Shown: positions 1 to 64,000 of the stretch, piece by piece | Layout: every line of letters begins with the position of its first letter | Numbering within the stretch: the first letter of the stretch is position 1 | Assembly: GCA_964464375.1 (NCBI GenBank) | Contig: CAYXFU010000016.1 | Span: 15,074 to 79,073 of the forward strand | DNA: 64,000 bases | Reading direction: 5' to 3' | Source of the DNA: an uncultured Hyphomicrobiales bacterium | Lineage (GTDB): Bacteria > Bacteroidota > Ignavibacteria > Kapaibacteriales > UBA2268 | The notes under the pieces: model-generated | The model's input: only the letters and a program-made list of their open reading frames with translations | What the model was told of the DNA's origin: nothing | Database searches by the model: none | Made by a program: the position numbers and the translations under genes

Positions 1-397
1 TTTTAATGATAAATAAAAATACATATTCAAAATTGAAAAAATTTAATTTGGCTAAGATTATTCAGCTGTTTATTTTTAGCCATAATTTTAATCTAACCAA
101 TATTAAATGTGTTATTATTAATCAAATATGATCATGAAAACGTTATTCTTTAATTTTTCTTCTATTGTAATTATTTTTTATTGAAATCGGAAATAGCTGT
201 ATCGCGGCAATAGATAACGTATATTGGCATTTCTTGAATGATTTTGTGGACAACTATTTGCGATTAAGTAAATTTCGTAGGTTTGAAAGCGTAAATATTT
301 GTCTTATGATTGGCATTAAAAAACATCATTTTCAATACGTAAAATCATTAAGAAGTAAGCTCTGAGTTGCTAATTTTGGTACTTTGATGCAAAAAAC

Positions 398-436
398 CTG
401 CTTTAGATTTAACTCAGAAAGCAGGTTTCTTTTGAT
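398..436. terminator. Symmetric GC hairpin (cctgctttc...gaaagcagg) flanked by A-run and T-run; bidirectional intrinsic terminator downstream of the 458..1921 gene
   Basis: stem-loop with flanking poly-A/poly-T read directly from the sequence. Confidence 0.6.
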
Positions 437-457
437 TAGCAGATTTATTAATTCAAA

Positions 458-1921
458 TTATTTAATCAATATTTTAATTGCTTTATAGTATTGTACAGAT
501 GATATTGATATAAGATAAACACCATTCTGCAAAGTTTCAATATTATTAAGAGGTAGATAGGTTTCGCATGATATTGATGCCTTTTGCTCCAGCAACTTGT
601 CGCCTAGAACATTGAAGACTGTTATTGTTAGGTCAGAATTAATGCAATTTAGATTTCCAAAAAATAATTTATTGTTTTGAAAATACATGTTATTCTGGTC
701 ATTTTTAAAATCTTCCGCACTCAGAACATGATTAAAATCGTATATTTTACCGTCAGAATCTATGCCTTTCAGCTCAGAAAAATGAATTATTGGTGTCAAT
801 TCTGAATACTTTTTTGGCTCAAGAATTAAATTTGCTATAATATTATTAGTATTGTCAATTAGGGCACTTTCCTGCTCGTAGGAGCCTGTTGTAAATATAA
901 ATGACTTAGTATTCGGTTCAATAGCTGAGAATGTATAGGAATCGCTAAAAACGTTCCCGGATTCGATACCTAATATATTATAGTGTTCAGATAAATTAGT
1001 TAAATCGATCGATCCAGCGAAAGCAATAATATTTTCCACTGTATTAATCGAAATTGGATATCGTTCATATCTTGAATTGATATCAAATTTAATATCATCT
1101 TTTAGTTTTGGAAAATCAGAATTCAAAAAATTATGCCTTTTGGTGAAGTTTACAGGAACAACAAGCAGATCATTAATATTCACTTCACCGTTGCCGTCAC
1201 AATCAGAAAAAGTTACCAGTGAACTGTCCCAGGCTAGACATCTCTGGCTTGTCCAGTTTGTACTTGAGTATTGTCTCGAAAATGTTCTCGAATCCAAATG
1301 TCTTTGCCCAAAGTTGAGATATAAACCAATATTAGTGATATCAGTGACATCAACAACTTTGTCATTGTTTGCATCACCGGGCCACACATTAACAAAACCA
1401 TGAATAAAGTATGAAATATCAGTCTTCTGCAACTCGATAACTTTCTGGTTATTATTTGTATCAAGAACGAACCCCTGTGCCGTTGGGAATGACAATGTTA
1501 TAGATTGTCCATAAGGAGCGTTTTGGCTGACAGCAAACTCAAGAGTGATTATCTTTATGGGAGCAGGTTTCAGCTTGTTTGCGAAATCATTGGTCAATAC
1601 ACCGATGATTATATCGCCCTTATTCGTTGTTGTGTCAACTTTTGGAATAACCACACTGGCACTTTTGTCCCAAACGTCACCATAGCTGACAGCTGAGAGA
1701 CTAATATATTTACTTTGGTTATAGCTGATATGGATATTACTTCCATAACAATTTTGGATGCTGTCTATGCTTAGATCGATGGAAAAAAGATATGTTGCCG
1801 TTATGAAAGATGAACGGTTTGTATCGACATCGTTTCTGATAACTTTCAATTTTTGTGCATAATTTACGTTATAGGACAAAATGAGCAACAAAATGGTTAA
1901 TAATATTTTTTTCATATCCAA
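458..1921 (-). CDS. Secreted protein with dockerin-like or EF-hand-like Ca-binding repeats (GDANNDKVVDVTDI, CDGNGEVNINDLLV) and a T9SS-CTD-like C-terminus (GVYLISI...)
   Basis: N-terminal signal peptide MKKILLTILLLILSYNVNYAQ; paired D-x-N-x-D-G-x-V-N-x-x-D motifs; C-terminal beta-strand motif typical of Por secretion tails. Confidence 0.5.
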   Translation of the reverse strand: MDMKKILLTILLLILSYNVNYAQKLKVIRNDVDTNRSSFITATYLFSIDLSIDSIQNCYGSNIHISYNQSKYISLSAVSYGDVWDKSASVVIPKVDTTTNKGDIIIGVLTNDFANKLKPAPIKIITLEFAVSQNAPYGQSITLSFPTAQGFVLDTNNNQKVIELQKTDISYFIHGFVNVWPGDANNDKVVDVTDITNIGLYLNFGQRHLDSRTFSRQYSSTNWTSQRCLAWDSSLVTFSDCDGNGEVNINDLLVVPVNFTKRHNFLNSDFPKLKDDIKFDINSRYERYPISINTVENIIAFAGSIDLTNLSEHYNILGIESGNVFSDSYTFSAIEPNTKSFIFTTGSYEQESALIDNTNNIIANLILEPKKYSELTPIIHFSELKGIDSDGKIYDFNHVLSAEDFKNDQNNMYFQNNKLFFGNLNCINSDLTITVFNVLGDKLLEQKASISCETYLPLNNIETLQNGVYLISISSVQYYKAIKILIK

Positions 1922-2082
1922 AACTTCAATAATTTAGTAATATCAAAAGAATTTCAGCAATCAACGTGCCAAAAGGTAATGATTTGATTGAATTGTATAT
2001 TAATAAAGCGGAACGTTGAATTGTCAAAATATGAAAGCAGGTCTGGGATGGCTTTAGAAAACCATCTCCAACAATTGGAGAG

Positions 2083-2125
2083 GGAATTAATACATTGCAA
2101 TTTGCGAAATATGAGGAATCATATC
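2083..2125 (+). repeat. ~40-nt intergenic motif GAGGGAATTAATACATTGCAATTTGCGAAAT..GAGGAATCAT, second copy at 36365..36410
   Basis: near-identical strings at two distant intergenic sites, same orientation. Confidence 0.5.
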
Positions 2126-2155
2126 AACGAATCGGTTTTTTAAAGGAAATGAAAA

Positions 2156-2239
2156 TTATATCTTTATAAACTTCCCTACTTTATCCCCAATTCGGACAAT
2201 ATACATGCCCGGAGCAAAGCCGGAAACATCAGGAATTTT
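2156..2239 (-). pseudogene. Orphan 28-codon 3' fragment of a T9SS C-terminal domain (..KIPDVSGFAPGMYIVRIGDKVGKFIKI*), no upstream gene body; overlaps the antitoxin stop in another frame
   Basis: reverse-strand translation matches the conserved CTD ending GMYFVRIGDKVGKF(V/I)K(L/I) of four full-length genes in this window. Confidence 0.6.
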
Positions 2240-2513
2240 TAAAAAGTACTTCAGGATTCCTTTCTGCAATCAAAAGAAGTACATTAGCAGGACCTGTTGG
2301 TTTTCTTCTGCCTTGTTCCCAGTTTTTTAAGGTACCAACACTTATACCGAGAAGATCAGCAAATTTATCCTGAGATAGATTGTGTTTCAGTCTTATTTCT
2401 TTTATTTCATTAGATTTTATCTCAAATCTTCTAGAAGGCTGGATTTCTTTTTTTAATATTTTACCACCTTCATGAATGCTTTGGACAAGATCATCGAACA
2501 TTTCTTTTTTCAT
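2229..2513 (-). CDS. HTH XRE-family antitoxin (HigA-like)
   Basis: LSQDKFADLLGISVGTLKNWEQGRRKPTGPA helix-turn-helix; 1-nt overlap with the upstream toxin gene. Confidence 0.7.
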   Translation of the reverse strand: MKKEMFDDLVQSIHEGGKILKKEIQPSRRFEIKSNEIKEIRLKHNLSQDKFADLLGISVGTLKNWEQGRRKPTGPANVLLLIAERNPEVLFKNS

Positions 2514-2839
2514 TATGAGAATTCCTCTTCAATAATTTTACTCAGTATTTTAATTTGATTGGGAGATAAATCGTCCCGCTCAGATTTTGAATAAGCATAT
2601 AATAGTAAAATTGTGTCTTTCATATCGACCCAAAAATAAATAATTCTTATTCCTCCACTTTTGCCTTTTGATTTGGTTTTCCATCTGATTTTTCTCAATC
2701 CACTTGACCCCTTAATAACCTTACCAAAAGCCGGATCGTTTGCCAGAAAATTTTGAAAATCCCTATATTCTTCACTATCTAGTAGAACAAGAATTTGCTT
2801 AGTAAATATTTTTGTCTCTACAATTATCATGTAAGTCAT
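2513..2839 (-). CDS. RelE/ParE-superfamily toxin (HigB/Gp49-like)
   Basis: ~108 aa; GKSGGIRIIYFW..LLLYAYSKSERDDLSPNQIKIL resembles the phage Gp49-like/HigB family; toxin-first order typical of HigBA. Confidence 0.6.
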   Translation of the reverse strand: MTYMIIVETKIFTKQILVLLDSEEYRDFQNFLANDPAFGKVIKGSSGLRKIRWKTKSKGKSGGIRIIYFWVDMKDTILLLYAYSKSERDDLSPNQIKILSKIIEEEFS

Positions 2840-2858
2840 TGACGTAGTAAATTCAACA

Positions 2859-4763
2859 TTATTTAATTTTCACAAATTTCCCGACTTTATCTCCAATCCG
2901 CACAAAATACATCCCAGTAGTTAGAGAAGTGACATTGATTTGTAGGGGTTCAAAATTTTGAACCCCTACAGTCATTACAGTTTGACCGAATACATTGAAG
3001 ATACAGATACCCTCAGATGGACTCCACTTGGCAAGTGGAGCCCATCTTCTCATATCGATTTCTACGAAATCTGATGCTGGATTGGGTGAAAGAATAAAAG
3101 ACTCTGCACTTTTGATATCCGATACATCTGTGATTAAATGAATAGATAATCTGGCTCTTTGAGGTGTCTTACATTCAGTTGTTAAACTTTGTGCTTCAAT
3201 ATAAACAACTGTATCTTTATAAACATATAATGAGAAATAATTTCTTGCTGACTGAAGCAGATTACCACCAACAGGTGAATCATACAGATAAAATGTTGAA
3301 TTTTTGGGAGACAAAGGTATTATTGAAATGTCCTGTTTTTTAATAAGCACAGTATCATTTACTAATACAGGTATTCCAGGATACACTTTAATAGATGTTT
3401 GATTTTCTTCCCCGATTGAAACAGGGTCGGTACTCCTAACTCTGATTTTGTAACTCTCACCTTCTGTAACATCTGAAGGTATTCCTACCTTAATTTTGCC
3501 TTGATAAATACTTTTGCTTTTACCTATAATTTTGACATTTGATGACCATGAACCGTTTGTGTCTGACAATTCTGCAATAAATTCATTTCCTGTTTTATAT
3601 AGTATATAAGTTTTGAAAGCCAGATCAAAGCTATCTCCAGGGCAAAATTGAAGTTTCATTGGCTTGGGGTCATCTGTATTAATTGTTAGCTTTTTGTTCC
3701 TGTAATAAATAATATAAAATTCTTTTATTGTTGTATCACTAATTACAAATTGATGTCTTGAAGGCTGGATTTGTGCTATTTCCCTCATGTCTGATTTGAA
3801 TTTGGAATTTGAATCAAGACTTTCATATAATAAAAATGTTGAATTTTGTGGGAAATTAATATCTTCATATTCTAATTTCAGTGGATAATCTGTTGCCTTA
3901 GAAAAGAACTTTACATGATAAATAAGAGGTGTAGATTCGTTTTTAAATTCTCTGATATCTCTAGAATTTGAATATGGTTTCTCGTCATTAGGGGCAATAT
4001 CGTATATTCCGTATTCTAAAGTATATGGAAGACTATCTATATAAAACCTGGCTTGAAAATTACGCATAATATAGTCAAAAGGACCTTCAGCATAACATGT
4101 ATCAGCATTCATACTTGCTCTGTAATGTGATCCAAATATCAGATTTGTTGTATCTATATTTTTTGAAACTAAAAATAACTCAATACCGGGTTTTGAAGTT
4201 GAATCAAACCATTCATAAGGATTATAGAAAATCCAAATCGGTACATCAACATTGACATAACCGCTGTCATTTAATTCTTTTGCAGTAAATAATAAATTTG
4301 CTGTATAATAGCCGGGTTTCATTGTTTTTGGAGGGATAAATTTCAAATCCAAATCTAAATAATTACCTTTTGTTAGGTTGAAAACATTACCACTAGTTAC
4401 ATAATTTGGAAAGGGATTCTGCTTTCCGGCTCCGGCAACTGATTTGAATACCAAGTATGGCTGATCGGAGCTAATCAGCATTGATTCGATCTTGGATGTA
4501 TCAGTTTTCAAGCTGATATTCATTATGCCGGAATGGGTATTACCTGTTCCTGAATCGGATGAAAATGGATTCCTGATTGAATAAGAATAAAGAGAGTTCT
4601 TCATTGTCGTTGGCAACCAACCAGTTTTTCTGTCAATGTTAAACATTAATTCTGCATTTGATGAGATTTTAGCCGAATTGTTATCCATTGCAGTAATAGA
4701 TTGAGCTGATGTGAGAGCATATCCCAGTAGGGTGACAATAACTATTAAGTATTTCATCTTCAT
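2859..4763 (-). CDS. Secreted protein with T9SS C-terminal sorting domain
   Basis: signal peptide; C-terminus SPNPASDFVEIDMRRWAPLAKWSPSEGICIFNVFGQ..GMYFVRIGDKVGKFVKIK. Confidence 0.6.
   Translation of the reverse strand: MKMKYLIVIVTLLGYALTSAQSITAMDNNSAKISSNAELMFNIDRKTGWLPTTMKNSLYSYSIRNPFSSDSGTGNTHSGIMNISLKTDTSKIESMLISSDQPYLVFKSVAGAGKQNPFPNYVTSGNVFNLTKGNYLDLDLKFIPPKTMKPGYYTANLLFTAKELNDSGYVNVDVPIWIFYNPYEWFDSTSKPGIELFLVSKNIDTTNLIFGSHYRASMNADTCYAEGPFDYIMRNFQARFYIDSLPYTLEYGIYDIAPNDEKPYSNSRDIREFKNESTPLIYHVKFFSKATDYPLKLEYEDINFPQNSTFLLYESLDSNSKFKSDMREIAQIQPSRHQFVISDTTIKEFYIIYYRNKKLTINTDDPKPMKLQFCPGDSFDLAFKTYILYKTGNEFIAELSDTNGSWSSNVKIIGKSKSIYQGKIKVGIPSDVTEGESYKIRVRSTDPVSIGEENQTSIKVYPGIPVLVNDTVLIKKQDISIIPLSPKNSTFYLYDSPVGGNLLQSARNYFSLYVYKDTVVYIEAQSLTTECKTPQRARLSIHLITDVSDIKSAESFILSPNPASDFVEIDMRRWAPLAKWSPSEGICIFNVFGQTVMTVGVQNFEPLQINVTSLTTGMYFVRIGDKVGKFVKIK
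3019..3043. repeat. In-frame 25-nt palindrome ggactccacttggcaagtggagccc inside the CTD coding region (encodes WAPLAKWSP); identical copy at 53907..53931
   Basis: palindrome seen directly; same sequence at the same CTD position in a second gene. Confidence 0.7.
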
Positions 4764-4774
4764 TTTATCCCATT

Positions 4775-5563
4775 TTACAATTTTATAAATTTCCCAACTT
4801 TATCCCCAATTCTCACAAAATACATCCCCGGAGGCAAACTGGAGATATCGATTCTTACTCCCTCCCTGCTCGCGGGGAGGGTTGGGGTGGGGTTAGGTGT
4901 GGCCTGTATTTCTCCCAGCACATTATATATACTCACGTCGCTTTGTAGGGGCGAACGGCCGTTCGCCCCTACGGATATTTCTATGAAATCTGTAGTTGGA
5001 TTAGGCGATACTTCAAAATCTTCTTTATTTTCTGGATTTTTTGATGGAACGTCCAAATTAGTATCCTCGTATCTTCTTAGATAATTGAAATTTGTAACAA
5101 GGCTTACATGTCCTATCTTATTTTCAACTGAATCTATGTTAGAATAATTCATCAGTCTTAGAAGCAAAACTCGTGGTAAAAATTTGGTGGTATCGGGTTC
5201 TTGAGGTAAATACTCCCTAAACCAAAATGTTCCATAAAGCGATTCAAAATGCTGAAATTCATTTTTTGTATTTAAATAGGTTGTAAGAATATCATGCCAT
5301 GTATATTCTATTATTGTGTCTTTTGGATAAATTCCAGATCTAGGAATAACATTATACTGAAATTCAACTCGAAAAATTTGTTTGGCATATAATTGTCCAA
5401 ATGTCGGTGACCAGTAACAGCTATCAACTTTGACCGAATCGGGATTTTGAAATCCCATCTTTTGATGCTTAAGTAGTTTTAGGCAACTGTCTGGTACTTG
5501 TGCATAATTTGCACCCAAACCAATAAAACTAAAATAAAGAAACATAAAGAATAATCTTTTCAT
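4775..5563 (-). CDS. Secreted protein with T9SS C-terminal sorting domain
   Basis: signal peptide MKRLFFMFLYFSFIGLGANYAQ; C-terminus SPNPTTDFIEISVGANGRSPLQSDVSIYNVLGEI..GMYFVRIGDKVGKFIKL. Confidence 0.6.
   Translation of the reverse strand: MKRLFFMFLYFSFIGLGANYAQVPDSCLKLLKHQKMGFQNPDSVKVDSCYWSPTFGQLYAKQIFRVEFQYNVIPRSGIYPKDTIIEYTWHDILTTYLNTKNEFQHFESLYGTFWFREYLPQEPDTTKFLPRVLLLRLMNYSNIDSVENKIGHVSLVTNFNYLRRYEDTNLDVPSKNPENKEDFEVSPNPTTDFIEISVGANGRSPLQSDVSIYNVLGEIQATPNPTPTLPASREGVRIDISSLPPGMYFVRIGDKVGKFIKL
4858..4881. repeat. In-frame GC hairpin ccctccctgctcgcggggaggg at a second variable site of the CTD (between NVLGEI and IDISSL)
   Basis: inverted repeat seen directly; the analogous site in the 53712 gene and the 52735 fragment carries a different hairpin, cctctcctttccaaggagggg. 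Confidence 0.55.
4945..4972. repeat. Perfect 28-nt palindrome gtaggggcgaacggccgttcgcccctac, in-frame in the CTD (encodes VGANGRSPL); related copies at 23153..23180 and 52927..52954
   Basis: perfect palindrome seen directly; recurs in orphan CTD copies. Confidence 0.75.
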
Positions 5564-5596
5564 TTTTGTAGCCTCATAAAAATTTATCCATTATTA

Positions 5597-5625
5597 ACCC
5601 CAACTTAAGCATGGGGTTAATAAAT
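5597..5625 (-). terminator. Hairpin ttaacccca..tggggttaa between the 5706 and 4775 genes, possible terminator
   Basis: 9-bp stem; weak T-tract. Confidence 0.35.
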
Positions 5626-5705
5626 TCTTTTAGTTTATTAACCTCAGTGAATAACTTAACACATTTAACTCAAAAAAGTTACATAGAATACCAAAATTTC
5701 TTCGA

Positions 5706-6497
5706 TTATCTAGAAAGATAAATTCTCTTGCGGATTAGTTTTTCCTTACCAATACGGACTTCGCCGACATAATCGCCAACGGGCAGTAGTCTTCCCGAAT
5801 CATCGCGTCCGTTCCATGTGTAAGTGAAGTCGCCGGGGCTCTGGATTCCGTCGAACATTGTAGCGATGATCACCGCATTCATAGAATAGACAACAACCTG
5901 CACTCTGGTTCTATATTCTAATGTATATTTCATTACGGGCGAAACATCCTCAACTAGTCCGAGAAAACTCCCAATCATTGAAAAAGGAATTTTAAGTCCA
6001 TTGGGGTTATAAAGAGTTGTGTTATTATAGGTCGATGCCTGCTGTAGATTGTATTCATGCTGGAACATCTCTCTAGCCGATGGTTTGAAGTATTCCGGAG
6101 GTATGTCGAGATTCTCACGGATTCTTTCGTATGGAGAATATGGTTTTTTAGCTACTGTAGGTAAATATTGGGAAAACATTCTGAGGTCATTGTTTAGCCT
6201 TGTCGAAAGTGGGATTCTCAATCGCAAAGCTCTTGTATAATTGCTGTCCTGAAACATTGATGTAGGTCTGCCGAATGCTCCGGGCATAGCATCCAATTTA
6301 GTTTTGACAGTGTCAATCTTTATTGTATCGCCTTTTAATATCTGAAGCGGAGTGAAGTTATTATCCTTGAGAATAACCTTAGAACTATCAGCTCCTGTTT
6401 TAAGGGCAAATGAAGAATTTGTGAATATAAAAAGGAACACAATGGCACTTAAAATAAAATGCAGATTTGACAGAGTATGTTTGATTTGACCGGACAT
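5706..6497 (-). CDS. Hypothetical secreted or membrane-anchored protein with C-terminal FlgD-Ig-like motif (FTYTWNGRDDSGRLLPVGDY)
   Basis: N-terminal hydrophobic segment; C-terminal motif. Confidence 0.35.
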   Translation of the reverse strand: MSGQIKHTLSNLHFILSAIVFLFIFTNSSFALKTGADSSKVILKDNNFTPLQILKGDTIKIDTVKTKLDAMPGAFGRPTSMFQDSNYTRALRLRIPLSTRLNNDLRMFSQYLPTVAKKPYSPYERIRENLDIPPEYFKPSAREMFQHEYNLQQASTYNNTTLYNPNGLKIPFSMIGSFLGLVEDVSPVMKYTLEYRTRVQVVVYSMNAVIIATMFDGIQSPGDFTYTWNGRDDSGRLLPVGDYVGEVRIGKEKLIRKRIYLSR

Positions 6498-6643
6498 AAA
6501 GATTCAAATATTATTTCTAATCAATTTATCATAAAATTAACGTTAAAGCTGAAATTTAAGTATAATTTTTAAAAATATAAATTGGAAGAATTAAATCATA
6601 TCTTTTGTTACTATATTTCCTAGAGTGTAAACATCAAAAATAG

Positions 6644-7783
6644 CTACAATTTTTTCAGCCACGCAGAAAAGAAAACATCCGTAACAAAATATGATCCCTT
6701 TTCGGTATGTATCAGTTCTTTGTCAAGAAGTGACTTCAGAGCCTGGCTAACTGTGCTTGTAGAACTCAAATGATACTTACGGATGAATTCTCCTGAAGTT
6801 GGTTCTTTTATAGCATCTTCTCCTGCGATCGCTCTAAGCAGCTGCCATTGGTTGTTTGTCAGAAGGCTTCGGTAGCTGTGATATACAGATTCATTTCCGT
6901 TGATTATATTGTTCAAGGTTGTTTCGATGTCCTTTTGTTTTATCGTCTTTAGTCTCTGCTCAAATAATCTGTTGCATAAAAACTGAACGTAGTAAGTATG
7001 TGTACGGGCTTTACTCAGTATTAACTTAGCTTCTTTTTCTGCTATCGTCTGCTTTCCTGTTCTGAATTGCTTGATGATAAATTCTATATACTTTTTGTCA
7101 TTTATTTTTTGCAATTCAAAAAACTCACTGCTCTGATAAAATGGTCTTCCTGCGTCGCTGAACATTGACATCAGAAGATGCTTCTTACTTCCCGAAAAGA
7201 CAAAATTTGCATTGGCAATCGATTGAATATGCGAACGAAGCACAGCTTCGACATTTTTCTCTGGATATTCGGATATTTGTTGAAATTCATCGATGCAGAT
7301 GTAAAAATGCTTTTTTACTGACTTTATATATCTGAAAACATCATCAATCGTGCTGAGGGCTTCATCATCGTCACTTATTTTCAGCTCAATCGATGGAAGA
7401 TTTGTATTAGAGTCAATTGTCAACGAGGGTGTTATCCTTGTCAGTAACGACTTAATCGCAGCAAATGACTTCATTGTCAGAGTTGCCGACTGCTCGAAGA
7501 CACTTTTAGCGAATACTCTTGTGAAGGAAGCCAGGTCAGTTGTCGGCATGATGTCGATATAGACGGGAACAATTTCATTCTTCGACTGCATAATATTCTG
7601 AACATGTTTAACCAGAACGGACTTGCCGAGTCTGCGAATTGAAGCCAGAACCACATTTCTGCCATTAGTAGCAGCATTCGTGAGCTTTTTAGTTTCCACC
7701 TCCCTGTCGCAGAAGTATTCAGGGGAATCGTATCCAAATATCACGAATGGATTTTTAATGTCTGTTTTTATGTCGTATACCAT
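6644..7783 (-). CDS. AAA+ ATPase of the Arch_ATPase/DUF234 type
   Basis: Walker A GRNVVLASIRRLGKS, Walker B CIDEFQQI, C-terminal wHTH-like region. Confidence 0.55.
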   Translation of the reverse strand: MVYDIKTDIKNPFVIFGYDSPEYFCDREVETKKLTNAATNGRNVVLASIRRLGKSVLVKHVQNIMQSKNEIVPVYIDIMPTTDLASFTRVFAKSVFEQSATLTMKSFAAIKSLLTRITPSLTIDSNTNLPSIELKISDDDEALSTIDDVFRYIKSVKKHFYICIDEFQQISEYPEKNVEAVLRSHIQSIANANFVFSGSKKHLLMSMFSDAGRPFYQSSEFFELQKINDKKYIEFIIKQFRTGKQTIAEKEAKLILSKARTHTYYVQFLCNRLFEQRLKTIKQKDIETTLNNIINGNESVYHSYRSLLTNNQWQLLRAIAGEDAIKEPTSGEFIRKYHLSSTSTVSQALKSLLDKELIHTEKGSYFVTDVFFSAWLKKL

Positions 7784-7897
7784 AGTATCTATTCCATATT
7801 TTACGTTACATGTTTTATATAACGTAAATTATGGAATTATAGTTTATTTTGCAAATAAAAATGTATTTTTAGGGGTTAAGTTGCGGATAATTATCAA

Positions 7898-10800
7898 TCA
7901 CTCAGTGATTGCTTCAGTGAAGATATCCTTGGATGGAACTGTAAAATAGAAGCTGGTGCCTTTGCCCAATCTTGATTCAACCCGGATTTTTCCATGGTGT
8001 TTATCAACAAATTCCTTGCATAGAACAAGTCCAAGACCTGTGCCTGGTTCACCTTTTGTTCCGATAGATATTATTTTTTCGTCTATCTTGAAGAGTTTCC
8101 GTCGTATCTCATCAGTCATGCCAATGCCATCGTCTTTGATGCAGATTTCCACCATATCATTATCGAGAACTACAGAAGTGATGTCAATATGCCCGCCTTC
8201 ATTGGTGAACTTCAGTGCATTCGAAACAAAATTGCGGACGATTGTGTTTATCATATTGAGGTCAGCAAAGATAAAAATATTCTCGTCAGAGTTATTTAAT
8301 AATTCTATTTTTTTGGTTGAGGCATTCGACATCAGAATATCCATCGGAATATCTATAGCATCCCGTAAGGAGAGATTTTCGGGATTGAACGGGATAGCAC
8401 CATTCTGAATCCTTGACCATTCAAGAAGATTATTGAGCAGGCGATTCAATCTGTTGGCATTAATATTCAGCTCCGACAGGAATTCACTTAACTCTGTAAA
8501 GCTAAGGTTATAGACTTCCTTTGTCATCATTTCTGTTAACATCAGGAACGAAGACAATGGACTTCTAAGGTCGTGGGCAATAATTGAAAAGAATCTATCC
8601 TTGCTTGCATTGAGCTCCTTCAGCTGAGTTGAAGATTCCGACAGTGAAAGATTGAGTTCCTGAACCACTTTCGCTTCTTCTTCTATTTTGTCATGTGAAA
8701 TCTGAAGCTCATCGATCAGCTTTATTTTCTCATTCTCATGGATTTTATCTATTGTAACGTCCTGTATAAAGCCCATTAATTTGTTTGCTTTGTTATTCTC
8801 ATCGAACAGGACTTCATTGGAAGTGATAACGTAGCGGACAGAACCATCAACCCGGATAATTCTATGTTCAAATTCAAACATTCCTGAACCTGAAATTGAG
8901 TCTTCAATTCTGCTAGTATATTCTTCAAGATCATCGGGATGAATAAACTTCTTCATAATTTCGTTTGAAGGCTCTATCTCGCCAACCATCAAGCCGTAAA
9001 TTCTATAAATCTCATCGGACCAGTAAGATTCACCAGATTTGAGATTTACCTCCCAGCTTCCCAGATGAGCAAGTTTTTCTGAGTAAAGGAGGCGCTTTTC
9101 ATTATTCTTCAGAATTTCCTCAAACCGTTTTGCTTCAGTTACATCATGTCCAATTGCTTCATAGGTACGCACATACTTGCTTTCATCTCTCACCGGAATA
9201 AAAGTGAATTCCATCAATTTGTGCTGACCTTTTCTCGTTATCCATGTCAGAAGCTGGTTTTTGACGATTTTTTTTCCGCTCTTCAGCATTTCGATTATAT
9301 TTATGCTGGTTTCTATCGAATCCGGATGAAGAATTTTGAAGGATAGACTCGAATCTTCCTGGAATTCCGATAGTCTGTATCCGAGTAATTGCTCAGCGGC
9401 AGGGTTCAGAAATATAATCTGACCAGTATCAGCTTCCGCTCTGTATATAGCTTCACCTGCGTTGAGTGTTAATCGCTCATAAGTATCACTCAATTCTCTT
9501 AGCTTGTTCTTTAATTTCTTGCTTTCGGTTCTGTCTATTATTGTTATCAGTCCATGCGGAGTATTGTTCTTTGTGAAAGGAACAATAATATAATCCAGCC
9601 AGATTTCGCGACCGTCGTAGCTTTCTGATAGAATCTCGCCGTAAGCTTTTTTGTCGGTTTCCATAACAAACTTAAATTCATCGTAGATAGTCGATGTGAG
9701 GCAGATTATACTTTCCTTGAGAGTCAGTTTCTGCATTTTGTCGAGCTCTATACCAAGTATCTTGCAAAAAGAGGTGTTTACAAATACGCAATCACCATTA
9801 CAGTTGTAAGCCGCTTTACCCAAAGGAGATGCTTCAATAATTTTGATGTTAAGATCGAGTTCATCCTGGATTTTCTTCTCAAGAATTTTTCTTTCGGTGA
9901 TATCTCGTGCAATACCTGTCGTACCAAGAACATTCCCATCGTTATCGATAATTGGTGCATTATGAATTTCAATCCAGCTGTCTTCACCGTTTATCTCTAA
10001 ATGTTCTTCTGTACTTATCTTTTTTCCCTGCGTCATAACTTCGATGTCGTTCTGAAGATGCCGGTAAGCCAAATCATCAGGGAAGACATCGTGATCGTTT
10101 TTCCCGATTAATTTATCGGGATCCTTTTCGGGACTAAGCTCAGCAAGAGTCTTATTCACGAGAAGATACTTTCCTTCTTCGTCCTTAAACCAGGAATAAA
10201 ATGGTAGGTTATCAAAGATTGCCCGAAAATGTGCTTCTTTAACCCTCAGATCATTTTCCGTTTTAAGTCTCTCTGATATATTTCTTGAAATACTGAGAAT
10301 CACTTCTCTGCCATTGAGTTCGATAATACTGCTCTTAGCTTCAACCGGAATAATCTCGCCGGATTTATTCACATGGAATGAATCGAACACAATCACGCGA
10401 TTCTCAATGAGCTGAGCTAATTTCTGCGGACGAATCTCCTGAATATGCTGTGGCATAAAGTCATAGAGAGTTGAGCTTGTCAGGACTTCATAACTGCATC
10501 CAAAATGCTGAGTGGCGGCATAGTTAGCCTCGATTATTCTGCCATCGAATTCGTGAATCAGCACGGGATCGAGCAGGTTGTCCAGAATTGCCTTGAAGTA
10601 GTTTCGTGCAGAACGCAGTTCTTTTTCTATATTAATAAGTTTAGTGATGTTACGGCAAACAATAATTGTAGCTTTATAAGTTCCATTTTCGTCAAGATCG
10701 GGTGTGGCTGCAATAGATAGAATCCTACTTTCACCGTTTGGGCGGATAATTTGCAATTGGTAATTACTGCTTTCGCCACGTTTACGCTTTTCAGTTTCTT

Positions 10801-11011
10801 TACGCAAAAGAATGATCTGGCTTTCGGGAACGAAATCGAGGAGACTCTTGCCGGTAAGCTCACCGTGGGTAACCCCGAATATCCGCGATAGAGCTTTATT
10901 GCAGTATATAATGTTTTCATTTTCATCCACAACGAAGAATCCGTCATTGATGTTCTCAATGAGTCTGTTATAATCGAGTTTATAATCCTGGTTGTCAGGT
11001 AAATCAGTCAT
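7898..11011 (-). CDS. Multi-PAS sensor histidine kinase
   Basis: several PAS-like repeats; H-box FFSIIAHDLRSPL; HATPase_c GTGLGLVLCKEF..GKGTSFYF. Confidence 0.85.
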   Translation of the reverse strand: MTDLPDNQDYKLDYNRLIENINDGFFVVDENENIIYCNKALSRIFGVTHGELTGKSLLDFVPESQIILLRKETEKRKRGESSNYQLQIIRPNGESRILSIAATPDLDENGTYKATIIVCRNITKLINIEKELRSARNYFKAILDNLLDPVLIHEFDGRIIEANYAATQHFGCSYEVLTSSTLYDFMPQHIQEIRPQKLAQLIENRVIVFDSFHVNKSGEIIPVEAKSSIIELNGREVILSISRNISERLKTENDLRVKEAHFRAIFDNLPFYSWFKDEEGKYLLVNKTLAELSPEKDPDKLIGKNDHDVFPDDLAYRHLQNDIEVMTQGKKISTEEHLEINGEDSWIEIHNAPIIDNDGNVLGTTGIARDITERKILEKKIQDELDLNIKIIEASPLGKAAYNCNGDCVFVNTSFCKILGIELDKMQKLTLKESIICLTSTIYDEFKFVMETDKKAYGEILSESYDGREIWLDYIIVPFTKNNTPHGLITIIDRTESKKLKNKLRELSDTYERLTLNAGEAIYRAEADTGQIIFLNPAAEQLLGYRLSEFQEDSSLSFKILHPDSIETSINIIEMLKSGKKIVKNQLLTWITRKGQHKLMEFTFIPVRDESKYVRTYEAIGHDVTEAKRFEEILKNNEKRLLYSEKLAHLGSWEVNLKSGESYWSDEIYRIYGLMVGEIEPSNEIMKKFIHPDDLEEYTSRIEDSISGSGMFEFEHRIIRVDGSVRYVITSNEVLFDENNKANKLMGFIQDVTIDKIHENEKIKLIDELQISHDKIEEEAKVVQELNLSLSESSTQLKELNASKDRFFSIIAHDLRSPLSSFLMLTEMMTKEVYNLSFTELSEFLSELNINANRLNRLLNNLLEWSRIQNGAIPFNPENLSLRDAIDIPMDILMSNASTKKIELLNNSDENIFIFADLNMINTIVRNFVSNALKFTNEGGHIDITSVVLDNDMVEICIKDDGIGMTDEIRRKLFKIDEKIISIGTKGEPGTGLGLVLCKEFVDKHHGKIRVESRLGKGTSFYFTVPSKDIFTEAITE

Positions 11012-11090
11012 ATCGCCGCTTTTCGCTTTAAAAGCCTGTTGTTTGTCCTAGACCAATTCGCACTCAAACATATAATTTAAATACAAAGTT

Positions 11091-11155
11091 GTCATTCCTG
11101 CACATGCAGGAATCTCGTAAAGTTAGAGAGATTCCGGGACAAGCCCGGAATGACA
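11091..11155. repeat. 65-nt hairpin repeat bounded by GTCATTC...GAATGAC (attcctgcacatgcaggaat + ttccgggacaagcccggaa)
   Basis: inverted termini and internal palindromes; member of a dispersed repeat superfamily. Confidence 0.6.
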
Positions 11156-11414
11156 CGATGATATTATTTTTCATCTATGTTATCATCTTGGTATCGGACT
11201 CAGAAATTCGTACAATTTCAGTCTAATCTAATATAATCGACAATATAAGGAATATATTGAGAGAGTGTGGAAAAAAAATCAGAATTTTTTGAATAATTTA
11301 ACCAAATTGTTCTATTGTGAATGGTTAGATGGGATTGCATCTAAAATGGATAAATATTAAACCCAGATAGTGCATTGGAACGTTTTCTATTCTTTGAAAA
11401 CGCTGTTCTGTCAT

Positions 11415-11460
11415 GTCATTCCTGCAATCACAAAGTAACAGCGAAGCTAATGCAGGAATC
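11415..11460. repeat. Partial copy of the same repeat family (gtcattcctgca...tgcaggaatc)
   Basis: shared terminus and stem sequence. Confidence 0.5.
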
Positions 11461-11581
11461 TTTTTTTGGTAAGAAAAGCATAGATTCCCGCCTTGTCTGG
11501 AATGTCATAATCAATAAATTGCAACGCCTGTATTAGCCCCCTTTTTTCAAAGGAAGTTTGGGGGTTTCTCCGGAATAATTC

Positions 11582-12256
11582 TTACTCTTTTGTTGCAATA
11601 ATCCTGTAAAAAGGAATGTTCATTTTTCGGCAGAACGTTTCTTTGTTGGTGATGGGTAATCCCCATTCATCGTCACTTTCTATAAATTTTGGGTTCAGCG
11701 ATTTAATATCTTTCAGCATCTCCAGATGATATTCATGAACTTCTTCGACATCGGTAGCAAGGAACAATCTGCCACCCTGCCTCAATACACGTATGAATTC
11801 TAGCAGAACAGGATTGTTGAAAGCTCTGCGTTTGTGGTGCTTCTTCTTGGGCCATGGATCGGGGAAAAGATAATATATTTCGTCGATAGATTCACTATTG
11901 ATGAACCCTAATCCATTCACAACGCTATACCACAGAATGCCGCAGTTAGGAATATTTTCTCCAGCGATCACTTCCTGAAGCCAGTCAACTGCACCTTTGC
12001 GAACTTCTATCCCCAAGATGTTAATTTCCGGATATGCCTCGGCAGTATCGAGCAGAAGTCTGCCCTTGCCGCAACCTACGTCTAGTCTTGATGGCGGGAG
12101 TGAATTGCTGTAAACATCCTTCCAATCAATTGATTCAATCAATGGGGGATAGAAGTTCGGCACTTCCTTCAGCTCACTCAATGGCAGATAGAGATTAGGC
12201 GATGTGTGATGCCTCATCCTGTTAGGAAGCGGATATTTTTCTGAATCTATTTTCAA
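11582..12256 (-). CDS. trmB: tRNA (guanine46-N7)-methyltransferase
   Basis: VGCGKGRLLL SAM motif and the signature FPDPWPKKKHHKRR. Confidence 0.85.
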   Translation of the reverse strand: MKIDSEKYPLPNRMRHHTSPNLYLPLSELKEVPNFYPPLIESIDWKDVYSNSLPPSRLDVGCGKGRLLLDTAEAYPEINILGIEVRKGAVDWLQEVIAGENIPNCGILWYSVVNGLGFINSESIDEIYYLFPDPWPKKKHHKRRAFNNPVLLEFIRVLRQGGRLFLATDVEEVHEYHLEMLKDIKSLNPKFIESDDEWGLPITNKETFCRKMNIPFYRIIATKE

Positions 12257-12265
12257 TATATTTAA

Positions 12266-14686
12266 CTAAAATTTTCTCAATTCTGCATTGAACTTTGTTT
12301 CTAAAAACTTGATAATCAGTGCAACAGAATTATCTACTTCGGTGTCTGTCAAAGTTCTGTCATTAGCTGAATAGCTCACCGAAAAGGCAAGGCTCTTCTT
12401 ACCTTCGGCTAAATTCTTGCCCTTGTAAACATCAAAAATATCAACAGATTTGCAGATATTCCCAGCGTTCTTTTGGATAGCCTGACGCAGATCCTCAGCC
12501 GGGATAGTGTCATCAACGAGTAAAGCCAGATCGCGTGTTACAGTTGGGAACGGCGATACAGAATCGAACTTCCACTGCTTGCGGTCAATTTTGTAGAGCT
12601 TGTGCAAATCCAGATTAGCTGCGAAAACCGGATAATTTATGTCGAATTGTTTTAGTATTTTTTGGTTTACTTCACCGATATAGCCAATTACCTGATTGCC
12701 AATATTGATGCTGACTGTATTCTTCGAAAGAACAGAATGATCCTCGCTTATGGGAAGCAAGCGGACTTTCTTGATTTTCATAGAAGTCAATAAATCCTCA
12801 ACTATGCCGCGGATATCATAGAAATCAGATTGTCTGTCGGTTGAGCCCCACTGCGTCGGCAGTGGTTTTCCAGTCATCACGATCAACAATTCTTCATTTT
12901 CATAAATGCCCGGAATAAATGTGGAAGTTTCTTTCGACACTTTTTGGAATGTCTTTCCAACCTCAAACAATTTGAGATCAAGATTTCTCAGTCTGTGATT
13001 TCTCTCAATCGTCTTGAACATCGATGGGAAAAGAGAGGATCTCAAAATGGACAATTCTTCCCCAAGCGGATTGGAAATAACAACGGGGTCTTCAGTGAAA
13101 ACTGCTGATGATTTTGGATCGATCATGTTTTGTGTTAAAGCTTCATTGTAGCCGTTCGCAACCAAATACTCTCTTATAACTGAGCGCAGCACCGGTACTT
13201 TCAGCTCATCAATCGAACCAGTTCCCGAGCTGTCGATGGATACAGAGAAGTCGGGTTGAATATTGTCGTAATTATACAATCTGGCAATCTCTTCGATCAG
13301 ATCTATCTCCATCGAAATGTCAACGCGGTATGTCGGCACTTTCAGTGTAACCGATTCTGAATTTTCGCTGATAATTTCGAAATCAAGAGCAAGAAGCATT
13401 TCCCTTATTTCTTCATTATTAAGATAAGTTCCAATCACATCATTAGCTCTTTTATATCTTAGAGTTACTTCCTTAGGACTAATCTTAGCAGGATATACAT
13501 CGATAATTCCTTCGCAAACTGTTCCACCTGTAATCTCTGCGATGAGTGTTGCTGCTCTGTCCGAAGCATAAGCAACATTTTCCCAATCAATTCCGCGTTC
13601 AAATCTATAAGATGATTCGCTCTGCAGTGCTAATCTTTTGGATGTTCTTCTGATAGATGCCGGGCTGAAGTAAGCAGATTCGAGAAGAATATCAACAGTG
13701 TCATTCTTGACTTCGCTGTTCTCTCCACCCATAACACCTCCGACAGCTACTGGACGTTCAGCATCGCATATCATCAGCATCGATGAATCGAAAATTCTTT
13801 CTTTACTGTCGAGTGTAGTGAACTTCTGCTCATTCTCGGCAGTCTTTACAATTATCTTGTTACCCTTTAAATCTCTCAGATCGAAAGCATGAAGCGGTTG
13901 ACCACATTCGAGAAGGATGTAGTTTGTTACATCAACTACTGCATTGACAGGTCTCTGACCGAGCATGATAAGTCTTTGTTTGAGCCACTGAGGCGATTCC
14001 TGCATTTTAATGTTTTTAATAACTCTGCCTGTGTATCTCGGGCATTTGTCTGCATCCAGGATTTCAACTGAAACAAAATCAGATGACTTCTCATTGCCTT
14101 CGGCGAATTTGACTTGCGGTTTTCTGACCTTTTGTCTGGAATATGCTGCAATTTCACGGGCAATACCAAGATGACTCAGACAATCCGATCTATTGGGCGT
14201 GATACCAATTTCATAAATAACATCATTCAGATTCAAATAATCGAGAAGAGTCATGCCTACCTCAGCTGATTCAGGAAGAACCCAGATACCATCGTGATCT
14301 TCACCAAGCTCGAGTTCAACCTGTGCACAGATCATGCCTTCTGACTCTACATTGCGGACTTTACGTTTTTCAAGGACTATCTTTGAGTTTGGCACACAAG
14401 CTCCGGGGATGCCTACGACAACTTTCTGCCCCTGTGCAACATTAGGAGCACCACAGACAATAGTTTTTTCCCCATCACCATAATCAACTCTGCAGACTGA
14501 AAGTTTATCGGCATTGGGATGTTTTTCATGATGAAGAACATGACCGATAAAGAAATTTTTATATTTTTCGTTGTAATCAACAATGTGTTCAACCTCAATC
14601 CCGAGACCAGTTAAAATATTGTCAATTTCGGATGGAGAATAATCAAAGTCAACAAACTCTTTCAGCCAATTGTGAGATATATACAT
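12266..14686 (-). CDS. pheT: Phenylalanine--tRNA ligase beta subunit
   Basis: 806 aa; N-terminus MYISHNWLKEFVDF; tRNA-binding, B3/B4 and B5 domain pattern. Confidence 0.9.
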   Translation of the reverse strand: MYISHNWLKEFVDFDYSPSEIDNILTGLGIEVEHIVDYNEKYKNFFIGHVLHHEKHPNADKLSVCRVDYGDGEKTIVCGAPNVAQGQKVVVGIPGACVPNSKIVLEKRKVRNVESEGMICAQVELELGEDHDGIWVLPESAEVGMTLLDYLNLNDVIYEIGITPNRSDCLSHLGIAREIAAYSRQKVRKPQVKFAEGNEKSSDFVSVEILDADKCPRYTGRVIKNIKMQESPQWLKQRLIMLGQRPVNAVVDVTNYILLECGQPLHAFDLRDLKGNKIIVKTAENEQKFTTLDSKERIFDSSMLMICDAERPVAVGGVMGGENSEVKNDTVDILLESAYFSPASIRRTSKRLALQSESSYRFERGIDWENVAYASDRAATLIAEITGGTVCEGIIDVYPAKISPKEVTLRYKRANDVIGTYLNNEEIREMLLALDFEIISENSESVTLKVPTYRVDISMEIDLIEEIARLYNYDNIQPDFSVSIDSSGTGSIDELKVPVLRSVIREYLVANGYNEALTQNMIDPKSSAVFTEDPVVISNPLGEELSILRSSLFPSMFKTIERNHRLRNLDLKLFEVGKTFQKVSKETSTFIPGIYENEELLIVMTGKPLPTQWGSTDRQSDFYDIRGIVEDLLTSMKIKKVRLLPISEDHSVLSKNTVSINIGNQVIGYIGEVNQKILKQFDINYPVFAANLDLHKLYKIDRKQWKFDSVSPFPTVTRDLALLVDDTIPAEDLRQAIQKNAGNICKSVDIFDVYKGKNLAEGKKSLAFSVSYSANDRTLTDTEVDNSVALIIKFLETKFNAELRKF

Positions 14687-14852
14687 AAAATTTGCTTAAT
14701 TAATTGATAATCATTAAAATTAAAAGATATGCAATTTACGGAAATATGGTTATTTATAAAAATTTGGTTAATCAACTCAGTTTCATATCAAAATATCCGA
14801 TAATAAATAATTATAACAGAAATTAATCGTCTGATGAAAAAAATTATTTTTG

Positions 14853-14860
14853 TAGATTTG
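14853..14860 (+). promoter_or_regulatory. Candidate Bacteroidetes-type -7 element TAGATTTG ~33 nt upstream of the 14893 start
   Basis: matches the TAnnTTTG consensus; position plausible; no further support. Confidence 0.3.
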
Positions 14861-14892
14861 TAGTGGTGCCTAATAAATAAGTTTATATTAAC

Positions 14893-15567
14893 TTGAAAAA
14901 GAGAATTTTATATATAACTTCCTTGTTTCTTTTGCTGATATTCCCCATCTCGGCTATCGGTATGGATATTTCTGTGCACAAATGCAAGCATTCAGGCAAT
15001 TTACATTTCTCATTCTATCAGTTAGATTCTAAAAATCAGTATGATGATTGCTGCTGTAAAACTGAAGCGGAGAAAGCTGCAGAGCCAATACCAATGTCCT
15101 GCTGCGATTCTGAAACCACAGAAACAGCAAAACCCATTAACAAAGTGATAGAAAAGCAACAGGAATCTACACAAGTTGAGTCATGCTGCTCAAAAGCAAA
15201 AATGCCACCCAAAAGTAAGACAACTGTTGAAATTGAATCTAAATCAAATACTTCCGAGTCAACCAGTACAATTACTGAAAATATCAAATGCGAAAATGAG
15301 ATATCAAAACCAGTTACCTGCTGCGATATTTCTAAAGTATCTTTTTCTCTATCTTCAGCACCAATTCGGATTTTAAGTTCAGAGAAAACAATCAGAGCAA
15401 ATGTTTACATACCTCATTTGACTTTGATATCGATCCTTAGCTATCAAACTTCAGACAAATCAAAATGTGTTACAATTGACTATCCACTAAAGGAACCGGT
15501 TAATAAGATCATATCATTCATATCACTTCAATCCAATCAAAAGGATGATTCGGACAGTCATTCCTAG
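14893..15567 (+). CDS. Cysteine-rich secreted protein (CCC, SCC, TCC, HKCKH motifs), possible metal-binding
   Basis: signal peptide; many CC doublets and one triplet; acidic and low-complexity. Confidence 0.4.
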   Translation: MKKRILYITSLFLLLIFPISAIGMDISVHKCKHSGNLHFSFYQLDSKNQYDDCCCKTEAEKAAEPIPMSCCDSETTETAKPINKVIEKQQESTQVESCCSKAKMPPKSKTTVEIESKSNTSESTSTITENIKCENEISKPVTCCDISKVSFSLSSAPIRILSSEKTIRANVYIPHLTLISILSYQTSDKSKCVTIDYPLKEPVNKIISFISLQSNQKDDSDSHS

Positions 15568-15743
15568 TGTCTCTACAGTTATTAGCTGTAGAAACTTCCA
15601 ATATTATCAAGATAAAAAAAAGAACATGTCATTCTGATAAAACGAAGTATTTCAGGTATCTATAATACGGATTCGTTAATCAGAAATGACAAAGCAGAAG
15701 TATATTCCTGCATGAGAGATTACGTGAAAAGTCTGATTTAGAT

Positions 15744-15820
15744 GTCATTCCGAACGAAGTGAGGAATCTAGTCCGCATGAATACTAGATTCTCACGGTCG
15801 CTTCGCTCCCTCAGAATGAC
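15744..15820. repeat. 77-nt GTCATTC...GAATGAC hairpin repeat (family A, inverted orientation)
   Basis: gtcattccgaacgaagtgaggaatc...ctcacggtcgcttcgctccctcagaatgac. Confidence 0.65.
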
Positions 15821-15895
15821 AAAATCGTAGTTTTTACACAGCCGCAGGAGTAGGAATAACAAAAACATATTAATAAAATAACATTTGGAAAAAAA

Positions 15896-18145
15896 ATGAA
15901 ATTTAATAGAAGAAAAGCATTAATCTTTAATATTTGTTTGTTTGTAATAGCATTATCCTCCTTTGTATTCTCAAAAGATATTAGTGGTACAGTTTCAGGT
16001 CTTGGAGCAGACAATAAACCTGCGCCGCTGGTCAAAGCCTCGGTTCATTGGATTGGAACTTCTATCGGTGCAATTACCGATAAATCAGGAAAATTCCAGA
16101 TTGCGTCAACAAATAAATCAAACAAACTTGAAGTATCATATATTGGATACAAGAAAGACACATTGGAAGTGTCAGATTATTCTAAACCGATTGATGTCGT
16201 TTTAAAGGCCGATCTAACTCTGGACGCAATCACAGTCAATGCCGTTCAGCCTTCAAGACTTTTATCAAACAGCACCATAAAAACTGAATCAACAACATTG
16301 CGTGGCTTGCAGAAAGCTGCATGCTGTAATTTATCCGAGAGCTTTCAGACGAATCCATCTGTGGATGTGTCATTTACAAATGCAGTTACGGGTGCCAAGC
16401 AAATACAGTTGCTTGGGCTTCAGGGTGTATATATTCAAGCGCTAAATGAACAAGTTCCTTCAATGAGAGGTTTATCCGCTAATCTTGGTTTGGAATATGT
16501 ACCCGGACCATGGATGGAATCAATTCAGATATCTAAAGGATTAGCTTCTGTAGTTACTGGTTTTGAATCCATTAGCGGTCAAATGAATATCGAGTTTAAG
16601 AAACCTGAACATGAAATTCCTCTTTTCTTCAATGCATATATTAATAATATTGGGAGAGGAGAAGTAAACCTTACCTCAGCAATTAAACTTAGCGATAATG
16701 TCAGTACAATGATATTTGGGCACACAAGTTTCAATCAAGTTAAGGTAGATGATAATGCTGATTCATTCATTGATAAACCATTATCAAAGCAGTTCAATTT
16801 CATGAATAGATGGGACATTTGGGATGGTATATGGGAATCACGTACCATTATTAAAGGTCTCTATGATGAACGCAATGGCGGTCAGTCTGAATACTGGCCC
16901 AACAAGAACAACACTTTTTATGGCATGCAGATGAAGTCCCAGAAATTTGAATTCATAACAAAAAATGGATTTATTTTTCCTGAGGCTTCATATAGCAGTA
17001 TCGGGACTATCGTATCGCTCACACATTACAAAGTTGATTCATACTTTGATAAAGTGCTGTACAACGGGGAGGAAAATTCCTTGTATGCTAGAGTAATGTA
17101 TCAGTCACAACTGTTTGATTCAACTCATAAATACATGATTGGACTCAGCTATACTTCTGATAATTTTATCGAAAATCTTCAATCATTGGGCAAAACACAA
17201 CTTAAGTACTCACCCAAACTCGAATCTATACCGGGTGCTTTCATCGAATACACTTATTCAGGAATTCAGGATCTAACACTGATGGCTGGTTTCAGAGCTG
17301 ATTTTCCTAATAAATTTGCCCGTTTTCTTACTCCGAGATTTCATGCTCAGTACAGATTTGACGAAAATAATGCTATCAGGGCTTCTGTTGGGAAGGGATA
17401 CAGAATAGCAAATATTCATGCAGAAGATATCGGAATATTTGCAAGTTCCCGAAAACTGTTCATGGATGGAAAACAATCACCTGAAGAAGCATGGAATTAT
17501 GGAATGAACGCTTCAACATTGATTCCTTTGTTTGGTATCGATTTTACAGTGAATGCTGAGTTCTATAGAACGGAGTTCAAAAATCAGATTATAGTCGATA
17601 TGGAACAGAAGCAAACCGAAATGCATATCTATAACTTAAAGGGTCAATCATATTCAAATAGCTTTCAGATTGATGTGAGCGCAGAGCCGATTAATGGATT
17701 CATTATTACTACTGCTTACAGATTGAACGATGTAAAAATGACAATCAATGGTTCACTTGTCGATAAGCCGCTGCAGAGCCGTCAAAAGGGATTTTTGAAT
17801 CTTGCATATTCTACTTTCGGAGATGAATGGACATTCGACTTTACAGCAGAATACAATGGTAGCGGGAGATTGTTATCACTTGGATTCCTTGATACGTCAA
17901 TTTCAAAAGACCCATCAAATTGGATTGGCAATTCTCCGTCATTTATGTTGTATCATGCTCAGATAACAAAGAAATTCAAGAATTTTGATATCTATTTGGG
18001 CGGAGAAAATCTTTCGAATTACACACAGAAGGAAGTTATTCTTTCGCCGGATAACCCCAGAGGTCCATACTTTGATGGTGCTTTGGTTTGGGGACCGGTT
18101 ATCGGACGTATTATTTATTTAGGTATTAGATTAAGTATCAATTAA
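15896..18145 (+). CDS. TonB-dependent outer-membrane receptor (CarboxypepD_reg-like N-domain + plug + barrel)
   Basis: signal peptide; SGTVSG..KASVHWIGTSIGAITDKSGKFQI N-domain; plug motifs; 749 aa. Confidence 0.8.
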   Translation: MKFNRRKALIFNICLFVIALSSFVFSKDISGTVSGLGADNKPAPLVKASVHWIGTSIGAITDKSGKFQIASTNKSNKLEVSYIGYKKDTLEVSDYSKPIDVVLKADLTLDAITVNAVQPSRLLSNSTIKTESTTLRGLQKAACCNLSESFQTNPSVDVSFTNAVTGAKQIQLLGLQGVYIQALNEQVPSMRGLSANLGLEYVPGPWMESIQISKGLASVVTGFESISGQMNIEFKKPEHEIPLFFNAYINNIGRGEVNLTSAIKLSDNVSTMIFGHTSFNQVKVDDNADSFIDKPLSKQFNFMNRWDIWDGIWESRTIIKGLYDERNGGQSEYWPNKNNTFYGMQMKSQKFEFITKNGFIFPEASYSSIGTIVSLTHYKVDSYFDKVLYNGEENSLYARVMYQSQLFDSTHKYMIGLSYTSDNFIENLQSLGKTQLKYSPKLESIPGAFIEYTYSGIQDLTLMAGFRADFPNKFARFLTPRFHAQYRFDENNAIRASVGKGYRIANIHAEDIGIFASSRKLFMDGKQSPEEAWNYGMNASTLIPLFGIDFTVNAEFYRTEFKNQIIVDMEQKQTEMHIYNLKGQSYSNSFQIDVSAEPINGFIITTAYRLNDVKMTINGSLVDKPLQSRQKGFLNLAYSTFGDEWTFDFTAEYNGSGRLLSLGFLDTSISKDPSNWIGNSPSFMLYHAQITKKFKNFDIYLGGENLSNYTQKEVILSPDNPRGPYFDGALVWGPVIGRIIYLGIRLSIN

Positions 18146-18176
18146 TTCTATTCACATTCACATAAAGAGGTTTATA

Positions 18177-18890
18177 ATGAAAATAAATATAAGCAATTCC
18201 GGTATATTCCTTACAGTCTTAGTTATTACTATGTTCGGAATAATATCATTATCGCAGGCACAGACAGTAACTCAGCCACTTGCAGGAGTATCCACTTCAG
18301 CAAAGGTGTACACTTATACTCACATGCTTTCTCAGACTCAGAAAAAGGATATCAGATACATTATTATAAAAGCATCTAATGGCGATGTTAAGTCTTGTTT
18401 CGATGCTTGTGACGTTTGTTATCTTGCAAATAAAGGATATGTTCAGTCAGGGAATCTTCTAAGATGCAATAACTGTGGAAACACTTTTGCTATAGACGGA
18501 CTTGGATCACAAGGTGTAGGAGGATGTTGGCCCGGTCACCTTCCTCATACTCTTGATGCACAAAATGTGATCTTCACAGTTTCCGATCTTATCACCGGCG
18601 ATAAATACTATCCAACTAAAGCAGTAACAGCTGTTCAGGATGAACCTGTAAGAGAAATGGCTTTGAGCTTTAACTGGTTCATTAAATCTGATTTGCTGAC
18701 AGTCAGTATGGATAATGCAAGCGAGAGAAATATTTCCATATTCAATATTTCCGGTAAAATCTGTAAAACGCTCGCTTTTTCTTCTAATCAGATTACAGTT
18801 GATATTTCTGATTTATCTGTAGGTGTTTATTTGCTTTCGGTTGAAGAAAATGGCAGAACAACAAGTCAGACAATTGTTATTAACAGATAA
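18177..18890 (+). CDS. CxxC-x(n)-CxxC..GGCWP protein (possibly DUF2318-like metal-binding) fused to a T9SS CTD
   Basis: CFDACDVCYLANKGY..LRCNNCGNTF..GVGGCWPGH; C-terminus ISGKICKTLAF..LSVGVYLLSV. Confidence 0.45.
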   Translation: MKINISNSGIFLTVLVITMFGIISLSQAQTVTQPLAGVSTSAKVYTYTHMLSQTQKKDIRYIIIKASNGDVKSCFDACDVCYLANKGYVQSGNLLRCNNCGNTFAIDGLGSQGVGGCWPGHLPHTLDAQNVIFTVSDLITGDKYYPTKAVTAVQDEPVREMALSFNWFIKSDLLTVSMDNASERNISIFNISGKICKTLAFSSNQITVDISDLSVGVYLLSVEENGRTTSQTIVINR

Positions 18891-18924
18891 AATTTAACTA
18901 AGTCTAAAATTTGAAAGAAAAATA

Positions 18925-19581
18925 ATGAAAAAGATATATTTATACATATCTATATTCGCTTTGGTACTGTCTATGTTATTATCCGGTTGCAAAAAGGATA
19001 GTACACCTGTAGATCCAAATGTGGTTACAACTATTCCATCAATTCAAAGTTTATCTGCTGATAAGCTAGTGATAATGTATGGCAATGAGGATCATGCAAT
19101 CATCACATGCAATGCAAGCGGTGGAAATCTGAAATATACATGGGAAGTAGATCTGGGAGATATTATACCCCAAAATACTGACCGATCAAAAGTTAGTTAC
19201 ACAGGAGCCGCATGTTGTGTCGGAGAAAAGACAATAAATTGTACAGTATCTAACGATAAGGGTAGTGCAAGCAAGACAATTATTATTACTATACTGGAAA
19301 ACATTATTGTTCCGGATATTATTTCGATTGGAGTAGATAAAACTGAAATCAAGGCTGATGGCGTTGATGCCGCCAATCTTGTTTGTTATGCTATAGGTGG
19401 AAAACTCAATTACAAATGGGAAACAGATTGCGGCAACCTGACACCTGTTCCTGACGATAGCACTAGAATTACATTCACAGCTACAAATCAATGTATAGGT
19501 GATAAAACAATAAAGTGTACCGTCAGCAATGAAAAAGGGAATGTTTCCAAAACACAGGTTATCACAGTAGTTGCTAAGTAG
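18925..19581 (+). CDS. Lipoprotein with two tandem Ig/PKD-like repeats containing conserved Cys
   Basis: lipobox LLSGC; internal repeats ITCNASGGNLKYTWEVD../LVCYAIGGKLNYKWETD.. Confidence 0.5.
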   Translation: MKKIYLYISIFALVLSMLLSGCKKDSTPVDPNVVTTIPSIQSLSADKLVIMYGNEDHAIITCNASGGNLKYTWEVDLGDIIPQNTDRSKVSYTGAACCVGEKTINCTVSNDKGSASKTIIITILENIIVPDIISIGVDKTEIKADGVDAANLVCYAIGGKLNYKWETDCGNLTPVPDDSTRITFTATNQCIGDKTIKCTVSNEKGNVSKTQVITVVAK

Positions 19582-19653
19582 GTTTAGTCCATAAATTTAT
19601 TAAAACACACTTTGTCATACTTTCGCGTGCGACAGTGTAAAAACTACGATTAT

Positions 19654-19767
19654 GTCATTCTGAGGGAGCGAAGCGACCGTGAGTTCCGGAGGACTGCGAA
19701 GCACATCCAGTCTGTTTTTTTACTGTAAAAGACAAATACATGGATTCTTCACTTCGTTCAGAATGAC
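19654..19767. repeat. 114-nt GTCATTC...GAATGAC hairpin repeat (family A)
   Basis: gtcattctgagggagcgaagcgaccgtgag...cacttcgttcagaatgac. Confidence 0.65.
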
Positions 19768-19790
19768 GTCAACAATTGACTTTTTTATCC
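19768..19790 (+). terminator. Hairpin gtcaacaattgac + T6, intrinsic terminator after the 18925 gene
   Basis: stem-loop followed by T-tract. Confidence 0.5.
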
Positions 19791-19873
19791 AGTTCTTTCA
19801 CAGGAATGACAAAAAATATACTAGACACAAACTAAATTAACAAAAATTTGAAATATCAAAAGTACTCAATATC

Positions 19874-21142
19874 ATGAAATCAAAATTAAGGATATTAACC
19901 TTGCTATTCTATACATTTGCTCTTATTGTAATATCAAACACTGATGCTATGGCTCAGTGCTGCGCTGCAGGAAACCCCTCCAGCACAAACTGTTCATTCG
20001 ATCAAGGTGGCAAGAATAGTCTTCAGATAAGCTATTTCCACATGTACTCTTCGTCAGACGTATATTATGAAGGTGTAAATCAATCAAACTATAAATATGC
20101 CACAAGTGATTTCAACTTCTCATCGCTTGCTTTATCTTATGGAATAACTAATGATCTTAGATTGACTGCTGATCTGGGATATTTCTTGAATAAAAGCCAG
20201 ACTTTCACTAATGGTTACAATCGCCAGACTTCAGGATTGTCCGATGCGACTTTTGGAATAAGTTACCAAACTTACATAAGTTCAGACAAATTATTCGATA
20301 TAACGCAGTCATTAAGATTTACGGTACCCGTAGGACAGTTCAATCAGGAATATGAAGGAGTTATCCTTCCTATTGATTTTCAGCCATCATCGGGAAATTT
20401 CAAATATAATCTTGGATTAGTTCTATCCAAAAGATTTAACGGAAGTCCATTTTCACTGGTTTCTGTCAATTCTATGGAAGTTTCACAATTCATAGAGACA
20501 GAAAATTCCAGATATAAATATGGAAATCTATATAATGTATCATTGATTGGAAGGTATGCTTTTGAGTTTGGGCTGACTGCCTCTCTACAGATGCGTTTCG
20601 AGGTTAGAGAGAAAGCATTGAACGGACCGAAATCTCAGGACAATACATTCAATTACATCAATGCTTCAGGAGGTGTTGTTGCGTTTATATCTCCACAATT
20701 ATCATATAATTTTTACAAGGATTTTGGTTTCACACTTCAGTACAATCATCCCCTTTATAAGAATGTAAACGGACTTCAGCTTACAAATAAATATTCGATA
20801 TCAGCAGGTTTGTCCAAAAGTTTTAACTTTTCCTCAGATGAAGAGCCAATCGCTGAAATCGAGCGGGATGCATCTTTGTCAAAATTATCGATAAATGTAA
20901 GCGGTAACTGCGAGATGTGCAAAGCAAGGATTGAAGAAACTGTCAACGAAATAAGCAATGTATCTTCATCAGACTGGAACTCCGATACTAAGGAATTGAT
21001 AGTATATTATAAAGATAACAAGCCCGATGTCGATAAAATAGAACAAGCTCTTGCGTCAGTTGGACACGACACAGAAAAGTATAAAGCCAAACTTGAGGTT
21101 TATGAAAAACTCCCTAAATGCTGTCTATATAGGAACAAATAA
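19874..21142 (+). CDS. Outer-membrane beta-barrel (transporter/porin-like) with C-terminal heavy-metal-associated (HMA)-like domain
   Basis: signal peptide; alternating barrel-like body; C-terminus LSINVSGNCEMCKARIEETV..ALASVGHDT resembles the GMxCxxC ferredoxin-like HMA fold. Confidence 0.5.
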   Translation: MKSKLRILTLLFYTFALIVISNTDAMAQCCAAGNPSSTNCSFDQGGKNSLQISYFHMYSSSDVYYEGVNQSNYKYATSDFNFSSLALSYGITNDLRLTADLGYFLNKSQTFTNGYNRQTSGLSDATFGISYQTYISSDKLFDITQSLRFTVPVGQFNQEYEGVILPIDFQPSSGNFKYNLGLVLSKRFNGSPFSLVSVNSMEVSQFIETENSRYKYGNLYNVSLIGRYAFEFGLTASLQMRFEVREKALNGPKSQDNTFNYINASGGVVAFISPQLSYNFYKDFGFTLQYNHPLYKNVNGLQLTNKYSISAGLSKSFNFSSDEEPIAEIERDASLSKLSINVSGNCEMCKARIEETVNEISNVSSSDWNSDTKELIVYYKDNKPDVDKIEQALASVGHDTEKYKAKLEVYEKLPKCCLYRNK

Positions 21143-21179
21143 CAAAACAATGTTATCCAAGTGAATATCTATAGTTAAA

Positions 21180-21211
21180 GGGTTGTCTCAAAACTGGGAC
21201 AACCTTTTTGT
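21180..21211 (+). terminator. Hairpin ggttgtctcaaaactgggacaacc + T5
   Basis: stem-loop followed by T-tract. Confidence 0.65.
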
Positions 21212-21397
21212 TATTCATTAAGGTCACTTTTTTTTGATATATTAAAAATTGTGAAACATTTTTCTAATTTATCCGTAAATCGAATTGAATTAACAATTAG
21301 TAGTATAAAAATTAATTAATATATAGAATAATTTTTACCAATCATAAATCCTTAGATAACAGAGTATTTTATTAACAAACTAAAAGGAAAGACAGAT

Positions 21398-22933
21398 ATG
21401 AAGCAGAACGCTTTAAAATCCGCCGGATTTATTGCATTGGGCAGTATAGCATTGGTGATGCTTGTGCTTAGCCTAAGTCCGAGTTTTATGACAAAAGTAT
21501 TTGCAGAAGACATAGGGGCGAAACAACCTCCAGTCAAGATGAATGAACATGTACGAGCTTTGAATAATGCTTTTGAAGAAGTAAGCAAGGCAGTCGTGCC
21601 TTCAGTCGTGAGCATTAGTGTGGTCATTGAAAACAAGGGAATGAAAAACCAGATGCACGATGAATTCAGAGACTTTTTCAAATTCTTTGGACAGCCCAAT
21701 CCCGATGATAACCAGCAGGAAAATCAGGCTCCACAGGAAAGTGAAGCTAGCGGTTCAGGTGTTATTGTTACAGAGAACGGTTATATTGTAACTAATTATC
21801 ATGTTATTGAAAACGCAAAAGAGATTAAGGTTACAACCAATGATAAAAAAGAACACAAGGCAAAGTTAATAGGAACCGATCCATTGACAGATCTTGCTGT
21901 TATTAAGATAGAAGGCAGCGGTTTCCCGATGGCATATATAGGCAATATCGAAGATGTGAAGATCGGCGAATGGGTGCTGGCAGTTGGCAATCCATTAGGA
22001 TTAAATTCAACTGTGACAGCCGGCATAGTAAGCGCAATAGGCAGAGGCGGATTATCTATATTAAGAGACAGAGGACCTTCGGCTGTGGAGAATTTCATTC
22101 AGACTGATGCTGCTATCAATCCAGGAAACAGCGGTGGTGGTTTGTTCAATCTTGAAGGATCGCTAGTTGGTATCAATACAGCTATTGCAACTAGAACCGG
22201 TTCATATATCGGTTATGGTTTTGCTATTCCGATTGACTTAGTTAAATCCGTCATAACGGACCTTATTCAGAACGGTAAAATCAGCCGCGGACAAATTGGT
22301 GTTATGATACGCAGTGTGGACGAACTTATGGCTAAATCACTCGGATTGAATGATGTCGCAGGAGTTCTTGTAAATGATGTCATCAAGAACAGTGCCGCAG
22401 ACAAAGCCGGAATCGAATCCGGTGACGTTATACTTGAGCTTGACGGAAAAACTCTTTCTACATCGAATGAATTACAGAGTATTGTTGCAAAAAAGAAAGC
22501 CGGCGATAACGTAAACATGGTAATCTGGAGAGACGGTAAGAAAATCAATAAACAAGTTAAGTTGCAACCAAGAGAAACGAAGGATGATATTGCATCTAAA
22601 GAGGCTTCAAAGGGCGATGATGAAGACATGACAGATAATGCTAACTCTCTGAACTTCGATAAGCTTGGGTTCACTGTGAAACCTCTGACAGCAGACGATA
22701 AGGATAATTATGATGTACAGAATGGTGTAATCATTTCGAAAGTTGACAGAAATGGTGAAGCAATTAAAAGAGGCATAGTACCTAATGGTATTATTATTAA
22801 AGCAGACAGAACAAAGATAACATCAATGAAAGAGTTGAAAAAGGTTCTTTCGGAGAAGAAATCGGGCGATGCTGTAATGCTCCAAATAAAGTACAAAGAC
22901 TCAAATAGAATTGTGGCATTGGAAATTCCATAA
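21398..22933 (+). CDS. htrA: Periplasmic serine endoprotease, Do/HtrA family, with two PDZ domains
   Basis: catalytic H..D..GNSGGGLFN serine motif; two PDZ-like C-terminal domains. Confidence 0.85.
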   Translation: MKQNALKSAGFIALGSIALVMLVLSLSPSFMTKVFAEDIGAKQPPVKMNEHVRALNNAFEEVSKAVVPSVVSISVVIENKGMKNQMHDEFRDFFKFFGQPNPDDNQQENQAPQESEASGSGVIVTENGYIVTNYHVIENAKEIKVTTNDKKEHKAKLIGTDPLTDLAVIKIEGSGFPMAYIGNIEDVKIGEWVLAVGNPLGLNSTVTAGIVSAIGRGGLSILRDRGPSAVENFIQTDAAINPGNSGGGLFNLEGSLVGINTAIATRTGSYIGYGFAIPIDLVKSVITDLIQNGKISRGQIGVMIRSVDELMAKSLGLNDVAGVLVNDVIKNSAADKAGIESGDVILELDGKTLSTSNELQSIVAKKKAGDNVNMVIWRDGKKINKQVKLQPRETKDDIASKEASKGDDEDMTDNANSLNFDKLGFTVKPLTADDKDNYDVQNGVIISKVDRNGEAIKRGIVPNGIIIKADRTKITSMKELKKVLSEKKSGDAVMLQIKYKDSNRIVALEIP

Positions 22934-22968
22934 GCAAGGTTCTAAGCAAAGATAAGAAAAAGATTTCA

Positions 22969-22999
22969 GATGTCCAACACCTTGAAGGTGTTGGACATC
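22969..22999. terminator. Hairpin gatgtccaacacc..ggtgttggacatc downstream of htrA
   Basis: 13-bp perfect stem; weak T-tract. Confidence 0.45.
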
Positions 23000-23008
23000 T
23001 TATCTACT

Positions 23009-23190
23009 CTAAAGCTTCACAAACTTCCCGACTCTCTCCCCAATCCTCAAAAAATACATACCCGGAGCTAAGCCTGAAACATCGACTCGTTTGGGCAATT
23101 CATGAATTGCCCCTACAGACAATACAGTTTGACCATAAACATTGATTATTTTGTAAGGGCGAACGGCCGTTCGCCCCTACGAAAATTTGT
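23009..23190 (-). pseudogene. Decayed tandem copy of the CTD 3' end of the adjacent 23361..24602 gene (..VGANGRSPLQ, frameshift, NVYGQTVLSVGAIHELPKRVDVSGLAPGMYFLRIGERVGKFVKL*)
   Basis: two-frame translation; no start codon or gene body; contains palindrome 23153..23180. Confidence 0.6.
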
Positions 23191-23264
23191 TTAGATTTAT
23201 TTTCCGTTTTCTACACACAGGTCGCTACTCCGTAGCTGAATACAAAGTACATCTATTGAACGTT

Positions 23265-23288
23265 GTCATACCTGCGTATGCAGGTATC
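23265..23288. repeat. Small hairpin of the repeat superfamily (gtcatacctgcgtatgcaggtatc)
   Basis: palindrome with GTCAT terminus. Confidence 0.45.
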
Positions 23289-23360
23289 TTTTTCCTTTGT
23301 TTGAATTGTATTCATCATGCCTTTAATCCCATAAATCCCATAAATCCCAGTTCAGACAAT

Positions 23361-24602
23361 TTATAACTTCACGAATTTACCGACTCGATCCCCAATCCTC
23401 ACAAAATACATCCCCGGAGCTAAACCGGAAATGTCTATCCGTAGGGGTAATTCATGAATTTCCCCAACAGACAATACAGTTTGACCATAAACATTGAAGA
23501 TTTTGAATTCGCTTTGTTCGGACACGGCACGCCGTGTCCCTACGGATATTTCAATGAAATCGGATGCGGGATTGGGAGAAATAGAAAAATTAAAGTCGTT
23601 AATTGTTTCTTGAATACCAGTTATACTTTTTAAACTGATTAGACTTATATATTCAGAATTACTTATAACTAAATAATTGCTATCTGATGTAAACTTAGCA
23701 TATAAAGCTCTTAGACTTGTTGATGCGATAACAGTACCATCATTAATATCCCATATTAAAATAGGATCTAAACTCCAAAATACACCTGCAACAATAAATC
23801 TATTATTAGGTGATACAGATAATGAATATACTGCGCTACTTGTTTTGATATTTCTTAATAGAGACCTGCTCTTTGTATCACATACATTAACTCCACTTGT
23901 ATTGTTATATTTAAAATAATCGCAAACAAATTTAGAGCCGTCATTATTAAATGTAGCATAATATGATGAACCCTCGTCTTTAATTACGATGGAATCAGTT
24001 TGTAGATCGGTTAATGAGGCAGGAGTAAATCTTGTTGCTACGGCTAAATATCTATCATCTTTAGAAAATTCGATAAAATTGGGTTGTTGTCTTTCCATCC
24101 ATTCACCTATCAAGCATGGATATTGTTTATAGATTTCATCAGTTTGGAAATTTCTTATAATTACGCCTTTCTCCATTAAAGAATAAGCTAAATACTTATT
24201 ATCATGGGAGAGCGCAGCATAAAATGATCCACTAGATAAATTAACCTTTATTTCTTTAACTAAAACCCATGTTTTCGTATCCCAAACAGTTAATTTACCA
24301 TAGTTTCCATCATCAGAACCAGTAGCAATGAGAAATGAACCGTCATAAGAATATTTTACAGCAAATAATGTATAATCACAGACTTTTATTTGCTTGAATA
24401 TAGTTCCAGTTAAAAGATTAACAATTCTTATTGTTCCATCTTTTCCGCTTAATGAAATAAATTTATTGTCTGGTGAGACGTCGAAATAAGAAGAAATACC
24501 AAATTCATTTCTCCAAACCACACTAGAGTCAAGTGATATTTGGCTCTTTACATTTGCAATAAAGAAGATGAAGAAGAGTAGAATAAGAATGAATTGTTTC
24601 AT
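23361..24602 (-). CDS. WD40/beta-propeller-like secreted protein with T9SS CTD
   Basis: signal peptide; C-terminus SPNPASDFIEISVGTRRAVSEQ..GMYFVRIGDRVGKFVKL; in-frame palindrome ggacacggcacgccgtgtcc at 23516..23535. Confidence 0.6.
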   Translation of the reverse strand: MKQFILILLFFIFFIANVKSQISLDSSVVWRNEFGISSYFDVSPDNKFISLSGKDGTIRIVNLLTGTIFKQIKVCDYTLFAVKYSYDGSFLIATGSDDGNYGKLTVWDTKTWVLVKEIKVNLSSGSFYAALSHDNKYLAYSLMEKGVIIRNFQTDEIYKQYPCLIGEWMERQQPNFIEFSKDDRYLAVATRFTPASLTDLQTDSIVIKDEGSSYYATFNNDGSKFVCDYFKYNNTSGVNVCDTKSRSLLRNIKTSSAVYSLSVSPNNRFIVAGVFWSLDPILIWDINDGTVIASTSLRALYAKFTSDSNYLVISNSEYISLISLKSITGIQETINDFNFSISPNPASDFIEISVGTRRAVSEQSEFKIFNVYGQTVLSVGEIHELPLRIDISGLAPGMYFVRIGDRVGKFVKL

Positions 24603-24688
24603 GATACACGCTTTTCAAATTTAATTTTACTAATCTAATTTACTACTAAGACACATCAAAGTAGAAATAGTTACAATACTCCTAAACT

Positions 24689-26299
24689 TTATTTCCTCAG
24701 CCTGACAAACTGCTTTCCATTGAAAATGAAGATTCTGTTCAGAAGCGTTGAGTCTAATATATTTACAATGGCTTTGGTCGTGATTTGGGGCTTTATTTCG
24801 GTTGTTATCTTGATTGTCTGGAAGCCGTCGCGATAGGAGAGCTTCTCGTCTTTGATCACTGCACGCGAGATAGTGCCGTAAGGTACGAATCGGGCATTTG
24901 TGGCTGTGAGTTCGATTTGGCTTGGAGTTATCAGCTTATAGGTTATCTTTGTGTCCTTCTGCATTTCGATTCTCAACTGTGGCGATACCTCGATGTTACG
25001 GTTGTTCAGATAGTACCAGACAGCCTGTGTGAAACCGATTTTGTAGGTGTTGATCCTGTCAATCTTATCGGGGACTGCAAGGAAGATCATTGTGTCCTTG
25101 ACTCCCGGAGTATATTTCAGATTCGAGAGCGATGTTTGGGCAACATTCGCTGCGTTATGCCACTTGCCGGCTCGCACAGCAGTAACGGTGATAGAGAAAA
25201 TGCCTGCAATTATGATTATGAGCATAATAGCCTGATGCAGTGGTTTGCGGTAATCTATCCTGAACAGGCTGAGAGCCGAGATAATCAATCCCATTGATGC
25301 TGTGAACGAATACCACTGCCCGAACCTGGCGCATGCCGGAATGATGAATATGATGAACCAGCCTATTCCGAAGAGGAAAAGTTTCAGTTGTTTTCCTCGA
25401 AGAGTGATTAGTTTCCTGATTATCAGATAAAGTAATGAAAATGCGATTGTCCAGCCGAAAAGTGCGTAGATAAAGTTTGACCTAAGCCAAGTGACAAGAA
25501 TCTCGAACTGGTCTGCCTGTATGAAGCTGATCGGAATGTATAGAAGGAAGTTCTGAATGAATTTCCATAAGCTAATGCTCTCGAAGTTCGATGACTGGAA
25601 AGGAGTTCCGCCGATAACGAAGAATCTGTAAAGAAGCACAAACGAAACCAGAGCAAATGCTATGATGGATGCGTATAGAGCAGGTTTTATCCTTGATTTA
25701 TTTGTATCTTCTTTCAGGAGTAACAGTAATGGAAGCAGAACTGCGGCATAAGCAGGTTCCTTGCTCATGATTGAAAGCATAAACAGAAAGGCTGATGATA
25801 TTATTAGTAGTATTTTCTTTTCCGATCTTAGAAATACATGTAACGATAAAAGAAGGAACAGAGCCATGATAGTATCGGTGCGTCCAGCAATCCATGCGAC
25901 TGATAGTTCATGTGCAGGGAGAACAGTGAATATAAACGCTCCGATTCGTGCAGATATTTCCTCGAACTCCAGTTTTTGAAGGAGTTTGTAGAAAAGCCAG
26001 CAAATCGCTGAATAGATGGCGATGTTCGTGATATGATAGGGAATGGAGTTGTATTGGTAAAAGAACTTGGTCAGCGAATCCAGAGTCCAAACGACGGGAC
26101 GCCAGTATGGTCCGCCTACTTCGCGCTGGAAGAAGTTATTGAATGTCTCGAAGAATGTATGTGGCGACATCCAGCTTAATATTAAAAAGTCCTCATTGAT
26201 TATTCCGACTGAGATGTATCCTATCCATGGGATTACAGCCAGAACCAACAGGAACTTGGTGAAGAATTTTGAATTCGACCAGACTTTTTGTTCTTCCAT
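24689..26299 (-). CDS. Polytopic integral membrane protein, possibly a GT-C/PMT-like glycosyltransferase
   Basis: more than 10 predicted TM helices; family call is weak. Confidence 0.35.
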   Translation of the reverse strand: MEEQKVWSNSKFFTKFLLVLAVIPWIGYISVGIINEDFLILSWMSPHTFFETFNNFFQREVGGPYWRPVVWTLDSLTKFFYQYNSIPYHITNIAIYSAICWLFYKLLQKLEFEEISARIGAFIFTVLPAHELSVAWIAGRTDTIMALFLLLSLHVFLRSEKKILLIISSAFLFMLSIMSKEPAYAAVLLPLLLLLKEDTNKSRIKPALYASIIAFALVSFVLLYRFFVIGGTPFQSSNFESISLWKFIQNFLLYIPISFIQADQFEILVTWLRSNFIYALFGWTIAFSLLYLIIRKLITLRGKQLKLFLFGIGWFIIFIIPACARFGQWYSFTASMGLIISALSLFRIDYRKPLHQAIMLIIIIAGIFSITVTAVRAGKWHNAANVAQTSLSNLKYTPGVKDTMIFLAVPDKIDRINTYKIGFTQAVWYYLNNRNIEVSPQLRIEMQKDTKITYKLITPSQIELTATNARFVPYGTISRAVIKDEKLSYRDGFQTIKITTEIKPQITTKAIVNILDSTLLNRIFIFNGKQFVRLRK

Positions 26300-26306
26300 T
26301 TATGAA

Positions 26307-26609
26307 TTAAACCTCGTAATCGCAGGAATGTGTTACTTCGCGCACCTTGTTAAGGAATTCGACGACAGCAACATGAGCCGGATGCTTAGTATATAAATCC
26401 AGATCTTCCCAATTGTCATAATCAGCGAGAATCGAAAGATCATAAGCTCTCGGTGAATCGAGCTGATTGATTCCCACTTCGAAGCTTTTGATTGTTTCGA
26501 TTTGTGCAGGTAAAGCTCTTAGCATTGTTGCGACAAGCTGCACATTCTCGGCTTTTGATCTGCCGTCAGCTTCATCGTAGAATTTTATCATTATTATGTG
26601 TCTTATCAT
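26307..26609 (-). CDS. Dabb-family stress-responsive A/B-barrel protein
   Basis: ~100 aa; MIRHIIMIKF..HPAHVAVVEF pattern. Confidence 0.55.
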   Translation of the reverse strand: MIRHIIMIKFYDEADGRSKAENVQLVATMLRALPAQIETIKSFEVGINQLDSPRAYDLSILADYDNWEDLDLYTKHPAHVAVVEFLNKVREVTHSCDYEV

Positions 26610-26648
26610 GATATATCTTGATATATTTATTAATAGTAAAATTCATTC

Positions 26649-26790
26649 GTCATTCAGAGCGCAGCGAAGAATCCATGTATTTGTATTTTCTTGTAAAAAC
26701 AGCCTGGATTCTTCAGTCGCAGTGCCCCTTCTGAAGGACAGCGATTCCGTCATTCTGAACGAAGTGAAGAATCCATGTATTCATACTATT
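26649..26790. repeat. Composite of two family-A hairpin units; first 64 nt repeated directly at 27189..27252
   Basis: gtcattcagagcgcagcgaagaatccatgtatttgtattttcttgtaaaaacagcctggattct. Confidence 0.65.
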
Positions 26791-26828
26791 GCTAGATTCT
26801 TAGTACCGATTCCTCAAAAAGACAGCCA

Positions 26829-27116
26829 CTAATACCACTCTTCACTTAAATCATTCCAATTAGGATTATTACCTTCAATCAATTTAATTTTTTTTACTCT
26901 TGAATATCCTTTAATATGCTTTTCTCTGACAATAGCAGATTCAATATTTCCACAGTCTTCAAGGAATACTAGTTGATGAACAGAATATTTGGAAGTAAAA
27001 CCTTCAAATAAATTATTTTTATGTTCATAGACTCTTTTTAATAAATTAGATGTTACACCTGTGTAAAGTGTTCCATTTTTTTGCGAAGCCATAATATATA
27101 CAAACCCGTTTTTCAT
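26829..27116 (-). CDS. GIY-YIG nuclease-superfamily small protein
   Basis: GFVYIMASQKNGTLYTGVTSNLLKRVYEH (GIY..YIG motif), 95 aa. Confidence 0.7.
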   Translation of the reverse strand: MKNGFVYIMASQKNGTLYTGVTSNLLKRVYEHKNNLFEGFTSKYSVHQLVFLEDCGNIESAIVREKHIKGYSRVKKIKLIEGNNPNWNDLSEEWY

Positions 27117-27140
27117 TCATTTTTTTTTATTGATGATAAA

Positions 27141-27280
27141 TACATGGATTCATCAGTCGCTTCGCTCCTTCTGAATGACAGCCATTTCGTCATTCAGAGC
27201 GCAGCGAAGAATCCATGTATTTGTATTTTCCTGTAAAACAGCCTGGATTCTCACTGTCGCTCCGCTCCTTCTGAATGACA
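27141..27280. repeat. Composite family-A hairpin repeats; contains the direct copy of the 26649 segment
   Basis: sequence identity to 26649..26712. Confidence 0.65.
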
Positions 27281-27294
27281 CTTTTGAGACAACC

Positions 27295-27915
27295 TCATCC
27301 TAAATTTTGTTCGGGAATAAAATCCGAAAAATTATTACTTTGATTAACAGATTTAATTTCGGTCAGAACCTCATCGATAGAACTGAAGACCTTCCACGAT
27401 GTAACGAAAGCTTCACCCATGAATTTTTCGGAGATTGATTTCTCCATCATTCTGAGCAGGTCATCGTAGTAACCATTGAGATTTATGATGTAAACAGGTT
27501 TATCTATAATCCCGAGGAACTTCCAGGCTAATGCCTGAAGGAGCTCCTCCATAGTGCCGATACCGCCGGGAAGAGCTATGATAGCATCAGCACTGTGAAT
27601 AAGCTTTGATTCTCTGTGATGGATAGTTTCTACAACATTCAGCTCATCTAAATCCTCTCTGCCCCATTCTTTAGCTACCATGAACTCAGGAATGAAACCG
27701 ATAACCTTTCCGCTGTTCGCAAGTGCACCATCGGAGAGCCGCCCCATCAATCCAACTTTGCCGCCACCATAGATAATTCTGATATTCATCTTAGCCAGAG
27801 CAGTACCAAGTTCGAAAGCAGAATCAAGAAAAAATGGATCTACATTTTTGCTTGATGCACAAAAAACGCATATACTATTAATCATACTCTTGTTTTTATC
27901 ATTTAACCAATTCAC
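27295..27915 (-). CDS. LOG-family protein (cytokinin riboside 5'-monophosphate phosphoribohydrolase-like)
   Basis: PGGIGTMEEL and GGGKVGLMG motifs. Confidence 0.8.
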   Translation of the reverse strand: MNWLNDKNKSMINSICVFCASSKNVDPFFLDSAFELGTALAKMNIRIIYGGGKVGLMGRLSDGALANSGKVIGFIPEFMVAKEWGREDLDELNVVETIHHRESKLIHSADAIIALPGGIGTMEELLQALAWKFLGIIDKPVYIINLNGYYDDLLRMMEKSISEKFMGEAFVTSWKVFSSIDEVLTEIKSVNQSNNFSDFIPEQNLG

Positions 27916-28046
27916 AAAGTTAAGAAATTAGATAGACATTAAATAAGCAATATATCAATGAAAAAATGAAAATGACTTGAAAAGAATGAATTAATTTCTT
28001 ATTTTTAAATTCACAAATTTTTTTGTCAGAAAAATATTAATTTGTT

Positions 28047-28694
28047 ATGAAACTAATTTTTATAGGTCCTCCCGGAGCCGGCAAAGGCACACAAGCGGCA
28101 CGCATTTGTGAAGAATACAATACTGTCCAATTGTCAACAGGTGATTTGTTCAGATTGAATAGAAAGCTCGGTACGGAACTCGGCAAGAAAGCACAGCTCT
28201 ACATGGATGGCGGGAATTTAGTCCCAGACGAAATTGTAATCGGTATGCTGAAAGATGAAATCATCAAACCGGAATATAGCAATGGATATATTCTCGATGG
28301 CTTTCCACGCACAGTTAAGCAAGCTGAAGCCCTAGATGTACTCCTCGAAGAGCTTGGGGATCAACTGGATGGAGTGCTGGTTCTTTCCGTTCCGGCTGAA
28401 GCACTGATCAGCAGGCTTACAGCACGCAGAACATGCCGTTCCTGCAACAGATCCTATCATATTCTGTACAATCCTCCTATTGTTCCAGGTGTTTGCGATT
28501 TCGATCAGGGTGAGCTCTATCAGCGCGATGACGATCAGGAAGAGGCAATCAAGAACAGGTTGAATGTATATGAGGCACAAACAAAACCTCTGATAGATTT
28601 CTATAAGAATGAAGGCAAAGTTATGATGATAAATGGCGTTGGCGAAATCGACGAAATCTATTCATCGATAAAATCGGCTTTGGATGGGATTTGA
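28047..28694 (+). CDS. adk: Adenylate kinase
   Basis: P-loop GPPGAGKGTQA; LID domain with CRSC..C. Confidence 0.9.
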   Translation: MKLIFIGPPGAGKGTQAARICEEYNTVQLSTGDLFRLNRKLGTELGKKAQLYMDGGNLVPDEIVIGMLKDEIIKPEYSNGYILDGFPRTVKQAEALDVLLEELGDQLDGVLVLSVPAEALISRLTARRTCRSCNRSYHILYNPPIVPGVCDFDQGELYQRDDDQEEAIKNRLNVYEAQTKPLIDFYKNEGKVMMINGVGEIDEIYSSIKSALDGI

Positions 28695-28879
28695 TAAAAT
28701 TATTACTACTCTTATCAAGTATTTCAGTTTCTAAAGATGGTGCTTTTGGATGAAATGTACCAGGACCTTCATGAGGACGTTCCGGGCTCCAAATAACACA
28801 ATTACGATTAATACATGGATGAATACACTGATATTGAGGATAGTTCTGAGCAGTTTTAACAAAAGTTACACTAGTGAAT

Positions 28880-29030
28880 AAAATATTTCTCTCCCGCTAG
28901 GGAGAACAGGTCGGTAGAAAATAGTTTATCTTTTGCTAAGTACCGTCCCTTCGGGACGGCAGGTGGTTTTGGGGCATTTGTTTCTACCAACATGCTGTAC
29001 CTACGGCACAGAATAGAGAGATTTCTTGCT
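28880..29030 (+). other. Candidate structured leader RNA in the 620-nt untranslated region upstream of rpmI-rplT
   Basis: stable hairpins including gtccCTTCGggac (UUCG-like loop); ctctcccgctagggag..ctaccaacatgctgtacctacggcacag; no CDS. Confidence 0.25.
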
Positions 29031-29100
29031 TCGTATGACCATGCTTCTTATCCGTGCAATCCTTTAATCCTTTTAATCCGCGATTCAGACATTGGGAGAA

Positions 29101-29140
29101 TACATAGATTCTTCAGTATCTACGCTACCTCTGAATGACA
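29101..29140. repeat. Partial family-A repeat arm (tacatagattcttcag...ctctgaatgac)
   Basis: matches the right arm of the GTCATTC..GAATGAC repeats. Confidence 0.5.
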
Positions 29141-29319
29141 TGCTCTATTGTGCTCTCACAGACTCTTTTGCAGGCATATTTTTGAAAAATATAAAAATAT
29201 CGTAAATAATTTTTTATAATTCACAGGAATTATTTATTTTTGTAGTCCTGTTGTTTACGATTGCAGGAAATCTTTACTTTTAGAGAAATAAACAACTTAT
29301 ATAATATAGGGTAGATAAA

Positions 29320-29517
29320 ATGCCTAAGATGAAAGTAAAAGGAGCTGCCAAGAAGCGCTTCAAACTTACCGGCTCCGGTAAGATCAAAAGAGAAAAGGCT
29401 TACATGAGCCACATTTTAACCAAGAAATCTCGCAAGACAAAGAGAAATCTACGTCAATCAACTCTTGTTCATAAATCTGATATGAGCAGAGTTACTAAAA
29501 TGCTAGCTATCGGTTAA
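29320..29517 (+). CDS. rpmI: 50S ribosomal protein L35
   Basis: [24 protein letters not shown].. Confidence 0.85.
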
Positions 29518-29592
29518 TACAATCAAACAACTGGCACGCGGGGTGAGGCTCTCCCACGGCCGTTTTATTAAACATATAACAGGAGTTATAAA

Positions 29593-29940
29593 ATGCCACG
29601 TTCGGTAAACAAAGTAGCCGCTCATCGCAGACGTAAAGAGTTCATGAAGCACGCCAAGGGTTATTGGGGCAGAAGGAAAAACGTCTGGTCTTTAGCGAAA
29701 AATCACATTGAAAAAGGTATGCAATACGCATATCGCGACCGCAGACAAAAAAAGAGAAACTTCCGCTCACTCTGGATTATCAGAATAAATGCAGCGGCAC
29801 GCCTCCATGGTACAACCTATTCGAGATTAATTCATGCGCTTAAGTTGAAGAATATCGACATCAACCGTAAGGTTCTTGCTGATTTTGCCACAACAAAGCC
29901 CGAATTGTTTACATTAATTGTAAATCAGGCAATCGGATAA
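29593..29940 (+). CDS. rplT: 50S ribosomal protein L20
   Basis: [30 protein letters not shown].. Confidence 0.9.
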
Positions 29941-30050
29941 TAGAGATTGACATTTTATTCCCGCGCATTTGTCCTGTCAATATTCTGACAGCAAATTCGC
30001 GGGATTTTTTTATATTTGTATTTCTTATTGAGTAATTATTTTAATCTGAT

Positions 30051-31064
30051 ATGATCAACGAAATAAATTCACTTAGAGCAGAAATCGCGGCTAAACTGCC
30101 CGAGATCAAAACTATCAACGATCTGGAGAACTTCAGACTCGAGTACCTTGTCAAAAAAGGTAAGCTTACAAACCTTTTCGAGAGACTTAAAGAAGTTTCG
30201 AAAGAGGATAAACCTGTTGTTGGTAAAGAACTCAATCTGCTGAGACAGTTCACAGAGAGTGAATTTAATTCCTTGAAAGATAAATTAGAGGATACGGCTG
30301 AAAGCGTTCCGGATATTGATTTGACATTGCCCGGACGTAGAAACCGTACTGGCAGCAAGCATCCCGTGCTTCAGACAGTTCAGGGAATGGTTGATATTTT
30401 CCAGAGTATGGGATTCACCGTCGCAGAAGGTCCTGACATCGAGGATGGTTATCATAATTTCGATGCGCTTAACTTTCCTCCCGATCATCCTGCTAGAGAT
30501 ATGCAGGACACATTCTTCATAAAATCAGACTCTGAGTTACTTCTCAGAACTCATACATCTCCTGTACAGATAAGAGTTATGAAGTCCCAAAAACCACCTA
30601 TCCGCTGTATCATGCCGGGCAGAGTCTATCGCAACGAATCGATAAACGCTCGTTCACTGGCAGAGTTCCATCAGATAGAAGGACTGTATATCAATAAGAA
30701 AGTTACGTTTGCCGAACTAAAGGGAACACTCATGACATTTGCCAAGAAGATGTACGGTGAGGATTCCAAGTTCAGATTCCGTCCATCATTCTTCCCATTC
30801 ACAGAACCGAGTGCCGAACTCGACATGTCCTGCTTCCTCTGCAAGGGCAAGGGATGCCGTATCTGCAAGCAGAGCGGCTGGCTCGAAATTCTTGGCTGCG
30901 GAATGGTCCATCCGAACGTACTCAGCGAATGCGGTATCGACCCCGAAGAATACTCAGGTTATGCCTTCGGTTTCGGTATTGAAAGAGTTACCCTGCTCCG
31001 CACAGGTATGGATGACATCAGGTTGCTTTATGAAAATGACATCAGGGTTCTGGAGCAATTCTAA
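30051..31064 (+). CDS. pheS: Phenylalanine--tRNA ligase alpha subunit
   Basis: class II motifs; FPFTEPSAE; [16 protein letters not shown]. Confidence 0.9.
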
Positions 31065-31229
31065 AGATCAATTGAGATTATTTGAGGGAAAAAATCATTT
31101 AATATTTGATTTTATTCATGTCATTTTTTTATTATATTTAATATTATCCTCATTTATACTTTAATAATATTACAAACTTTTGTAATTTATAAGCTGTTAA
31201 TTTCACTAAACCTGAAAATCTATTTAACT

Positions 31230-31889
31230 GTGAAAGAAGAATACTATACCACATCGAACATTTATGACAAGGCTGACACTATAATCAATCAGTCTTACAT
31301 GACCTCCGGCAGAACCCAGTCGGACGAAATCAATGTAGAAAATTCAGCATTACTTGTTTTGGATATGCAGGATTATTTTCTCAGGGAAGAATCAAAAGCA
31401 TATATTCCTTCAACAACAGCTATCTTACCTAATTTGGTTACATTAACCGAAACAATTAATGATAAGAACATACCTGTTATTTACACACGTCATGTGAACA
31501 ACTGTGAAGATGCAGGAATGATGGGAGTCTGGTGGCACAGGTTAATAGAAAGCGGCAACCCATTGTCAAATCTGAGTAGATTGTTCGATACAGATGGAAA
31601 AACTGTTATCGACAAAACTCGTTATGATGCTTTCTGGGGCACAGAACTGAATAATATCTTGAAGCAAATGGGAATCGAAAGACTTATAGTTACTGGTGTT
31701 ATGACTAATTTATGTGTAGAAACCACAATCAGATCAGCATTTCAGCATGGATATGAATGTACTTTATTAGTAGATGGCACAGCAGCTTATAATTTTGATA
31801 TGCATCTGGCAACTTGTGTTAATCTTTCTTTTGGGTTTTGTAAATTGAATCTTATTTCTGAAATATTAGGAGCATTTAATGCTGAATAA
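31230..31889 (+). CDS. Isochorismatase-family cysteine hydrolase
   Basis: LLVLDMQDYF..VIYTRHV..LIVTGVMTNLCVETT catalytic Cys motif. Confidence 0.7.
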   Translation: MKEEYYTTSNIYDKADTIINQSYMTSGRTQSDEINVENSALLVLDMQDYFLREESKAYIPSTTAILPNLVTLTETINDKNIPVIYTRHVNNCEDAGMMGVWWHRLIESGNPLSNLSRLFDTDGKTVIDKTRYDAFWGTELNNILKQMGIERLIVTGVMTNLCVETTIRSAFQHGYECTLLVDGTAAYNFDMHLATCVNLSFGFCKLNLISEILGAFNAE

Positions 31890-32760
31890 ATACCAGGTAG
31901 TTGTTATTGGAGGAGGACCGGCAGGGTGTGCTTGTGCTATTCAGCTAAAACGCTACGGAATTGACTGTATAATTATAGAAAAAAACAGAATCGGCGGACT
32001 GCTCTGGAATGCTAATCTGATCGAAAATTATATGGGATTTCCTATTGGCGTTAGGGGTAGCCAGCTAATTCAGCTTATTAATGATCATCTGGAATACACA
32101 AAAACCCCAATAATTTTCGATGAGGTTAAGCATTGTACTTATGCAGATTATGTCTTCACATTAAAACTAAAAGAAACTACAATCCAGGCAGATTATCTTG
32201 TTCTTGCGAATGGAACTGTTCCTAAGAAACCTTTTGCGGAAATCACTGAAGAAGCCGCTAAAAGAATGTTTTACGAAGTTGCTGACACTAATGAAAGGGC
32301 TTATCAGCATTTTGCAATCATTGGTTCCGGTGATGCTGCATTTGATTATGCTATCAATCTGTCTCAATATGGAACAAAGTCCGATATCTTTTGCAGAACC
32401 TCTGAAATCAAGGCTATTCCACTTCTGGCAGAGAGATCAAAGACAATTCCGGGAATAAATGTTTATTTAAATCATAGTTTAACCAAAGTTGTCATTGATG
32501 GCGAGAAGCTTAGACTAACATTCGAATCCGATGGCATGATGAAAGAAGTAGAAGTTGATTACATTATATTCGCAATTGGGCGTGAGCCTGATTTCTCGAT
32601 ATTTAGTGAATCAATTAACTCAAAAAGAGAAGAACTGATTAAGGAAGAAAAGCTTGTTTTTATCGGCGACTGTGTTAATGGAATGAACAGACAATCGTCA
32701 ATAGCTAGCGGAATGGGCATTAATTCCGCAATGAACATTTATAGAAAAATCAACAGTTAG
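31879..32760 (+). CDS. FAD/NAD(P)-binding oxidoreductase (thioredoxin-reductase-like fold)
   Basis: VVVIGGGPAGCACA dinucleotide-binding motif; 11-nt overlap with the upstream gene. Confidence 0.65.
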   Translation: MLNKYQVVVIGGGPAGCACAIQLKRYGIDCIIIEKNRIGGLLWNANLIENYMGFPIGVRGSQLIQLINDHLEYTKTPIIFDEVKHCTYADYVFTLKLKETTIQADYLVLANGTVPKKPFAEITEEAAKRMFYEVADTNERAYQHFAIIGSGDAAFDYAINLSQYGTKSDIFCRTSEIKAIPLLAERSKTIPGINVYLNHSLTKVVIDGEKLRLTFESDGMMKEVEVDYIIFAIGREPDFSIFSESINSKREELIKEEKLVFIGDCVNGMNRQSSIASGMGINSAMNIYRKINS

Positions 32761-32761
32761 A

Positions 32762-33697
32762 ATGAAAGTAATCAGCAAAACAAGTGATAGTGAAATAGCA
32801 TCTGTATTTATAGCGGAAGACAATAAAGGGAGACTACTTGAATTCGTTGAATCGACACAGCCTCCGTTTACAATTAACCAAAAATGGGTTCTGATTATAT
32901 CAACCTTGTTCGGTTGTCCGGTTGACTGTAAATTCTGCGATGCAGGAGGATCTTACAATGGCATAGTGTCATACGATCAGCTTAAATTCCAGATAGATTA
33001 TCTGATTAACAGAAGGTTCCCGGATGGTAACGTTGACACCGACAAATTCAAGATACAATTTGCAAGAATGGGCGAACCGGCATTCAATCCTAATGTTCTA
33101 AGCATACTAGAGGATTTTCCTACTTTATATAATTATAGATATTTCCTGCCATCGCTATCGACTATAGCACCTGCATCCACCGGAAGCTTTTTCGATAAAC
33201 TGCTGGAAATCAAACACAAATTATATGCTGATACCTTCCAGCTCCAATTCTCGATTCACTCCACAGACATTGAACAAAGAGATCAACTGATTCCCGTAAA
33301 AAAATGGAGCTTTGAACAGATTGGGAAATATTCACAGGAATTCTTTCAACAGGGCGGAAAGAAGATTACATTGAATTTTGCTGTATCGCAGCAGAATATC
33401 ATCGAGCCCGAAAAGATCGTCGAATACTTCGATCCCGCAATTTTCCTTATTAAATTAACACCGTTAAATCCAACATATAAAGCTTCAGCGAATGGGATGT
33501 TCAATGTAATAAGTGGCGACGGTCAAAATTTAGAAATTGTCGAGAGATTCACATCTTGTGGCTATGATGTAATCATCAGCATTGGAGAACTTGAAGAAAA
33601 CAAGATCGGCAGTAACTGCGGACAGTACATCAGCAAACACCTGGGCTGTAATGCAGAACCAGAAGATACCTACCTTTATCCATTGATAAGCGTTTAA
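32762..33697 (+). CDS. Radical SAM enzyme
   Basis: CPVDCKFCDAGG (CxxxCxxC) near the N-terminus; GEPAFNP; starts 2 nt after the upstream stop. Confidence 0.6.
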   Translation: MKVISKTSDSEIASVFIAEDNKGRLLEFVESTQPPFTINQKWVLIISTLFGCPVDCKFCDAGGSYNGIVSYDQLKFQIDYLINRRFPDGNVDTDKFKIQFARMGEPAFNPNVLSILEDFPTLYNYRYFLPSLSTIAPASTGSFFDKLLEIKHKLYADTFQLQFSIHSTDIEQRDQLIPVKKWSFEQIGKYSQEFFQQGGKKITLNFAVSQQNIIEPEKIVEYFDPAIFLIKLTPLNPTYKASANGMFNVISGDGQNLEIVERFTSCGYDVIISIGELEENKIGSNCGQYISKHLGCNAEPEDTYLYPLISV

Positions 33698-33763
33698 ATT
33701 TTATACAATCAGGATTTAAGAAATCTAGTATTATGACGATACTTCTATTTAAGTTAATGTTAT

Positions 33764-35101
33764 TTGTATAGATTCATGGAAATTAATAGAATGTCGGCTT
33801 GGTTCAAGAATTTTTTGTTCAGTACCCAAGGCACAATGATATTAGAAGAGAAGATGCTAATTACTGCTATAGCAAGTGGTTGCATCACAAGCATTATTGG
33901 TGGGATTACAAATTTACTTCTGGGTTATTCATTTATAGCGTCAATTATTCCTTGGATATTAGCTCTTGGATTGATGGTACTTTTTTATTTTGTAAGATAT
34001 CAGAAGAAATATTCCCGGATTATATTTCCTTTCATAATTTCAGCATTTTTGGGTGTAGGATTAATTTGGATTAATAATGGCGGTTACAACGGAACTAATA
34101 CTATAGTTCTTTTCACAATCTTTGTGTTGACTCTGTGTATTCTTCCAACAAACAGACTTCATTTCATCTTCATTTTCTTCGTTGTTCTCTTAGTTATACT
34201 TCACCTTTATCAATATCATTATCCTGATCGAATTACCAATTTTCCAAATGAAGCAACAAGATTTGCCGATACTCTATTCACTGTAATCAACGGTTCAGCA
34301 TTCGTATATTTGATGATTTCGTTTCTTGTTAAGAATTACAGAAAAGAACGACAAATAGCGAATGAAAGAGGCGATCAGCTTGAAAAATTATACAAGGAAG
34401 TAAAGCAGCTGAATGAAGCAAAGGATAAATTCTTTTCGATAATTGCCCACGATCTGAAGAATCCAGTGGCTAATTTATTCCAAATATCACACCTGTTTGA
34501 CGATGAGTTCGACTCAATGAACGAAGTTGAAAGAAAAGAAATGATTGGAATGATTAAAGAATCATCTGTGAGCTTGCTGGACTTGCTTAACAATCTACTC
34601 TTCTGGTCTAGGAGTCAGCGAGATAAGATTATATTTACTCCCGAACTAATCGATGTTAATGATATTATAATTGCGAACCTAACGCTGCTAAAATTAAGTG
34701 CAGCTAATAAAAATATAAAATTGGATTTCCGTAAGAATGTAAATTGTGAGTGCTATTGCGACAAGCATCTGATCGATATTGTTTTCAGAAATCTTATCTC
34801 AAATGCAATTAAATTTACAAATAAAGGTGGTACAATTTCAATTTTCAGTGAAACTGCTGCAGATGAAAAATTTAATTTGATTAAAATTAAAGATTGTGGC
34901 GTTGGTATCCGCGAAGAAGATATAGATAAACTGTTTCAGCTTGATTCACATGTAAAAACCAGAGGTACGAATAACGAGAAGGGAACAGGATTGGGTTTAA
35001 TACTATGCAAAGAATTCGTTGAATTAAACGGCGGAAACATCTGGGTTGAAAGTGAAGTTGGTAAAGGAAGCACTTTTTATTTCACGATACCTAAAAATTA
35101 A
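33764..35101 (+). CDS. Membrane sensor histidine kinase (multi-TM sensor + HisKA + HATPase_c)
   Basis: 6-7 TM N-region; FFSIIAHDLKNP H-box; GTGLGLILCKEF..GKGSTFYF; true start may be M at 33791. Confidence 0.8.
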   Translation: MYRFMEINRMSAWFKNFLFSTQGTMILEEKMLITAIASGCITSIIGGITNLLLGYSFIASIIPWILALGLMVLFYFVRYQKKYSRIIFPFIISAFLGVGLIWINNGGYNGTNTIVLFTIFVLTLCILPTNRLHFIFIFFVVLLVILHLYQYHYPDRITNFPNEATRFADTLFTVINGSAFVYLMISFLVKNYRKERQIANERGDQLEKLYKEVKQLNEAKDKFFSIIAHDLKNPVANLFQISHLFDDEFDSMNEVERKEMIGMIKESSVSLLDLLNNLLFWSRSQRDKIIFTPELIDVNDIIIANLTLLKLSAANKNIKLDFRKNVNCECYCDKHLIDIVFRNLISNAIKFTNKGGTISIFSETAADEKFNLIKIKDCGVGIREEDIDKLFQLDSHVKTRGTNNEKGTGLGLILCKEFVELNGGNIWVESEVGKGSTFYFTIPKN

Positions 35102-35131
35102 GACTAAATGCTTTTAGTATTTCGTTGTTTA

Positions 35132-35162
35132 AGGAGAAGATGAATTTCTTCTCCTTTTCTTA
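35132..35162 (+). terminator. Hairpin aggagaagatgaatttcttctcct + T-tract after the kinase gene
   Basis: stem-loop followed by T-tract. Confidence 0.6.
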
Positions 35163-35179
35163 ATTATTTTTTGTAAGTT

Positions 35180-35548
35180 ATGATTGACAAAAAGAAATTA
35201 AAACAAGATTATTTGAACATGGTTCCGCCAAAAGGGGTGTTTGTTTTCCGGAATGAGAAGACTGGAAGAGTATATCTGGGAAGTTCGCTCAATTTGAAGA
35301 ATAAGGAAGTTAGAATTAAGTTGATGCTGAAAACCGGAAATCACTTCAACAATGCACTGCAAGAGGATTGGAACAAATACGGAGAAGATGCATTCACTTA
35401 TGAGGTAGCCGAAACATTACAGCTGAAGGATGATCCAAACTATGATTATAATGAGGATCTTGAGATACTCGAAATGCTCTTGATTGATAAGTTCAGACCA
35501 CTGGCTGAGAAATGCTATAATCAGAATGAGAAGATAAGATTGGTGTGA
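35180..35548 (+). CDS. GIY-YIG domain small protein
   Basis: GVFVFRNEKTGRVYLGSSLNLKNK matches the GIY-x(10)-YIG spacing. Confidence 0.5.
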   Translation: MIDKKKLKQDYLNMVPPKGVFVFRNEKTGRVYLGSSLNLKNKEVRIKLMLKTGNHFNNALQEDWNKYGEDAFTYEVAETLQLKDDPNYDYNEDLEILEMLLIDKFRPLAEKCYNQNEKIRLV

Positions 35549-35660
35549 TCTATTTCCTAGGGTTTGCACGCTCAGTTAATCAGATTCAGCCGCTTTGTGG
35601 CAGAAAAAAATATTAAGGCACTTGATTCTCCACTTCGTTAAGAATGACAGAAAAGGCAAC

Positions 35661-36209
35661 ATGGGAACAGCACTACTAATAATAGATATTCAAAACGACT
35701 ACTTCGATGGTGGAGCTAACCCTCTTGTCGATTCTGAAAAAGCGTGCATCAATGCGCGTTTGATTCTCGATGCTTTCCGTGAGGATGGAATGCCGGTAAT
35801 CTTCGTACAACATATATCTAATCGACCAGACTCAACATTCTTTCTGCCATGCACTTTTGGTGCTGAGATCCATCGCGTTTTAACTCCAATTGGTAATGAA
35901 ATGGTAATCACCAAGAATTATCCAAACAGCTTCAAGAATACAGATCTGCTTGAATATCTGAGAGCAAACGAAATACATAACCTGATAATCTGCGGTATGA
36001 TGACTCACTTATGCATAGACTCAACCGTAAGAGCCGCTAAAGATCTTGGGTTTAACTGCACTCTGATCGGTGATGCCTGCGCTACAAAGAATCTGGAGAT
36101 TAATGGACAGTTGGTCATTGCAGAAGTAATACAGAACAGCTTCCTTGCTGCACTTAACGGATTTTATGCAACAGTGATCAAAACTGAAGAATATTTGGGT
36201 GGAGAGTAA
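35661..36209 (+). CDS. Isochorismatase-family hydrolase (second paralog); start moved to M at 35661
   Basis: MGTALLIIDIQNDYF..IICGMMTHLCIDSTV; the 35595 extension would translate through a repeat arm. Confidence 0.65.
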   Translation: MGTALLIIDIQNDYFDGGANPLVDSEKACINARLILDAFREDGMPVIFVQHISNRPDSTFFLPCTFGAEIHRVLTPIGNEMVITKNYPNSFKNTDLLEYLRANEIHNLIICGMMTHLCIDSTVRAAKDLGFNCTLIGDACATKNLEINGQLVIAEVIQNSFLAALNGFYATVIKTEEYLGGE

Positions 36210-36364
36210 AAGCAATGAACAATTTAGATAAATCTGAAATAATCAACACACTTGACTCAATCACAAACCGGTGGCTGGAGTTATCAGAAAAGTTGTGAAG
36301 TAGCTGATTACCGTCATAAGCGATAAATACATGCCAAGCACCAAAACCAACTCCGGCAATCAGA

Positions 36365-36410
36365 GAGTGAATTAATACATTGCAATTTGCGAAATGGGAG
36401 GGAATCATGG
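36365..36410 (+). repeat. Second copy of the 40-nt AATTAATACATTGCAATTTGCGAAAT motif
   Basis: identity to 2083..2125. Confidence 0.5.
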
Positions 36411-36516
36411 CATGAATACTATATTGCCACATTTTCTACAAATCCTTATGGGATTATTATAAAACTTCCGAGAAAACCCAAACCCCTTTGAAAAAGGGGG
36501 CTAATACATTCTTTGT

Positions 36517-36672
36517 AAATCAATGAATAGCCACGAGCTTTAGCTCGTGGTGAAAAGAAAAAATGATTTTATTTGGGGATTTATCCCCACAAAAAGAGTG
36601 ATTTCGACTAAAGTCAATGAAAATAATTAGGAATCTTCCACGAGCTAAAGCTCGTGGCTATTGATTCCATCA
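36517..36672. mobile_element. MITE-like element: ~33-nt terminal inverted repeats (each containing the palindrome ccacgagctttagctcgtgg) flanking a ~90-nt AT-rich core with hairpin ggggatttatcccc
   Basis: caatgaatagccacgagctttagctcgtgg at 36517.. and its reverse complement at 36640..36672; no ORF. Confidence 0.4.
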
Positions 36673-37017
36673 TATTTTATGAGAACGCACCAGCCCTTCT
36701 TGTTCCAAGGGGGATTAAGGGGGTTTCCGTTATTCATTTTTATATTCAAATATCGCTTTCATTAGCTTTTCACCGCTAATAGATATCTTAATCACTTCCA
36801 TGGAAGAATGAGGACGATGTAAACAGGTGCTTTTTTCATGATATTACCGATCTTAAATTTATATGAACAATTTAACATCAAAGAACTTGGTGGTGGCGAA
36901 TTCCTATCGCCACCACCATCTATCATCGCCAAACACTTTATTTGGATTCTGCTGTCAATTGTCTTCTTTTGAAATGCTAATCCGGAGTTTGCATAGCATA
37001 TTCTTGCCATATTCAAT

Positions 37018-37665
37018 CTACATCTTCGCCAGATCTGCCAATTTCATTGATTTTGCGAGTGATTTAGCGAAATCCGTATTTGACTGATTCTCAACTCTGA
37101 TTGTTAAAATGAATCTGTAGCCCACGGCAAATGTAAGTTCCGCAGTTTTGCTCGATTTAGTATATTTTTCGAATCCGGGGACTTCTTTGACACCAATGTC
37201 GATTGTTCTCTCATAACCATTGGCATCTTCTCTCGAAAAGTTTGTGCTCATCCAGAAGAAAGCGGCAGAAAAGAGATCTTGAGTGGCATTATAATCCACC
37301 AGCTTTATTTCGATGTCTTCGGCGGCTCCGGTTGCATTTTCTTTAACGTATCTTCTCGAAGATTCCGAATAGCTTAGTCCTGGCATGTTCATATTCTGTC
37401 CGGCTGGTTCTTCTGATTTATATCCGCTTATGGTAGGAGGCATGAATTCCTCAAGTTTTTTGAAAGGTAAGGACAGAGTATCACCTTTCTTTTTTCGTTC
37501 TTCCCAACGCGCTTTTGATTGTTCCTGTGCAGACTGCATATTCTTTGCCATTTCGGGAGCTTTTTGAGCTAGCTCGATAGCATCCTTAATTTCCTTGGCT
37601 TTTTCGCCACAGGACACAAGTATAAATGCAAATAAAGCGATAATGAGGGTAAGGAGTAGTTTCAT
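37018..37665 (-). CDS. Hypothetical lipoprotein
   Basis: signal peptide + lipobox LVSC; Lys/Glu-rich N-region. Confidence 0.45.
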   Translation of the reverse strand: MKLLLTLIIALFAFILVSCGEKAKEIKDAIELAQKAPEMAKNMQSAQEQSKARWEERKKKGDTLSLPFKKLEEFMPPTISGYKSEEPAGQNMNMPGLSYSESSRRYVKENATGAAEDIEIKLVDYNATQDLFSAAFFWMSTNFSREDANGYERTIDIGVKEVPGFEKYTKSSKTAELTFAVGYRFILTIRVENQSNTDFAKSLAKSMKLADLAKM

Positions 37666-37746
37666 AATAGACCTCTGATTTATTTAAGAAAATATTAAAG
37701 AACAGATTCTAATTTGATAACAAATATATAATTATTTTTTTTAATT

Positions 37747-38613
37747 TTAGATGTATTTTTTTAAAAGAAGATTTACTTCATTATACATTTCTTTTGTGAG
37801 GATTTCAGAGGCATAAGCACGATCGGCTGTAGCAAGCCCGATCAAACAATATGACCTGAGATTTTCGGGATTGCTTTTGAGTGCTTCTAAATGTGAAACA
37901 AGAGTTTCAATTTCACCTCTTGCAATAGGCCCGGTTAATGGAATAATTTCTGAACTGAAATTATTCTCAAGAGTTGTTCTCATTATGGGTGGAATGAAAA
38001 GATCAGGGTTAATTCCGGCAGATTGAGCGATAGATCTTCCAAGATCGGCTATAGTACTTAAGAAATTCGAAACAGTAACAGCCGATGCATGGTAAAGTGT
38101 TTTTTGATTTGGAGAAAGATGGTTTAGATTTATAGCTTTACCATCAAATCCGGAAATAATCTCTTCAATTATTTTGAATTCAGAACTAGTCTGAACACCC
38201 CAGCAAATATCTTTTAGAATCGATGGATCGGGATAGTAGAAAGTTTGGTATGGATGCGCCGAGGCTGTAATCACTCCTTCTTCAACAAAACCATCAAACA
38301 ATTCAATTCCCTTGCTGCCGGATAAATGCATAATCACTTTACAGGAAAGAGATGAATCAAACTGGCTTCTGAGTGTACTTATGGTTTCTGAAATATATTT
38401 ATCGGCTTTGGCAATAATGACTATATCGGGGAGTGACTGAATTAATCTTATATTTTTATAAAAATCTATTCCAGGAAATTCATCCAAAACTAATTCGGAA
38501 TTATAACTCTCGGAGCAAAGCCACTGCAGTTGATTTCTGTTGAATAAATCTCTTGCAAGAGTGAGTCCAACCTTGCCTAAACCTACTATTCCATATTTCT
38601 TTATTTTATTCAT
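37747..38613 (-). CDS. Rossmann-fold NAD(P)-binding protein (DUF2520 / prephenate-dehydrogenase-like)
   Basis: GIVGLGKVGLTLARDL dinucleotide motif. Confidence 0.5.
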   Translation of the reverse strand: MNKIKKYGIVGLGKVGLTLARDLFNRNQLQWLCSESYNSELVLDEFPGIDFYKNIRLIQSLPDIVIIAKADKYISETISTLRSQFDSSLSCKVIMHLSGSKGIELFDGFVEEGVITASAHPYQTFYYPDPSILKDICWGVQTSSEFKIIEEIISGFDGKAINLNHLSPNQKTLYHASAVTVSNFLSTIADLGRSIAQSAGINPDLFIPPIMRTTLENNFSSEIIPLTGPIARGEIETLVSHLEALKSNPENLRSYCLIGLATADRAYASEILTKEMYNEVNLLLKKYI

Positions 38614-38623
38614 TTTCAGATAT

Positions 38624-38657
38624 AAAAAAAGAGGACGGAAAAACCGTCCTCTTTTCT
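38624..38657 (-). terminator. A-run + hairpin gaggacgg..ccgtcctc + T-run; intrinsic terminator for the 38671..41355 gene
   Basis: seen directly. Confidence 0.7.
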
Positions 38658-38670
38658 AGATAATAAATTT

Positions 38671-41355
38671 CTATTTCTTTTCAATTGGTGTGTTAATCTT
38701 AACAAAGACTGTTCTGTTATAAAATCTTCCTTCAGGAAGGGTATTGTTATAAAGCGGTTCATCTTCGCCAACTCCACGTTTGGAAATTTTGCCGACTTTA
38801 CTCTTTGTTTGTTTCATTATACCGTCATAGACTGTATTTGAACGTTTGTCAGATAATTTCTGATTGTGGTCATAAAGTCCGACAACATCTGTATGTCCAA
38901 CAACTTCAATTGAAGAATTTGGCATACAACGATCGTAAACATAATCTCTCATAATTCTCTCATTCAATGGACCTGCAAGAGGACTATCAAATGGGAAGAG
39001 AATCAAGCTATAGTTTTCCTTTGTAGAATCTTTGTCAGTAACGATTCTTTTCTTTCGTGTGGTAACCTGTTTTACTGGAATAGTTATAGGATCTGATTCG
39101 CATTCCTTACCTGATTTTGTAGTAAGAACTAGTTTGGCTACAAATGATTCTTCATCTTTTGGATAAAATTCACTTTCATTCTGCCAGTTCCAAACAATAT
39201 CCTGATCTGTAATGCCAACATTGGCGAGTGTTTTCCAACCTCCAGCACCATGTTTAACTTCAATTCTTCTCTTGGCAATAAGATCATCTTCGATACCATT
39301 TTTCATAGTGAATTTCATTTCGTCGGGTTGAGGGAATGTCTTTGGATCTTTATCAAAAACCGGTTTCATAACATTCCATTCGGGACAAAGAATTTCTACG
39401 CGACGGTTTTCTGTGATACCAAGCGAATCTTTAAGATTTGAAATTCTTTCGGGTTTGTCTCTTACAACGAGTTTCATTCTGCTTTCAGAGATGTTCCAAA
39501 CGTCCTTCAAATAATTATAAACGTTTGTTGCTCTTTCTTTTGAAAGACCTGCGCGTTTTTCTTCAGCAGTTGTTCCGTCGTTGCAACCAACAACTTCAAT
39601 TTTTGCATCGGGGAATTGATTTAATCTATATCCATAGATATTCAAAACATGATAATATCTGTCAAGAGTTCCGCCATTGATTGTAGAATCGGTGAAATCC
39701 TTTGTAGCAGAATTAGAGCTGAATATGTTGTATCTTGAAGGAATATCAGATTTACCCAGATCAAAGAATACATAATTAAGAAGTGGATACAAATCCCATG
39801 TCATGAATTCTTCCATAACAAGACCATTGTAACCTGCTAATGCAGGTTGCGATGCTTTATTATTTTTAATGTATGAGGCTTCGTCAATTTCTTTTCCGAT
39901 AACCGGACGCTGACCTAATGTAAGTGTGATTTCAATAAAGTCAGCAAATTCCTGTGTTTCTTCCAATTTCTTGGTCTTTGCAGGTTTCATTACGCGCTGA
40001 ACTTTTTGAGTAACACCATATTTTGCATTTACAGCAGAAACCTGCAAATCAACAAATTTTAATGAATCCTTAGGATTACCGTAATCAGTATTAGAAACGA
40101 TCATTTCAATTTCAGTTCTATTCATTGTCAAACTGTCACTGAACACTCTGTTAGTTACTGGATTTGAGATAGTAACCGTTGCAGGAATATTCTGTCCTGA
40201 ACATTCGTCAACAACTTTCACCTTAACGTTCACTGCGCGGAAGAATGATGGAACGAAAGCCATGAAAACATCAAGGTCACCCTGGTAGTGGGGCAAATCA
40301 GTTCTTCTTGAAGAAAAATAAAGAATATCTCCGGAAGCTGGCAAAGTGATAAACTGATCGTCCTCACCTGTATTAATTGGCTCAAGAAGGTTTTGTGGTT
40401 TTGTCCATTTCATATTCTTGTCGTCCCCTTCGTTACGGGTCAGATAAAAGTCCAGTCCACCAAGATTAGGAGTATGTCCTTTTGAAGAAAAGAATAATGT
40501 AACGTTATCAGCGGCGATAAATGGTGCAACATCAGCGGCTGGAGTATTAATTACTGACAGGTTCTGAGCTGGCTTCCATTCTTCAGTTTCTGCATCCCAA
40601 TCTGCATACCAAATATCCATATTTTCAGGCTTGGCATCTCCGTTACTATTAGGACCCGGTCTTGTAGAAGTAAAATAAATTCTACTTTGGTCAGGAGCAA
40701 TAGATGGCTGGGAATCCCAATATTTTGAGTTTACATTTTTTCCTAAATTAACAGGACGACCCCAACGGTCTCCTTCAATAGTTGTTTTATAGATGTCGCA
40801 GCTGCCTAAACCATCCGGACGTTCACAACCGGTAAAATAGAGAGACTGTCTGTCTGCAGCGATTGAAGCCGCACCTTCATTCAACACTGTGTTAACACCA
40901 AGATTACCAAGGTTCGTTGTTGTGTCGATATTATAAAGAGGTAAGAAAACAGTATCCATTCTGTCATTCTTTTTTGCAGCCCAAAAGTCATGAGAAAAAA
41001 CTTTCTCGTTGTAAGATTTGCTTCCGGGACGGTTCGACACAAAGTACAGCGTTTTACCGTCGGCACTTACTGTTGGAGCATAATCCACAACATTAGTATT
41101 AATCATAGGACCAAGGTTGATTATTCTGATTCGTGCCCTGCTCTCAGGGCTCAGTATTCCTTCATCCTGCTGCTGCGTGCTTGTTGGAGTTGCAGTTTCC
41201 AAAACTGCACCATAAAGAATAAGAGTTGATCCGGCTGGATTGACAGCTAAATCGGAGTTTTTCGAATTGTTCATTATTGCTTTATCTTCAGATCTTAAAG
41301 CCTGAATAAAGAAAAATGACACCAGAACTAATACAAATAGAACTTTTCGACACAT
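38671..41355 (-). CDS. OmpA-family outer-membrane protein with TolB-like (PD40/WD40-like) beta-propeller repeats
   Basis: PD40-like repeats (DYAPTVSADGKTLYFVSNRPG etc.); C-terminal OmpA motif IEVVGHTDVVG..NQKLSDKRSNTVY. Confidence 0.7.
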   Translation of the reverse strand: MCRKVLFVLVLVSFFFIQALRSEDKAIMNNSKNSDLAVNPAGSTLILYGAVLETATPTSTQQQDEGILSPESRARIRIINLGPMINTNVVDYAPTVSADGKTLYFVSNRPGSKSYNEKVFSHDFWAAKKNDRMDTVFLPLYNIDTTTNLGNLGVNTVLNEGAASIAADRQSLYFTGCERPDGLGSCDIYKTTIEGDRWGRPVNLGKNVNSKYWDSQPSIAPDQSRIYFTSTRPGPNSNGDAKPENMDIWYADWDAETEEWKPAQNLSVINTPAADVAPFIAADNVTLFFSSKGHTPNLGGLDFYLTRNEGDDKNMKWTKPQNLLEPINTGEDDQFITLPASGDILYFSSRRTDLPHYQGDLDVFMAFVPSFFRAVNVKVKVVDECSGQNIPATVTISNPVTNRVFSDSLTMNRTEIEMIVSNTDYGNPKDSLKFVDLQVSAVNAKYGVTQKVQRVMKPAKTKKLEETQEFADFIEITLTLGQRPVIGKEIDEASYIKNNKASQPALAGYNGLVMEEFMTWDLYPLLNYVFFDLGKSDIPSRYNIFSSNSATKDFTDSTINGGTLDRYYHVLNIYGYRLNQFPDAKIEVVGCNDGTTAEEKRAGLSKERATNVYNYLKDVWNISESRMKLVVRDKPERISNLKDSLGITENRRVEILCPEWNVMKPVFDKDPKTFPQPDEMKFTMKNGIEDDLIAKRRIEVKHGAGGWKTLANVGITDQDIVWNWQNESEFYPKDEESFVAKLVLTTKSGKECESDPITIPVKQVTTRKKRIVTDKDSTKENYSLILFPFDSPLAGPLNERIMRDYVYDRCMPNSSIEVVGHTDVVGLYDHNQKLSDKRSNTVYDGIMKQTKSKVGKISKRGVGEDEPLYNNTLPEGRFYNRTVFVKINTPIEKK

Positions 41356-41595
41356 AGCCTAAAACCTATAAAAAAATTTATAAATTAAAATTAATTGTTG
41401 AAATTAATTAAAAAAACTAAAAAAGTGTAATTGAACTTTTAGGAAAGAATAATATACTCTAAATCAAATTAATACACAACAAAATAATGAAAGATTGTTA
41501 AAAAAAATTCACACTAAGGCAAAAATGTTAATTTTTATTAACACCTATATCTGAAAAAGGTTAGCAGAAAATATTTATATACGTTTAATACAATT

Positions 41596-42480
41596 CTAAT
41601 TGAATCTTTTTTGTAAAGCTACTCTGAGTTCAAATAAAATCCGCCAGTTCAATACCTTGAAGCCATCACCTTTGGTGCTCAACGAAGTTAATGGATAACC
41701 AAAATCAAAAACTGGTGTTAGATTAACGTTTTTGGCGAGTTCAATATTCACTCCTATTGCAGGAACAAGATAAATCTGGAATTTATTTATATCAGAATAT
41801 TCACCTTCTCTGACAACTGCAACATTTCCTGAAAAATCTTTAAATTCAAATTGTCCAATTTCTCCGCTAGAGAGTAGTGCTGTCTTCTGAGTCAATTCTT
41901 CCGTATGCCGGACATGTGAATAAACAAGATATCCTGCTTCAACGCCCATCCTCACAAAGAATGAATTTGACGGTGACCACTTGATAAAAGGCATTACGGT
42001 TAAATTTACTAATCCTGTCTCTGACTTTTCCCTAATCATAACATTAACCATTTCTTTAGTCTGCGATACCTGGGAAGTAAATAATAGAGCACGATAATCA
42101 AGAAAAGAACTGACAACATTAAGAACATTCAATCCAACTGCTGCACCTAACTGCCAGGTTGGAGATAAATCAAATTCATAAAGAAGTCCAGCTTTAAAGC
42201 CGAATCCATTGCCACTATCAAAATTACAACTATCGCAACCGGTATTATAGTAACCTGATTGAATATTTTGGCCTAATCCGACGAAAATTCCTAACTCCTT
42301 CTGAGTAAAAGTTTTACCGGGATTTAAAGGAGAGGCACCTAACGTCTGTGCAAATAAATTTTTAGTTGATATAAAATTGAAAGAAATAATTAATAAAATA
42401 ATTATTAATTTTGTTAACTTTATTCTTTGCATAATCGTCTCAAACTTTGTTAAATTTTTCATAATAATTATATAAAGCAC
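41596..42480 (-). CDS. Outer-membrane beta-barrel protein (porin-like)
   Basis: signal peptide; alternating hydrophobic pattern; C-terminal F; start uncertain. Confidence 0.4.
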   Translation of the reverse strand: MLYIIIMKNLTKFETIMQRIKLTKLIIILLIISFNFISTKNLFAQTLGASPLNPGKTFTQKELGIFVGLGQNIQSGYYNTGCDSCNFDSGNGFGFKAGLLYEFDLSPTWQLGAAVGLNVLNVVSSFLDYRALLFTSQVSQTKEMVNVMIREKSETGLVNLTVMPFIKWSPSNSFFVRMGVEAGYLVYSHVRHTEELTQKTALLSSGEIGQFEFKDFSGNVAVVREGEYSDINKFQIYLVPAIGVNIELAKNVNLTPVFDFGYPLTSLSTKGDGFKVLNWRILFELRVALQKRFN

Positions 42481-43959
42481 ATGGATAACATTAAACTAAC
42501 CGAATCCGATGATCCAAACATGCTACACGACAGTCAGTATGCTGATTTTCCAGAACAATTTAATAATCAGCATTTAGACTTAGCGGATGACCACGAATTT
42601 AAATCACAAGACGAAGAGAAAGTGTTTCTTAGTGGAGCAAGATTTTCTGCAATACGAATATTAAGCAGATTCGAAAGAAGCGATTCGTATATCGACAAGC
42701 TTTTAGATTACGAAATGAAGACTGGCAACCTTAATCCAATGGATAAAAATCTACTGAATGAGATTGTTCATGGAGTTATTCGTTGGAAAGGAAAGATTGA
42801 TTGGGTTCTAGTCGGATTCTATCATGGCGATTATCTCAAATGCCTGAATATCGTAAAGAATGCTATGCGGGTAGCTCTTTACCAGATTCTTTATCTCGAC
42901 AGAATTCCAATTCCTGCCGCCATCAATGAATCAGTTGAAATTGTGAAGCGTGTTCAAGGTGAAAAAACAGCCGGAATAGTAAACGGTGTTCTTCGCAACA
43001 TAGCAAGAAATATCGACAACATTCGCTTCCCCGATAAAGGCGAAGACATTATATATCATTTTTCTGTTATGTATTCTCATCCTCGATGGATGGTAAAAAG
43101 ATGGCTTGAAAGATACGGTGAAATTCAAACTGAAAAACTTCTGTTCACTAACAACCGCAGACCTTATACAACATTAAGAGTCAATCTGCTAAAAGCTAAA
43201 ACTGAACATGTTATCGAAGTGCTCAGAAATTATAATATGTATTACTTCGTATCACCATATATAAAAGATTCTATCGTTGTGAAATCCAATAAGCCGGAAG
43301 TTCCGTCACTCGACATGTTCAAAGATGGCTGGGTTACTATTCAGGATACGAGTGCTTCTCTAGCTGCATATCTTGCACAGCCAAAGGAAGGCAACAGAAT
43401 AGCTGATGTTTGTGCCGCTCCCGGTGGCAAATCCTTTTATCTTGCAGAAATGATGAACGATAAAGGGAAAGTTTACGCTATCGACCAGTACCCATCCAAA
43501 TTGAAATTTATAGAAGAAGGTGCCGAAAGATTGGGCTTGACATCTATCGAAACTATGATTGGAGATGCTACTTGTATTGAATTTGATGAACAGGTTGACA
43601 TAGTATTTACTGACGTTCCTTGTTCCGGACTGGGCACATTGGCGAAGAAGCCTGACATAAAATGGAAGCGTGAACGTGAGGACATTTATGTTCTTGTTGA
43701 AACACAAAGAAAAATTCTAAAAAATGCAGCCAAGATACTCAAACCAGGTGGAGTACTGCTTTACTCTACCTGCACTATCGAACCCGAAGAGAATGTAGAA
43801 AACATTGAATGGTTTTTGAAGAATTATCCTGAGTTCGAACTCGATCCTGCTGAGAATTATCTTCAGCCTGAACTATGTAAAGCCGGTTACATGATGCTAT
43901 ATCCACATACTCATAATATCGACGGTGCTTTTGCGGCGAGATTGATTAAAAAGGGATAG
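42481..43959 (+). CDS. rsmB: 16S rRNA (cytosine967-C5)-methyltransferase with NusB-like N-domain
   Basis: DVCAAPGGKS, DVPCSGLG, TCTIEPEEN motifs. Confidence 0.8.
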   Translation: MDNIKLTESDDPNMLHDSQYADFPEQFNNQHLDLADDHEFKSQDEEKVFLSGARFSAIRILSRFERSDSYIDKLLDYEMKTGNLNPMDKNLLNEIVHGVIRWKGKIDWVLVGFYHGDYLKCLNIVKNAMRVALYQILYLDRIPIPAAINESVEIVKRVQGEKTAGIVNGVLRNIARNIDNIRFPDKGEDIIYHFSVMYSHPRWMVKRWLERYGEIQTEKLLFTNNRRPYTTLRVNLLKAKTEHVIEVLRNYNMYYFVSPYIKDSIVVKSNKPEVPSLDMFKDGWVTIQDTSASLAAYLAQPKEGNRIADVCAAPGGKSFYLAEMMNDKGKVYAIDQYPSKLKFIEEGAERLGLTSIETMIGDATCIEFDEQVDIVFTDVPCSGLGTLAKKPDIKWKREREDIYVLVETQRKILKNAAKILKPGGVLLYSTCTIEPEENVENIEWFLKNYPEFELDPAENYLQPELCKAGYMMLYPHTHNIDGAFAARLIKKG

Positions 43960-43965
43960 AGCAGA

Positions 43966-45279
43966 ATGGATATAATTAAGGTCGGTGGTGCCGTCCTTCG
44001 TAATATTGACGGATTCAACAAATTCGCTAAGATATTGGGTGATCAACAATCCGATAATCTCATCATTGTTGTCTCAGCTTTTTCCTTATCTACTCGCGAG
44101 CTTTCTTCTATGGCTCATTTAGCAGAGATAGGTAACAAGGAAAAAGCTTTTGCTTCAACCGAAAAGTTTATCAAAAAACACCTCAAATTAGCTGAGAATA
44201 TCATCAAGAGCCATGATCTGTTGATTCAATTAAATAATCAGCTAGATTTGATTTCTCAGAAGCTTTACAGCATCATCGAAGGTATTGCCATTACAAAAGA
44301 GCTATCATCGAGAATTCTCGATCTTGTGCTCAGCTTCGGTGAATTATACGCACTGACGATTATTGATGCTCTTTTAACCGATAGAAAATTCCCACATAAG
44401 ACCATTGATTCTACTACTTTGATTGTTTCCGATAATTCCTACGGTAATGCAAAACCTATCGAAAAAGAGACACTGGAAAGAATCAATAAACTTTTAATCC
44501 CTGAAATTGATAGACATAAGCTGATTCTTACTCAAGGATTCGTTGCTTCTACCATGAACGGTGACATCACAACAATGGGAATAGAAAGCTCCAACCTTAC
44601 TGCCGCGATTCTTGCAAAAATGACTGGGGCAAAAAGATTAACACTCTGGACAGACGTTCGCGGCATCAGATCTGCCGATCCGAAAATTGTGGGCAAAACC
44701 AAACTTATAAGAAACATGAGCTATTCTGAGGCATATACTGCCGGTGCCCTGGGATTAAAGCTGATTTATCCGGGAATGATTGATTATGCTAAGGAAAATA
44801 ATATTGAATTAATTTTCCGTTCCGCATTCGATGGTCATAAGGAATTCACAACAATAAGCAAGAAGTCCGGCGAGAATAAACTAATTATATGTTCCGATGG
44901 ATACCGACTTATTGAAATAACACCGGAGGACAGCACTCAATACCAAATAGCAAGTAACTGGGCACAGCAACTTATAAATAATCCTGAAATAATTGTTAAG
45001 TCAAGCACCATTTCATCCGGAAAGATTTCAGTTCTAATCAAGCAGAATGGAACAAAAATTATCCCACCAAAGGAATTGAAACCGGAAATATTTGATAGTA
45101 TATCGCAAATCTCTACTGTTAACATCCCAAAGGATAAACTTCTGAAAGTATTAGCAAAGGAAGAATTTTCGATCAGATATTTATCGGTAAGCGATGTTGG
45201 CACAAATTCTTCAGTATTCCTAGTAGAACAGAAAGATTCTGAAGAAATGATAAATCAACTGCATAAGAAATTAATATAA
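43966..45279 (+). CDS. Aspartate kinase (amino-acid kinase family)
   Basis: KVGGAVL..IVVSA..; TQGFVAST..LWTDVRGIRSADPK..MSYSEA pattern. Confidence 0.65.
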   Translation: MDIIKVGGAVLRNIDGFNKFAKILGDQQSDNLIIVVSAFSLSTRELSSMAHLAEIGNKEKAFASTEKFIKKHLKLAENIIKSHDLLIQLNNQLDLISQKLYSIIEGIAITKELSSRILDLVLSFGELYALTIIDALLTDRKFPHKTIDSTTLIVSDNSYGNAKPIEKETLERINKLLIPEIDRHKLILTQGFVASTMNGDITTMGIESSNLTAAILAKMTGAKRLTLWTDVRGIRSADPKIVGKTKLIRNMSYSEAYTAGALGLKLIYPGMIDYAKENNIELIFRSAFDGHKEFTTISKKSGENKLIICSDGYRLIEITPEDSTQYQIASNWAQQLINNPEIIVKSSTISSGKISVLIKQNGTKIIPPKELKPEIFDSISQISTVNIPKDKLLKVLAKEEFSIRYLSVSDVGTNSSVFLVEQKDSEEMINQLHKKLI

Positions 45280-45305
45280 TAATAGTGTCTTATTTTGATG
45301 GACTC

Positions 45306-45336
45306 AACTTCGGAAGTAGAGTCCATCTTGCATGGG
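45306..45336. terminator. Hairpin gatggactc..gagtccatc between convergent genes
   Basis: 9-bp stem; no clear T-tract. Confidence 0.35.
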
Positions 45337-45362
45337 CTTTCAATCCTATCTTAAGACTTTCT

Positions 45363-46667
45363 CTACATCCAGCCGTAAGCATCAAAACTTCCAAATCCAT
45401 AAACGCTTATTCCGAATGGAAGCGACGATTTAATGATATGCGCACCCGGTTTTAATTTTATGGTTCCGGTCATCATAGTTGTATCATAAAATTCGTTGAA
45501 CTTTTGTGTGTCAACTTTCACTCCGTCAATCGTCAGATCTGCCAATCCATCTTTAGGAATTGAAATATTTACAAAACTCTCGAAACTTGGCAGTTCGGGC
45601 ACATTCACAAGGTAGTTCAACTGATAAATGCTCTCGGGACGTACAAGTAACATCATCGGATCTCCAACGCTGTCGCCATTTCTGTTACCCTGACTGTACT
45701 GAGTGACAATTACAGGTTTACCGGATTTAATGGTAACATTTTCATTCATAGCGTCATTTTCATAAGACTCACCGCGATTAAGCAATATACCCTCATTACC
45801 GTTAATTACGAGTATATTATTTTCATCCTGTCCCACTATCTTAATCGAATATTTTGAGCGCATAGATAATGGGGAGATGAAGAAAGTAGTGCCTGCGAAA
45901 TTGTTTGGAAGCAGCTGTTCTACTAAAAAATTACATGCCATAATCTTCTCAGGCACATAACTGCACTGATGCCCGCTAAACACAGATATTTTCTTATCTG
46001 CCGTAATCTTAGTCCCGGTCAAATCCTTGAATTTCAAATCCTGATAAGCGGAATTGAATTGGAAGGATTCACCACGATTAAGAGTAATATTAATAGGAGC
46101 TTTTAGCTTTCGAGTTTCAGGATCTGTTTGTGGTGTAACGATTGATATGCGGGTGTTATCTTCAGACGCTACCACAGCGAACTCCGAGTTCAAGCCCTCG
46201 TTTGTGTTTCTGCTTGTAATAAAATAGTCTTTACCCGTTGTCTCAACAGGCAGAACAGTGAAACCATCTGTTGTCTGTAATCTGGAACTTAGGGCATTGA
46301 CCACGATCTTCGCATCCGAAGTGATATGAATACCCTGCTCGCTTTTGACGTTGCTCGATGTAATCTGCAATTCAGGAGGAAGCATAACAGTTGCCATTTT
46401 ATTTGGTTCCAGCTCTAAGCTTGTGCTGTAATTATTTCCCTTACAGGTAATTTCAACTTTAGCCTTGCTTTCAGATGAAATATAAAGGGTTAGAGTTAAA
46501 GCCGATGATGGAGGTCCGGATATGTTTCCGGATGTTGATGGTTTGCTTTCCTTATAATTCTGCATAAAGCACAGCCAGAAATCAGTGCCCGACTGAGAAA
46601 ACTGTGAAAAAGCCGGAAGTGCAGACAGAATCAAAAGACCAAACAACAAGATACTCTTCAGTTTCAT
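45363..46667 (-). CDS. Secreted protein with IgGFc-binding-like N-terminal motif (GTDFWLCFMQN)
   Basis: signal peptide; G-T-[DE]-F-W..F-M-x-N motif; no CTD. Confidence 0.4.
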   Translation of the reverse strand: MKLKSILLFGLLILSALPAFSQFSQSGTDFWLCFMQNYKESKPSTSGNISGPPSSALTLTLYISSESKAKVEITCKGNNYSTSLELEPNKMATVMLPPELQITSSNVKSEQGIHITSDAKIVVNALSSRLQTTDGFTVLPVETTGKDYFITSRNTNEGLNSEFAVVASEDNTRISIVTPQTDPETRKLKAPINITLNRGESFQFNSAYQDLKFKDLTGTKITADKKISVFSGHQCSYVPEKIMACNFLVEQLLPNNFAGTTFFISPLSMRSKYSIKIVGQDENNILVINGNEGILLNRGESYENDAMNENVTIKSGKPVIVTQYSQGNRNGDSVGDPMMLLVRPESIYQLNYLVNVPELPSFESFVNISIPKDGLADLTIDGVKVDTQKFNEFYDTTMMTGTIKLKPGAHIIKSSLPFGISVYGFGSFDAYGWM

Positions 46668-46812
46668 ATTAACCTCATGTATGTAAGAATTGAATATTCA
46701 GATCTATGTTAGAAAGATAATTCGATTTCAGATTTGTAGCATTAGTAATTTATAATATTTACAACTTACTTCAAAGTAATTAATATTAATTAATTATATG
46801 TTAATTGAAAAC

Positions 46813-46842
46813 CCGCTCCAAATATGGATTTGAAGCGGATTA
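46813..46842 (-). terminator. Hairpin ccgctccaaat..atttgaagcgg downstream of the 46858 gene
   Basis: ~10-bp stem. Confidence 0.4.
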
Positions 46843-46857
46843 GAGATTGAATAGTTT

Positions 46858-48744
46858 TTATAATTTCACAAACCGCTTGTTCACTCGCTCGGAATTATCG
46901 GTTGAGATATTGATGATGTATGTTCCACTTTGGAGTCCATTCATATCGAAATCGATTGTCTGTTCACCTTTTTGCAATTTTTCCCAATTTACCAACGTTT
47001 TTATATAATTGCCTGAAACATCGTGAATCGTAATATTTACAATTCGATCATTTAGAAGGAAGAACTTTATTTTGCCATTATCGTTGAATGGATTTGGAAA
47101 TACATTGATATCCTTGACTGATTCGGAGGAAAGTTTACACAATTCAAAGAATGTTTCATCGACGCTGAGCCCTTTACATGCTTCTTCGGGCATCATCTTA
47201 CCTGATTCAATCAACTCAATAGCTTTCAATTCCCTGCTTAAAACATTTCTGTATCTTTCGGGCAGTGCTTCAACAAACTCTTTGGTCGGTAAATACCAAA
47301 GTACTTCGGAAATTTGATCATAAGAAGAATCTGTTGATTTTTTATAAGGGAACATTACTTCAACCGGTACTAAATAGTTCATTAATAATCTGTTCTGATA
47401 GGCTTGTGAATAGACAGACCACCTATCAGAATCTTTTTGTATAACAGATTTCGCTGTTGAATCATTAAATTCTTCTGCTAATAGCCTTTTAAGCAATTCC
47501 TTAAGTAATTGAGTTTCAGTATATTTCATATAATATTCTTTTAAAATCGTATTATCATGTCCAAGAGGAGAGTAATCATACTTAATACTTTTTCCGGTTC
47601 CTGTCATAACAGGACATGTCATACAGAATTCTTTATTGCTCCAGCCATCGTATGGTATTATATTGTCTTTAGGAATAAAGATGTTTTTTTCTTTTCTCAA
47701 TTGATAATCATCTGAACCTATTAACATAACAGTACCAATACCTTCGGGATTGGTTTTCCAAAGAATTTCCTGCTTGTGTTTAATTAATGCAGGTTCAGGA
47801 CTATCTTTGTATTTTGAAACAATATCTTTGGGAACATCTTGACCAATAAAACTAACGAAATATGATTCAGTATTGTAATACAACGAAGAGTCACCATAAT
47901 TGATTCCCAAATTCTTAAGTTCATTAATATCAAGATTGATAACATTGATAGAAGAGGGCTTATTGTTTAATACAGTAGCCAATAAAACATATTGGGAGAA
48001 TTTTTTTACATTTTCAACTGGATTATCCTGCAAACTGATAGTTTTGGTTGCTTCATCATAAAGTTTTTTGAATTCTTCATCATCCTTAGCAAATCCAATT
48101 TTATCAAGATTCGGAATATTCTGTGCTGATAAACTTGCATATAATTCCTTATAGTGTGTTAATGCTTCGGAAGTTTCTATAAAATTATAAAATTGTATTG
48201 TTTGAGCTTTTGAAGAATCTATTCGGGTAAAATACATGTGACATGTATAAAAGAATTTATTACTATAATTATCATATCCGAGCTTTTCCCAGCCAGGCAT
48301 TGTATCATATCTTGCAATGTCAAATGTATCAATTCCAACGTATATTCGTTTTAAAAATTCTTGCTCATTTAGCGAAGTATTTGATGTTTCTTCCCGATTC
48401 TTAGTTTCTCTTTTGTTAATATTAACAATTTCTTTTAGAACTTCTTTATCAACCTTTTCCTCAATTCTCGCATTTGCTTGCTTCACTTTTGCTGTCTGCG
48501 ATTTGACTGTGGCTGGTTGCGGGTCATTGGATAAGTAGTTTATTCCAAAAATACCCAGCATTAAGATTGATGTTATTATAGATGTCATTTTGATTCCCCT
48601 TTTTGTAAAATGTTTAGAATTACCTAATGATTCGCTTCTGTCCACTCTTTCCAGAACACTTGTAAGTTCTGATTTGTCGAGGGGGAAGGGCGGAATATCG
48701 GTATTCTGCACATTTTTGATTATATTGGATAAATCCTTTTTCAT
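46858..48744 (-). CDS. Membrane protein with anti-sigma-like N-terminus, single TM, large extracytoplasmic region and T9SS C-terminal domain
   Basis: 4-nt overlap with the ECF sigma gene; TM IITSILMLGIFGINYL; C-terminus VFPNPFNDNGKIKFFL..GLQSGTYIINI..KRFVKL. Confidence 0.5.
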   Translation of the reverse strand: MKKDLSNIIKNVQNTDIPPFPLDKSELTSVLERVDRSESLGNSKHFTKRGIKMTSIITSILMLGIFGINYLSNDPQPATVKSQTAKVKQANARIEEKVDKEVLKEIVNINKRETKNREETSNTSLNEQEFLKRIYVGIDTFDIARYDTMPGWEKLGYDNYSNKFFYTCHMYFTRIDSSKAQTIQFYNFIETSEALTHYKELYASLSAQNIPNLDKIGFAKDDEEFKKLYDEATKTISLQDNPVENVKKFSQYVLLATVLNNKPSSINVINLDINELKNLGINYGDSSLYYNTESYFVSFIGQDVPKDIVSKYKDSPEPALIKHKQEILWKTNPEGIGTVMLIGSDDYQLRKEKNIFIPKDNIIPYDGWSNKEFCMTCPVMTGTGKSIKYDYSPLGHDNTILKEYYMKYTETQLLKELLKRLLAEEFNDSTAKSVIQKDSDRWSVYSQAYQNRLLMNYLVPVEVMFPYKKSTDSSYDQISEVLWYLPTKEFVEALPERYRNVLSRELKAIELIESGKMMPEEACKGLSVDETFFELCKLSSESVKDINVFPNPFNDNGKIKFFLLNDRIVNITIHDVSGNYIKTLVNWEKLQKGEQTIDFDMNGLQSGTYIINISTDNSERVNKRFVKL

Positions 48745-49304
48745 TTTGTAACCTCTCCCAGGATTGGATGAACCGGTAGATCAATATCATCTGAAATATC
48801 ATCTAAAATATTATTATTCACTCCGAGTAGCTCTGCCAGTTGCTTCCTGCCACGATATAGTCGTTTCTTCAGTGCATCGAGCGAGCAGTCCTGTATCGTG
48901 GTAACTTCGAGCTGAGAGTAACCCATGAGATCGAACAGCACGATTGCTGTCTTCTGCTCGTGTGGCAACTGATCGAGAGCACGATACATCAGGGCAATAT
49001 CAGTAAGTGTTTCCGGAGAAACCGTGTCGGACACAAGCGAAGAGCAATCCCACTCATCGAGAGGGACGTTCCCGTTAGTCCGGAGCGACATTTTCTGATA
49101 CTGACGCGATGCAATTGTGAACAAAAAGCTTAAGAAAGCACCCGTGTGAGTCAATGAATCGAAAGCTGAATAAGCACCGGCAATGGTTTCCTGCAGTAAA
49201 TCCTTTGCCAGATCTCTATTCCTTGTCATCGATAGACAGAACCGCCAGAGATTGTCCCTCAGCGGATCGAACATATCAAGGAATATTTTTTGCTTATTTG
49301 TCAT
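48741..49304 (-). CDS. ECF-type RNA polymerase sigma-70 factor
   Basis: region 2 (LLQETIAGAYSAF) and region 4 HTH (GYSQLEVTTIQDCSLDALKKRLYRGRKQL). Confidence 0.75.
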   Translation of the reverse strand: MTNKQKIFLDMFDPLRDNLWRFCLSMTRNRDLAKDLLQETIAGAYSAFDSLTHTGAFLSFLFTIASRQYQKMSLRTNGNVPLDEWDCSSLVSDTVSPETLTDIALMYRALDQLPHEQKTAIVLFDLMGYSQLEVTTIQDCSLDALKKRLYRGRKQLAELLGVNNNILDDISDDIDLPVHPILGEVTK

Positions 49305-49445
49305 CCCGATTCATCCTGATTCAAATGATTTAGAAATTTCAGATGTACAAAAGGGTAAGTGCAAATTAATGGAAAAAGGGGGACAAATAATAGAAAAGTA
49401 ATTTTTGGGGGGATTTTATATTTTAGCTGTGGTGATTACAAAATG

Positions 49446-49536
49446 GTCATTCTGAGGGAGCGTAGCGACCGTGAGAATCCAGACTGTTTTACAAGAAAAT
49501 GCTAATACATGGATTCCTCACTTCGTTCGGAATGAC
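49446..49536. repeat. 91-nt GTCATTC...GAATGAC hairpin repeat (family A)
   Basis: gtcattctgagggagcgtagcgaccgtgag...cacttcgttcggaatgac. Confidence 0.65.
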
Positions 49537-49666
49537 CTCTTAAACAGACTTTTCATACAGGCTCATTTGCATGAATGAAGAATTTACTTACAGACTAAAG
49601 CTAATAATATAATTTGCGATTTCAATAATAATTCATTAAATTTGATAAAACAAAAGAAATGTACAA

Positions 49667-49984
49667 ATGGTTAAAATCCCTGAAGAAATAGCAGATAAAA
49701 TCAAAAGATTTATTGATTTGCTCGAGAAATCTCAAATTCACATCGAGCAGGCAATTCTTTTTGGATCTTATGCTAACGGCACCCAGAATAAATGGAGTGA
49801 CATCGATCTGGCTTTAGTCTCTTCGAATTTCGAAGGGAATAGATACTACGATTTAGACAAACTGACAGATGCTCAATTCATGGTTGATACTGATATATCG
49901 CCATTACCCTACCGACCGGAAGATTTCACAAATGATGATCTATTCGTAAGAGAAATTAACAAAAGTGGAATCCGAATCGTATAA
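49667..49984 (+). CDS. Nucleotidyltransferase-domain protein (MNT-type antitoxin-like), no adjacent HEPN partner
   Basis: LFGSYANGTQNKWSDIDLALV (GS-x9-DxD). Confidence 0.7.
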   Translation: MVKIPEEIADKIKRFIDLLEKSQIHIEQAILFGSYANGTQNKWSDIDLALVSSNFEGNRYYDLDKLTDAQFMVDTDISPLPYRPEDFTNDDLFVREINKSGIRIV

Positions 49985-50002
49985 ATTGACATCACAAGCT
50001 AA

Positions 50003-50212
50003 TTATTTAATATTTTTAAATTCTTCGAGACTAATACCTGCTTGTTTTAAGATTGCTCTGAATGTTCCTTCGGGGATGTCTTTTGAATGAATGGATACGT
50101 AAGTTTGTCTACCGTCGTTATGACGAAGAATAACATGAGAACCGGATTGCCTTTTCTTCTCAAATCCAATTTTTAGTAATTTAGCTAGGACTTCAATAGA
50201 TTTATACGGCAT
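50003..50212 (-). CDS. hicA: HicA-family mRNA interferase toxin
   Basis: YKSIEVLAKLLKIGFEKKRQSGSHVILRH.. Confidence 0.7.
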   Translation of the reverse strand: MPYKSIEVLAKLLKIGFEKKRQSGSHVILRHNDGRQTYVSIHSKDIPEGTFRAILKQAGISLEEFKNIK

Positions 50213-50441
50213 ACTCCTCTAAATCCAGGACTGAATAAAATGTTTCGTTAGGAATTGGAACTGGCTCATGATTCTCTCTTTTCTCTTCGATCCATAATGA
50301 AATCAGATCCTTCGCAGCTTCTAATGCTCCTTCAATTCCTTCACCATGGGTAGTTAGTCCTAAAGTAGGCACATGTGCATAAAAATATCCATCAGGAAAC
50401 TCTCCTTCGGATATTTTTTCTAATAATATTCCATATTTCAT
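50202..50441 (-). CDS. hicB: HicB-family antitoxin (UPF0150-like)
   Basis: YFYAHVPTLGLTTHGEGIEGALEAAKD; overlaps hicA by 11 nt. Confidence 0.6.
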   Translation of the reverse strand: MKYGILLEKISEGEFPDGYFYAHVPTLGLTTHGEGIEGALEAAKDLISLWIEEKRENHEPVPIPNETFYSVLDLEEYAV

Positions 50442-50491
50442 AACATACTCATAGATTATTCAGTTAGTTATAAGACACATATATTGAGTTT

Positions 50492-50998
50492 TTATTTAAT
50501 ACTCGCACCGAAGTTCAGCATAAAGAATCCGTTGGTTATTGTGTTAGATCGACCTAATGTCCTAAAAGTGCAGCCCAGCATAAGTTTTTTAACATATATC
50601 TGAAAACCTAAACCAAATATTGTTCCTGCATAATCATTAATATAAAATCCGTTTTGTCCCATGCTGATTCGTGTATATCCAACAAGAGCCTGAAGTGCGA
50701 AGCCTTTGTTCAACTGAAGGAAAAGACTAGGCTCGATGGAATACCAGCTGATATGTCCAAGAGATGCGATTATTCCGCTCATGCCGAATGGTCCTGATCT
50801 TGCTCCTAAAGCACATAAACCAAAATCATACTTCTTAGATCCTAAAATGCTAAATCCAAAATAGGCATTTCCTTTTATAGGTTTTTCGGTACTGTCGATG
50901 GCTTTTACTTTTGTGGGCTTTACCTGAAGATTCTCTGCAAATGACAGAGAAATGGAGGTAATAATAACTATTATAAGGATGCTGAGGTACTTCTTCAT
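50492..50998 (-). CDS. Small outer-membrane beta-barrel protein (OmpW/OmpA-like barrel)
   Basis: signal peptide; Gly/aromatic-rich alternating pattern. Confidence 0.4.
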   Translation of the reverse strand: MKKYLSILIIVIITSISLSFAENLQVKPTKVKAIDSTEKPIKGNAYFGFSILGSKKYDFGLCALGARSGPFGMSGIIASLGHISWYSIEPSLFLQLNKGFALQALVGYTRISMGQNGFYINDYAGTIFGLGFQIYVKKLMLGCTFRTLGRSNTITNGFFMLNFGASIK

Positions 50999-51196
50999 AA
51001 TTCTCCTGAATATGCTTATTCAATTATTCAAATAACTCAAATTTATTGAAATGATGTCTGCGTAACTATTTTATTTTATTTCAAATCTATTTGGGAAGAG
51101 ATTTCAATTTACATTTACTTTTTTTGTGATTTATACTTAATTTGTCTTTTTCCCAATGAACAAACCAAATATTAATATTATTATAAGGAGTAGAAA

Positions 51197-51856
51197 ATGG
51201 ATATTTATGTCGATACGGCTAATATAGGTCACATTCGCCATTGTGCTGAGCTTGGCTTCATTTCAGGTGTAACAACCAACCCATCGCTTTTGGCTAAGGA
51301 AGATCCAAGTGTGGACGTTAAACAACGAATCCTCGAGATATACGAACTTATCGGCGGACATCTTTCGGTCGAGGTTAATGCTCTCGACACAAAGGGAATG
51401 CTAAAAGAGGCAGAAGAAATTCTCAGCTGGTTCCCCGATGCAACGATTAAATTACCAATGCTTCCTGCAGGATTAGCAGCATGTAATGCACTATCAAAGC
51501 AGGAAATCCCGACAAATGTTACGCTCGTTTTCAGTCCTACTCAGGCAATCGCAGCTAACAATGCAGGTGCAACTTATGTCTCGGTGTTCATGGGCAGACT
51601 CGATGATATAGCAATTCCAAGCAGTGCTGTTCTCGAAGACATCTGCGATATATGGGACATTCAGGGCTATGAGTCACAGATTATCGCTGCATCGGTACGC
51701 CATCCGATTCACATGATCGAAGCAGCTAAAGCAGGCGCACACATCGCAACAGTTCCATATAACGTTATCATTCAATCGCTGAAACATCCATTGACAGATG
51801 CCGGAGTTGCAGCCTTCACAGCAGACTACGAGAAGATGAAAGCAGCGAGAAGTTAA
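51197..51856 (+). CDS. tal: Transaldolase / fructose-6-phosphate aldolase (Tal/Fsa subfamily)
   Basis: MDIYVDTANIGHI..GVTTNPSLL; ~219 aa. Confidence 0.8.
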   Translation: MDIYVDTANIGHIRHCAELGFISGVTTNPSLLAKEDPSVDVKQRILEIYELIGGHLSVEVNALDTKGMLKEAEEILSWFPDATIKLPMLPAGLAACNALSKQEIPTNVTLVFSPTQAIAANNAGATYVSVFMGRLDDIAIPSSAVLEDICDIWDIQGYESQIIAASVRHPIHMIEAAKAGAHIATVPYNVIIQSLKHPLTDAGVAAFTADYEKMKAARS

Positions 51857-51960
51857 TTAATAAAATCTTGATAAATGAAAACCTAATCCAATTCAGGTAA
51901 AGGACAGGCTATAATCGATTATTGAGTTTATAAAAAATTCAGATTATCGAATACGAAGCG

Positions 51961-52007
51961 TGGCTAATGCAGGAATCTCGAAAAACCAGAGGAGATTCCT
52001 GAATATA
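51961..52007. repeat. Hairpin of the repeat superfamily (gcaggaatctc..gagattcctg) between convergent genes, probable terminator
   Basis: 10-bp stem. Confidence 0.45.
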
Positions 52008-52020
52008 ATTTTGGAATTTT

Positions 52021-52680
52021 TTATTCCTTATAGTCATACTCGATATACTTAGCTGTTGCTCTGGCAACTTCTTTGCCAAATAATCGTCCGACTACATAGA
52101 GAGAGCCATCTATTCCGGCGGAAATTCCTGCTGTTGTAACAATTTTACCGTTATCGGTATATCTCTGCCCAGCTTGAACAAGAATCTTTGGATATTTCTT
52201 CTGAAGTCGGGTAGTTGCACCGTACCACGTTGTTGCTTTCTGCCCGTCGAGAATCCCAAGGTCTGCTAGTATGAATGCACCTGTGCAAACAGACATAGTT
52301 ATTTCTGTCTGCGTTGATACAGATTTTATCCAATCAGCTACAGATGAATTCTCTGTTGCAAGTTTTAAATTCCCGCCTGGTACAACAAGTATATCGGGTT
52401 TCGGACTATTTTCGATTGAATATTGTGGATTAATCGTAGTATTGGTATGGCTCTTAATGGGGGCAAGTGAGGGAGCGACCAGATACACCTCGAAAGCTGA
52501 AGTCGAATCGTTGATCATGGCATCATTGAATATTTCGAGCGGTCCGCAGAAGTCCAGAAGATAAACGCCATCGTAAATCAGGATTGCTACTGTCATCTTC
52601 TTATGTGATTGCTGAGCATTAATAACATTCATAAAGCCGGCTTGAATAATTATTAGCAAAGTTAAAAATATTGCTTTCAA
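52021..52680 (-). CDS. DJ-1/PfpI-family protein with signal peptide
   Basis: VCTGAFILADLGILDGQKATT nucleophile-elbow Cys. Confidence 0.7.
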   Translation of the reverse strand: MKAIFLTLLIIIQAGFMNVINAQQSHKKMTVAILIYDGVYLLDFCGPLEIFNDAMINDSTSAFEVYLVAPSLAPIKSHTNTTINPQYSIENSPKPDILVVPGGNLKLATENSSVADWIKSVSTQTEITMSVCTGAFILADLGILDGQKATTWYGATTRLQKKYPKILVQAGQRYTDNGKIVTTAGISAGIDGSLYVVGRLFGKEVARATAKYIEYDYKE

Positions 52681-52734
52681 TTTTAATCCCTTATTTTTAT
52701 ATAATTAATTTAAGAACTCACAGTTCAGACTACT

Positions 52735-52988
52735 TTACAGCTTTATAAACTTTCCGACTCTGTCCCCAGTCCTCACAAAATACATTCCAGGAGCCAAACC
52801 GGAGACATCGATTCTTGCTTTTTCCTCTCCTTTCCAAGGAGGGGTGTCACGATTGCGAAGCAACGGCGAAGCCCACTCCGGGGTGGTCTTGATTTCTCCA
52901 AGAACATTATATATCATCACCTCGCTTGTAAGGGCGAAGGACAGTTCGCCCCTACGGAAATTTCTATAAAATAAGAACTAGGATTGGG
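52735..52988 (-). pseudogene. Stand-alone frameshifted T9SS CTD cassette (..TPNPSSYFIEISVGANCPSPLQAR* then MMIYNVLGEIKTTPEWASPLL..GMYFVRTGDRVGKFIKL)
   Basis: two-frame translation gives a complete ~80-aa CTD with no gene body; ~150 nt near-identical to the 3' end of the 53712 gene; palindrome at 52927..52954. Confidence 0.6.
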
Positions 52989-52996
52989 AGTGACAA

Positions 52997-53308
52997 TTAA
53001 TTAATATCAATTCCGGTTCTCAGAATTTCCTGAATAAAAGGATCCCCTTTATAAAAATATTCAGTTGGGAATGTTTGTGCATCAATATCGAGATAGTTTT
53101 TTGTTATAGGTGCTATCATTAGAGCATTTTCGAATCTGTCACTCGTGAATTGACTTGAAACTAATGCCAGATCGATGTCTGTATTATCATTGTTTATATC
53201 TTTGGCAAGAGAACCAAAAAGAATTACCCGATCGAAAACCAAGTTGATTTTTCGGCATTCATCGATAAACTCCTTTGTTATATCTATTGCATTTTGTCTA
53301 GTAAGCAT
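52997..53308 (-). CDS. Nucleotidyltransferase (MNT antitoxin)
   Basis: ILFGSLAKDINNDNTDIDLALV. Confidence 0.7.
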   Translation of the reverse strand: MLTRQNAIDITKEFIDECRKINLVFDRVILFGSLAKDINNDNTDIDLALVSSQFTSDRFENALMIAPITKNYLDIDAQTFPTEYFYKGDPFIQEILRTGIDIN

Positions 53309-53676
53309 TTTCTGATTTCACCAGCTTTTTGAATTAATTCTTTTGTTTTTTCTGTGGTTGTTGTTTTGTAAATATTGCCCAAATAGTCGGGATATCGACC
53401 TTCCAGATTATAGACGTTGAATGCCTTTAGAAAAACAATCATATCGTCATCAAATTCAATATTAGTAAAAGATAAAAGTTTCACAATATCATGCGTTTTG
53501 GGAGGATAAATTTCATCAGTAAATCGTACATATATTGCTTTACTGATTTTTTCCATTGTCAAATGAACAAAAAATAATGCTTGTACAAATTTCCCGCCAT
53601 CCAATAATAAGGTTACTGATTCCCAGTCGCTTTGAGCAGAATCAATCCAATACGCAATATGTTCCTGTTTTGTCAT
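53284..53676 (-). CDS. HEPN-domain protein (toxin partner of MNT)
   Basis: size and helical pattern; 25-nt overlap with the NTase gene. Confidence 0.6.
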   Translation of the reverse strand: MTKQEHIAYWIDSAQSDWESVTLLLDGGKFVQALFFVHLTMEKISKAIYVRFTDEIYPPKTHDIVKLLSFTNIEFDDDMIVFLKAFNVYNLEGRYPDYLGNIYKTTTTEKTKELIQKAGEIRKCLLDKMQ

Positions 53677-53711
53677 ACTCGGTATACGAATATTTTCAAC
53701 TTATATTATTT

Positions 53712-54950
53712 TCAATATTTTATAAACTTCCAGATCTTATCCCCAATCCTCACGAAATACATACCCGGAGCCAAACCGGAGACATCGATTCTTGCTTTTT
53801 CCTCTCCTTTCCAAGGAGGGGTGTCACGATTGCGAAGCAACGGCGAAGCCCACTGCGGGGTGGTCTTGATTTCTCCAAGAACATTAAAGATTCTTATCTC
53901 AACAGATGGACTCCACTTGGCAAGTGGAGCCCATCTTGCCAAGTCGATTTCTATAAAGTCCGTGGCGGGATTAGGGAAAATATAATTATCTTTAACATTA
54001 ATATTATCATCAAATCCAGATTGTAGTGGTGAAGTTGCAACAACCAGATTATCGATCCACATAGTCTGTTCAATGGGAGAGCCATCGCCAATATAGGGAG
54101 CAATCAGGAACTGATTGAGCTTCATATCGGGGAATTGTGCTGTTCTGAATATAATATTATCATAACTTATCAAAATCTTGGAATCGTACCAGTATCTGAT
54201 CTTCCCGTCAGTAACTCCTTTACCGCCTTGAATACTATTCAGCTTAAAATATGCTTCCACATGATGCCAGTCATTCTTGTAGTTGAGTCCCTGTGCGTCT
54301 GTGAAATAAACTGTGTCGGCATCCCATATTCTTGCACTATAATAGTATCCACCGCCATAGTTGAAGCAATCGCTTCTATCGAAACCACCCTCGATACCAT
54401 TGCATGCGGCTATGGAACGATTCTCGGAGAACTTATAGCTATTAAAATCTCCATCGCAGCCGATAAAATTACCGTTGTTCTGCAAGATACACGTCTGATC
54501 TACATTCTTGCTGTCCTGAAGTGCAAGCAGGGGCTTACCCTCATTCTGTTCGATATATAAAGTTAGATGAGTGATTGCCGGACCGACATATTTATCATCA
54601 GCATTTGTCATAATATTAAATTCATGAGGATGATACGGCTTGTTCGAGCCTTCCCAGTTTGCACTATACTTCACCCAATAGCTTACGTAGAGTTCATCTG
54701 TTTCGGTGAACAGATGACGGCTGGGGGTCCCTGCGGCGCATCCTCTCTGCCCCTGCAGGAATTTACACTCGAAGCAGGCAGTACTCCCATTGATATGCTC
54801 AGCCGTTGAAATTGTCCCTTTAGACGCATCGTACCACCCACGCAAAGCAAAGTCATTATCATCAAAATTCTCAATAAAGAGAATGGTTTGAGCTAATAGA
54901 GCTACAAAACCAAAAGTGCTTATAAACAATATGATGAATAATGTTCTCAT
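53712..54950 (-). CDS. Secreted protein with T9SS CTD carrying two in-frame hairpins (WAPLAKWSP palindrome 53907..53931; cctctcctttccaaggagggg 53801..53821)
   Basis: signal peptide; C-terminus FPNPATDFIEIDLARWAPLAKWSPS..NVLGEIKTTPQWASPLLRNRDTPPWKGEEKARIDVSGLAPGMYFVRIGDKIWKFIKY. Confidence 0.55.
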   Translation of the reverse strand: MRTLFIILFISTFGFVALLAQTILFIENFDDNDFALRGWYDASKGTISTAEHINGSTACFECKFLQGQRGCAAGTPSRHLFTETDELYVSYWVKYSANWEGSNKPYHPHEFNIMTNADDKYVGPAITHLTLYIEQNEGKPLLALQDSKNVDQTCILQNNGNFIGCDGDFNSYKFSENRSIAACNGIEGGFDRSDCFNYGGGYYYSARIWDADTVYFTDAQGLNYKNDWHHVEAYFKLNSIQGGKGVTDGKIRYWYDSKILISYDNIIFRTAQFPDMKLNQFLIAPYIGDGSPIEQTMWIDNLVVATSPLQSGFDDNINVKDNYIFPNPATDFIEIDLARWAPLAKWSPSVEIRIFNVLGEIKTTPQWASPLLRNRDTPPWKGEEKARIDVSGLAPGMYFVRIGDKIWKFIKY

Positions 54951-54963
54951 AGGCTTTTCAACT

Positions 54964-57900
54964 TTATAACTTTATGAACTTTTGAACTGATGTTGCAATC
55001 CTAACAAAATAGACTCCTGACACTAATCCAGAGACATCGATCTTAACTCCCTCTACAAGAATGGAGAGGGTCGTGGTGAGGTTGATCTTTTTCCCATAAA
55101 TATTATAAATTTCAAAACTCAAACCTTCATCAATCTCGAATCCCTTCGCAAATACTATATTCAGCTCATCTATCACAGGATTTTCTGTAATTGTAAATTC
55201 AACAGGATTTATAAGTTGTATTCTGGCTATGTTAGGTTGACAGATGCCGGATACTTTGATGCTTCCATTTGTGATTTTGTTGATTATATCCTTGTCGCTC
55301 CATTCAAAATTTATTATTTCAATGGGTGTTATATCTCTATCCCCGATGAAGATCTGACCACAGATTTCACCGATTTTGGTTGGATTTTCTGTTAATTGAA
55401 TGTTGTCTCCGATCAGTTCTATTGTTCGTTTGCCGGATACTATTGTACCTTTGTTGGTTGTAGGGTTCATAACGGAAGCATCGAGTGTGATTACTGCTTT
55501 GTAGCTTACTTTGTCATCGTAAGGTTCGTTATCATCCTTCTTAGCCATTAGCGGAATGCAGAAATTCAGTTGTCCTATTTTTGCAGACATATCAGGTATC
55601 CAGACTGATGTGCTGATCTGTGTTTTGATGCTGTCTGACGCTGAGCCTTTGACTGCAATTAATAAAGACTGAACACACGGCTCGGTTATATCAATTATTA
55701 GTGAGTCCAGATATGATTTTGAATCAGTTGGCAGATAATCTATTTCGATATTTATTGATTCATTTTGAGCGAGTGTTTTTGGTGGCACAGGTGTTGGCTT
55801 AGCGGTGAAAGTATTTGCTTCAAGTCCCTTTATCTTTATGCTGAAGATTGTGACCTGTTGTGTATTTGTGTTCTTCAGTTCAATATTCTTTTTGCTTGTG
55901 GAGTTAACTTTCCTAGTACCGAAGTCAATATCAGTCAGCTGAATGACATCTGGTTTAAATTCAGTTATGGTGGTTGTTGCAGTTCCTTCGCATCCGTTAG
56001 TGTCGGTAACCGTCACGGAATAAATACCCGGATTTGATATAGAAATTGATTTTGTCGTTTCAGCTGTGTTCCAGAGATATGATTGAAAATCGTTTTGGAC
56101 AAGCAGGATGCTTGTCCTACCGGGACATAGGAATAAATCGCCTGATATTATCGGCTTTGGTTCTGCAACCTGAATTATATCAATTATTTCCGATGTTCCT
56201 TCGCATCCACCGTCATCTTTAACGTGAACTGAGTACTTTCCGGGTTTTGTGATCGTTATTGATTTTGTTGTTTCACCTGTGTTCCAGAGGTAAGATGTAT
56301 AGTTGTACTCTGTAGTTAGGTTCAAAGATCCATTTGGACAGAGAATTCCATTGTTACTAATTATCACAATTGGTTTCAGACTATCTACCAGTGTTACTTT
56401 CACTGTATCCGATATTGCTTTGCATCCGTTTATGTCAGTAACTTCTACATAGTAGTTTCCGGGTAGATTAACCGTTATGTTGTCTTCTGTGTTGCCTGTA
56501 CTCCAATTGTATGCGGTATATTTATCTTCTGTCGAGATGTTTAGTTTTGAGCCTGCACATAGTTCGGGGTTACGGCTCAGTTTAAGCTTTGGTGATATTT
56601 TGGGATAACTTTGAACGACTAAAGTGTCATATACCTCACAGCTACCGTTAATGCTTACCTTAACCCAATAAGTACCTGCTTTGTCTATGTCGATTTCTGA
56701 TGCTGTACTTCCATTTGACCACAAATATTTGTATGCATCATTTGGTGGCATTACTTTCAGTTTAGAGTTAATACCATCACATATCAAAGAATCACCCGAT
56801 ATATCAATGGTTATTGCTGGAAGCACATTTACCTCCACAGTGTCGCATCTGCTGCAGCCTGCATTATCAATTACGCAAAGAATATATTGGAATTTCCCGT
56901 TTGTATCCAAAGTTAGTTTGGGCGTTATAGAATTTGGATTGTCGAGTCCCTTAGACGGTGTCCATAAAATCGATTGAATTGGCTGAACACCACCGCTCAA
57001 CTGTCCTTTCAAATCGATTGTCGCATTGGTGCAGATATCAATATCAGGACCCGCAGAAATATTAATCTTTTGATGAATTCTAACAAAAAGCGAATCTGAT
57101 TTTGAACATCCGGCAGAATCAGTTACAGTTAATATATATTTCGTTGTCTTTTCCGGTGAAACGAGTGTGATTGCTGAATCAGGATCAACTATTCCTTCAG
57201 TTGGATTCCATTTATAGCGATATGGCGGAGTTCCTGATTTTGCTAAATTTCCTATAAATATCGATGAGCCGTAACAGATTGTTGTATCCTTGCCTGCCTC
57301 TATTTTAGGACCGATAACCTTTGCGACAAGGACTACAACCTTATTCCTGCCGCAACTATCGTAAACATCAATAAACTGAGTAAATGTTCCGGTATCTGCC
57401 GGAGCTGTAAATCTTACTTTTATTGCTTTAGTTTCATTAGCATTGAATTGTACAGAAGAAGGATTGCCCGATACGTAAGAAAACGGTGATTTTAAATCAT
57501 TAAAAGAAAATTTTGTACCAATAGTAGATTTGTTTTCTATATTAAAAATTGTGTCTTTTACAGAATTAGGGCATACAATTCCAAAATCAAGAGTATTAAA
57601 TCTCAATCCGCTTAACTTAAAAGATATACTGTCTTTAACTGCATTTAATGCAATACTAAATGGACTTTTAGGGGAATTATTTATAAGGTTTAAATTTGCA
57701 GATTTATTCCCCGATATTGATGACTTAAAACTAATTACAAACTTAGCAGAATCACCATACGGTATGATAATTGGCAATGCTGGTGAAATCAGAGAAAAGT
57801 CTGTAAAGTTAATTCCAGATGGATTTGAGTTTGATATTATTAGATCACAACCACCGGTATTCTTTACCCAAATAGAATCAAGCTCTGAATTTTCACAAAC

Positions 57901-60093
57901 TAAATTTTTAAATCTAAGATTTTTATTGGAAGAAATTCCAGGAGTAAGATATATTTGACTGAATTTTGTTACAAAACCATCATGTTGACCTTTTAGGGAA
58001 GTTTGAAATGCACCTGCTGTAACTGGATAATCATGGGAAAGGGTTGAGCCAGTGATATAAATATCATTCTTATTATCAATACAAATAGATGTTCCATACT
58101 CTCTATATGAACCAGAAATAAATGTTGAATAACTGAATTTTGAATCATTAAAATTCAATTTAAATAAAAAACAATCAGAGTAATAAGTCAATGGAGTAGT
58201 TTGATAAGCACATTGAATTATTGGGAAATCGTCAGAGATTGTATATCCTGTGATATATGGATTTTTCTCTGAATCCAATGCAATTGACAACCCATAATCA
58301 TCTTTTGAGCCACCTACAAAAGAAGAATATAAAATACTTGTGCCGGTATTATTGAATTTGGTGATAAAAGCTTCATTCATTTTCTTTTGTGTGGGTTGAA
58401 ATGAACCAGGTGTAGTTGGAAAATTAGGAGAAGCGGTACTTCCGGTGACAAAGGCATTTCCATTATTATCAACAACTACACCTGAAATTTGATCTGTACC
58501 TGAGCCACCAAGATAAGATGAATACAAAGCATCTGTGCCAGTTTGATTTAATTTAGTAATGAATCCGTCATGAGACCCACCGGCATAATTTATCTGAAAA
58601 GCTCCGGTTGTAGTAGGATAATCAGTAGTAGAAGTGTAGCCAGCAATATAAGCACATCCAAACGAATCAATTGTTAAGCTCAGCACAGATAGCCAATTTA
58701 ACAAAGATACCCCTAATTCTCCACCTAGAAATGTTGAATATATTAAACTTGTGCCTGTTGAATTACATTTAACTACGAACAAATCTGAAGAATTTCTTAA
58801 TGTTGTACGATAAGCACCGGAAGTAGTTGGAAAATCACTTGATAATGTTCCTCCTGTTATATATGAATTACCTGCAATATCTACAGATATGGAATTTCCC
58901 CAATCATCATTCAAACCGCCTAAAAAGGTTGAAAAAAGTAATGTAGAACCAGTAGAATTAAGCTTAGTAATAAATGCTTCAGTACCATTCCTTGTTTGGC
59001 GTAAAGCACCATTTGTTAAGGGGTAATTATCCGACCAGGTCGTACCAGTCATGTAAACATTTAAATTAGAATCGATTGCTAAACCTGCTCCCTCTTCTAC
59101 ATCATTACCACCGATAAATGTTGAAAATATAGGATATGTACCATTTACATTCATTTTTGTCACAAAATAATCAGCTATTACTCCTTTTGATGTATCAATA
59201 TTCGTTTGATATGCTCCTACTGTTGTTGGAAAATCTTTTGAATCGCTCTCTCCGCAAATATAAGAATTTGAATTTCTATCCACTACAATCCCATGTGGAA
59301 AATCTGGTCCAGATCCACCTAAATATGTAGAATACACCATTGGGTCAATTATCAAAGCTAAATCATGATTATAATCATCGATTTTGAAAGTGGCGGTTCC
59401 ATCGTAATTTAAAATAAAGCGGCAATCAACTTTGGTGCCTTCAGCAAGACTAAGCAATGCTTTGGGTTGATAAGCATAGATTTTATTATTGAGAACATTT
59501 CCTATGCTTGTACCAATAACCAATTCACCATTTTCATTGATTGCAAGGTTGTTCTGTCCTTCAAATTTCATCTTAATTTGAGATATATCTGCACCGGGAC
59601 TGACAATATAATCATATCTCAAACCAGCTAAAGTTTGTCCTTCTGTAGTTTTTGTATCAAAATAATATCTAATATCTATACCCTGATAAGCATCCTTTAC
59701 GATTACTTCTTTATACAGAGGCACAAATGAAGCCCATTTTGTAGAATCATTACCAATAAAGTAGTTATAATAAGTCTCCAGTTTTTCTTTGGTTAGATTA
59801 GTGCAGCTCTCATTTAAACCATCATATTTTAACCCAACAACATGACCTTTCAAAAACTTGTCTTCTATCTTGTTAAAGTCATAAACAACGCCGCTTTTGG
59901 TTATCCAGGCATTTATTCCATTCATCTTAGCAAGGAATTGTACTTCAGGATTCCACTGTCCTTTGTTTTCAATGAAGGAATTTGAATTGTTGATCTTTGA
60001 CAGGGTAGTCTCATCCATGCCGGTAAGCACAAGAGATGGATAGATGCAAATTAACAGGCAAATAAACAGATTTCTCATTTTCCGCCTCAGCAA
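54964..60093 (-). CDS. Giant (1709 aa) secreted adhesin-like protein: SBBP beta-propeller repeats + multiple Ig/PKD-like domains + T9SS CTD
   Basis: repeated ..GGSGxDxxxGIAVD..NVYVTGxTxSxDFP.. units; Cys-containing Ig-like repeats; C-terminus LVSGVYFVRIATSVQKFIKL. Confidence 0.7.
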   Translation of the reverse strand: MLRRKMRNLFICLLICIYPSLVLTGMDETTLSKINNSNSFIENKGQWNPEVQFLAKMNGINAWITKSGVVYDFNKIEDKFLKGHVVGLKYDGLNESCTNLTKEKLETYYNYFIGNDSTKWASFVPLYKEVIVKDAYQGIDIRYYFDTKTTEGQTLAGLRYDYIVSPGADISQIKMKFEGQNNLAINENGELVIGTSIGNVLNNKIYAYQPKALLSLAEGTKVDCRFILNYDGTATFKIDDYNHDLALIIDPMVYSTYLGGSGPDFPHGIVVDRNSNSYICGESDSKDFPTTVGAYQTNIDTSKGVIADYFVTKMNVNGTYPIFSTFIGGNDVEEGAGLAIDSNLNVYMTGTTWSDNYPLTNGALRQTRNGTEAFITKLNSTGSTLLFSTFLGGLNDDWGNSISVDIAGNSYITGGTLSSDFPTTSGAYRTTLRNSSDLFVVKCNSTGTSLIYSTFLGGELGVSLLNWLSVLSLTIDSFGCAYIAGYTSTTDYPTTTGAFQINYAGGSHDGFITKLNQTGTDALYSSYLGGSGTDQISGVVVDNNGNAFVTGSTASPNFPTTPGSFQPTQKKMNEAFITKFNNTGTSILYSSFVGGSKDDYGLSIALDSEKNPYITGYTISDDFPIIQCAYQTTPLTYYSDCFLFKLNFNDSKFSYSTFISGSYREYGTSICIDNKNDIYITGSTLSHDYPVTAGAFQTSLKGQHDGFVTKFSQIYLTPGISSNKNLRFKNLVCENSELDSIWVKNTGGCDLIISNSNPSGINFTDFSLISPALPIIIPYGDSAKFVISFKSSISGNKSANLNLINNSPKSPFSIALNAVKDSISFKLSGLRFNTLDFGIVCPNSVKDTIFNIENKSTIGTKFSFNDLKSPFSYVSGNPSSVQFNANETKAIKVRFTAPADTGTFTQFIDVYDSCGRNKVVVLVAKVIGPKIEAGKDTTICYGSSIFIGNLAKSGTPPYRYKWNPTEGIVDPDSAITLVSPEKTTKYILTVTDSAGCSKSDSLFVRIHQKINISAGPDIDICTNATIDLKGQLSGGVQPIQSILWTPSKGLDNPNSITPKLTLDTNGKFQYILCVIDNAGCSRCDTVEVNVLPAITIDISGDSLICDGINSKLKVMPPNDAYKYLWSNGSTASEIDIDKAGTYWVKVSINGSCEVYDTLVVQSYPKISPKLKLSRNPELCAGSKLNISTEDKYTAYNWSTGNTEDNITVNLPGNYYVEVTDINGCKAISDTVKVTLVDSLKPIVIISNNGILCPNGSLNLTTEYNYTSYLWNTGETTKSITITKPGKYSVHVKDDGGCEGTSEIIDIIQVAEPKPIISGDLFLCPGRTSILLVQNDFQSYLWNTAETTKSISISNPGIYSVTVTDTNGCEGTATTTITEFKPDVIQLTDIDFGTRKVNSTSKKNIELKNTNTQQVTIFSIKIKGLEANTFTAKPTPVPPKTLAQNESINIEIDYLPTDSKSYLDSLIIDITEPCVQSLLIAVKGSASDSIKTQISTSVWIPDMSAKIGQLNFCIPLMAKKDDNEPYDDKVSYKAVITLDASVMNPTTNKGTIVSGKRTIELIGDNIQLTENPTKIGEICGQIFIGDRDITPIEIINFEWSDKDIINKITNGSIKVSGICQPNIARIQLINPVEFTITENPVIDELNIVFAKGFEIDEGLSFEIYNIYGKKINLTTTLSILVEGVKIDVSGLVSGVYFVRIATSVQKFIKL

Positions 60094-60174
60094 GATAATA
60101 GAATTGTATTATTCAAATTTAAAATTATTATTATTATAAAGCAAGTTTATTTAGTGAGGAGTGAATAGTTTGGA

Positions 60175-60492
60175 ATACATAGATTCCTCACCTACGGTTC
60201 GGAATGACGAAGGGGCTGTCATTCAGAAGGAGCGTAGCGACTGAAGGAATCCAGGCTGTTTTCTTCGAGAAAAATACAAATACATGGATTCCTCATTTCA
60301 TTCGGAATGACGGAATGGCTGTCATTCTGCGGGAGCATAGTGACTGAAGGAATCCAGGCTGTTTTTTTACAGAGGGAATACAAAATACATGGATTCCTCA
60401 CTATGTTCGGAATGGCAAAAAGGCTGTCATTCAGAAGGAGCGTAGCGACTGTAAGTTCCGAAGGACTGCGAAGCGCATCCAGGCTGTTTTTT
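60175..60492. repeat. Tandem array of three ~104-nt units of the GTCATTC...GAATGAC hairpin repeat
   Basis: gtcattc begins at 60218, 60321 and 60425; each unit carries gtcattc[at]g[ac]..gagcgtagcgactg..ggaatccaggctgtttt and tacatggattcctca..ttcggaatgac arms. Confidence 0.7.
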
Positions 60493-60544
60493 GAGCAGCA
60501 CTGTTCCTCTCTTTTTCTGCTGAATATCATAGGCACTGAAATTC

Positions 60545-60571
60545 AAAAAAAAAGGCGTTGAATTCAACGCC
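60545..60571 (-). terminator. Hairpin ggcgttgaattcaacgcc with T9 on the minus strand; terminator for mrp
   Basis: seen directly. Confidence 0.7.
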
Positions 60572-60600
60572 TAATAAAATTATAATATCTTAACAAGATT

Positions 60601-61695
60601 CTATATCGATATTTCTACTTTTGGATTCTCCCAGATTGTGAGGTTGTGGCGTCGAACCTGTGCTACAACTTTTGATGCGATCTCTTTGATTACTCCAGCC
60701 TGATAACCATTCTCATCTTTAATGACTATGGGAGTCCCTCCGTCATTAGCTTCGCGCATTTCCATATTTAACGGAATTTCACCTAGGAAGGAAATTTCGC
60801 TCTCATTTGCAACGTTCCTACCTCCACCTTGTCCGAAGATGTAGTATTTTTTGTCTGTCATGTCGGGTGGAACGAAATAAGCCATATTTTCGACTATTCC
60901 AAGAATGTCAACATTAACCTTGCGGAACATAGCTATCGAGCGACGAACATCGGAGACGGAAATCTCCTGAGGAGTTGTAACAATCACAGCTCCAGTCATT
61001 GGTATCTTCTGCGTCATAGTCAGCTGAATGTCTCCGGTTCCCGGAGGAAGATCAAAAATAAGGAAGTCAAGCTCTCCCCATTCAAGCTGTTCGAATAGCA
61101 GGGAGAAATATCCTGCAAGCATCGGTCCGCGAATTATAGCGGCATCGTCTCTGTTGAGTAGAAAGCCCATAGACGCAACTTTGATGCCATGAGATTCGAG
61201 TGGGAAAGCAACTGAATTGCCATGTCCGTCATCAATAGCTTCGAAAGATCCGCCGACAAGACCGAACATGGTTGGCTGGCTTGGACCGTAAATGTCGCCA
61301 TCGAGAATCCCGACACTGGCACCATTAAGCGATAATGCCGCTGCCAAATTTGATGCAACAGCAGATTTACCGACACCACCTTTACCTGAAGCCACTGCAA
61401 CGATGTTCTTAACTTTTGGTAGAATCTTACGACCGCCATTGTCTTGTTCCTTTTCTGTGCATACGATTTCAGTTTCAACACCCGGTGCTAATTTACCAAT
61501 GGCATCGGCACTCATTTTACAGACAGTTTCTGCAATCCAATGAACAGGACCAATCATCTCAAGGTTTACTTTAATAATACCATCTTTAATTATCACCTGT
61601 TTAACAGCTTCTAGTTCGGAAAAGGTTTTGCCAAGATCCGGATCAATCAAGGAATTGAGAGATTGCTTAATGTCGTTTTCTAAGTTATTACTCAT
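60601..61695 (-). CDS. apbC: Fe-S cluster carrier ATPase, Mrp/ApbC/NBP35 family
   Basis: VASGKGGVGKSAVASNLAAAL P-loop; N-terminal DUF59-like domain. Confidence 0.85.
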   Translation of the reverse strand: MSNNLENDIKQSLNSLIDPDLGKTFSELEAVKQVIIKDGIIKVNLEMIGPVHWIAETVCKMSADAIGKLAPGVETEIVCTEKEQDNGGRKILPKVKNIVAVASGKGGVGKSAVASNLAAALSLNGASVGILDGDIYGPSQPTMFGLVGGSFEAIDDGHGNSVAFPLESHGIKVASMGFLLNRDDAAIIRGPMLAGYFSLLFEQLEWGELDFLIFDLPPGTGDIQLTMTQKIPMTGAVIVTTPQEISVSDVRRSIAMFRKVNVDILGIVENMAYFVPPDMTDKKYYIFGQGGGRNVANESEISFLGEIPLNMEMREANDGGTPIVIKDENGYQAGVIKEIASKVVAQVRRHNLTIWENPKVEISI

Positions 61696-62270
61696 AATTT
61701 AATACCTGATTCTGAAATATGACTAAATTTATCCTATTTAACGAAAAGTATAATGATAAATTGTGGGAGGAAAAAAAATTGCTGGAATGTAAATTAGATT
61801 TTATAACCATGATTAATAAAAAAATTATCAGGTGCTACAATCTTAATACTTTTATATGGATTTAGCAATTTAAGTTCTGAGTACCCCTTAGGAATTTTGA
61901 TTGCTGTGATTTGCTCGTACAAATATTGGGATTCAGCTTTTTAGCGATGGAAATAAATAGAAAAATATAATCAATCTTGTCTTATATACTTGTTGAAATG
62001 TTTGTTTATATATACTAATTTCATCTTTTTAAATCGGTTATTTATTTTTTTTTTTAAAATTATTTCTTTACTTTTGAGTTTATTATTAAAAACTTTTAAT
62101 AAAATTAAAGGTTTTATTTTTATATTTGATTGTGATATTATAGATATTTAGGCTCTTACATCTAATCCTATGGCTAACATCTATGAATATATAGCTCCCA
62201 ATTTTTAACAAATTATTGGGTGGATTTTTAGTAATAGTTTAAGGCTTCTTTAATTAAAGCGAAAGTAATA

Positions 62271-63359
62271 ATGCACGAAACGTTACCCGATTTAGTAATC
62301 GGAAAATTGAAAATAAATCCTCCTTTTATACTTGGCGGAATGGGCGTTAGAGTAACTGAACATAAATTATGCGCCGCTGCGGCTAATACCGGAATGGCTG
62401 GTACAATAGCCAGTGTTGGTCTAGGTCACAATGCCGTCAAAGGTAGAAACTACGTTCAGGGATCTAATAATGCTCTTGCCAAAGAAATAAAACTTGCCAG
62501 GAAGCTCACCAAAGGTGTTATCGGCGTTAATATCATGGTTGCACTTACTAACTACGCAGAAATGTGTACGACAGCAGCCAAAGAAAAGGCAGACTATATA
62601 ATTTCCGGTGCAGGCTTGCCAATGAAGCTTCCCGAATATGTTGGAGAATCCGATATAGCATTGATCCCAATTGTTTCCTCAGGTAGAGCAGCGAAAATCC
62701 TCTGCAATAAATGGCTAACAAGCTATAACCGTTTACCTGACGCTTTTGTCGTCGAAGGCGTAGATGCAGGTGGGCATCTGGGGTTTAACATGGCGGAAGT
62801 TGAGGCTTGGAATGAGGATAGTCACGTAAGAGTTTGCAAGGAAGTTCTTCAGGTTGCTAAAGACTATGAGGAAATATCCGGCAAACATATTCCGGTGATA
62901 GCTGCCGGTGGCATATTTGATGGAAACGATATAGGAAAAATGCTGGCAATTGGCTGCGAAGGTGTGCAGATGGCTACGAGGTTCGTAACCACCGAAGAAT
63001 GCCAGGCTCCAGACAATTTCAAACAGGCAATCATCAATTCAACAATTGATGACATGGTAATTATCAAAAGTCCTGTCGGCATGTTAGGACGTGCTATTAA
63101 AAGCCCATTCACAGAACGAGTAAATGCCGGCGAGACAATTCCTTTCAAATGCCCTTTCCATTGTATTAGTGTCTGCAAACCCAAGGAAGTTCCATTCTGT
63201 ATTGCTGTTGCATTGCTCAACGCAGTCGATGGCGATATCGACAATGGAGTCATGATGGCAGGTCACAACGCATACAGAGTAAAAGAAATACTTCCTATTA
63301 AGAAACTTGTCGATGAATTAACATCTGAGGCAGTAGCATATCTGAACAGAGCAAAATAG
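62271..63359 (+). CDS. Nitronate monooxygenase family / FabK-like FMN TIM-barrel oxidoreductase
   Basis: GGMGVRVTEHKLCAAAANTGMAGTIAS..; IPVIAAGGIFDGNDIGKMLAIG. Confidence 0.65.
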   Translation: MHETLPDLVIGKLKINPPFILGGMGVRVTEHKLCAAAANTGMAGTIASVGLGHNAVKGRNYVQGSNNALAKEIKLARKLTKGVIGVNIMVALTNYAEMCTTAAKEKADYIISGAGLPMKLPEYVGESDIALIPIVSSGRAAKILCNKWLTSYNRLPDAFVVEGVDAGGHLGFNMAEVEAWNEDSHVRVCKEVLQVAKDYEEISGKHIPVIAAGGIFDGNDIGKMLAIGCEGVQMATRFVTTEECQAPDNFKQAIINSTIDDMVIIKSPVGMLGRAIKSPFTERVNAGETIPFKCPFHCISVCKPKEVPFCIAVALLNAVDGDIDNGVMMAGHNAYRVKEILPIKKLVDELTSEAVAYLNRAK

Positions 63360-63380
63360 GGCTTTAGACCAAGAATAATT

Positions 63381-63416
63381 TAAAAATGGGTTCATTTTGT
63401 AATGAACCCATTTTTA
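63381..63416. terminator. Hairpin atgggttcatt..aatgaacccat flanked by A5/T5; bidirectional terminator
   Basis: seen directly. Confidence 0.7.
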
Positions 63417-63444
63417 ATTATGTCTAATTCAAGATAATTGATTC

Positions 63445-63882
63445 TTACATATTCGTAATCATCTGTGATTTCCCTTCCTCTATAGCTTTATTGAATTTTA
63501 CTTTTGTATGTAATGCAATTCCTATTATAAAAAATACAATCAATGATAAAATTGCAATTCTATAACTGCCGGTTAGCTGGAGTCCGATACCAAAACAAAG
63601 TGGACCTAACCAACTAGAACCTCTCTCACTGATTTCATAAATTCCAAAATATTCCGCTTCGCTTCCCTTGGGTATCATTGATGAAAAAGCTGATCTGCTC
63701 AGAGCCTGACTTGCAACAATAATCAGACCGAAGAATATTGATAATGCGTAGAAACCAGACTCTCCATTTAAGAATCCGTATGACCAGATCAATGCTAAAC
63801 TAAACAGGTATAAAGTAACCAAAATATGCGAGCCTGGCTTGCGAATAAATGACAAAAGATGCTCTGGACACGCAAACACCAT
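63445..63882 (-). CDS. C-terminal part of an MFS transporter (UMF1/Atg22-like); upstream portion continues in another frame to the window end (probable frameshift)
   Basis: 4 TM helices; ..YFGIYEISERGSSWLGPLCFG..; reverse-strand frame 63883..64000 encodes a protein-like stretch without stops but out of frame. Confidence 0.4.
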   Translation of the reverse strand: MVFACPEHLLSFIRKPGSHILVTLYLFSLALIWSYGFLNGESGFYALSIFFGLIIVASQALSRSAFSSMIPKGSEAEYFGIYEISERGSSWLGPLCFGIGLQLTGSYRIAILSLIVFFIIGIALHTKVKFNKAIEEGKSQMITNM

Positions 63883-64000
63883 TTTTGTAGCATAATAATA
63901 ACTTTAATTTATTAGCTTTAAAATAAGGATTTCTCTTGGAATCCAATTGCCGTTTTACTTCTGATTTTAATTCGGGAACCCAATTAGGATCGGCGGCATA

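Follow-up and report, generated by a model that had tools for sequence, protein, structure and literature searches.

The window, meaning the whole 64-kb stretch of DNA that was analysed, holds four genes (2859..4763, 4775..5563, 23361..24602, and 53712..54950) that all encode T9SS type-A C-terminal domains (CTDs). Profile matches lie at the extreme C-terminus of all four products, with scores of 35–43 bits for PF18962 (cut-off, 27) and 23.8–35.3 bits for TIGR04183 (cut-off, 23). The four belong to one CTD subfamily of 1,272 representatives at E ≤ 1e-10. An AlphaFold2 model of the CTD of gene 4775..5563 (seven strands, mean pLDDT 72.9, pTM 0.59) predicts a small beta-sandwich of about seven strands, in which the beta1-beta2 loop (S1, residues 14–25) and the beta3-beta4 loop (S2, residues 38–50) are both modelled with low confidence.

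These two loops are filled with short palindromic modules that are in frame with the CTD. The features are listed in Table 1, where coordinates refer to the + strand of the window and the sense of the CTD genes and modules is the – strand.

Table 1. CTDs, orphan CTD fragments, and palindromic modules in the 64-kb window.
Feature	Position	Strand	Description
CTD of gene 2859..4763	2859..3089	-	PF18962, TIGR04183; subfamily HMM 84 bits
S2 module TGTAGGGGTTCAAAATTTTGAACCCCTACA (gene 2859..4763)	2941..2970	-	perfect double-foot GTAG...CTAC palindrome; peptide VGVQNFEPL
S1 module AGATGGGCTCCACTTGCCAAGTGGAGTCCATCT (gene 2859..4763)	3015..3047	-	33-nt palindrome with one G:T pair; peptide RWAPLAKWSPS; RNA fold -23.7 kcal/mol
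CTD of gene 4775..5563	4775..5011	-	PF18962, TIGR04183; subfamily HMM 122 bits; AlphaFold2 model
S2 hairpin CCCTCCCCGCGAGCAGGGAGGG (gene 4775..5563)	4860..4881	-	7-bp stem; translated within TLPASREG
S1 module GTAGGGGCGAACGGCCGTTCGCCCCTAC (gene 4775..5563)	4945..4972	-	perfect 28/28 palindrome, double-foot REP; peptide VGANGRSPL
Orphan CTD, 5'-truncated, downstream of gene 23361	23009..23180	-	begins at its own S1 REP (23153-23180); S2 REP 23093-23116
CTD of gene 23361..24602	23361..23582	-	PF18962, TIGR04183; subfamily HMM 113 bits
S2 module GTTGGGGAAATTCATGAATTACCCCTAC (gene 23361..24602)	23441..23468	-	peptide VGEIHELPL; decayed member of GTAGGGGCAATTCATGAATTGCCCCTAC family
S1 module GTAG+GGACACGGCGTGCCGTGTCC (gene 23361..24602)	23520..23543	-	peptide VGTRRAVS; unpaired GTAG foot, then 9-bp stem (canonical REP shape)
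Orphan CTD, frameshifted	52735..52993	-	S1, degenerate 28-mer 52928-52955; S2 52824-52844
CTD of gene 53712..54950	53712..53981	-	PF18962, TIGR04183; subfamily HMM 103 bits
S2 hairpin CCCCTCCTTGGAAAGGAGAGG (gene 53712..54950)	53801..53821	-	part of compound insert, peptide TTPQWASPLLRNRDTPPWKGEEK
S1 module (gene 53712..54950)	53904..53936	-	33-nt palindrome identical to 3015-3047 (AGATGGGCTCCACTTGCCAAGTGGAGTCCATCT)
S2 hairpin CCCTCTCCATTCTTGTAGAGGG (CTD of gene 54964..60093)	55049..55070	-	one mismatch vs family consensus CCCTCTCCATTCTTGGAGAGGG

An earlier note on this DNA had described in-frame palindromes in the four CTD genes, and the observation proved stronger and far more general than claimed, extending to 76 related CTDs. 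The 28-nt palindrome of gene 4775..5563 is indeed perfect, and its copy in the truncated orphan has two mismatches; the variant placed at 52927..52954 exists as a degenerate copy, one nucleotide away. The 25-nt palindromes given as 3019..3043 and 53907..53931 are present but in reality extend over 33 nt, and the one given as 23516..23535 was misplaced by four nucleotides. Among the GC hairpins reported for S2, that of gene 53712 stands at its original position and the others were repositioned. Three orphan CTD copies had been counted, of which we find two, and gene 54964, said to lack hairpins, carries an S2 hairpin of a module family. Three S2 palindromes of the GTAG...CTAC type had been overlooked, at 2941–2970 (perfect), 23441–23468, and 23093–23116.

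Anatomy of the modules was compared with that of repetitive extragenic palindromes (REPs), namely a length of 20–40 nt, a 5' GT[AG]G foot, and a stem with G-C pairs at its base. This combination was found at 4945–4972, 2942–2969, 23520–23543, 23153–23180, 23093–23116, and 23441–23468, and it was absent from the RWAPLAKW, AACC...GGTT, and CCCTCTCC families. A second, 3' foot of the form C[TC]AC is present in several families (GTAGGGGC...GCCCCTAC). The 64-kb window contains eight GTAGGGG/CCCCTAC heptamers, every one of them inside a CTD or an orphan CTD, and no GTAG palindrome was found outside CTDs in the window.

The analysis was extended to 80 metagenome loci, which gave 76 unique CTDs. A perfect stem of 8 bp or more is present in 70% of their S1 segments and 41% of their S2 segments, compared with 0.3% (S1) and 0.8% (S2) of shuffled sequences and 1.6% of passenger-domain segments. 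Hairpins whose stem measures 9 bp or more reach a density of 3.65 per kb in CTDs versus 0.10 per kb elsewhere, a 35-fold difference. In a census of close copies by fuzzy regular expressions, 227 copies of 16 families were recovered. Of these, 202 lie in full CTDs and 7 in partial ones, a further 7 are no more than 300 nt 3' of a CTD, and 11 are elsewhere. Thus close copies are nearly restricted to CTD loops (~90%) in this lineage, unlike classical REPs, whose copies are dispersed and mainly extragenic. Module peptides are common among the best 150 members of the subfamily, and CTDs of the same subfamily with empty loops also exist (P0048, L199). An assembly artefact was ruled out, because the window, L001, and L002 are independent assemblies with 99.98% identity and the same modules recur in many samples and in isolate genomes.

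The modules are units at the level of DNA and behave as cassettes. Between CTDs, module identity is 0.88–0.99 versus 0.57–0.77 for the backbones, and the S1 edges are sharp, with a drop in identity to about 0.6 over no more than 12 nt, a contrast that is somewhat inflated by the use of ungapped windows and of families defined by similarity. Synonymous sites are invariant within modules. The earlier note had reasoned that the same peptide encoded by synonymously diverged DNA would speak against a nucleic-acid-level element; the outcome was the opposite, and the near-zero synonymous divergence supports its view of palindromic elements inserted in frame rather than conserved peptides. In two cases one DNA shell is read in two frames, giving VGANGRSPL versus CRGEVTSPL and LTPALSIHGEG versus SPQPSPFMERE. 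Asymmetric modules occur in a single orientation only, although other combinations of orientation and frame would be free of stops.

Modules and backbones are also uncoupled. Pairs of CTDs that share an S1 module have backbone identities of 0.750 and 0.685 in the two lineage groups, equal to those of pairs with different modules (0.755 and 0.673), and 34 different combinations of S1 and S2 modules were seen. Co-duplication of the modules with the CTD was ruled out by this equality together with the drop in flank identity. Orthologues, whose palindromes the earlier note had proposed to compare, bear different modules; for P0043, P0033, and P0048, with different or empty modules, the comparison was made at the protein level. 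Recent tandem paralogues have identical flanks and an unrelated S2 cassette, and among near-identical CTDs differing only in the module, backbone identity of at least 88% was found in one pair only, the L142 tandem paralogues. Compound modules formed by tandem stacking were found, and S2 can be filled by a heptamer-repeat module.

The perfect 28-mer of gene 4775..5563 links these modules to REPs of other bacteria. Exact copies were found in at least 120 stretches of DNA, which represent at least 15 phyla and have unrelated flanks; in other phyla the element stands in any context and on both strands with respect to genes. Four loci (L006, L027, L077, L104) carry it in frame inside Y1_Tnp (RAYT) genes with NH[ILF]H, WQRN, and YIxNNP motifs, and in L004 it lies at the extreme 3' end of a fifth Y1_Tnp open frame; all five loci belong to other phyla, not to this genome. 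It is also in frame in genes for MutS2, HsdM, LUD-domain, HemD, MurD-like, and radical SAM proteins, and in several cyanobacterial and Nitrospirota loci it is bordered by heptamer repeats. The earlier note had held that absence from the CTDs of other genes would speak against a mobile element, which was an unhelpful guide: close copies are nearly confined to CTDs here, yet the 28-mer resides in many unrelated genes of other phyla.

No RAYT gene was detected in ~650 kb of CTD-lineage contigs with an HUH/W/Y motif expression and a profile built from four RAYTs, a sample small enough to miss one, since RAYTs usually occur as one copy per genome. The single weak hit there was only the shared peptide VGTNGRSPL. 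Pfam scans of 29 open reading frames of the window, including those beside the orphans, gave no transposase (Y1_Tnp) and no recombinase. The literature was searched for the 28-mer or the peptides it encodes, and also for palindromic repeats in T9SS CTDs, and nothing relevant was found.

In-frame REP insertion is a kind of event already known. Members of the GTAG-tagged REP super-family are short palindromes that bear a tag; one genome holds several families, and the units are single, dimeric, or clustered. Their in-frame insertions, documented in Opitutus terrae and R. conorii among others, encode roughly 10–30 residues (Di Nocera et al. 2013, PMC3733652). The CTD modules share the tagged palindrome and the in-frame insertion, whereas the intragenic REPs of that study are scattered over unrelated genes, notably those for DNA repair, rather than lying at fixed positions of one domain family, and no cassette-like replacement was reported for them (PMC3733652). 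REPs of RAYT subclass 2.4 (Bertels group 4), both long canonical and double-foot, consist of a 5' GT[AG]G foot, a stem whose three basal pairs are G-C and whose upper part is variable, and a 3' C[TC]AC foot, and their in-frame insertion is tolerated in protein loops (Quentin et al. 2018, PMC6006769). The GTAG...CTAC class matches these double-foot REPs in foot and stem anatomy as well as in loop insertion; together with its occurrence in many phyla and inside RAYT genes, this identifies the 28-mer as a REP. In contrast to subclass 2.4 REPs, the copies here cluster in two loops of a single secretion-signal domain, they neither flank a RAYT gene nor spread through intergenic DNA, and many co-resident modules have no GTAG foot. 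These footless families (AACCGTATGGTTAACCATACGGTT, CCCTCTCC...GGAGAGGG, and AGATGGGCTCC...) may be REPs by analogy.

Tandem and compound modules in S1 and S2 look like small clusters of the enterobacterial BIME type, in which several REP types stand side by side at one spot, but BIMEs are extragenic. The earlier note had likened the modules to Rickettsia RPEs, and the likeness holds for in-frame insertion of a palindrome tolerated on protein surfaces, the only property shared. RPE-1 is about 100–150 bp long, lineage-specific, and not tied to one domain, whereas the CTD modules are 20–33 nt long, belong to other sequence families, and share no sequence with RPEs; the double-foot REPs of subclass 2.4 are the right comparison. 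RPEs in coding genes are translated, according to the statement of ref. 49 quoted in PMC3733652. Small dispersed repeats of cyanobacteria are 21–27 nt long, seemingly mobile, and linked with heptamer tandem repeats, as summarised in PMC3116915 (citing Elhai et al. 2008). So summarised, they resemble the CTD modules in their very short units and in the heptamer repeats seen beside the 28-mer and in S2. They are not known to be tied to the coding loops of any secretion domain.

Taken together, these results favour, with a probability of about 0.62, a reading in which small REP-like palindromic repeat elements occupy, in frame, two permissive loops in a single subfamily of T9SS type-A CTDs, where they were seeded rarely and then swapped as cassettes. 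Rare seeding would place a hairpin into a CTD loop, and only in-frame, stop-free insertions would survive. The insert would be translated as a disordered loop and discarded when the CTD is cleaved after secretion, and would therefore cost little. Once established, a module would spread among paralogous CTDs, or replace another module, as a discrete cassette in register, in one orientation, and independently of the backbone. The likeliest route of transfer may be breakage or replication stalling provoked by the hairpin, with subsequent short-patch repair templated by another CTD copy; cleavage at the feet of the RAYT type would be an alternative. Because cassettes would be transferred at these loops, the loops would also act as recombination junctions, giving rise to mosaic CTDs and truncated orphan copies. 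We infer the mobilising mechanism, that is, the enzyme and the mode of transfer, because no RAYT was found on the contigs examined; translation of the insert and its removal with the CTD are inferred too.

Two points on the distribution count against this proposal. Random REP transposition followed by selection does not predict that ~90% of copies fall in one domain, and ordinary gene conversion should drag flanks along, of which there is no signal, so that it does not account for the transfer step. One could imagine, as a tentative and rather unlikely extension, that the CTD loops are true landing pads and that hairpin cassettes are exchanged within coding sequence by a directed process. This could be HUH/RAYT cutting at the two GTAG/CTAC feet and rejoining with another hairpin, or hairpin-specific breakage with very-short-tract repair. 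The REP-like elements of these bacteria would then have a cleaved-off secretion signal as their principal niche and place of exchange, and the elements would drive segmental shuffling of CTDs and hence the birth and decay of secreted proteins. In a variant of this idea, heterologous inserts may be kept since they break homology among hundreds of CTD copies and so limit ectopic recombination.

Rare seeding and cassette exchange have to be weighed against an origin without any mobile element, which we consider improbable: palindromes would arise where they stand, and be kept perfect there, through intrastrand template switching in unconstrained loops, while ordinary gene conversion shuffled them among the many CTD paralogues. 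This origin is supported by a ~140-nt conversion tract, starting at the 3' edge of S1, that joins the frameshifted orphan to gene 53712 with 99% identity, by the swapping of the 3' part of the CTD between orthologues, by the one orientation and frame kept by each module, and by the confinement of close copies to CTDs. Formation in place cannot, however, yield a 28-mer that recurs unchanged in at least 15 other phyla and within RAYT genes; shared modules carry no flanking sequence, and related hairpins are present in intergenic DNA too.

A role of the hairpins in mRNA, which the earlier note had offered as one explanation, appears decidedly improbable. The stable structures (-13 to -24 kcal/mol) lie near the 3' ends of genes, in the last 90–200 nt of CTD transcripts, and might protect against 3' exonucleases, pause ribosomes, or tune the expression of secreted proteins. 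Some members of the module families are located just 3' of CTD stop codons, a hairpin doublet with a T run in L199 looks like a terminator downstream of two genes, and many REPs have been argued to act as RNA (Di Nocera 2013, PMC3733652). But selection for RNA structure left no sign: stem mismatches show no sense-strand excess of the G:U-compatible kind (14 G:T versus 11 A:C, p = 0.69), the sequence itself is conserved and not pairing alone, and many palindromes are perfect through the centre, a feature not required of an RNA hairpin. Intragenic elements are not followed by a T run, and an Rfam scan of the window gave no match at the gathering score. The indifference of the 28-mer to context and strand in other phyla, and the empty loops of P0048 and L199, also argue against this role.

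The orphan CTDs raise the question of a programmed cassette system like a shufflon or integron, with the orphans as silent cassettes and the palindromes as sites for a dedicated recombinase, which is highly improbable. Orphan fragments repeatedly adjoin CTD genes, break points fall at S1 or S2, and the palindromes could fold like attC sites. Yet no recombinase gene lies near the orphans, which are frameshifted or truncated and have the same orientation as the full gene, and the S1 modules of gene and orphan differ, so that the two offer no matching bounding sites for recombination. A pair of HEPN and nucleotidyltransferase genes lies between the frameshifted orphan and gene 53712. The proposal of the earlier note, that the palindromes may be the recombination substrate from which the orphan cassettes arose, is suggestive only: three mosaics, both orphan CTDs among them, have their junction at S1, but one of the three lacks a palindrome there, and a conversion tract blocked by heterology would explain the pattern at S1 equally well.

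It is scarcely credible that the loop peptides themselves are selected, as alternative sorting or recognition tags sending cargo to different T9SS fates: although discrete peptide classes recur across many unrelated passenger proteins, each module in a single frame and orientation, the palindromes themselves determine the peptides, synonymous sites show no variation, one shell gives unrelated peptides in two frames, both loops are low-confidence in the model, empty-loop forms exist, and the 28-mer yields the same peptide in MutS2, HsdM, and RAYT genes.

How REPs move and are targeted is still unsettled after decades, most copies being intergenic with their history unpreserved. Here, hundreds of REP-like hairpins occupy two defined slots of a conserved coding frame, so a protein alignment serves as the reference for reading insertion, replacement, frame, orientation, and junctions. 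A sorting signal that is probably cleaved off harbours tiny repeat elements and is the place where they are exchanged; module turnover could be measured in metagenome time series, and the cleavage chemistry is testable on defined substrates. The CTDs evolve as mosaics with break points at the S1 and S2 loops, and the two loops tolerate 8–30 extra residues of arbitrary sequence, which is useful for the engineering of secretion tags. Peptides of the VGANGRSPL and RGERPFAPT types in predicted proteins of many phyla are conceptually translated REPs, which matters for annotation and homology searches.

Four genes on the minus strand of the window (2859..4763, 4775..5563, 23361..24602, and 53712..54950), named here by their start, encode T9SS type-A C-terminal domains (CTDs) above the curated PF18962 and TIGR04183 cut-offs. 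The palindromes that the earlier note had listed were all present in the sequence, with some positions shifted by 1-4 nt. They lie in frame in two loops, β1-β2 (S1) and β3-β4 (S2), and are called modules below. The earlier note had also reported three CTD copies without a full gene (orphans), and the profile search found two; gene 54964, described as hairpin-free, carries a hairpin at S2, and three palindromes at S2, likewise with a GTAG...CTAC shell, had been overlooked. The G+C content of the window is 37%, and all eight occurrences of GTAGGGG/CCCCTAC in the 64 kb were inside CTDs or orphan CTDs.

Positions of modules, orphan CTDs, and related palindromes in the window, and of the modelled elements of the gene 4775 CTD
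Feature	Position	Remark
28-mer GTAGGGGCGAACGGCCGTTCGCCCCTAC	4945-4972	identical to its own reverse complement
'WAPLAKW' element	3015-3047 and 53904-53936	33-nt palindrome
'VGTRRAVS' element	23520-23543	GTAG + 9-bp stem
S2 palindromes, GTAG...CTAC shell	2941-2970, 23441-23468, 23093-23116	
S2 hairpin, gene 54964	55049-55070	
Orphan CTDs	23009-23180, 52735-52993	
Predicted strands, gene 4775 CTD	residues 9-13, 26-30, 35-37, 42-44, 51-55, 62-68, 71-77	
S1 module, gene 4775 CTD	residues 14-25	low-confidence loop (AlphaFold2)
S2 module, gene 4775 CTD	residues 38-50	low-confidence loop; pLDDT <50 at 45-48 (AlphaFold2)
Relatives of the CCCCCT...AGGGGG / CCCCCTCTTGAAAAGAGGGGG+TTAGGGGG S1 family	~36470-36500, 36694-36730, 11537-11570	intergenic, diverged
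CCACGAGCTTTAGCTCGTGG and its reverse complement CCACGAGCTAAAGCTCGTGG	36531-36550 and 36638-36657	87 nt apart, inverted flanks
GTCATTCC...GGAATGAC type	11094-11113, 11131-11151, ~11413-11460, ~11484-11506, 23268-23287	intergenic cluster

A search with the gene 4775 protein recovered 48 proteins that had unrelated passenger domains and a common CTD end (...GMYFVRIGDKVGKFVKL), with a small set of alternative S1 and S2 peptides in many combinations. When metagenome contigs were scanned with the CTD alignment, 80 loci were recovered, from a sample dominated by a few lakes or sites, and the profile search of these loci and the window yielded 126 CTD matches, 76 of which were unique and full-length. 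Nearly all of the 76 had a hairpin at S1 and/or S2; the hairpins fell into more than 15 sequence families, and some sites held a tandem pair of modules. A perfect stem of at least 8 bp was present at S1 in 70% (0.3% in shuffled sequences and 1.6% in passenger-domain segments), at S2 in 41% (0.8% shuffled), and in the CTD's 3'-terminal 60 nt in 0%. Hairpins with stems of ≥9 bp and ≥40% stem G+C numbered 3.65 per kb in CTDs versus 0.10 elsewhere, and none were present in the CTDs that belong to other subfamilies and share these contigs. Among 1.84 billion cluster representatives, 1,272 were members of the subfamily at E ≤ 1e-10, and module peptides were common among the best 150 of them. The observation is genuine, has overwhelming statistical support, and extends widely. 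The gene 4775 CTD was modelled with AlphaFold2, using an input alignment of 24 relatives. Because short, hairpin-free loops occur within the same subfamily (in a related protein, P0048, and at loci L199 and L186), we regard the modules as additions to an intact fold.

The insertion at the nucleic acid level that the earlier note had proposed agreed with two comparisons. Rather than being synonymously diverged, same-module copies were 88-99% identical in nucleotide sequence, whereas the adjacent protein-constrained 3' CTD backbone was just 57-77% identical, a contrast that is somewhat inflated by the definition of module families by similarity and is still large. Modules also differed between orthologues, in protein pairs of 58-64% identity and in one pair of 86% identity. 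In ungapped flank analyses, S1 identity was 0.96 inside the element, 0.63 and 0.58 in the flanking 12 nt, and 0.65 in the distant backbone. Backbone identity was 0.750 for pairs sharing an S1 module versus 0.755 for pairs with different ones (0.685 versus 0.673 in the other lineage group), and 34 S1 × S2 combinations were counted. Co-duplication of the modules with the CTD was excluded by the sharp edges and the backbone-independent sharing; their origin in place combined with gene conversion ranked lower than the reading that we favor below. The GTAG shell was read in two frames, GTA GGG GCG... as VGANGRSPL and TGT AGG GGC (from T GTA GGG GCG AGG...) as CRGEVTSPL, and so was the CCCTCTCC...GGAGAGGG family (LTPALSIHGEG and SPQPSPFMERE). 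The third frame of the GTAG class, which holds TAG, was unseen among the modules. Selection of the loop peptides themselves also ranked lower. In two adjacent paralogues of metagenome locus L142, the flanks were near-identical and the S2 cassette (~55 nt) was unrelated, with a hairpin in one and four TACTCAN heptamers in the other. These comparisons show that the modules are DNA-level units. A function of the hairpins in mRNA, also raised by the earlier note, ranked lower since no RNA signature was found: stem mismatches were G:T in 14 cases and A:C in 11 (p = 0.69), and there was no match in Rfam.

Classical REPs are mostly extragenic. A census of 16 module families (up to 2 mismatches, 616 kb) placed 202 copies in full CTDs and 7 in partial CTD matches; a further 7 were no more than 300 nt 3' of a CTD, and 11 lay elsewhere, several of these at truncated CTD edges. 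CTDs account for 4% of the censused DNA. Unlike classical REPs, the copies here are thus mainly in CTDs. Asymmetric modules were found in one orientation only, though other orientation and frame combinations would be stop-free. Neither the CTD restriction nor the single orientation would be expected from random transposition followed by selection.

At locus L137, module copies lie directly 3' of the CTD stop codon. At L199 (7829-7868 and 10252-10290), a doublet AACCTTCCGAAGGTT-N3-AACCTTCGGAAGGTT followed by a T run resembles an intrinsic terminator and stands 3' of two genes; the same doublet is the S1 module 'PSEGWQPSEG' in other CTDs, and the CTD loops of the second L199 gene are empty. The window itself has intergenic relatives of one S1 family below the strict census threshold, and an intergenic REPIN-like doublet of the CCACGAGCTTTAGCTCGTGG family, which also occurs at L169 and L185. 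The GTCATTCC...GGAATGAC family is distinct from the CTD modules and was never seen inside CTDs.

A collection with one genome per species contained at least 120 stretches with the exact 28-mer; they came from at least 15 bacterial phyla and had unrelated flanks. The hosts include Cyanobacteriota, Chloroflexota, Nitrospirota, Planctomycetota, WOR-3, Calditrichota, Bipolaricaulota, Gemmatimonadota, Latescibacterota, Omnitrophota, Spirochaetota, Bacteroidota, Deferribacteres, and Pseudomonadota. At four loci (Syntrophaceae, WOR-3, Wallbacteria, and a cyanobacterial genome), it lies in frame within Y1_Tnp ORFs (above the Pfam cut-off) with the motifs NH[ILF]H, WQRN, and YIxNNP, and at a fifth locus the open frame of one such ORF has the 28-mer as its extreme 3' terminus. 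Motifs of this type are the signatures of subclass 2.4 (Bertels group 4) of the RAYTs, the HUH/Y1_Tnp tyrosine transposases of REP sequences, and the REPs of this subclass are long and have a stem base of three G-C pairs, in some cases with a 'double foot' of 5' GT[AG]G and 3' C[TC]AC (Quentin et al., 2018). The GTAGGGGC...GCCCCTAC modules of the window match this description feature by feature. In-frame copies of the 28-mer, covering both stop-free frames, were also present in MutS2, HsdM, LUD-domain (two orthologues), HemD, MurD-like, and radical SAM genes, and open frames of 150 or more codons contained 48 of 125 copies among the matches listed. This class of elements is thus already known for in-frame REP insertion, as Di Nocera et al. 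(2013) also describe. We conclude that the modules are of a kind already known, both as in-frame REP insertions and as double-foot REPs of RAYT subclass 2.4; those without a GTAG foot may be of the same kind, by analogy only. No account was found in the literature searched of REP-like elements systematically occupying two fixed loops in a single T9SS CTD subfamily, of such elements confined to CTD loops, of cassette-like turnover of modules, or of CTD loops coinciding with recombination junctions. The copy in gene 4775 is a perfect match to the cross-phylum consensus, which speaks either for a recent arrival or for a conserved binding protein that constrains the sequence. The complete genome is thus predicted to encode a subclass 2.4 RAYT; a search of ~650 kb of contigs from the CTD lineages, a sample that could miss one, detected none.

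In a cyanobacterial RAYT gene (L104, 3503-4084), the HUH strand is followed by a stack of three inserts derived from REPs (VGANVNNH, VGANDDH, VGANGRSPL), resembling the tandem stacking in CTD loops. Heptamer tandem repeats adjoin the 28-mer in cyanobacterial and Nitrospirota genomes (L023, L062, L078, L079, L095). At L142 (8563), L139, L171, and L181, (TACTCAN)x4, read as HYSILTTQYS, fills S2 in place of a hairpin, so the same slot takes both kinds of small repeat.

Gene 53712 and its orphan shared 99% identity in a tract of ~140 nt that begins precisely where S1 ends on its 3' side, and 75-80% on both sides of this tract; the S1 modules were unrelated. Gene 23361 and its orphan showed the same pattern with a tract of ~60 nt. 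Gene 54964 (at 54964-55191 of the window) and its orthologue at locus L190 (985-1290) were 86% identical over a 1.1-kb BLASTN match in the passenger domain and ~95% identical in the final ~135 nt before the S1 position. Past this position, identity was ~60% and the S2 module was different, so the 3' two-thirds of the CTD had been replaced. The S1 palindrome was absent from both, and the junction is marked by the loop position, not by the palindrome alone. Orphan CTD fragments were also found at L171, L193, L133, L177, L179, L160, and L197. No recombinase or transposase was found near orphans, and a programmed cassette system ranked lower as an explanation. At L171 (~5400-5800), two tandem orphan fragments follow a complete CTD gene, each running from 'MEISYSPSINRMV...' to '...LDVSSLQAWRF'.

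The best-supported reading is seeding followed by cassette exchange, in three steps. REP-type hairpins would be seeded in two permissive loops of the sorting domain, and only in-frame, stop-free inserts would survive. Modules would then be copied or replaced as cassettes between paralogous CTDs, in register, triggered either by breakage or stalling at the hairpin with subsequent very short templated repair, or by an HUH enzyme cutting at the feet. Type-A CTDs are cut off after export, and those of the proteins studied here are presumably removed as well.

A free-standing 95-residue GIY-YIG nuclease ORF lies at 26829-27116 of the window, with no link to the palindromes found. A HEPN and nucleotidyltransferase pair (52997-53676) is bracketed by the gene 53712 CTD and its orphan, and a RelE/MqsA-like pair (2229-2839) adjoins gene 2859 on its downstream side. 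CTD ends thus have toxin-antitoxin cassettes beside them, a placement that may have arisen when cassettes integrated through recombination at CTD repeats.

Follow-up and report, generated by a model that had tools for sequence, protein, structure and literature searches.

The ssnA cassette and its repeats

On the minus strand of the window (the whole 64-kb stretch of DNA analysed), at positions 26829-27116, lies an intact ssnA homolog encoding a 95-aa single-domain GIY-YIG nuclease, recognized from its open reading frame and from a match to Pfam PF01541 (E=1.8e-13, residues 4-74), with no further domain. The identical 95-aa protein was found on 7 metagenome contigs. Homologs with the same flanking termini, drawn from many phyla, share 52-75% identity with it; identity is 58-62% for those whose gene-flanking arms match exactly the consensus of NTS, defined as CGTCATTCCCGCGMAVGCGGGAATCYRG (PMC11893778), as in GTCATTCCCGCGAAGGCGGGAATCCAG at locus L033. 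The invariant residues of an alignment of 20 homologs (A1) are retained, including Y7, Y18, R28 and E65; by inference, Y7, Y18 and E65 would correspond to Y6, Y17 and E64, mutated in the characterized enzyme (PMC11893778). The only solved relative found by sequence was the distant 1zg2 (E=0.003), and no NCBIfam model matched at its cut-off, a group I intron endonuclease match falling below it. Only 3 ssnA relatives were present among 2.9 million viral contigs, and a phage origin is thus unlikely.

The gene is bounded by two inverted hairpin arms, forming a cassette of 431 nt (26749-27179). The L arm (27147..27179, minus strand; sense-strand reading GTCATTCAGAAGGAGCGAAGCGACTGATGAATC) lies directly upstream of ssnA, and the R arm (26749..26781, plus strand), inverted with respect to it, directly downstream. 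A full, gene-less L..R doublet stands on each side of the cassette, one of 90 nt downstream (26649..26738) and one of 91 nt upstream (27189..27279), the latter joined to the cassette by the 9-nt linker GAAATGGCT and folding at -23.8 kcal/mol (z -7.1). The two doublets are direct repeats of each other, with about 90% identity. The earlier note had recorded 26649..26790 and 27141..27280 as separate sites; the repeats are real, and the GIY-YIG gene in the intervening 350 nt had been missed. In the cassette the sequence GGCTGT(C)TTTT comes immediately 3' of the ssnA stop codon, and in the doublets it comes immediately after the L arm, a placement that fits doublets being cassettes that have lost their gene.

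The same arms, family A, comprise two types, L (GTCATTCTGAGGGAGCGAAGCGACCGTGAGAATCC) and R' (GTCATTCTGAACGAAGTGAAGAATCC), and recur along the window. An L..R doublet of 77 nt (15744..15820; repeat I3; DNA fold z -4.3), whose L arm faces a TonB-receptor operon, has near it a decayed copy with the degenerate hairpin GTCATTCTGAT..ATCAGAAATGAC (15628..15691). The doublet at 19654..19767 reaches 114 nt, with an insert of about 28 nt in its L arm and a weak DNA fold (z -1.75), and an additional GAATGAC lies beyond it at 19804-19810. Another doublet, of 91 nt, occupies 49446..49536 (z -3.5). Solo arms are found on the minus strand at 29107..29139 (L-like) and at 35624..35648 (R-type), the latter just upstream of the probable ATG (35662) of an isochorismatase gene. 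At 60174..60492 stands a tandem mosaic array, R / L..R / L..R / L (with insert), with a period of about 105 nt, where units are separated by conserved 9-nt linkers of the form GRAAKGGCT (GAAGGGGCT, GGAATGGCT and AAAAAGGCT).

Family B is close to canonical NTS. Its doublet at 11091..11155 consists of two small inverted hairpins of the canonical NTS type (ATTCC..GGAAT), ATTCCTGCA..TGCAGGAAT and ATTCCGGG..CCCGGAAT, which fold separately (-15.4 kcal/mol, z -5.2). A second doublet, at 11415..11506, has one arm with a 27-nt loop and a degenerate second arm (..GGAATGTC), and 51961..52007 is a decayed internal doublet fragment (..TGCAGGAATCTCG..GAGATTCCTG..) with both GTCATTC termini missing. A solo variant arm, GTCATACCTGCGTATGCAGGTATC (GTCATACC..GGTATC), lies on the plus strand at 23265..23288 and is followed by a T-run; the same ATACC/GGTAT variant flanks ssnA at locus L043. 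Each site named in the earlier note was recovered, with coordinates right to within a few bases. Two of them need correction in detail: 11415..11460 had been drawn too short, and 51961..52007, listed there with family B, is no more than the decayed fragment.

Enrichment of these sequences in the window was clear. GTCATTCTGAG, allowing up to one mismatch, matched 11 times against 1.34 expected, a count reached in 0/100 shuffles. For ATTCCTGCA there were 10 matches against 0.74 expected. Strict arms, GTCATTC-N(5-45)-GAAT[CG], numbered 19, whereas 200 dinucleotide shuffles gave 1.37 on average and never more than 6. All 19 end in GAATC, though the pattern permitted C or G there, so that the oriented feature, GTC(A) 5' of the palindrome and C 3' of it, is present in 19/19. 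With degenerate copies included, the total for the 64 kb rises to about 23 arms, spread over about 12 intergenic sites that take the form of solo arms, inverted doublets of 77-114 nt and a single tandem array. Copies are 63-98% similar over aligned stretches, and some have 25-40 nt of additional flank in common, which indicates mosaic units.

The avoidance of coding sequence noticed earlier was borne out, with 22/23 arms outside the main ORFs and an intergenic share of 15% in the window; the sole exception overlaps only a TTG-start extension of ORF 35595-36209. The repeats also account for a common source of spurious small ORFs, among them the mechanical ORF 60219-60536, which crosses the array, and for unusual protein C-termini, '..LDSSLRSE' being one example.

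As single-stranded DNA, most doublets fold with z-scores of -3.5 to -7.1, the one at 19654-19767 being the exception. Family B arms folded singly give Watson-Crick hairpins of -6.5 to -8.0 kcal/mol, and single family A arms poor ones of -0.1 to -3.5 kcal/mol, under nearest-neighbour parameters that give tandem G.A pairs and GNA triloops no credit; in family A doublets the two arms pair into a single long L:R hairpin. With at least three arm types and only one ssnA gene in view, a second paralog, located in some other part of the genome, may be required for the family B arms.

Arms and proteins across phyla

The association between gene and arms was followed through 84 homologs of the gene, which between them cover almost every bacterial phylum (loci L005-L086). 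The motifs GTCAT[TC][CT] and [AG][GA]ATGAC reached a density of 5.28 per kb at up to 300 nt from the gene, compared with 0.69 per kb elsewhere, and were present upstream in 76/88 genes, downstream in 70/88 and on both sides in 66/88. Orientation followed side: sense arms prevailed upstream of the gene (102, against 34 antisense) and antisense arms downstream of it (85, against 50 sense). The printed flanks read, in order, GTCATTCC-stem-loop-stem-GGAATCCAG, ATG..stop, CTGGATTCC-stem-loop-stem-GGAATGAC.

The canonical arm stems at these loci show Watson-Crick covariation. Of 139 arms, 95 had a perfectly paired stem of 7 bp or more, with 22 distinct stem sequences. Among 36 distinct 25-nt arms, 98.6% of cells were paired and double compensatory changes occurred at 4 of 8 pairs, with no single-sided changes; the stem covariation was matched in 0/500 shuffles.

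Arm class was also linked to protein. Family A arms occurred with one SsnA subclade (8/9 vs 0/75, Fisher p = 2e-10), whose nine proteins all fall in one neighbour-joining clade of 11 in a tree of 85 sequences and whose C-terminal signature is IKG[WFY]xRxKK..DLSxxW[YF]. Metagenome contigs bearing the R arm numbered at least 120; their GC contents ran from 32 to 70%, and the arm was mostly distant from any ssnA gene.

Relatives differ in what they carry between the LOG and Dabb genes. In the window the LOG-Dabb spacer measures 685 nt and holds doublet, cassette and doublet; at L087 it measures 159 nt, with one doublet and unchanged flanks, and at L090 only 11 nt, the element being absent. This three-state site (empty, one doublet, doublet-ssnA-doublet) is a new observation. 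On the insertion polymorphism between strains brought up in the earlier note, four independent metagenome contigs from the same population are uninformative, being 99.97-100% identical to the window with zero indels. No signs of recent movement appeared in the window copies or in these same-population contigs.

Known systems and competing explanations

The repeats are very probably Ssn-related motifs (SRM), and the gene at 26829-27116 their partner, an SsnA-family GIY-YIG nuclease. The term SRM generalises the NTS/dRS3 repeat of Neisseria (Chenal et al. 2025, Nat Commun 16:2388, PMC11893778), and the window hairpins are a divergent case of this already described SRM/NTS-SsnA system. The NTS-ssnA-NTS architecture has been reported across phyla (PMC11893778), and the window shares with it a single-domain GIY-YIG protein of about 95 aa, a gene bracketed by inverted hairpin motifs oriented in the GTCATTCC..GGAATC frame, many more intergenic copies, a broad phyletic spread and family B arms close to canonical NTS. 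The repeat density, earlier thought unusual, is ordinary for such a system, in which genomes with >200-300 motifs have been reported (PMC11893778).

The differences lie in family A and in the host. Where a GC-rich stem is expected, family A has purine-rich, mostly non-Watson-Crick segments in which GCGAAGC/CGAAG motifs occur; its arms fold best as one long L:R hairpin and go with a distinct protein subclade, and the host is an uncultured Kapaibacteria relative (Bacteroidota/FCB group), not a proteobacterial symbiont. The published SRM pattern, HGTCWYN(0-2)YYVSBRHN(0-5)WNVSBRGN(0-2)RNCYNB, which is a search tool and not a definition, had 0 matches on both strands of the window and matched 44/84 ssnA loci within 300 nt; the window lineage falls outside it. 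Since the pattern matches no window arm and the family A hairpins are poor, arm recognition may differ from that of the Neisseria enzyme.

The array at 60174-60492 is also reminiscent of the Neisseria intergenic mosaic elements (NIME), which are mosaic repeat arrays with short intervening segments. With dRS3 the window arms share the palindrome core ATTCC(C)-N8-(G)GGAAT (definition quoted in PMC11893778), although family B has ATTCCT-N8-AGGAAT or longer stems and family A has no clean 20-bp palindrome. The stand-alone Slx1-like/UPF0213 GIY-YIG proteins (PMC1564403; PDB 1zg2, 1ywl) are likewise minimal domains without accessory domains, yet they are only distantly related in sequence to the window protein, and no repeat association was reported for stand-alone GIY-YIG proteins by Dunin-Horkawicz et al. 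2006 (PMC1564403).

Another explanation, in part anticipated in the earlier note, is that the hairpins work at the RNA level as terminators, mRNA-stabilising structures or small RNAs. REP-like hairpins do affect mRNA stability in other bacteria, copies in the window are placed at gene ends, and the variant at 23268-23287 is a stem followed by a T-run. This explanation is nevertheless unlikely. A search for intrinsic terminators (GC-rich stem plus T-run) between 11 and 30 kb returned that variant alone and no family A copy, and family A arms and doublets have no T tail; the terminator reading was rejected with only this one qualifying copy. Both orientations occur relative to neighbouring genes, and the stem covariation consists of double Watson-Crick changes only, with zero G-T wobble intermediates. 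Rfam gave 0 matches at the gathering score and 4 weak ones at E<=1, none overlapping the repeats, and a tRNA and tmRNA scan returned none. The characterized SsnA, moreover, does not bind RNA (PMC11893778).

The earlier description of the repeats as REP/MITE-like was a fair one, given their inverted arms, gene-less doublets, BIME-like arrays, intergenic placement and presence/absence in relatives. It is very improbable, however, that they are REP/REPIN elements that depend for their mobility on a RAYT (an IS200/IS605-like Y1 HUH transposase) with its gene in another part of the genome. The architecture is certainly similar (short palindromes in inverted doublets and BIME-like arrays between genes), both kinds of system have a nuclease that reads an ssDNA hairpin and a gene lying between inverted copies of its site, and the Ssn authors themselves make the REP/RAYT analogy (PMC11893778). 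The gene embedded in the repeats, though, is GIY-YIG and not Y1, here and at the 84 homologous loci, and the RAYT or IS200-like partner that had been envisaged did not turn up: gene calls on the contigs overlapping the window at ~1-21 kb, 17-37 kb and 39-56 kb, together about 55 kb, include no Y1 Pfam family. The arms start with GTCA, differing from the GTAG-type REP head. The chemistry also differs, with covalent transesterification by HUH-Y1 enzymes and hydrolytic nicking by GIY-YIG in Ssn, for which we know of no strand-transfer activity.

Hardly more credible are MITEs derived from a DDE-type insertion sequence, with the GIY-YIG gene as a passenger or a homing endonuclease landed by chance, a reading that would account for the terminal inverted repeats of the doublets and the varying presence in relatives but that conflicts with the absence of target-site duplication at five doublets and the L087 copy (the doublet flanks showing neither a clean target sequence nor a duplication), with the absence of a transposase among the genes called on the overlapping contigs, with a gene-arm link that persists across phyla at 52-68% protein identity, and with an arm class that co-varies with protein clade, unlike a passenger.

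Proposed mechanism and meaning for the Ssn/SRM system

For the Ssn/SRM reading, a mechanism can be proposed by homology with the characterized Neisseria and Wolbachia enzymes. Binding and cutting of NTS by the 94-aa SsnA require ssDNA and are confined to one strand, the cut falling a few nucleotides 5' of the motif; GTC is required for cleavage and the C 3' of the palindrome for binding (PMC11893778). Each window arm would likewise be an oriented site, made up of a 5'-GTC, a palindrome opening with ATTC(C/T) and closing with (G/A)GAAT, and then C. It would fold once the DNA becomes single-stranded, as in incoming transforming or conjugative DNA, the lagging-strand template or repair intermediates. 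SsnA would bind the folded arm in one orientation only and nick a few nucleotides 5' of GTC, dsDNA and RNA not being acted on. We infer that the window protein would cut these arms as ssDNA. In the host, the system could spread selfishly, could restrict ssDNA and so modulate how incoming DNA recombines, or could do both.

The SRM-ssnA-SRM cassette is laid out like an insertion sequence, the 77-114 nt L..R doublets correspond to cassette ends without the gene, similar to MITEs or REPINs, and tandem doublets make up BIME/NIME-like mosaics. It is conceivable, if rather doubtful, that the cassette and the gene-less doublets form a true transposable-element family mobilised by a GIY-YIG ssDNA nuclease, that the window represents a separate specificity clade reading purine-rich (G.A/GNA) hairpins in place of those with the canonical GC stem, and that the three-state LOG-Dabb site reflects gain or loss by recombination at resident doublets. 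To our knowledge, a GIY-YIG ssDNA nuclease has not been established as the mobilising enzyme of any prokaryotic insertion sequence, and we know of no strand-joining activity for a GIY-YIG nuclease alone.

Two further observations are also new: not one of the window's arms is picked up by the published SRM search pattern, and purine-rich family A arms go with a distinct SsnA subclade. These findings add an uncultured Bacteroidota/FCB-group lineage to the known range of the Ssn/SRM system. Counts of the system made with the published search motif fall short, as the arm class GTCATTCTGAGCG../..CGAAGTGAAGAATC, common in metagenomes with GC contents from 32 to 70%, escapes that motif. The three-state site offers a concrete locus for asking how cassettes come and go. 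The pairing of arm class with protein subclade provides candidate enzyme/site pairs that may have new ssDNA specificities, which is what the Ssn authors seek for ssDNA tools.

Repeat arms and the ssnA cassette

The dispersed family of hairpins bounded by GTCATTC...GAATGAC, described in an earlier note from the sequence alone, is real and non-random. GTCATTCTGAG, with at most one mismatch, occurs 11 times in the window against 1.34 expected, and ATTCCTGCA 10 times against 0.74 expected. Arms matching GTCATTC-N(5-45)-GAAT[CG] number 19, whereas 200 dinucleotide shuffles averaged 1.37 and never exceeded 6. Among 23 arms, 22 lie in the 15% of the window left free by the main ORFs, and the sole exception overlaps only a TTG-start extension of an ORF.

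Site-by-site inspection, together with a repeat finder, defined two arm types in family A, the L arm GTCATTCTGAGGGAGCGAAGCGACCGTGAGAATCC and the R' arm GTCATTCTGAACGAAGTGAAGAATCC. A doublet, 77-114 nt long, combines a single L arm with a single inverted R arm; such doublets are found at 15744-15820, 19654-19767, 26649-26738, 27189-27279, and 49446-49536; solo arms occur at 29107-29139 and 35624-35648, and a head-to-tail string of doublets, with conserved 9-nt linkers GRAAKGGCT between units, at 60174-60492. Family B comprises small, strong hairpins at 11091-11155 and 11415-11506, a solo GTCATACC variant at 23265-23288, and a decayed inner fragment only at 51961-52007. As single-stranded DNA (ssDNA), family A doublets fold into one long imperfect hairpin (z -3.5 to -7.1), weakly so at 19654-19767 (z -1.75), and the family B doublet into two separate small hairpins. 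About 40 nt past the R arm are conserved among three doublets (19768-19810, 49537-49578, and 15700-15743) and terminate in another GAATGA(C)/GCAGGAAT half-site, so the true units are mosaics longer than the GTCATTC..GAATGAC span.

The earlier note had listed 26649..26790 and 27141..27280 as separate sites; the repeats are present there, but a gene between them had been overlooked. This is an intact ORF of 95 aa (26829-27116, minus strand), whose product consists of a GIY-YIG nuclease domain and no other (PF01541, E=1.8e-13). Read along the strand of this gene, ssnA, a doublet and a 9-nt linker come first, then the L arm, which 31 nt separate from the ATG; 47 nt lie between the stop codon and the R arm, and a further 9-nt linker and doublet close the series. 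The gene is thus placed within one L..R element that is itself part of a small array. In the cassette, the sequence GGCTGT(C)TTTT lies 3' of the ssnA stop codon; in doublets it lies directly 3' of the L arm, and the doublets look like cassettes from which the gene was lost. Two mechanically called ORFs wholly within repeat arrays, of 105 aa (60219-60536, minus) and 78 aa (26596-26832, plus), are almost certainly not genes. The SsnA ORF of locus L005, like that of the Chloroflexota homolog P0020, continues into the R arm and so ends in '..LDSSLRSE'.

Other repeats also occur in the window. Coding segments for T9SS C-terminal sorting domains are repeated at 4761-5010, 22960-23230, 23347-23580, 52690-53000, and 53698-53990, and also at 2142-2240; they contain perfect palindromes read in frame, such as GTAGGGGCGAACGGCCGTTCGCCCCTAC ('SVGANGRSPLQ') and GGGCAATTCATGAATTGCCCC ('GAIHELP'), and the copies at 2142-2240, 22995-23213, and 52721-52990 are orphan or frame-broken, outside any long ORF. 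One possibility is a second hairpin element with insertions in coding sequence, another a system of T9SS tail cassettes. Unrelated to the arms are two intergenic repeats of two copies each: a direct repeat (2058-2116 and 36343-36401; 59 nt, 86% identical) and an inverted repeat (11508-11553 and 36484-36529; 46 nt, 76% complementary). Upstream of rpmI, several short unrelated hairpins (CTCTCCCGCTAGGGAGAA, TACCGTCCCTTCGGGACGGCA, and others) cluster with AATCC-type short repeats (28860-29100), next to the solo arm at 29107-29139.

Relation to the published SRM/SsnA system

The Neisseria dRS3 palindrome ATTCCC-N8-GGGAAT belongs to a longer oriented motif, NTS (CGTCATTCCCGCGMAVGCGGGAATCYRG), of which SRM is the generalised form (Chenal et al., 2025, Nat Commun 16:2388, PMC11893778). 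NTS flanks, in many phyla, the ssnA gene (NMB0047, CDD cd10448), which encodes a 94-aa GIY-YIG protein. For SsnA to bind, the hairpin must be ssDNA, and the enzyme is inactive on dsDNA, RNA, and the opposite strand. The cut falls upstream of the motif, at a distance of a few nucleotides; cutting requires the three bases before the palindrome, and binding the C after it. Deletion of ssnA raised transformation by NTS-bearing DNA about five-fold. The authors remarked on the insertion sequence-like architecture and on an analogy with REP/RAYT/BIME, and left the role beyond Neisseria open (PMC11893778). No follow-up papers to this study were found.

The repeats and gene of the window agree with this system in protein size and domain content, in the inverted arms on both sides of the gene, in the orientation of the arms, and in the many further intergenic copies; the repeat family belongs to it, with the gene for the partner enzyme within the window. 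None of the window arms is recovered by the degenerate SRM pattern as published, which matches 44 of the 84 ssnA loci in the comparison set.

An alignment of 20 homologs (A1) led to 80 loci from named genomes, with 52-68% protein identity, that together represent nearly all bacterial phyla. Terminal heptamers reach 5.28 per kb within 300 nt of ssnA genes, compared with 0.69 per kb elsewhere in the loci, and occur upstream of 76, downstream of 70, and on both sides of 66 of 88 genes. In the flanks inspected, the layout is GTCATTCC-stem-loop-stem-GGAATCCAG, 5-30 nt, the gene, and then CTGGATTCC-stem-loop-stem-GGAATGAC, the upstream arms being chiefly sense and the downstream arms chiefly antisense. 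Stems vary among genomes yet remain complementary: 95 of 139 arms have a stem of 7 bp or more without a mismatch, in 22 distinct sequences. Among 36 distinct arms of 25 nt, 98.6% of cells are paired, with compensatory double changes at four of eight pairs and no single-sided changes, a covariation equalled by no shuffle; the arm-picking pattern constrains the outer pairs, and the inner pairs, which bear most of the covariation, are unconstrained. A Bdellovibrionales MAG (L011; 1258-1536 and 3735-4001) and an Anaerolineae MAG (L017; 5001-5276 and 8988-9263) each carry two ssnA paralogs separated by no more than a few kb, every one with its own arm pair, so several cassettes per genome do occur. 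In the genome of the window, a second paralog with flanking family B arms is predicted.

A TonB-dependent receptor operon (15896-19581) lies between two inverted doublets (15744-15863 and 19611-19767, flanks included) with their L arms toward it, and these two copies also have 25-40 nt of flanking sequence in common (73 nt, 88% complementary). This layout resembles the NTS-gene-NTS arrangement reported for membrane-protein genes of Neisseria. In metagenome contig Ga0307486_1050566 (L104), positions 1-1188 hold a tandem array with a period of about 194 nt, longer than that of the window array; each of its four units terminates in a family A R arm.

Mechanism, mobility and rival readings

In the best-supported reading, the SsnA homolog encoded in the window recognizes the arms as ssDNA sites. 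The enzyme would nick 5' of GTC on the strand reading GTCATTC..GAATC, so that a doublet or cassette would have two cut sites, just outside both ends and on opposite strands. We infer that the window enzyme cuts the window arms; such cutting could help the element to spread, restrict incoming ssDNA, or do both.

The earlier note correctly sensed the REP/MITE-like character of the repeats. Its suggestion of a RAYT or IS200-like partner, however, is not borne out: the genes called on overlapping contigs, which cover about 55 kb of the window, include no Y1 transposase, and the gene flanked by arms encodes a GIY-YIG nuclease, so the REP/RAYT reading fails its defining test. A MITE mobilized by a DDE transposase fails as well, no target-site duplication having been found at any doublet. 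The terminator or small-RNA family also proposed in that note likewise failed a defining test.

Against the window, four contigs of the same population show 99.97-100% identity and zero indels, and are therefore uninformative on mobility. Informative relatives were located through the adjacent LOG-family gene. The gap between the LOG and Dabb genes is 11 nt, with no element, in L090 (LOG protein 77% identical), 159 nt, with exactly one doublet, in L087 (89% identical), and 685 nt, with doublet, cassette, and doublet, in the window. The L087 doublet matches the upstream doublet of the window in its left flank and left arm, and the downstream doublet in its right flank, which places the two states one recombination between direct-repeat doublets apart, or one integration in reverse. 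The site shows gain or loss, which may have run in either direction and by either route.

The window has a GC content of about 37%, and the neighbours are ordinary chromosomal genes, including pheS/pheT, rplT, rpmI, adk, T9SS cargo proteins, toxin-antitoxin pairs, and flagellin. Toxin-antitoxin-like pairs lie near several repeat sites: a nucleotidyltransferase gene (49667-49984) adjoining a gene called as a HicA toxin, a HEPN/nucleotidyltransferase pair (52997-53676), and a RelE/MqsA pair near 2.5 kb. The source metagenomes are JGI 3300044952, 3300044987, 3300044990, 3300044991, and 3300045131. The exact SsnA protein was found in JGI/NCBI metagenome contigs only, and its closest named relatives are in Candidatus Kapabacteria MAGs (74-75% identity). 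Relatives of ssnA are rare in viral contigs, with three loci found.

Family A arms and the associated nuclease subclade

Single family A arms are poor Watson-Crick hairpins (-0.1 to -3.5 kcal/mol, with folding parameters that give no credit to the stability of the d(GCGAAGC) mini-hairpin). Their common design, as read from the sequence, has an ATTC(T)/(A)GAAT stem outermost, followed inward by tandem G.A/A.G mismatches and two base pairs and capped by a GNA triloop, present as C-GAA-G or, in the L arm, as GCGAAGC. The oligonucleotide d(GCGAAGC) is an unusually stable DNA mini-hairpin.

Family A arms accompany eight of the nine proteins bearing the C-terminal signature IKG[WFY]xRxKK..LI[ED]S.NPxWxDLSxxW[YF] and none of 75 others (p = 2e-10). 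All nine fall within one neighbour-joining clade of 11 among 85 sequences, and the remaining two clade members also have non-canonical arms; arm class and protein clade thus co-vary. On this basis each enzyme is predicted to favour the arm class of its own clade. The members belong to Kapaibacteria, Hyphomicrobiales, Chloroflexota, Cloacimonadota, Chitinophagaceae, and Sedimentisphaerales, so the clade has a horizontal spread. The family A R arm is common in metagenomes, occurring in at least 120 contigs with a GC content from 32 to 70%; among the matches listed, an ssnA gene is present in 6 of 120 R-arm loci and a partner terminus lies within 140 nt for 50 of 125 arms. This divergent arm class and its matching nuclease subclade merit biochemical testing.

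What the first reader, a model, noticed from the sequence alone, without database searches (positions are those of the whole stretch)
14893..21142. Putative metal-acquisition or homeostasis locus: Cys-rich protein, TonB-dependent receptor, CxxC/CTD protein, lipoprotein, barrel with HMA domain
Five co-oriented genes make up the locus. First, a secreted protein rich in CC/CCC motifs and an HKCKH motif. Second, a CarboxypepD_reg-plug-barrel TonB-dependent receptor. Third, a protein with paired CxxC..GGCWP motifs (reminiscent of DUF2318 iron-transport-associated proteins) fused to a T9SS CTD. Fourth, a lipoprotein with duplicated Cys-containing Ig-like repeats. Fifth, an OM barrel ending in a ferredoxin-like HMA domain (SGNCEMCKARIE). 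The combination of surface or secreted Cys-ligand proteins with a TonB transporter suggests uptake of a metal (Cu/Zn/Fe) or a metallophore. This architecture is not a textbook system. Hairpin repeats lie in both flanks (15744..15820, 19654..19767).
Basis: inference. Interest (0 to 1): 0.55.

Follow-up and report, generated by a model that had tools for sequence, protein, structure and literature searches.

The report
Outer-membrane copper-handling locus with cysteine pairs
Five neighbouring genes in an uncultured Ignavibacteria/Kapabacteria-like bacterium encode outer-membrane and cell-surface proteins that nearly all carry conserved cysteine pairs, and their relatives sit beside copper genes, so this is probably an undescribed way of moving copper across the outer membrane.

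Summary
The locus is two recurrent modules.

- **Module A:** a rare Cys-rich leader protein (g1) plus a TonB-dependent receptor (g2). The receptor's only mature cysteines are an invariant plug motif, KAACCNLSESF.
- **Module B:** g3, a type IX secretion (T9SS) cargo protein with a DUF2318 domain. This domain has a Rieske-like fold and an all-Cys CxxC-x15-CxxC site.
- g4, a PKD-like lipoprotein with an invariant CC.
- g5, a 12-stranded COG4313-type channel with an N-terminal QCC and a C-terminal HMA domain ending in LPxCC.

The g4-g5 pair is adjacent in 73 of 77 related loci. In close relatives module B lies directly after a Cus-type Cu/Ag efflux pump, or beside CueP or a T9SS multicopper oxidase. 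The same HMA-CC domain is fused to CusB-like adaptors. Modules A and B are adjacent in at least three lineages.

My best reading is an outer-membrane relay for copper, most likely Cu(I), that passes the metal between thiol groups. Uptake is favoured over detoxification, but direction is inferred, not shown. The hairpins are a dispersed ~105-nt repeat and are not specific to this locus. I found no Fur box, no riboswitch and no publication on the system. Interest is moderate to high.

The parts
14893..15567 (+). g1: 224-aa Cys-rich leader protein. It has a conserved hydrophobic N-terminus followed by HKCKHxG. A variable spacer carries the CCC/CC/CC/CC motifs, and the C-terminus has the conserved YPLKEPxxxIISFI motif.
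   Evidence: ORF; no Pfam or NCBIfam hit. The family is rare: 38 representatives among 1.84 billion proteins. C31, C99 and C143-C144 are invariant. A g1 profile finds a homologue directly upstream of the TBDR in 5 of 5 TBDR loci. It also finds one at the head of the copper clusters in L006 and L011, and before a Cyc2-like gene in L009 and L010.
15614..15834 (.). Dispersed hairpin repeat copies in the g1-g2 spacer. Not specific to the locus.
   Evidence: 91-nt hairpin, -29.5 kcal/mol, z -4.3.
15896..18145 (+). g2: 749-aa TonB-dependent receptor with a CarboxypepD_reg-like N-terminal extension, a plug and a barrel.
   Evidence: Pfam hits. More than 6,600 homologues. The nearest solved relative is XusA (9gbc), which lacks the CC.
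16322..16327 (+). Codons for C143-C144 of g2, in the plug motif KAACCNLSESF. These are the only cysteines of the mature protein.
   Evidence: Invariant in 45 homologues down to 42% identity. Also present in the TBDRs of L007, L012, L013, L014, L060 and L081.
18177..18890 (+). g3: secreted DUF2318 domain (about nt 18330-18611) fused to a T9SS type A C-terminal sorting domain (about nt 18690-18881).
18925..19581 (+). g4: 218-aa lipoprotein made of two PKD-like repeats. The invariant vicinal pair C97-C98 (TGAACCVGEK) is encoded at nt 19213-19218.
   Evidence: PKD 26.4 bits and alignment A5. A g4-like gene lies directly upstream of the barrel in 73 of 77 loci. CC is present in 74 of 78 homologues, and the other four have CxxC at the same place.
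19649..19772 (.). Dispersed hairpin repeat copy that enlarges the g4-g5 spacer.
   Evidence: -42.3 kcal/mol, z -3.8. In relatives the g4-g5 gap is 0-40 nt.
19874..21142 (+). g5: outer-membrane 12-stranded COG4313-type barrel (residues about 49-318). The mature N-terminus carries QCCAAGNP (nt 19955-19963). A C-terminal HMA domain (nt about 20879-21073, motif GNCEMCKARIE) is followed by a tail, LPKCCLYR (CC at nt 21119-21124).
   Evidence: Model pLDDT 89.8. Foldseek top hits are the COG4313 channel 4rl8 (TM-score normalised to target length, TMt, 0.80-0.83; E 3e-16) and FapF. The HMA part matches CopZ 6ff2 (E 1.4e-5). Q28, C29 and C30 are invariant; C346, C349, C416 and C417 are conserved in at least 90% of sequences. 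N-terminal CC in 80 of 81 barrels; C-terminal CC in 45 of 47 HMA-fused ones.
21177..21208 (+). Terminator-like hairpin (14-bp stem followed by a T-run) that closes the locus.

Best explanation
The locus encodes an outer-membrane and cell-surface trafficking system for a thiol-loving (thiophilic) metal, most likely Cu(I). It is built from two modules that recur together.

**Module A (g1 and g2).** g2 is an energised TonB-dependent importer whose plug carries an invariant vicinal Cys pair. In relatives it is followed by a small periplasmic HMA-CC chaperone. In this window that role would fall to the HMA-CC domain of g5. g1 is a Cys-rich protein, either membrane-anchored or periplasmic, of unknown role. 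I suggest it buffers or chaperones the metal.

**Module B (g3, g4 and g5).**
- g3 is exported by the type IX secretion system and displayed on the surface. It carries a Rieske-fold domain with an all-Cys site (CxxC-x15-CxxC plus GGCWP), which could capture the metal or reduce Cu(II).
- g4 is a lipoprotein with a conserved CC pair.
- g5 is a 12-stranded channel. By analogy with the solved COG4313 channel, its N-terminal QCC segment occupies the lumen from the periplasmic side. Its C-terminal HMA-CC domain faces the periplasm.

**Proposed mechanism.** The metal passes by ligand exchange from dithiol to dithiol: surface protein, then lipoprotein, then the channel's N-terminal CC, then HMA CxxC, then the tail CC. 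The TBDR provides a parallel high-affinity route.

**Shown here:** domain identities, folds, motif conservation, gene linkage and copper-gene neighbourhoods.

**Inferred:** metal identity, topology, the relay itself and the direction. I put import at about 60:40 over export or sequestration.
For: **Domains and folds.**

**Gene linkage.**
- The g3-g4-g5 triad is present in every close g5 locus examined.
- The g4-g5 pair is adjacent in 73 of 77 loci.
- g1 lies upstream of the TBDR in 5 of 5 TBDR loci.
- Small HMA proteins follow the TBDR in L007, L012 and L013.
- Modules A and B are adjacent in the window, in its sister genome, in L007 and in the distant L059 and L060.

**Copper context.**
- CusA-OEP-CusB(HMBD) lies immediately upstream of the triad in L001 and L003. 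A T9SS multicopper oxidase and CueP lie next to it.
- CueP is present in L006 and L025.
- L060 carries a true multicopper oxidase with a CTD, a TBDR and several HMA proteins.
- The L011 CusA has the Cus-type TM4 motif AIGVIVDSSIVMVEN, and the CusB-like proteins carry WTCTMHPQV.
- The g5 HMA is about 50% identical to HMA domains of CusB-like adaptors. All of these share the HMA + LPxCC module.

**Vicinal cysteines.**
- The motifs are invariant or near-invariant in g2, g4 and g5.
- All nine CC dipeptides in the window's ORFs of 200 aa or more fall in g1, g2, g4 and g5.

**Channel analogy.** In the solved COG4313 channel the N-terminal ~14 residues fold into the lumen from the periplasmic side (PMC4493636).

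**Precedent.** OprC binds copper through a plug cysteine (PMC8610252).
Against: - There is no experimental data on any member.
- The window itself has no Cus, CueP, multicopper oxidase, P-type ATPase or metal regulator.
- Only 6 of 35 long related loci carry independent copper-specific genes.
- The more distant, HMA-less g4-barrel pairs sit with ArsR, DsbD-like, ArsP-type permease, thioredoxin and rhodanese genes. The core pair may therefore serve other thiol-reactive solutes.
- HMA domains and vicinal cysteines also bind Hg, Ag, Cd, Zn and As(III).
- Adjacency to Cus efflux pumps argues for detoxification at least as much as for uptake.
- COG4313 channels studied so far are linked to hydrophobic substrates (PMC4493636).
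- The position of the TBDR's CC relative to the ligand pocket was not determined.
- The N-terminal segment of g5 is modelled with low confidence (pLDDT 40-53).
Confidence: 0.55

Rival explanations
1. Copper, silver or mercury detoxification rather than acquisition. Periplasmic Cu(I) would be collected by the HMA-CC domain and released through the g5 channel. Surface proteins g3 and g4 would sequester or oxidise it outside. The TBDR would be an unrelated or regulatory neighbour.
For: In L001 and L003 the triad lies directly downstream of, and co-oriented with, CusA-OEP-CusB. CueP and a multicopper oxidase lie beside it. The HMA-CC module is fused to efflux adaptors. JGI annotators called g5 a 'mercuric ion binding protein'. 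Vicinal Cys pairs are the hallmark of MerT and MerA (my own knowledge).
Against: - Cus systems already have their own outer-membrane factor.
- TonB-dependent receptors import. One with the same CC theme and the same HMA-CC partner recurs next to the module in three lineages.
- No merA, merR or merT is in the window.
- A passive 12-strand channel gives no obvious driving force for export.
Confidence: 0.25
2. Iron acquisition. g2 would be a siderophore or iron TBDR, with a DUF2318 protein acting as in the Fet/Ftr (P19) iron uptake systems.
For: The only studied DUF2318 protein, C. jejuni FetA, belongs to an iron-uptake cluster (PMC10783030). JGI names the TBDR a ferrienterochelin receptor. NCBI calls g3 homologues 'Fe-S-containing protein'. 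The fold is Rieske-like.
Against: - The Fur-like site is not above chance: 2 hits against 0.81 expected, and it is absent from relatives.
- No Ftr1, P19, ABC or siderophore genes are nearby.
- The neighbours in relatives are copper genes.
- g3 lacks a twin-arginine signal, so a preassembled Fe-S cluster is unlikely (inference).
- The closest solved TBDT, XusA, lacks the CC.
Confidence: 0.07
3. The g4-g5 core is a channel for a non-metal solute that is thiol-reactive or hydrophobic, such as a persulfide, polysulfide or organoarsenical. The HMA domain would be a lineage-specific add-on.
For: Distant g4-barrel pairs without HMA lie next to ArsR, DsbD_2, ArsP_1 permease, thioredoxin and rhodanese genes. 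The COG4313 family is linked to hydrophobic substrates.
Against: In the window's own clade every g5 has the HMA-CC fusion. Its partners are metal-binding proteins and copper genes.
Confidence: 0.08
4. The five genes are unrelated neighbours: a generic TBDR operon that happens to lie beside a separate three-gene operon.
For: The modules do occur apart: L012-L014 have the TBDR module alone and L008 has the triad alone. A 292-nt spacer with a repeat separates g4 from g5, and 328 nt separate g1 from g2.
Against: Adjacency recurs in lineages as far apart as 36% identity. Both modules share the rare CC motif and the HMA-CC partner. The gaps between g2, g3 and g4 are only 31 and 34 nt.
Confidence: 0.05

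Closest known systems
OprC/NosA ionic-copper TonB-dependent transporters (Pseudomonas; PMC8610252)
   Same: A TonB-dependent outer-membrane transporter with an essential plug cysteine proposed to bind copper. It would serve copper supply to cuproenzymes.
   Different: OprC uses CxxxM (plug) plus HxM (barrel) and a methionine track. g2 has a vicinal CC about 35 residues after the likely TonB box and no other mature cysteine. It did not match OprC in a profile search of the PDB. It has a CarboxypepD_reg N-terminal extension and belongs to the FCB group.
CrtA chelated-copper TBDT family (Bordetella; PMC12914433) and MbnT methanobactin receptors
   Same: TBDTs dedicated to copper import.
   Different: Those import chelated copper. 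No chalkophore genes are present here, and a sequence search found no relationship.
CusCFBA Cu/Ag efflux with CusF/CusB metallochaperone hand-off
   Same: Periplasmic Cu(I) hand-off between binding domains. The same HMA-CC module is fused to CusB-like adaptors, and relatives of the triad lie next to Cus operons.
   Different: The window has no RND pump, adaptor or OEP. The ligands here are thiolates rather than the Met/His/Trp sites of E. coli CusF and CusB (my own knowledge). The outer-membrane component is a 12-strand monomeric barrel, not a TolC-like trimer.
COG4313 / PF13557 outer-membrane channels (Pput2725, SphA, TcpY; PMC4493636) and FapF
   Same: [quoted passage not shown]
   Different: The known members are linked to hydrophobic substrates or amyloid export. 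None has an HMA fusion, a QCC N-terminus or an obligate CC-lipoprotein partner.
Mer system relay (MerP HMA -> MerT CC -> MerA NmerA/C-terminal CC)
   Same: Works like it: a soft metal passed between an HMA CxxC site and vicinal cysteine pairs (my own knowledge).
   Different: No MerA, MerR or MerT is present. The components are in the outer membrane and on the surface, not the inner membrane and cytoplasm. The genomic context is copper.
C. jejuni FetA / Bordetella FtrD-type DUF2318 proteins (PMC10783030)
   Same: The same PF10080 domain with two CxxC motifs, facing outside the cytoplasm, in a metal-uptake context.
   Different: FetA is an 8-TM inner-membrane protein with a YHS domain. g3 is a soluble T9SS cargo protein with no TM region beyond its signal peptide.

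Membership tests
TonB-dependent transporter (g2) | 22-strand barrel domain (PF00593) | tested here: met
   63.3 bits against a cut-off of 27.
TonB-dependent transporter (g2) | Plug domain (PF07715) | tested here: inconclusive
   21.3 bits against a cut-off of 23.9 for the window protein. Many homologues carry PF07715.
TonB-dependent transporter (g2) | TonB box and TonB dependence | not testable with these tools
   A candidate TLDAITVNA follows the N-terminal extension (read). No functional test was possible.
OprC/NosA copper TBDT | CxxxM (plug) plus HxM (barrel) copper site and sequence relatedness | tested here: not met
   Mature g2 has only C143-C144 and no CxxxM. The profile search of the PDB did not return OprC at E <= 0.001.
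PF10080 DUF2318/FtrD-like (g3) | Profile match above the gathering score; conserved CxxC...CxxC | tested here: met
   72.5 bits against 26.3. C78, C81, C97 and C100 are invariant.
FetA/FtrD membrane proteins | Polytopic inner-membrane architecture (8 TM, YHS domain) | tested here: not met
   g3 is 237 aa with a signal peptide, DUF2318 and a CTD only. The FetA architecture is taken from PMC10783030.
T9SS type A cargo (g3) | C-terminal sorting domain (PF18962 / TIGR04183) | tested here: met
HMA domain PF00403 (g5 C-terminus) | Profile match above the gathering score | tested here: inconclusive
   23.9 bits against 24.8. Many homologues carry PF00403.
HMA domain PF00403 (g5 C-terminus) | Ferredoxin-like beta-alpha-beta-beta-alpha-beta fold with CxxC in the first loop | tested here: met
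   The model has E336-342, H347-358, E365-369, E374-379 and H386-395. The motif is GNCEMC. CopZ 6ff2 matches at E 1.4e-5.
COG4313 / PF13557 channel (g5 barrel) | Sequence profile match | tested here: inconclusive
   16.3 bits against a cut-off of 22. Many homologues carry PF13557.
COG4313 / PF13557 channel (g5 barrel) | [quoted passage not shown] | tested here: met
   Foldseek hit to 4rl8: E 3e-16, TM-score 0.80-0.83. Lumen insertion of the N-terminus was not resolved (pLDDT 40-53).
PKD-domain lipoprotein (g4) | PKD profile and lipobox | tested here: met
   PKD 26.4 bits against 23.5. The lipobox is LLSGC. A lipobox-like motif occurs in 66 of 78 homologues.
CusCFBA efflux system | RND pump, adaptor and OEP genes in the locus | tested here: not met
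   None in the window. They are present only in relatives' loci.
mer operon | MerA reductase, MerR, MerT/MerP set | tested here: not met
   The window ORFs scanned have no such families. There is only weak similarity to the HMA part of MerTP.

The most novel reading that the evidence does not exclude
The FCB-group bacteria (Fibrobacterota-Chlorobiota-Bacteroidota, including Ignavibacteria, Kapabacteria and marine Bacteroidota-like lineages) possess a previously unrecognised outer-membrane metal pathway. Cu(I) is passed stepwise between vicinal-cysteine sites: a T9SS-displayed capture protein, a CC lipoprotein, a COG4313 channel whose lumen plug carries QCC, and a periplasmic HMA-CC domain. A CC-plug TonB transporter forms the energised branch. 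This would be the first thiolate relay across an outer membrane, the first metal role for a COG4313 channel, and the first for T9SS cargo.
Probability: 0.35. Interest if true: 0.8.

Novelty: new variant of a known kind. Interest (0 to 1): 0.62.

Why it matters
How Gram-negative bacteria bring copper across the outer membrane is known for only a few proteobacterial transporters: OprC, CrtA and MbnT.

This locus points to a different, multi-component solution in a large and mostly uncultured part of the bacterial tree. Many members of that group rely on cuproenzymes such as N2O reductase, haem-copper oxidases and multicopper oxidases. Many also live where copper is locked up by sulfide.

If the reading is right, it would:
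- give functions to several unannotated families: g1, the CC-PKD lipoprotein, the QCC barrel, the HMA-CC module and a soluble DUF2318 protein;
- link type IX secretion to metal homeostasis;
- supply sequence motifs (KAACCNLSESF, QCCAAGNP, LPxCC) that can be mutated or used to mine metagenomes.

Tried and rejected
- **Riboswitch or RNA element in the long spacers.** Rfam at gathering thresholds found nothing in the whole window.
- **Fur box.** The site TGATAATCATTAAAA at 14705-14719 is not above chance: 2 hits against 0.81 expected, and 21 of 100 shuffles do as well. It is absent from all 98 related loci. By eye I saw no shared operator upstream of g1 homologues.
- **Sigma-70 promoter scan.** It found 29 sites against 28.9 expected, so it is uninformative.
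- **Hairpins as locus-specific signals.** Rejected. They are a dispersed repeat.
- **Direct sequence match of g2 to solved copper TBDTs.** None found.
- **The gene after g1 in L009 and L010 as a relative of g2 or g5.** Rejected: BLASTP E was 0.3 or worse. It has a Cyc2-like architecture instead.
- **First attempt to scan genomes with the 19-sequence g1 alignment.** It failed because no conserved stretch was found. A narrower alignment gave only 3 loci.
- **My first multicopper-oxidase tally.** It was inflated by the shared T9SS CTD. Redone with the N-terminal part only, 3 ORFs are true (2 distinct loci: L001 with its duplicate L002, and L060).
- **afdb50 fold search.** Not available.
- **Literature.** I found nothing describing this system.
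Full report
**1. The observation**

The five co-oriented ORFs are present exactly as described. The locus is bounded upstream by divergently transcribed pheT and trmB, and downstream by a strong terminator-like hairpin at 21177-21208 followed by a DegP/HtrA gene.

- g2 has CarbopepD_reg_2 (45.1 bits) and a TonB-dependent barrel (63.3 bits). Plug scores 21.3, just under its 23.9 cut-off.
- g3 has PF10080 DUF2318/FtrD-like (72.5 bits against 26.3) plus a type IX secretion (T9SS) C-terminal domain (43.2 against 27).
- g4 has a lipobox and a PKD hit (26.4 against 23.5).
- g5 has an HMA hit 0.9 bit below the cut-off (23.9 against 24.8). A CopZ match in the PDB (E 1.4e-5) and a confident ferredoxin-like model rescue it.
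- g1 matches nothing in Pfam or NCBIfam.

The hairpins are real: predicted folding energies are well below shuffled controls (z -4.3 and -3.8). However, they lie in the g1-g2 and g4-g5 spacers, not the flanks. They are copies of a dispersed ~105-nt element with 10 hits in the window against 0.01 expected. In relatives the g4-g5 gap is only 0-40 nt, so the repeat has simply been inserted here.

**2. Structures**

*g5.* The model (pLDDT 89.8) is a 12-stranded barrel (residues about 49-318), a flexible linker, an HMA domain (336-400) and a short tail. Its best structural matches are the COG4313 channel Pput2725 (4rl8, TM-score 0.80-0.83, E 3e-16) and FapF.

The strand number is even, so by standard outer-membrane-protein topology both termini should be periplasmic (inference). 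In Pput2725 the N-terminal ~14 residues fold into the lumen from the periplasmic side (PMC4493636).

The invariant cysteines (C78-x2-C81-x15-C97-x2-C100, plus C117 in GGCWP) reproduce the spacing of the Rieske CxH-x15-17-CxxH loops, but with all-Cys ligands (the comparison rests on my own knowledge). g3 has an ordinary Sec signal and no twin-arginine motif. A preassembled Fe-S cluster therefore seems unlikely, and a mononuclear metal site or a redox-active dithiol site seems more plausible (inference).

**3. A shared motif**

A vicinal cysteine pair recurs through the locus.

- g1 has CCC, CC, CC and CC, with C99 and C143-C144 invariant in its family.
- The only mature cysteines of g2 are C143-C144 in KAACCNLSESF. 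They are invariant in 45 homologues down to 42% identity and present in all related TBDRs fetched.
- g4 has an invariant TGAACCVGEK.
- g5 begins its mature chain with an invariant QCCAAGNP and ends with LPxCC after the HMA domain.

Across 80 further loci:
- the N-terminal CC is in 80 of 81 barrels;
- the tail CC is in 45 of 47 HMA-fused barrels;
- CC is in 74 of 78 g4 homologues, and the remaining four have CxxC at the same position.

In the window, all nine CC dipeptides found in ORFs of 200 aa or more lie in g1, g2, g4 and g5.

**4. Gene linkage: two modules**

*Module B.* Homologues of g5 occur in Ignavibacteria, Kapabacteria, other FCB-group MAGs and marine metagenomes.
- The g3-g4-g5 triad is present in every close g5 locus examined: L001, L003, L006, L007 and L008.
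- The minimal core is g4 plus the barrel, adjacent in 73 of 77 loci.
- The third partner upstream of g4 is DUF2318-CTD in the window's clade. In another clade it is an HMA-CTD protein with a Crp-family regulator (16 loci). The surface-displayed metal-binding partner is therefore interchangeable.

*Module A.* The g1 family is rare: 38 representatives in 1.84 billion proteins.
- A g1 homologue precedes the TBDR in all five TBDR loci.
- A small signal-peptide-bearing HMA protein follows the TBDR in L007, L012 and L013.

*Both together.* The modules are adjacent in the window, in a sister genome that keeps pheT-g1-g2-g3-g4-g5, in L007, and in the distant marine loci L059 and L060. They also occur apart (L008, L012-L014). 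The locus is therefore a recurrent juxtaposition, not an indivisible unit.

**5. Which metal**

The window itself carries no other metal genes. The case for copper comes from relatives.

- In a Kapabacterium MAG and an Ignavibacteria MAG the triad lies immediately after CusA-OEP-CusB. Heavy-metal-binding-domain proteins, a T9SS multicopper oxidase and CueP lie alongside.
- That CusA has the Cus-type TM4 motif (AIGVIVDSSIVMVEN; compare E. coli CusA AIGAMVDAAIVMIEN, from my own knowledge). The adaptors carry WTCTMHPQV.
- CueP recurs in L006 and L025.
- L060 combines a true multicopper oxidase with a CTD, three HMA proteins, a CC-plug TBDR, a Crp regulator, an HMA-CTD protein, g4 and a barrel-HMA.
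- The g5 HMA is about 50% identical to HMA domains fused to CusB-like adaptors of Bacteroidales.
- The HMA + LPxCC module is shared by g5, the small periplasmic HMAs, the HMA-CTD cargo proteins and those adaptors.

Limits on this evidence:
- Only 6 of 35 distinct long loci carry independent copper-specific genes. The figure is 15 of 35 if separate HMA proteins are counted, and 4 of 6 among close relatives.
- Distant HMA-less g4-barrel pairs lie with ArsR, DsbD-like, ArsP-type permease, thioredoxin and rhodanese genes. The core pair may serve thiophilic solutes more broadly.

**6. Mechanism proposed**

*Shown here:*
- an energised outer-membrane importer with a conserved plug dithiol;
- a T9SS cargo protein with a Cys4(+1) site;
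- a CC lipoprotein tightly linked to a 12-strand channel with QCC at its N-terminus and HMA-CC at its C-terminus.

*Inferred:* Cu(I) is captured at the surface by g3 or its HMA-CTD counterpart. It passes to g4, enters the g5 channel via the luminal QCC, and is received by the periplasmic HMA CxxC and tail CC. The TBDR gives a parallel high-affinity route that hands off to an HMA-CC chaperone. g1 may buffer or chaperone the metal on the periplasmic side.

Precedents are the plug cysteine of OprC (PMC8610252) and the CxxC-to-CC hand-offs of the Mer system (my own knowledge).

I favour import because TonB transporters import and because surface capture proteins make most sense for scavenging. Adjacency to Cus pumps keeps detoxification a serious rival, at about 25%.

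**7. Comparison with known systems**

- The locus works like OprC/NosA, CrtA or MbnT copper import, and like CusF/CusB or Mer-type hand-off chains.
- It fails membership of the OprC family (no CxxxM-HxM, no sequence relationship). It also fails the FetA/FtrD architecture, Cus and Mer.
- It does belong to the TBDT, T9SS cargo, PF10080, HMA, PKD and (structurally) COG4313 families.
- Full-text searches found only the C. jejuni Fet work for DUF2318 and nothing on this arrangement.

**8. Verdict**

The feature is real. It is conserved as modules and unannotated in the public sources I could see, where the genes are named 'hypothetical', 'ferrienterochelin receptor' or 'mercuric ion binding protein'.

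It is best filed as a new variant of outer-membrane copper trafficking. Metal identity is moderately supported, direction is unresolved, and there are clear experiments to settle both. Interest 0.62.

Noticed in passing
window 15628, 15801, 19654, 27160, 27260, 29120, 49446, 60218, 60321, 60426; tandem array 60174-60451: A dispersed ~105-nt hairpin-forming repeat whose core is GTCATTCTGAGGGAGCGAAGCGACCGTGAG paired with its imperfect complement. It occupies many intergenic spacers and forms 2.6 tandem copies at 60174-60451. It looks like a REP/MITE-type element.
   Followed up: partly
L010 10001-16240 and L009 3090-5174: A g1 homologue is followed by a 429-435-aa protein with an N-terminal FARKYQTSCNTCH (a single CXXCH haem motif) and a barrel ending in Phe. 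That is the architecture of a Cyc2-type fused cytochrome-porin. In L010 it is followed by cupredoxin-like, COX2-like and cytochrome c genes. Pfam gave no hit, and the Cyc2 assignment is my reading only.
   Followed up: partly
L076, L083-L090 (e.g. L088 7124-10888, L089 5955-6278, L085 1436-3245): Distant g4-barrel pairs without HMA (about 32-35% identity) lie next to ArsR-family regulator, DsbD_2-like membrane protein, ArsP_1 (PF03773) permease, thioredoxin-like and rhodanese genes. This suggests the core pair may handle other thiol-reactive solutes.
   Followed up: partly
proteins P0322-P0398: Stand-alone DUF2318 proteins of about 150 aa are common in DPANN archaea (Woesearchaeota, Aenigmarchaeota, Nanoarchaeota) and Patescibacteria. 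One (P0387) is fused to DsbA/thioredoxin-like domains.
   Followed up: no
P0088 and P0089-P0120 (alignment A8): CusB-like RND adaptors of Bacteroidales (Carboxylicivirga, Draconibacterium) carry the HMA domain. In P0088, the one I aligned, it is present in three tandem copies, each followed by the same L(P/H)GCC tail. I did not find this HMA-CC subtype described.
   Followed up: partly
window 14893-15567 and 18925-19581: Gene callers appear to truncate g1. Its full sequence with the TTG start is absent from the protein collection. A 140-aa fragment, and a 201-aa call in the sister genome, exist instead. They also truncate g4 to 202 aa, which removes its signal peptide and lipobox.
   Followed up: yes
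window 458-1921, 2859-4763, 4775-5563, 23361-24602, 46858-48744, 53712-54950: The window is rich in T9SS C-terminal-domain cargo genes, including dockerin-like, Ig-like and WD40 beta-propeller proteins. The 1709-aa ORF at 54964-60093 and the 536-aa ORF at 24689-26299 have no assignment. The first was not scanned; the second had no Pfam hit.
   Followed up: no
L039-L074 (marine loci), about 1-3.5 kb upstream of g4: Many marine loci share a conserved upstream trio: a GT1 glycosyltransferase, a 373-aa protein with no Pfam hit, and an ABC ATPase on the opposite strand. This is probably lineage synteny rather than a functional link.
   Followed up: partly
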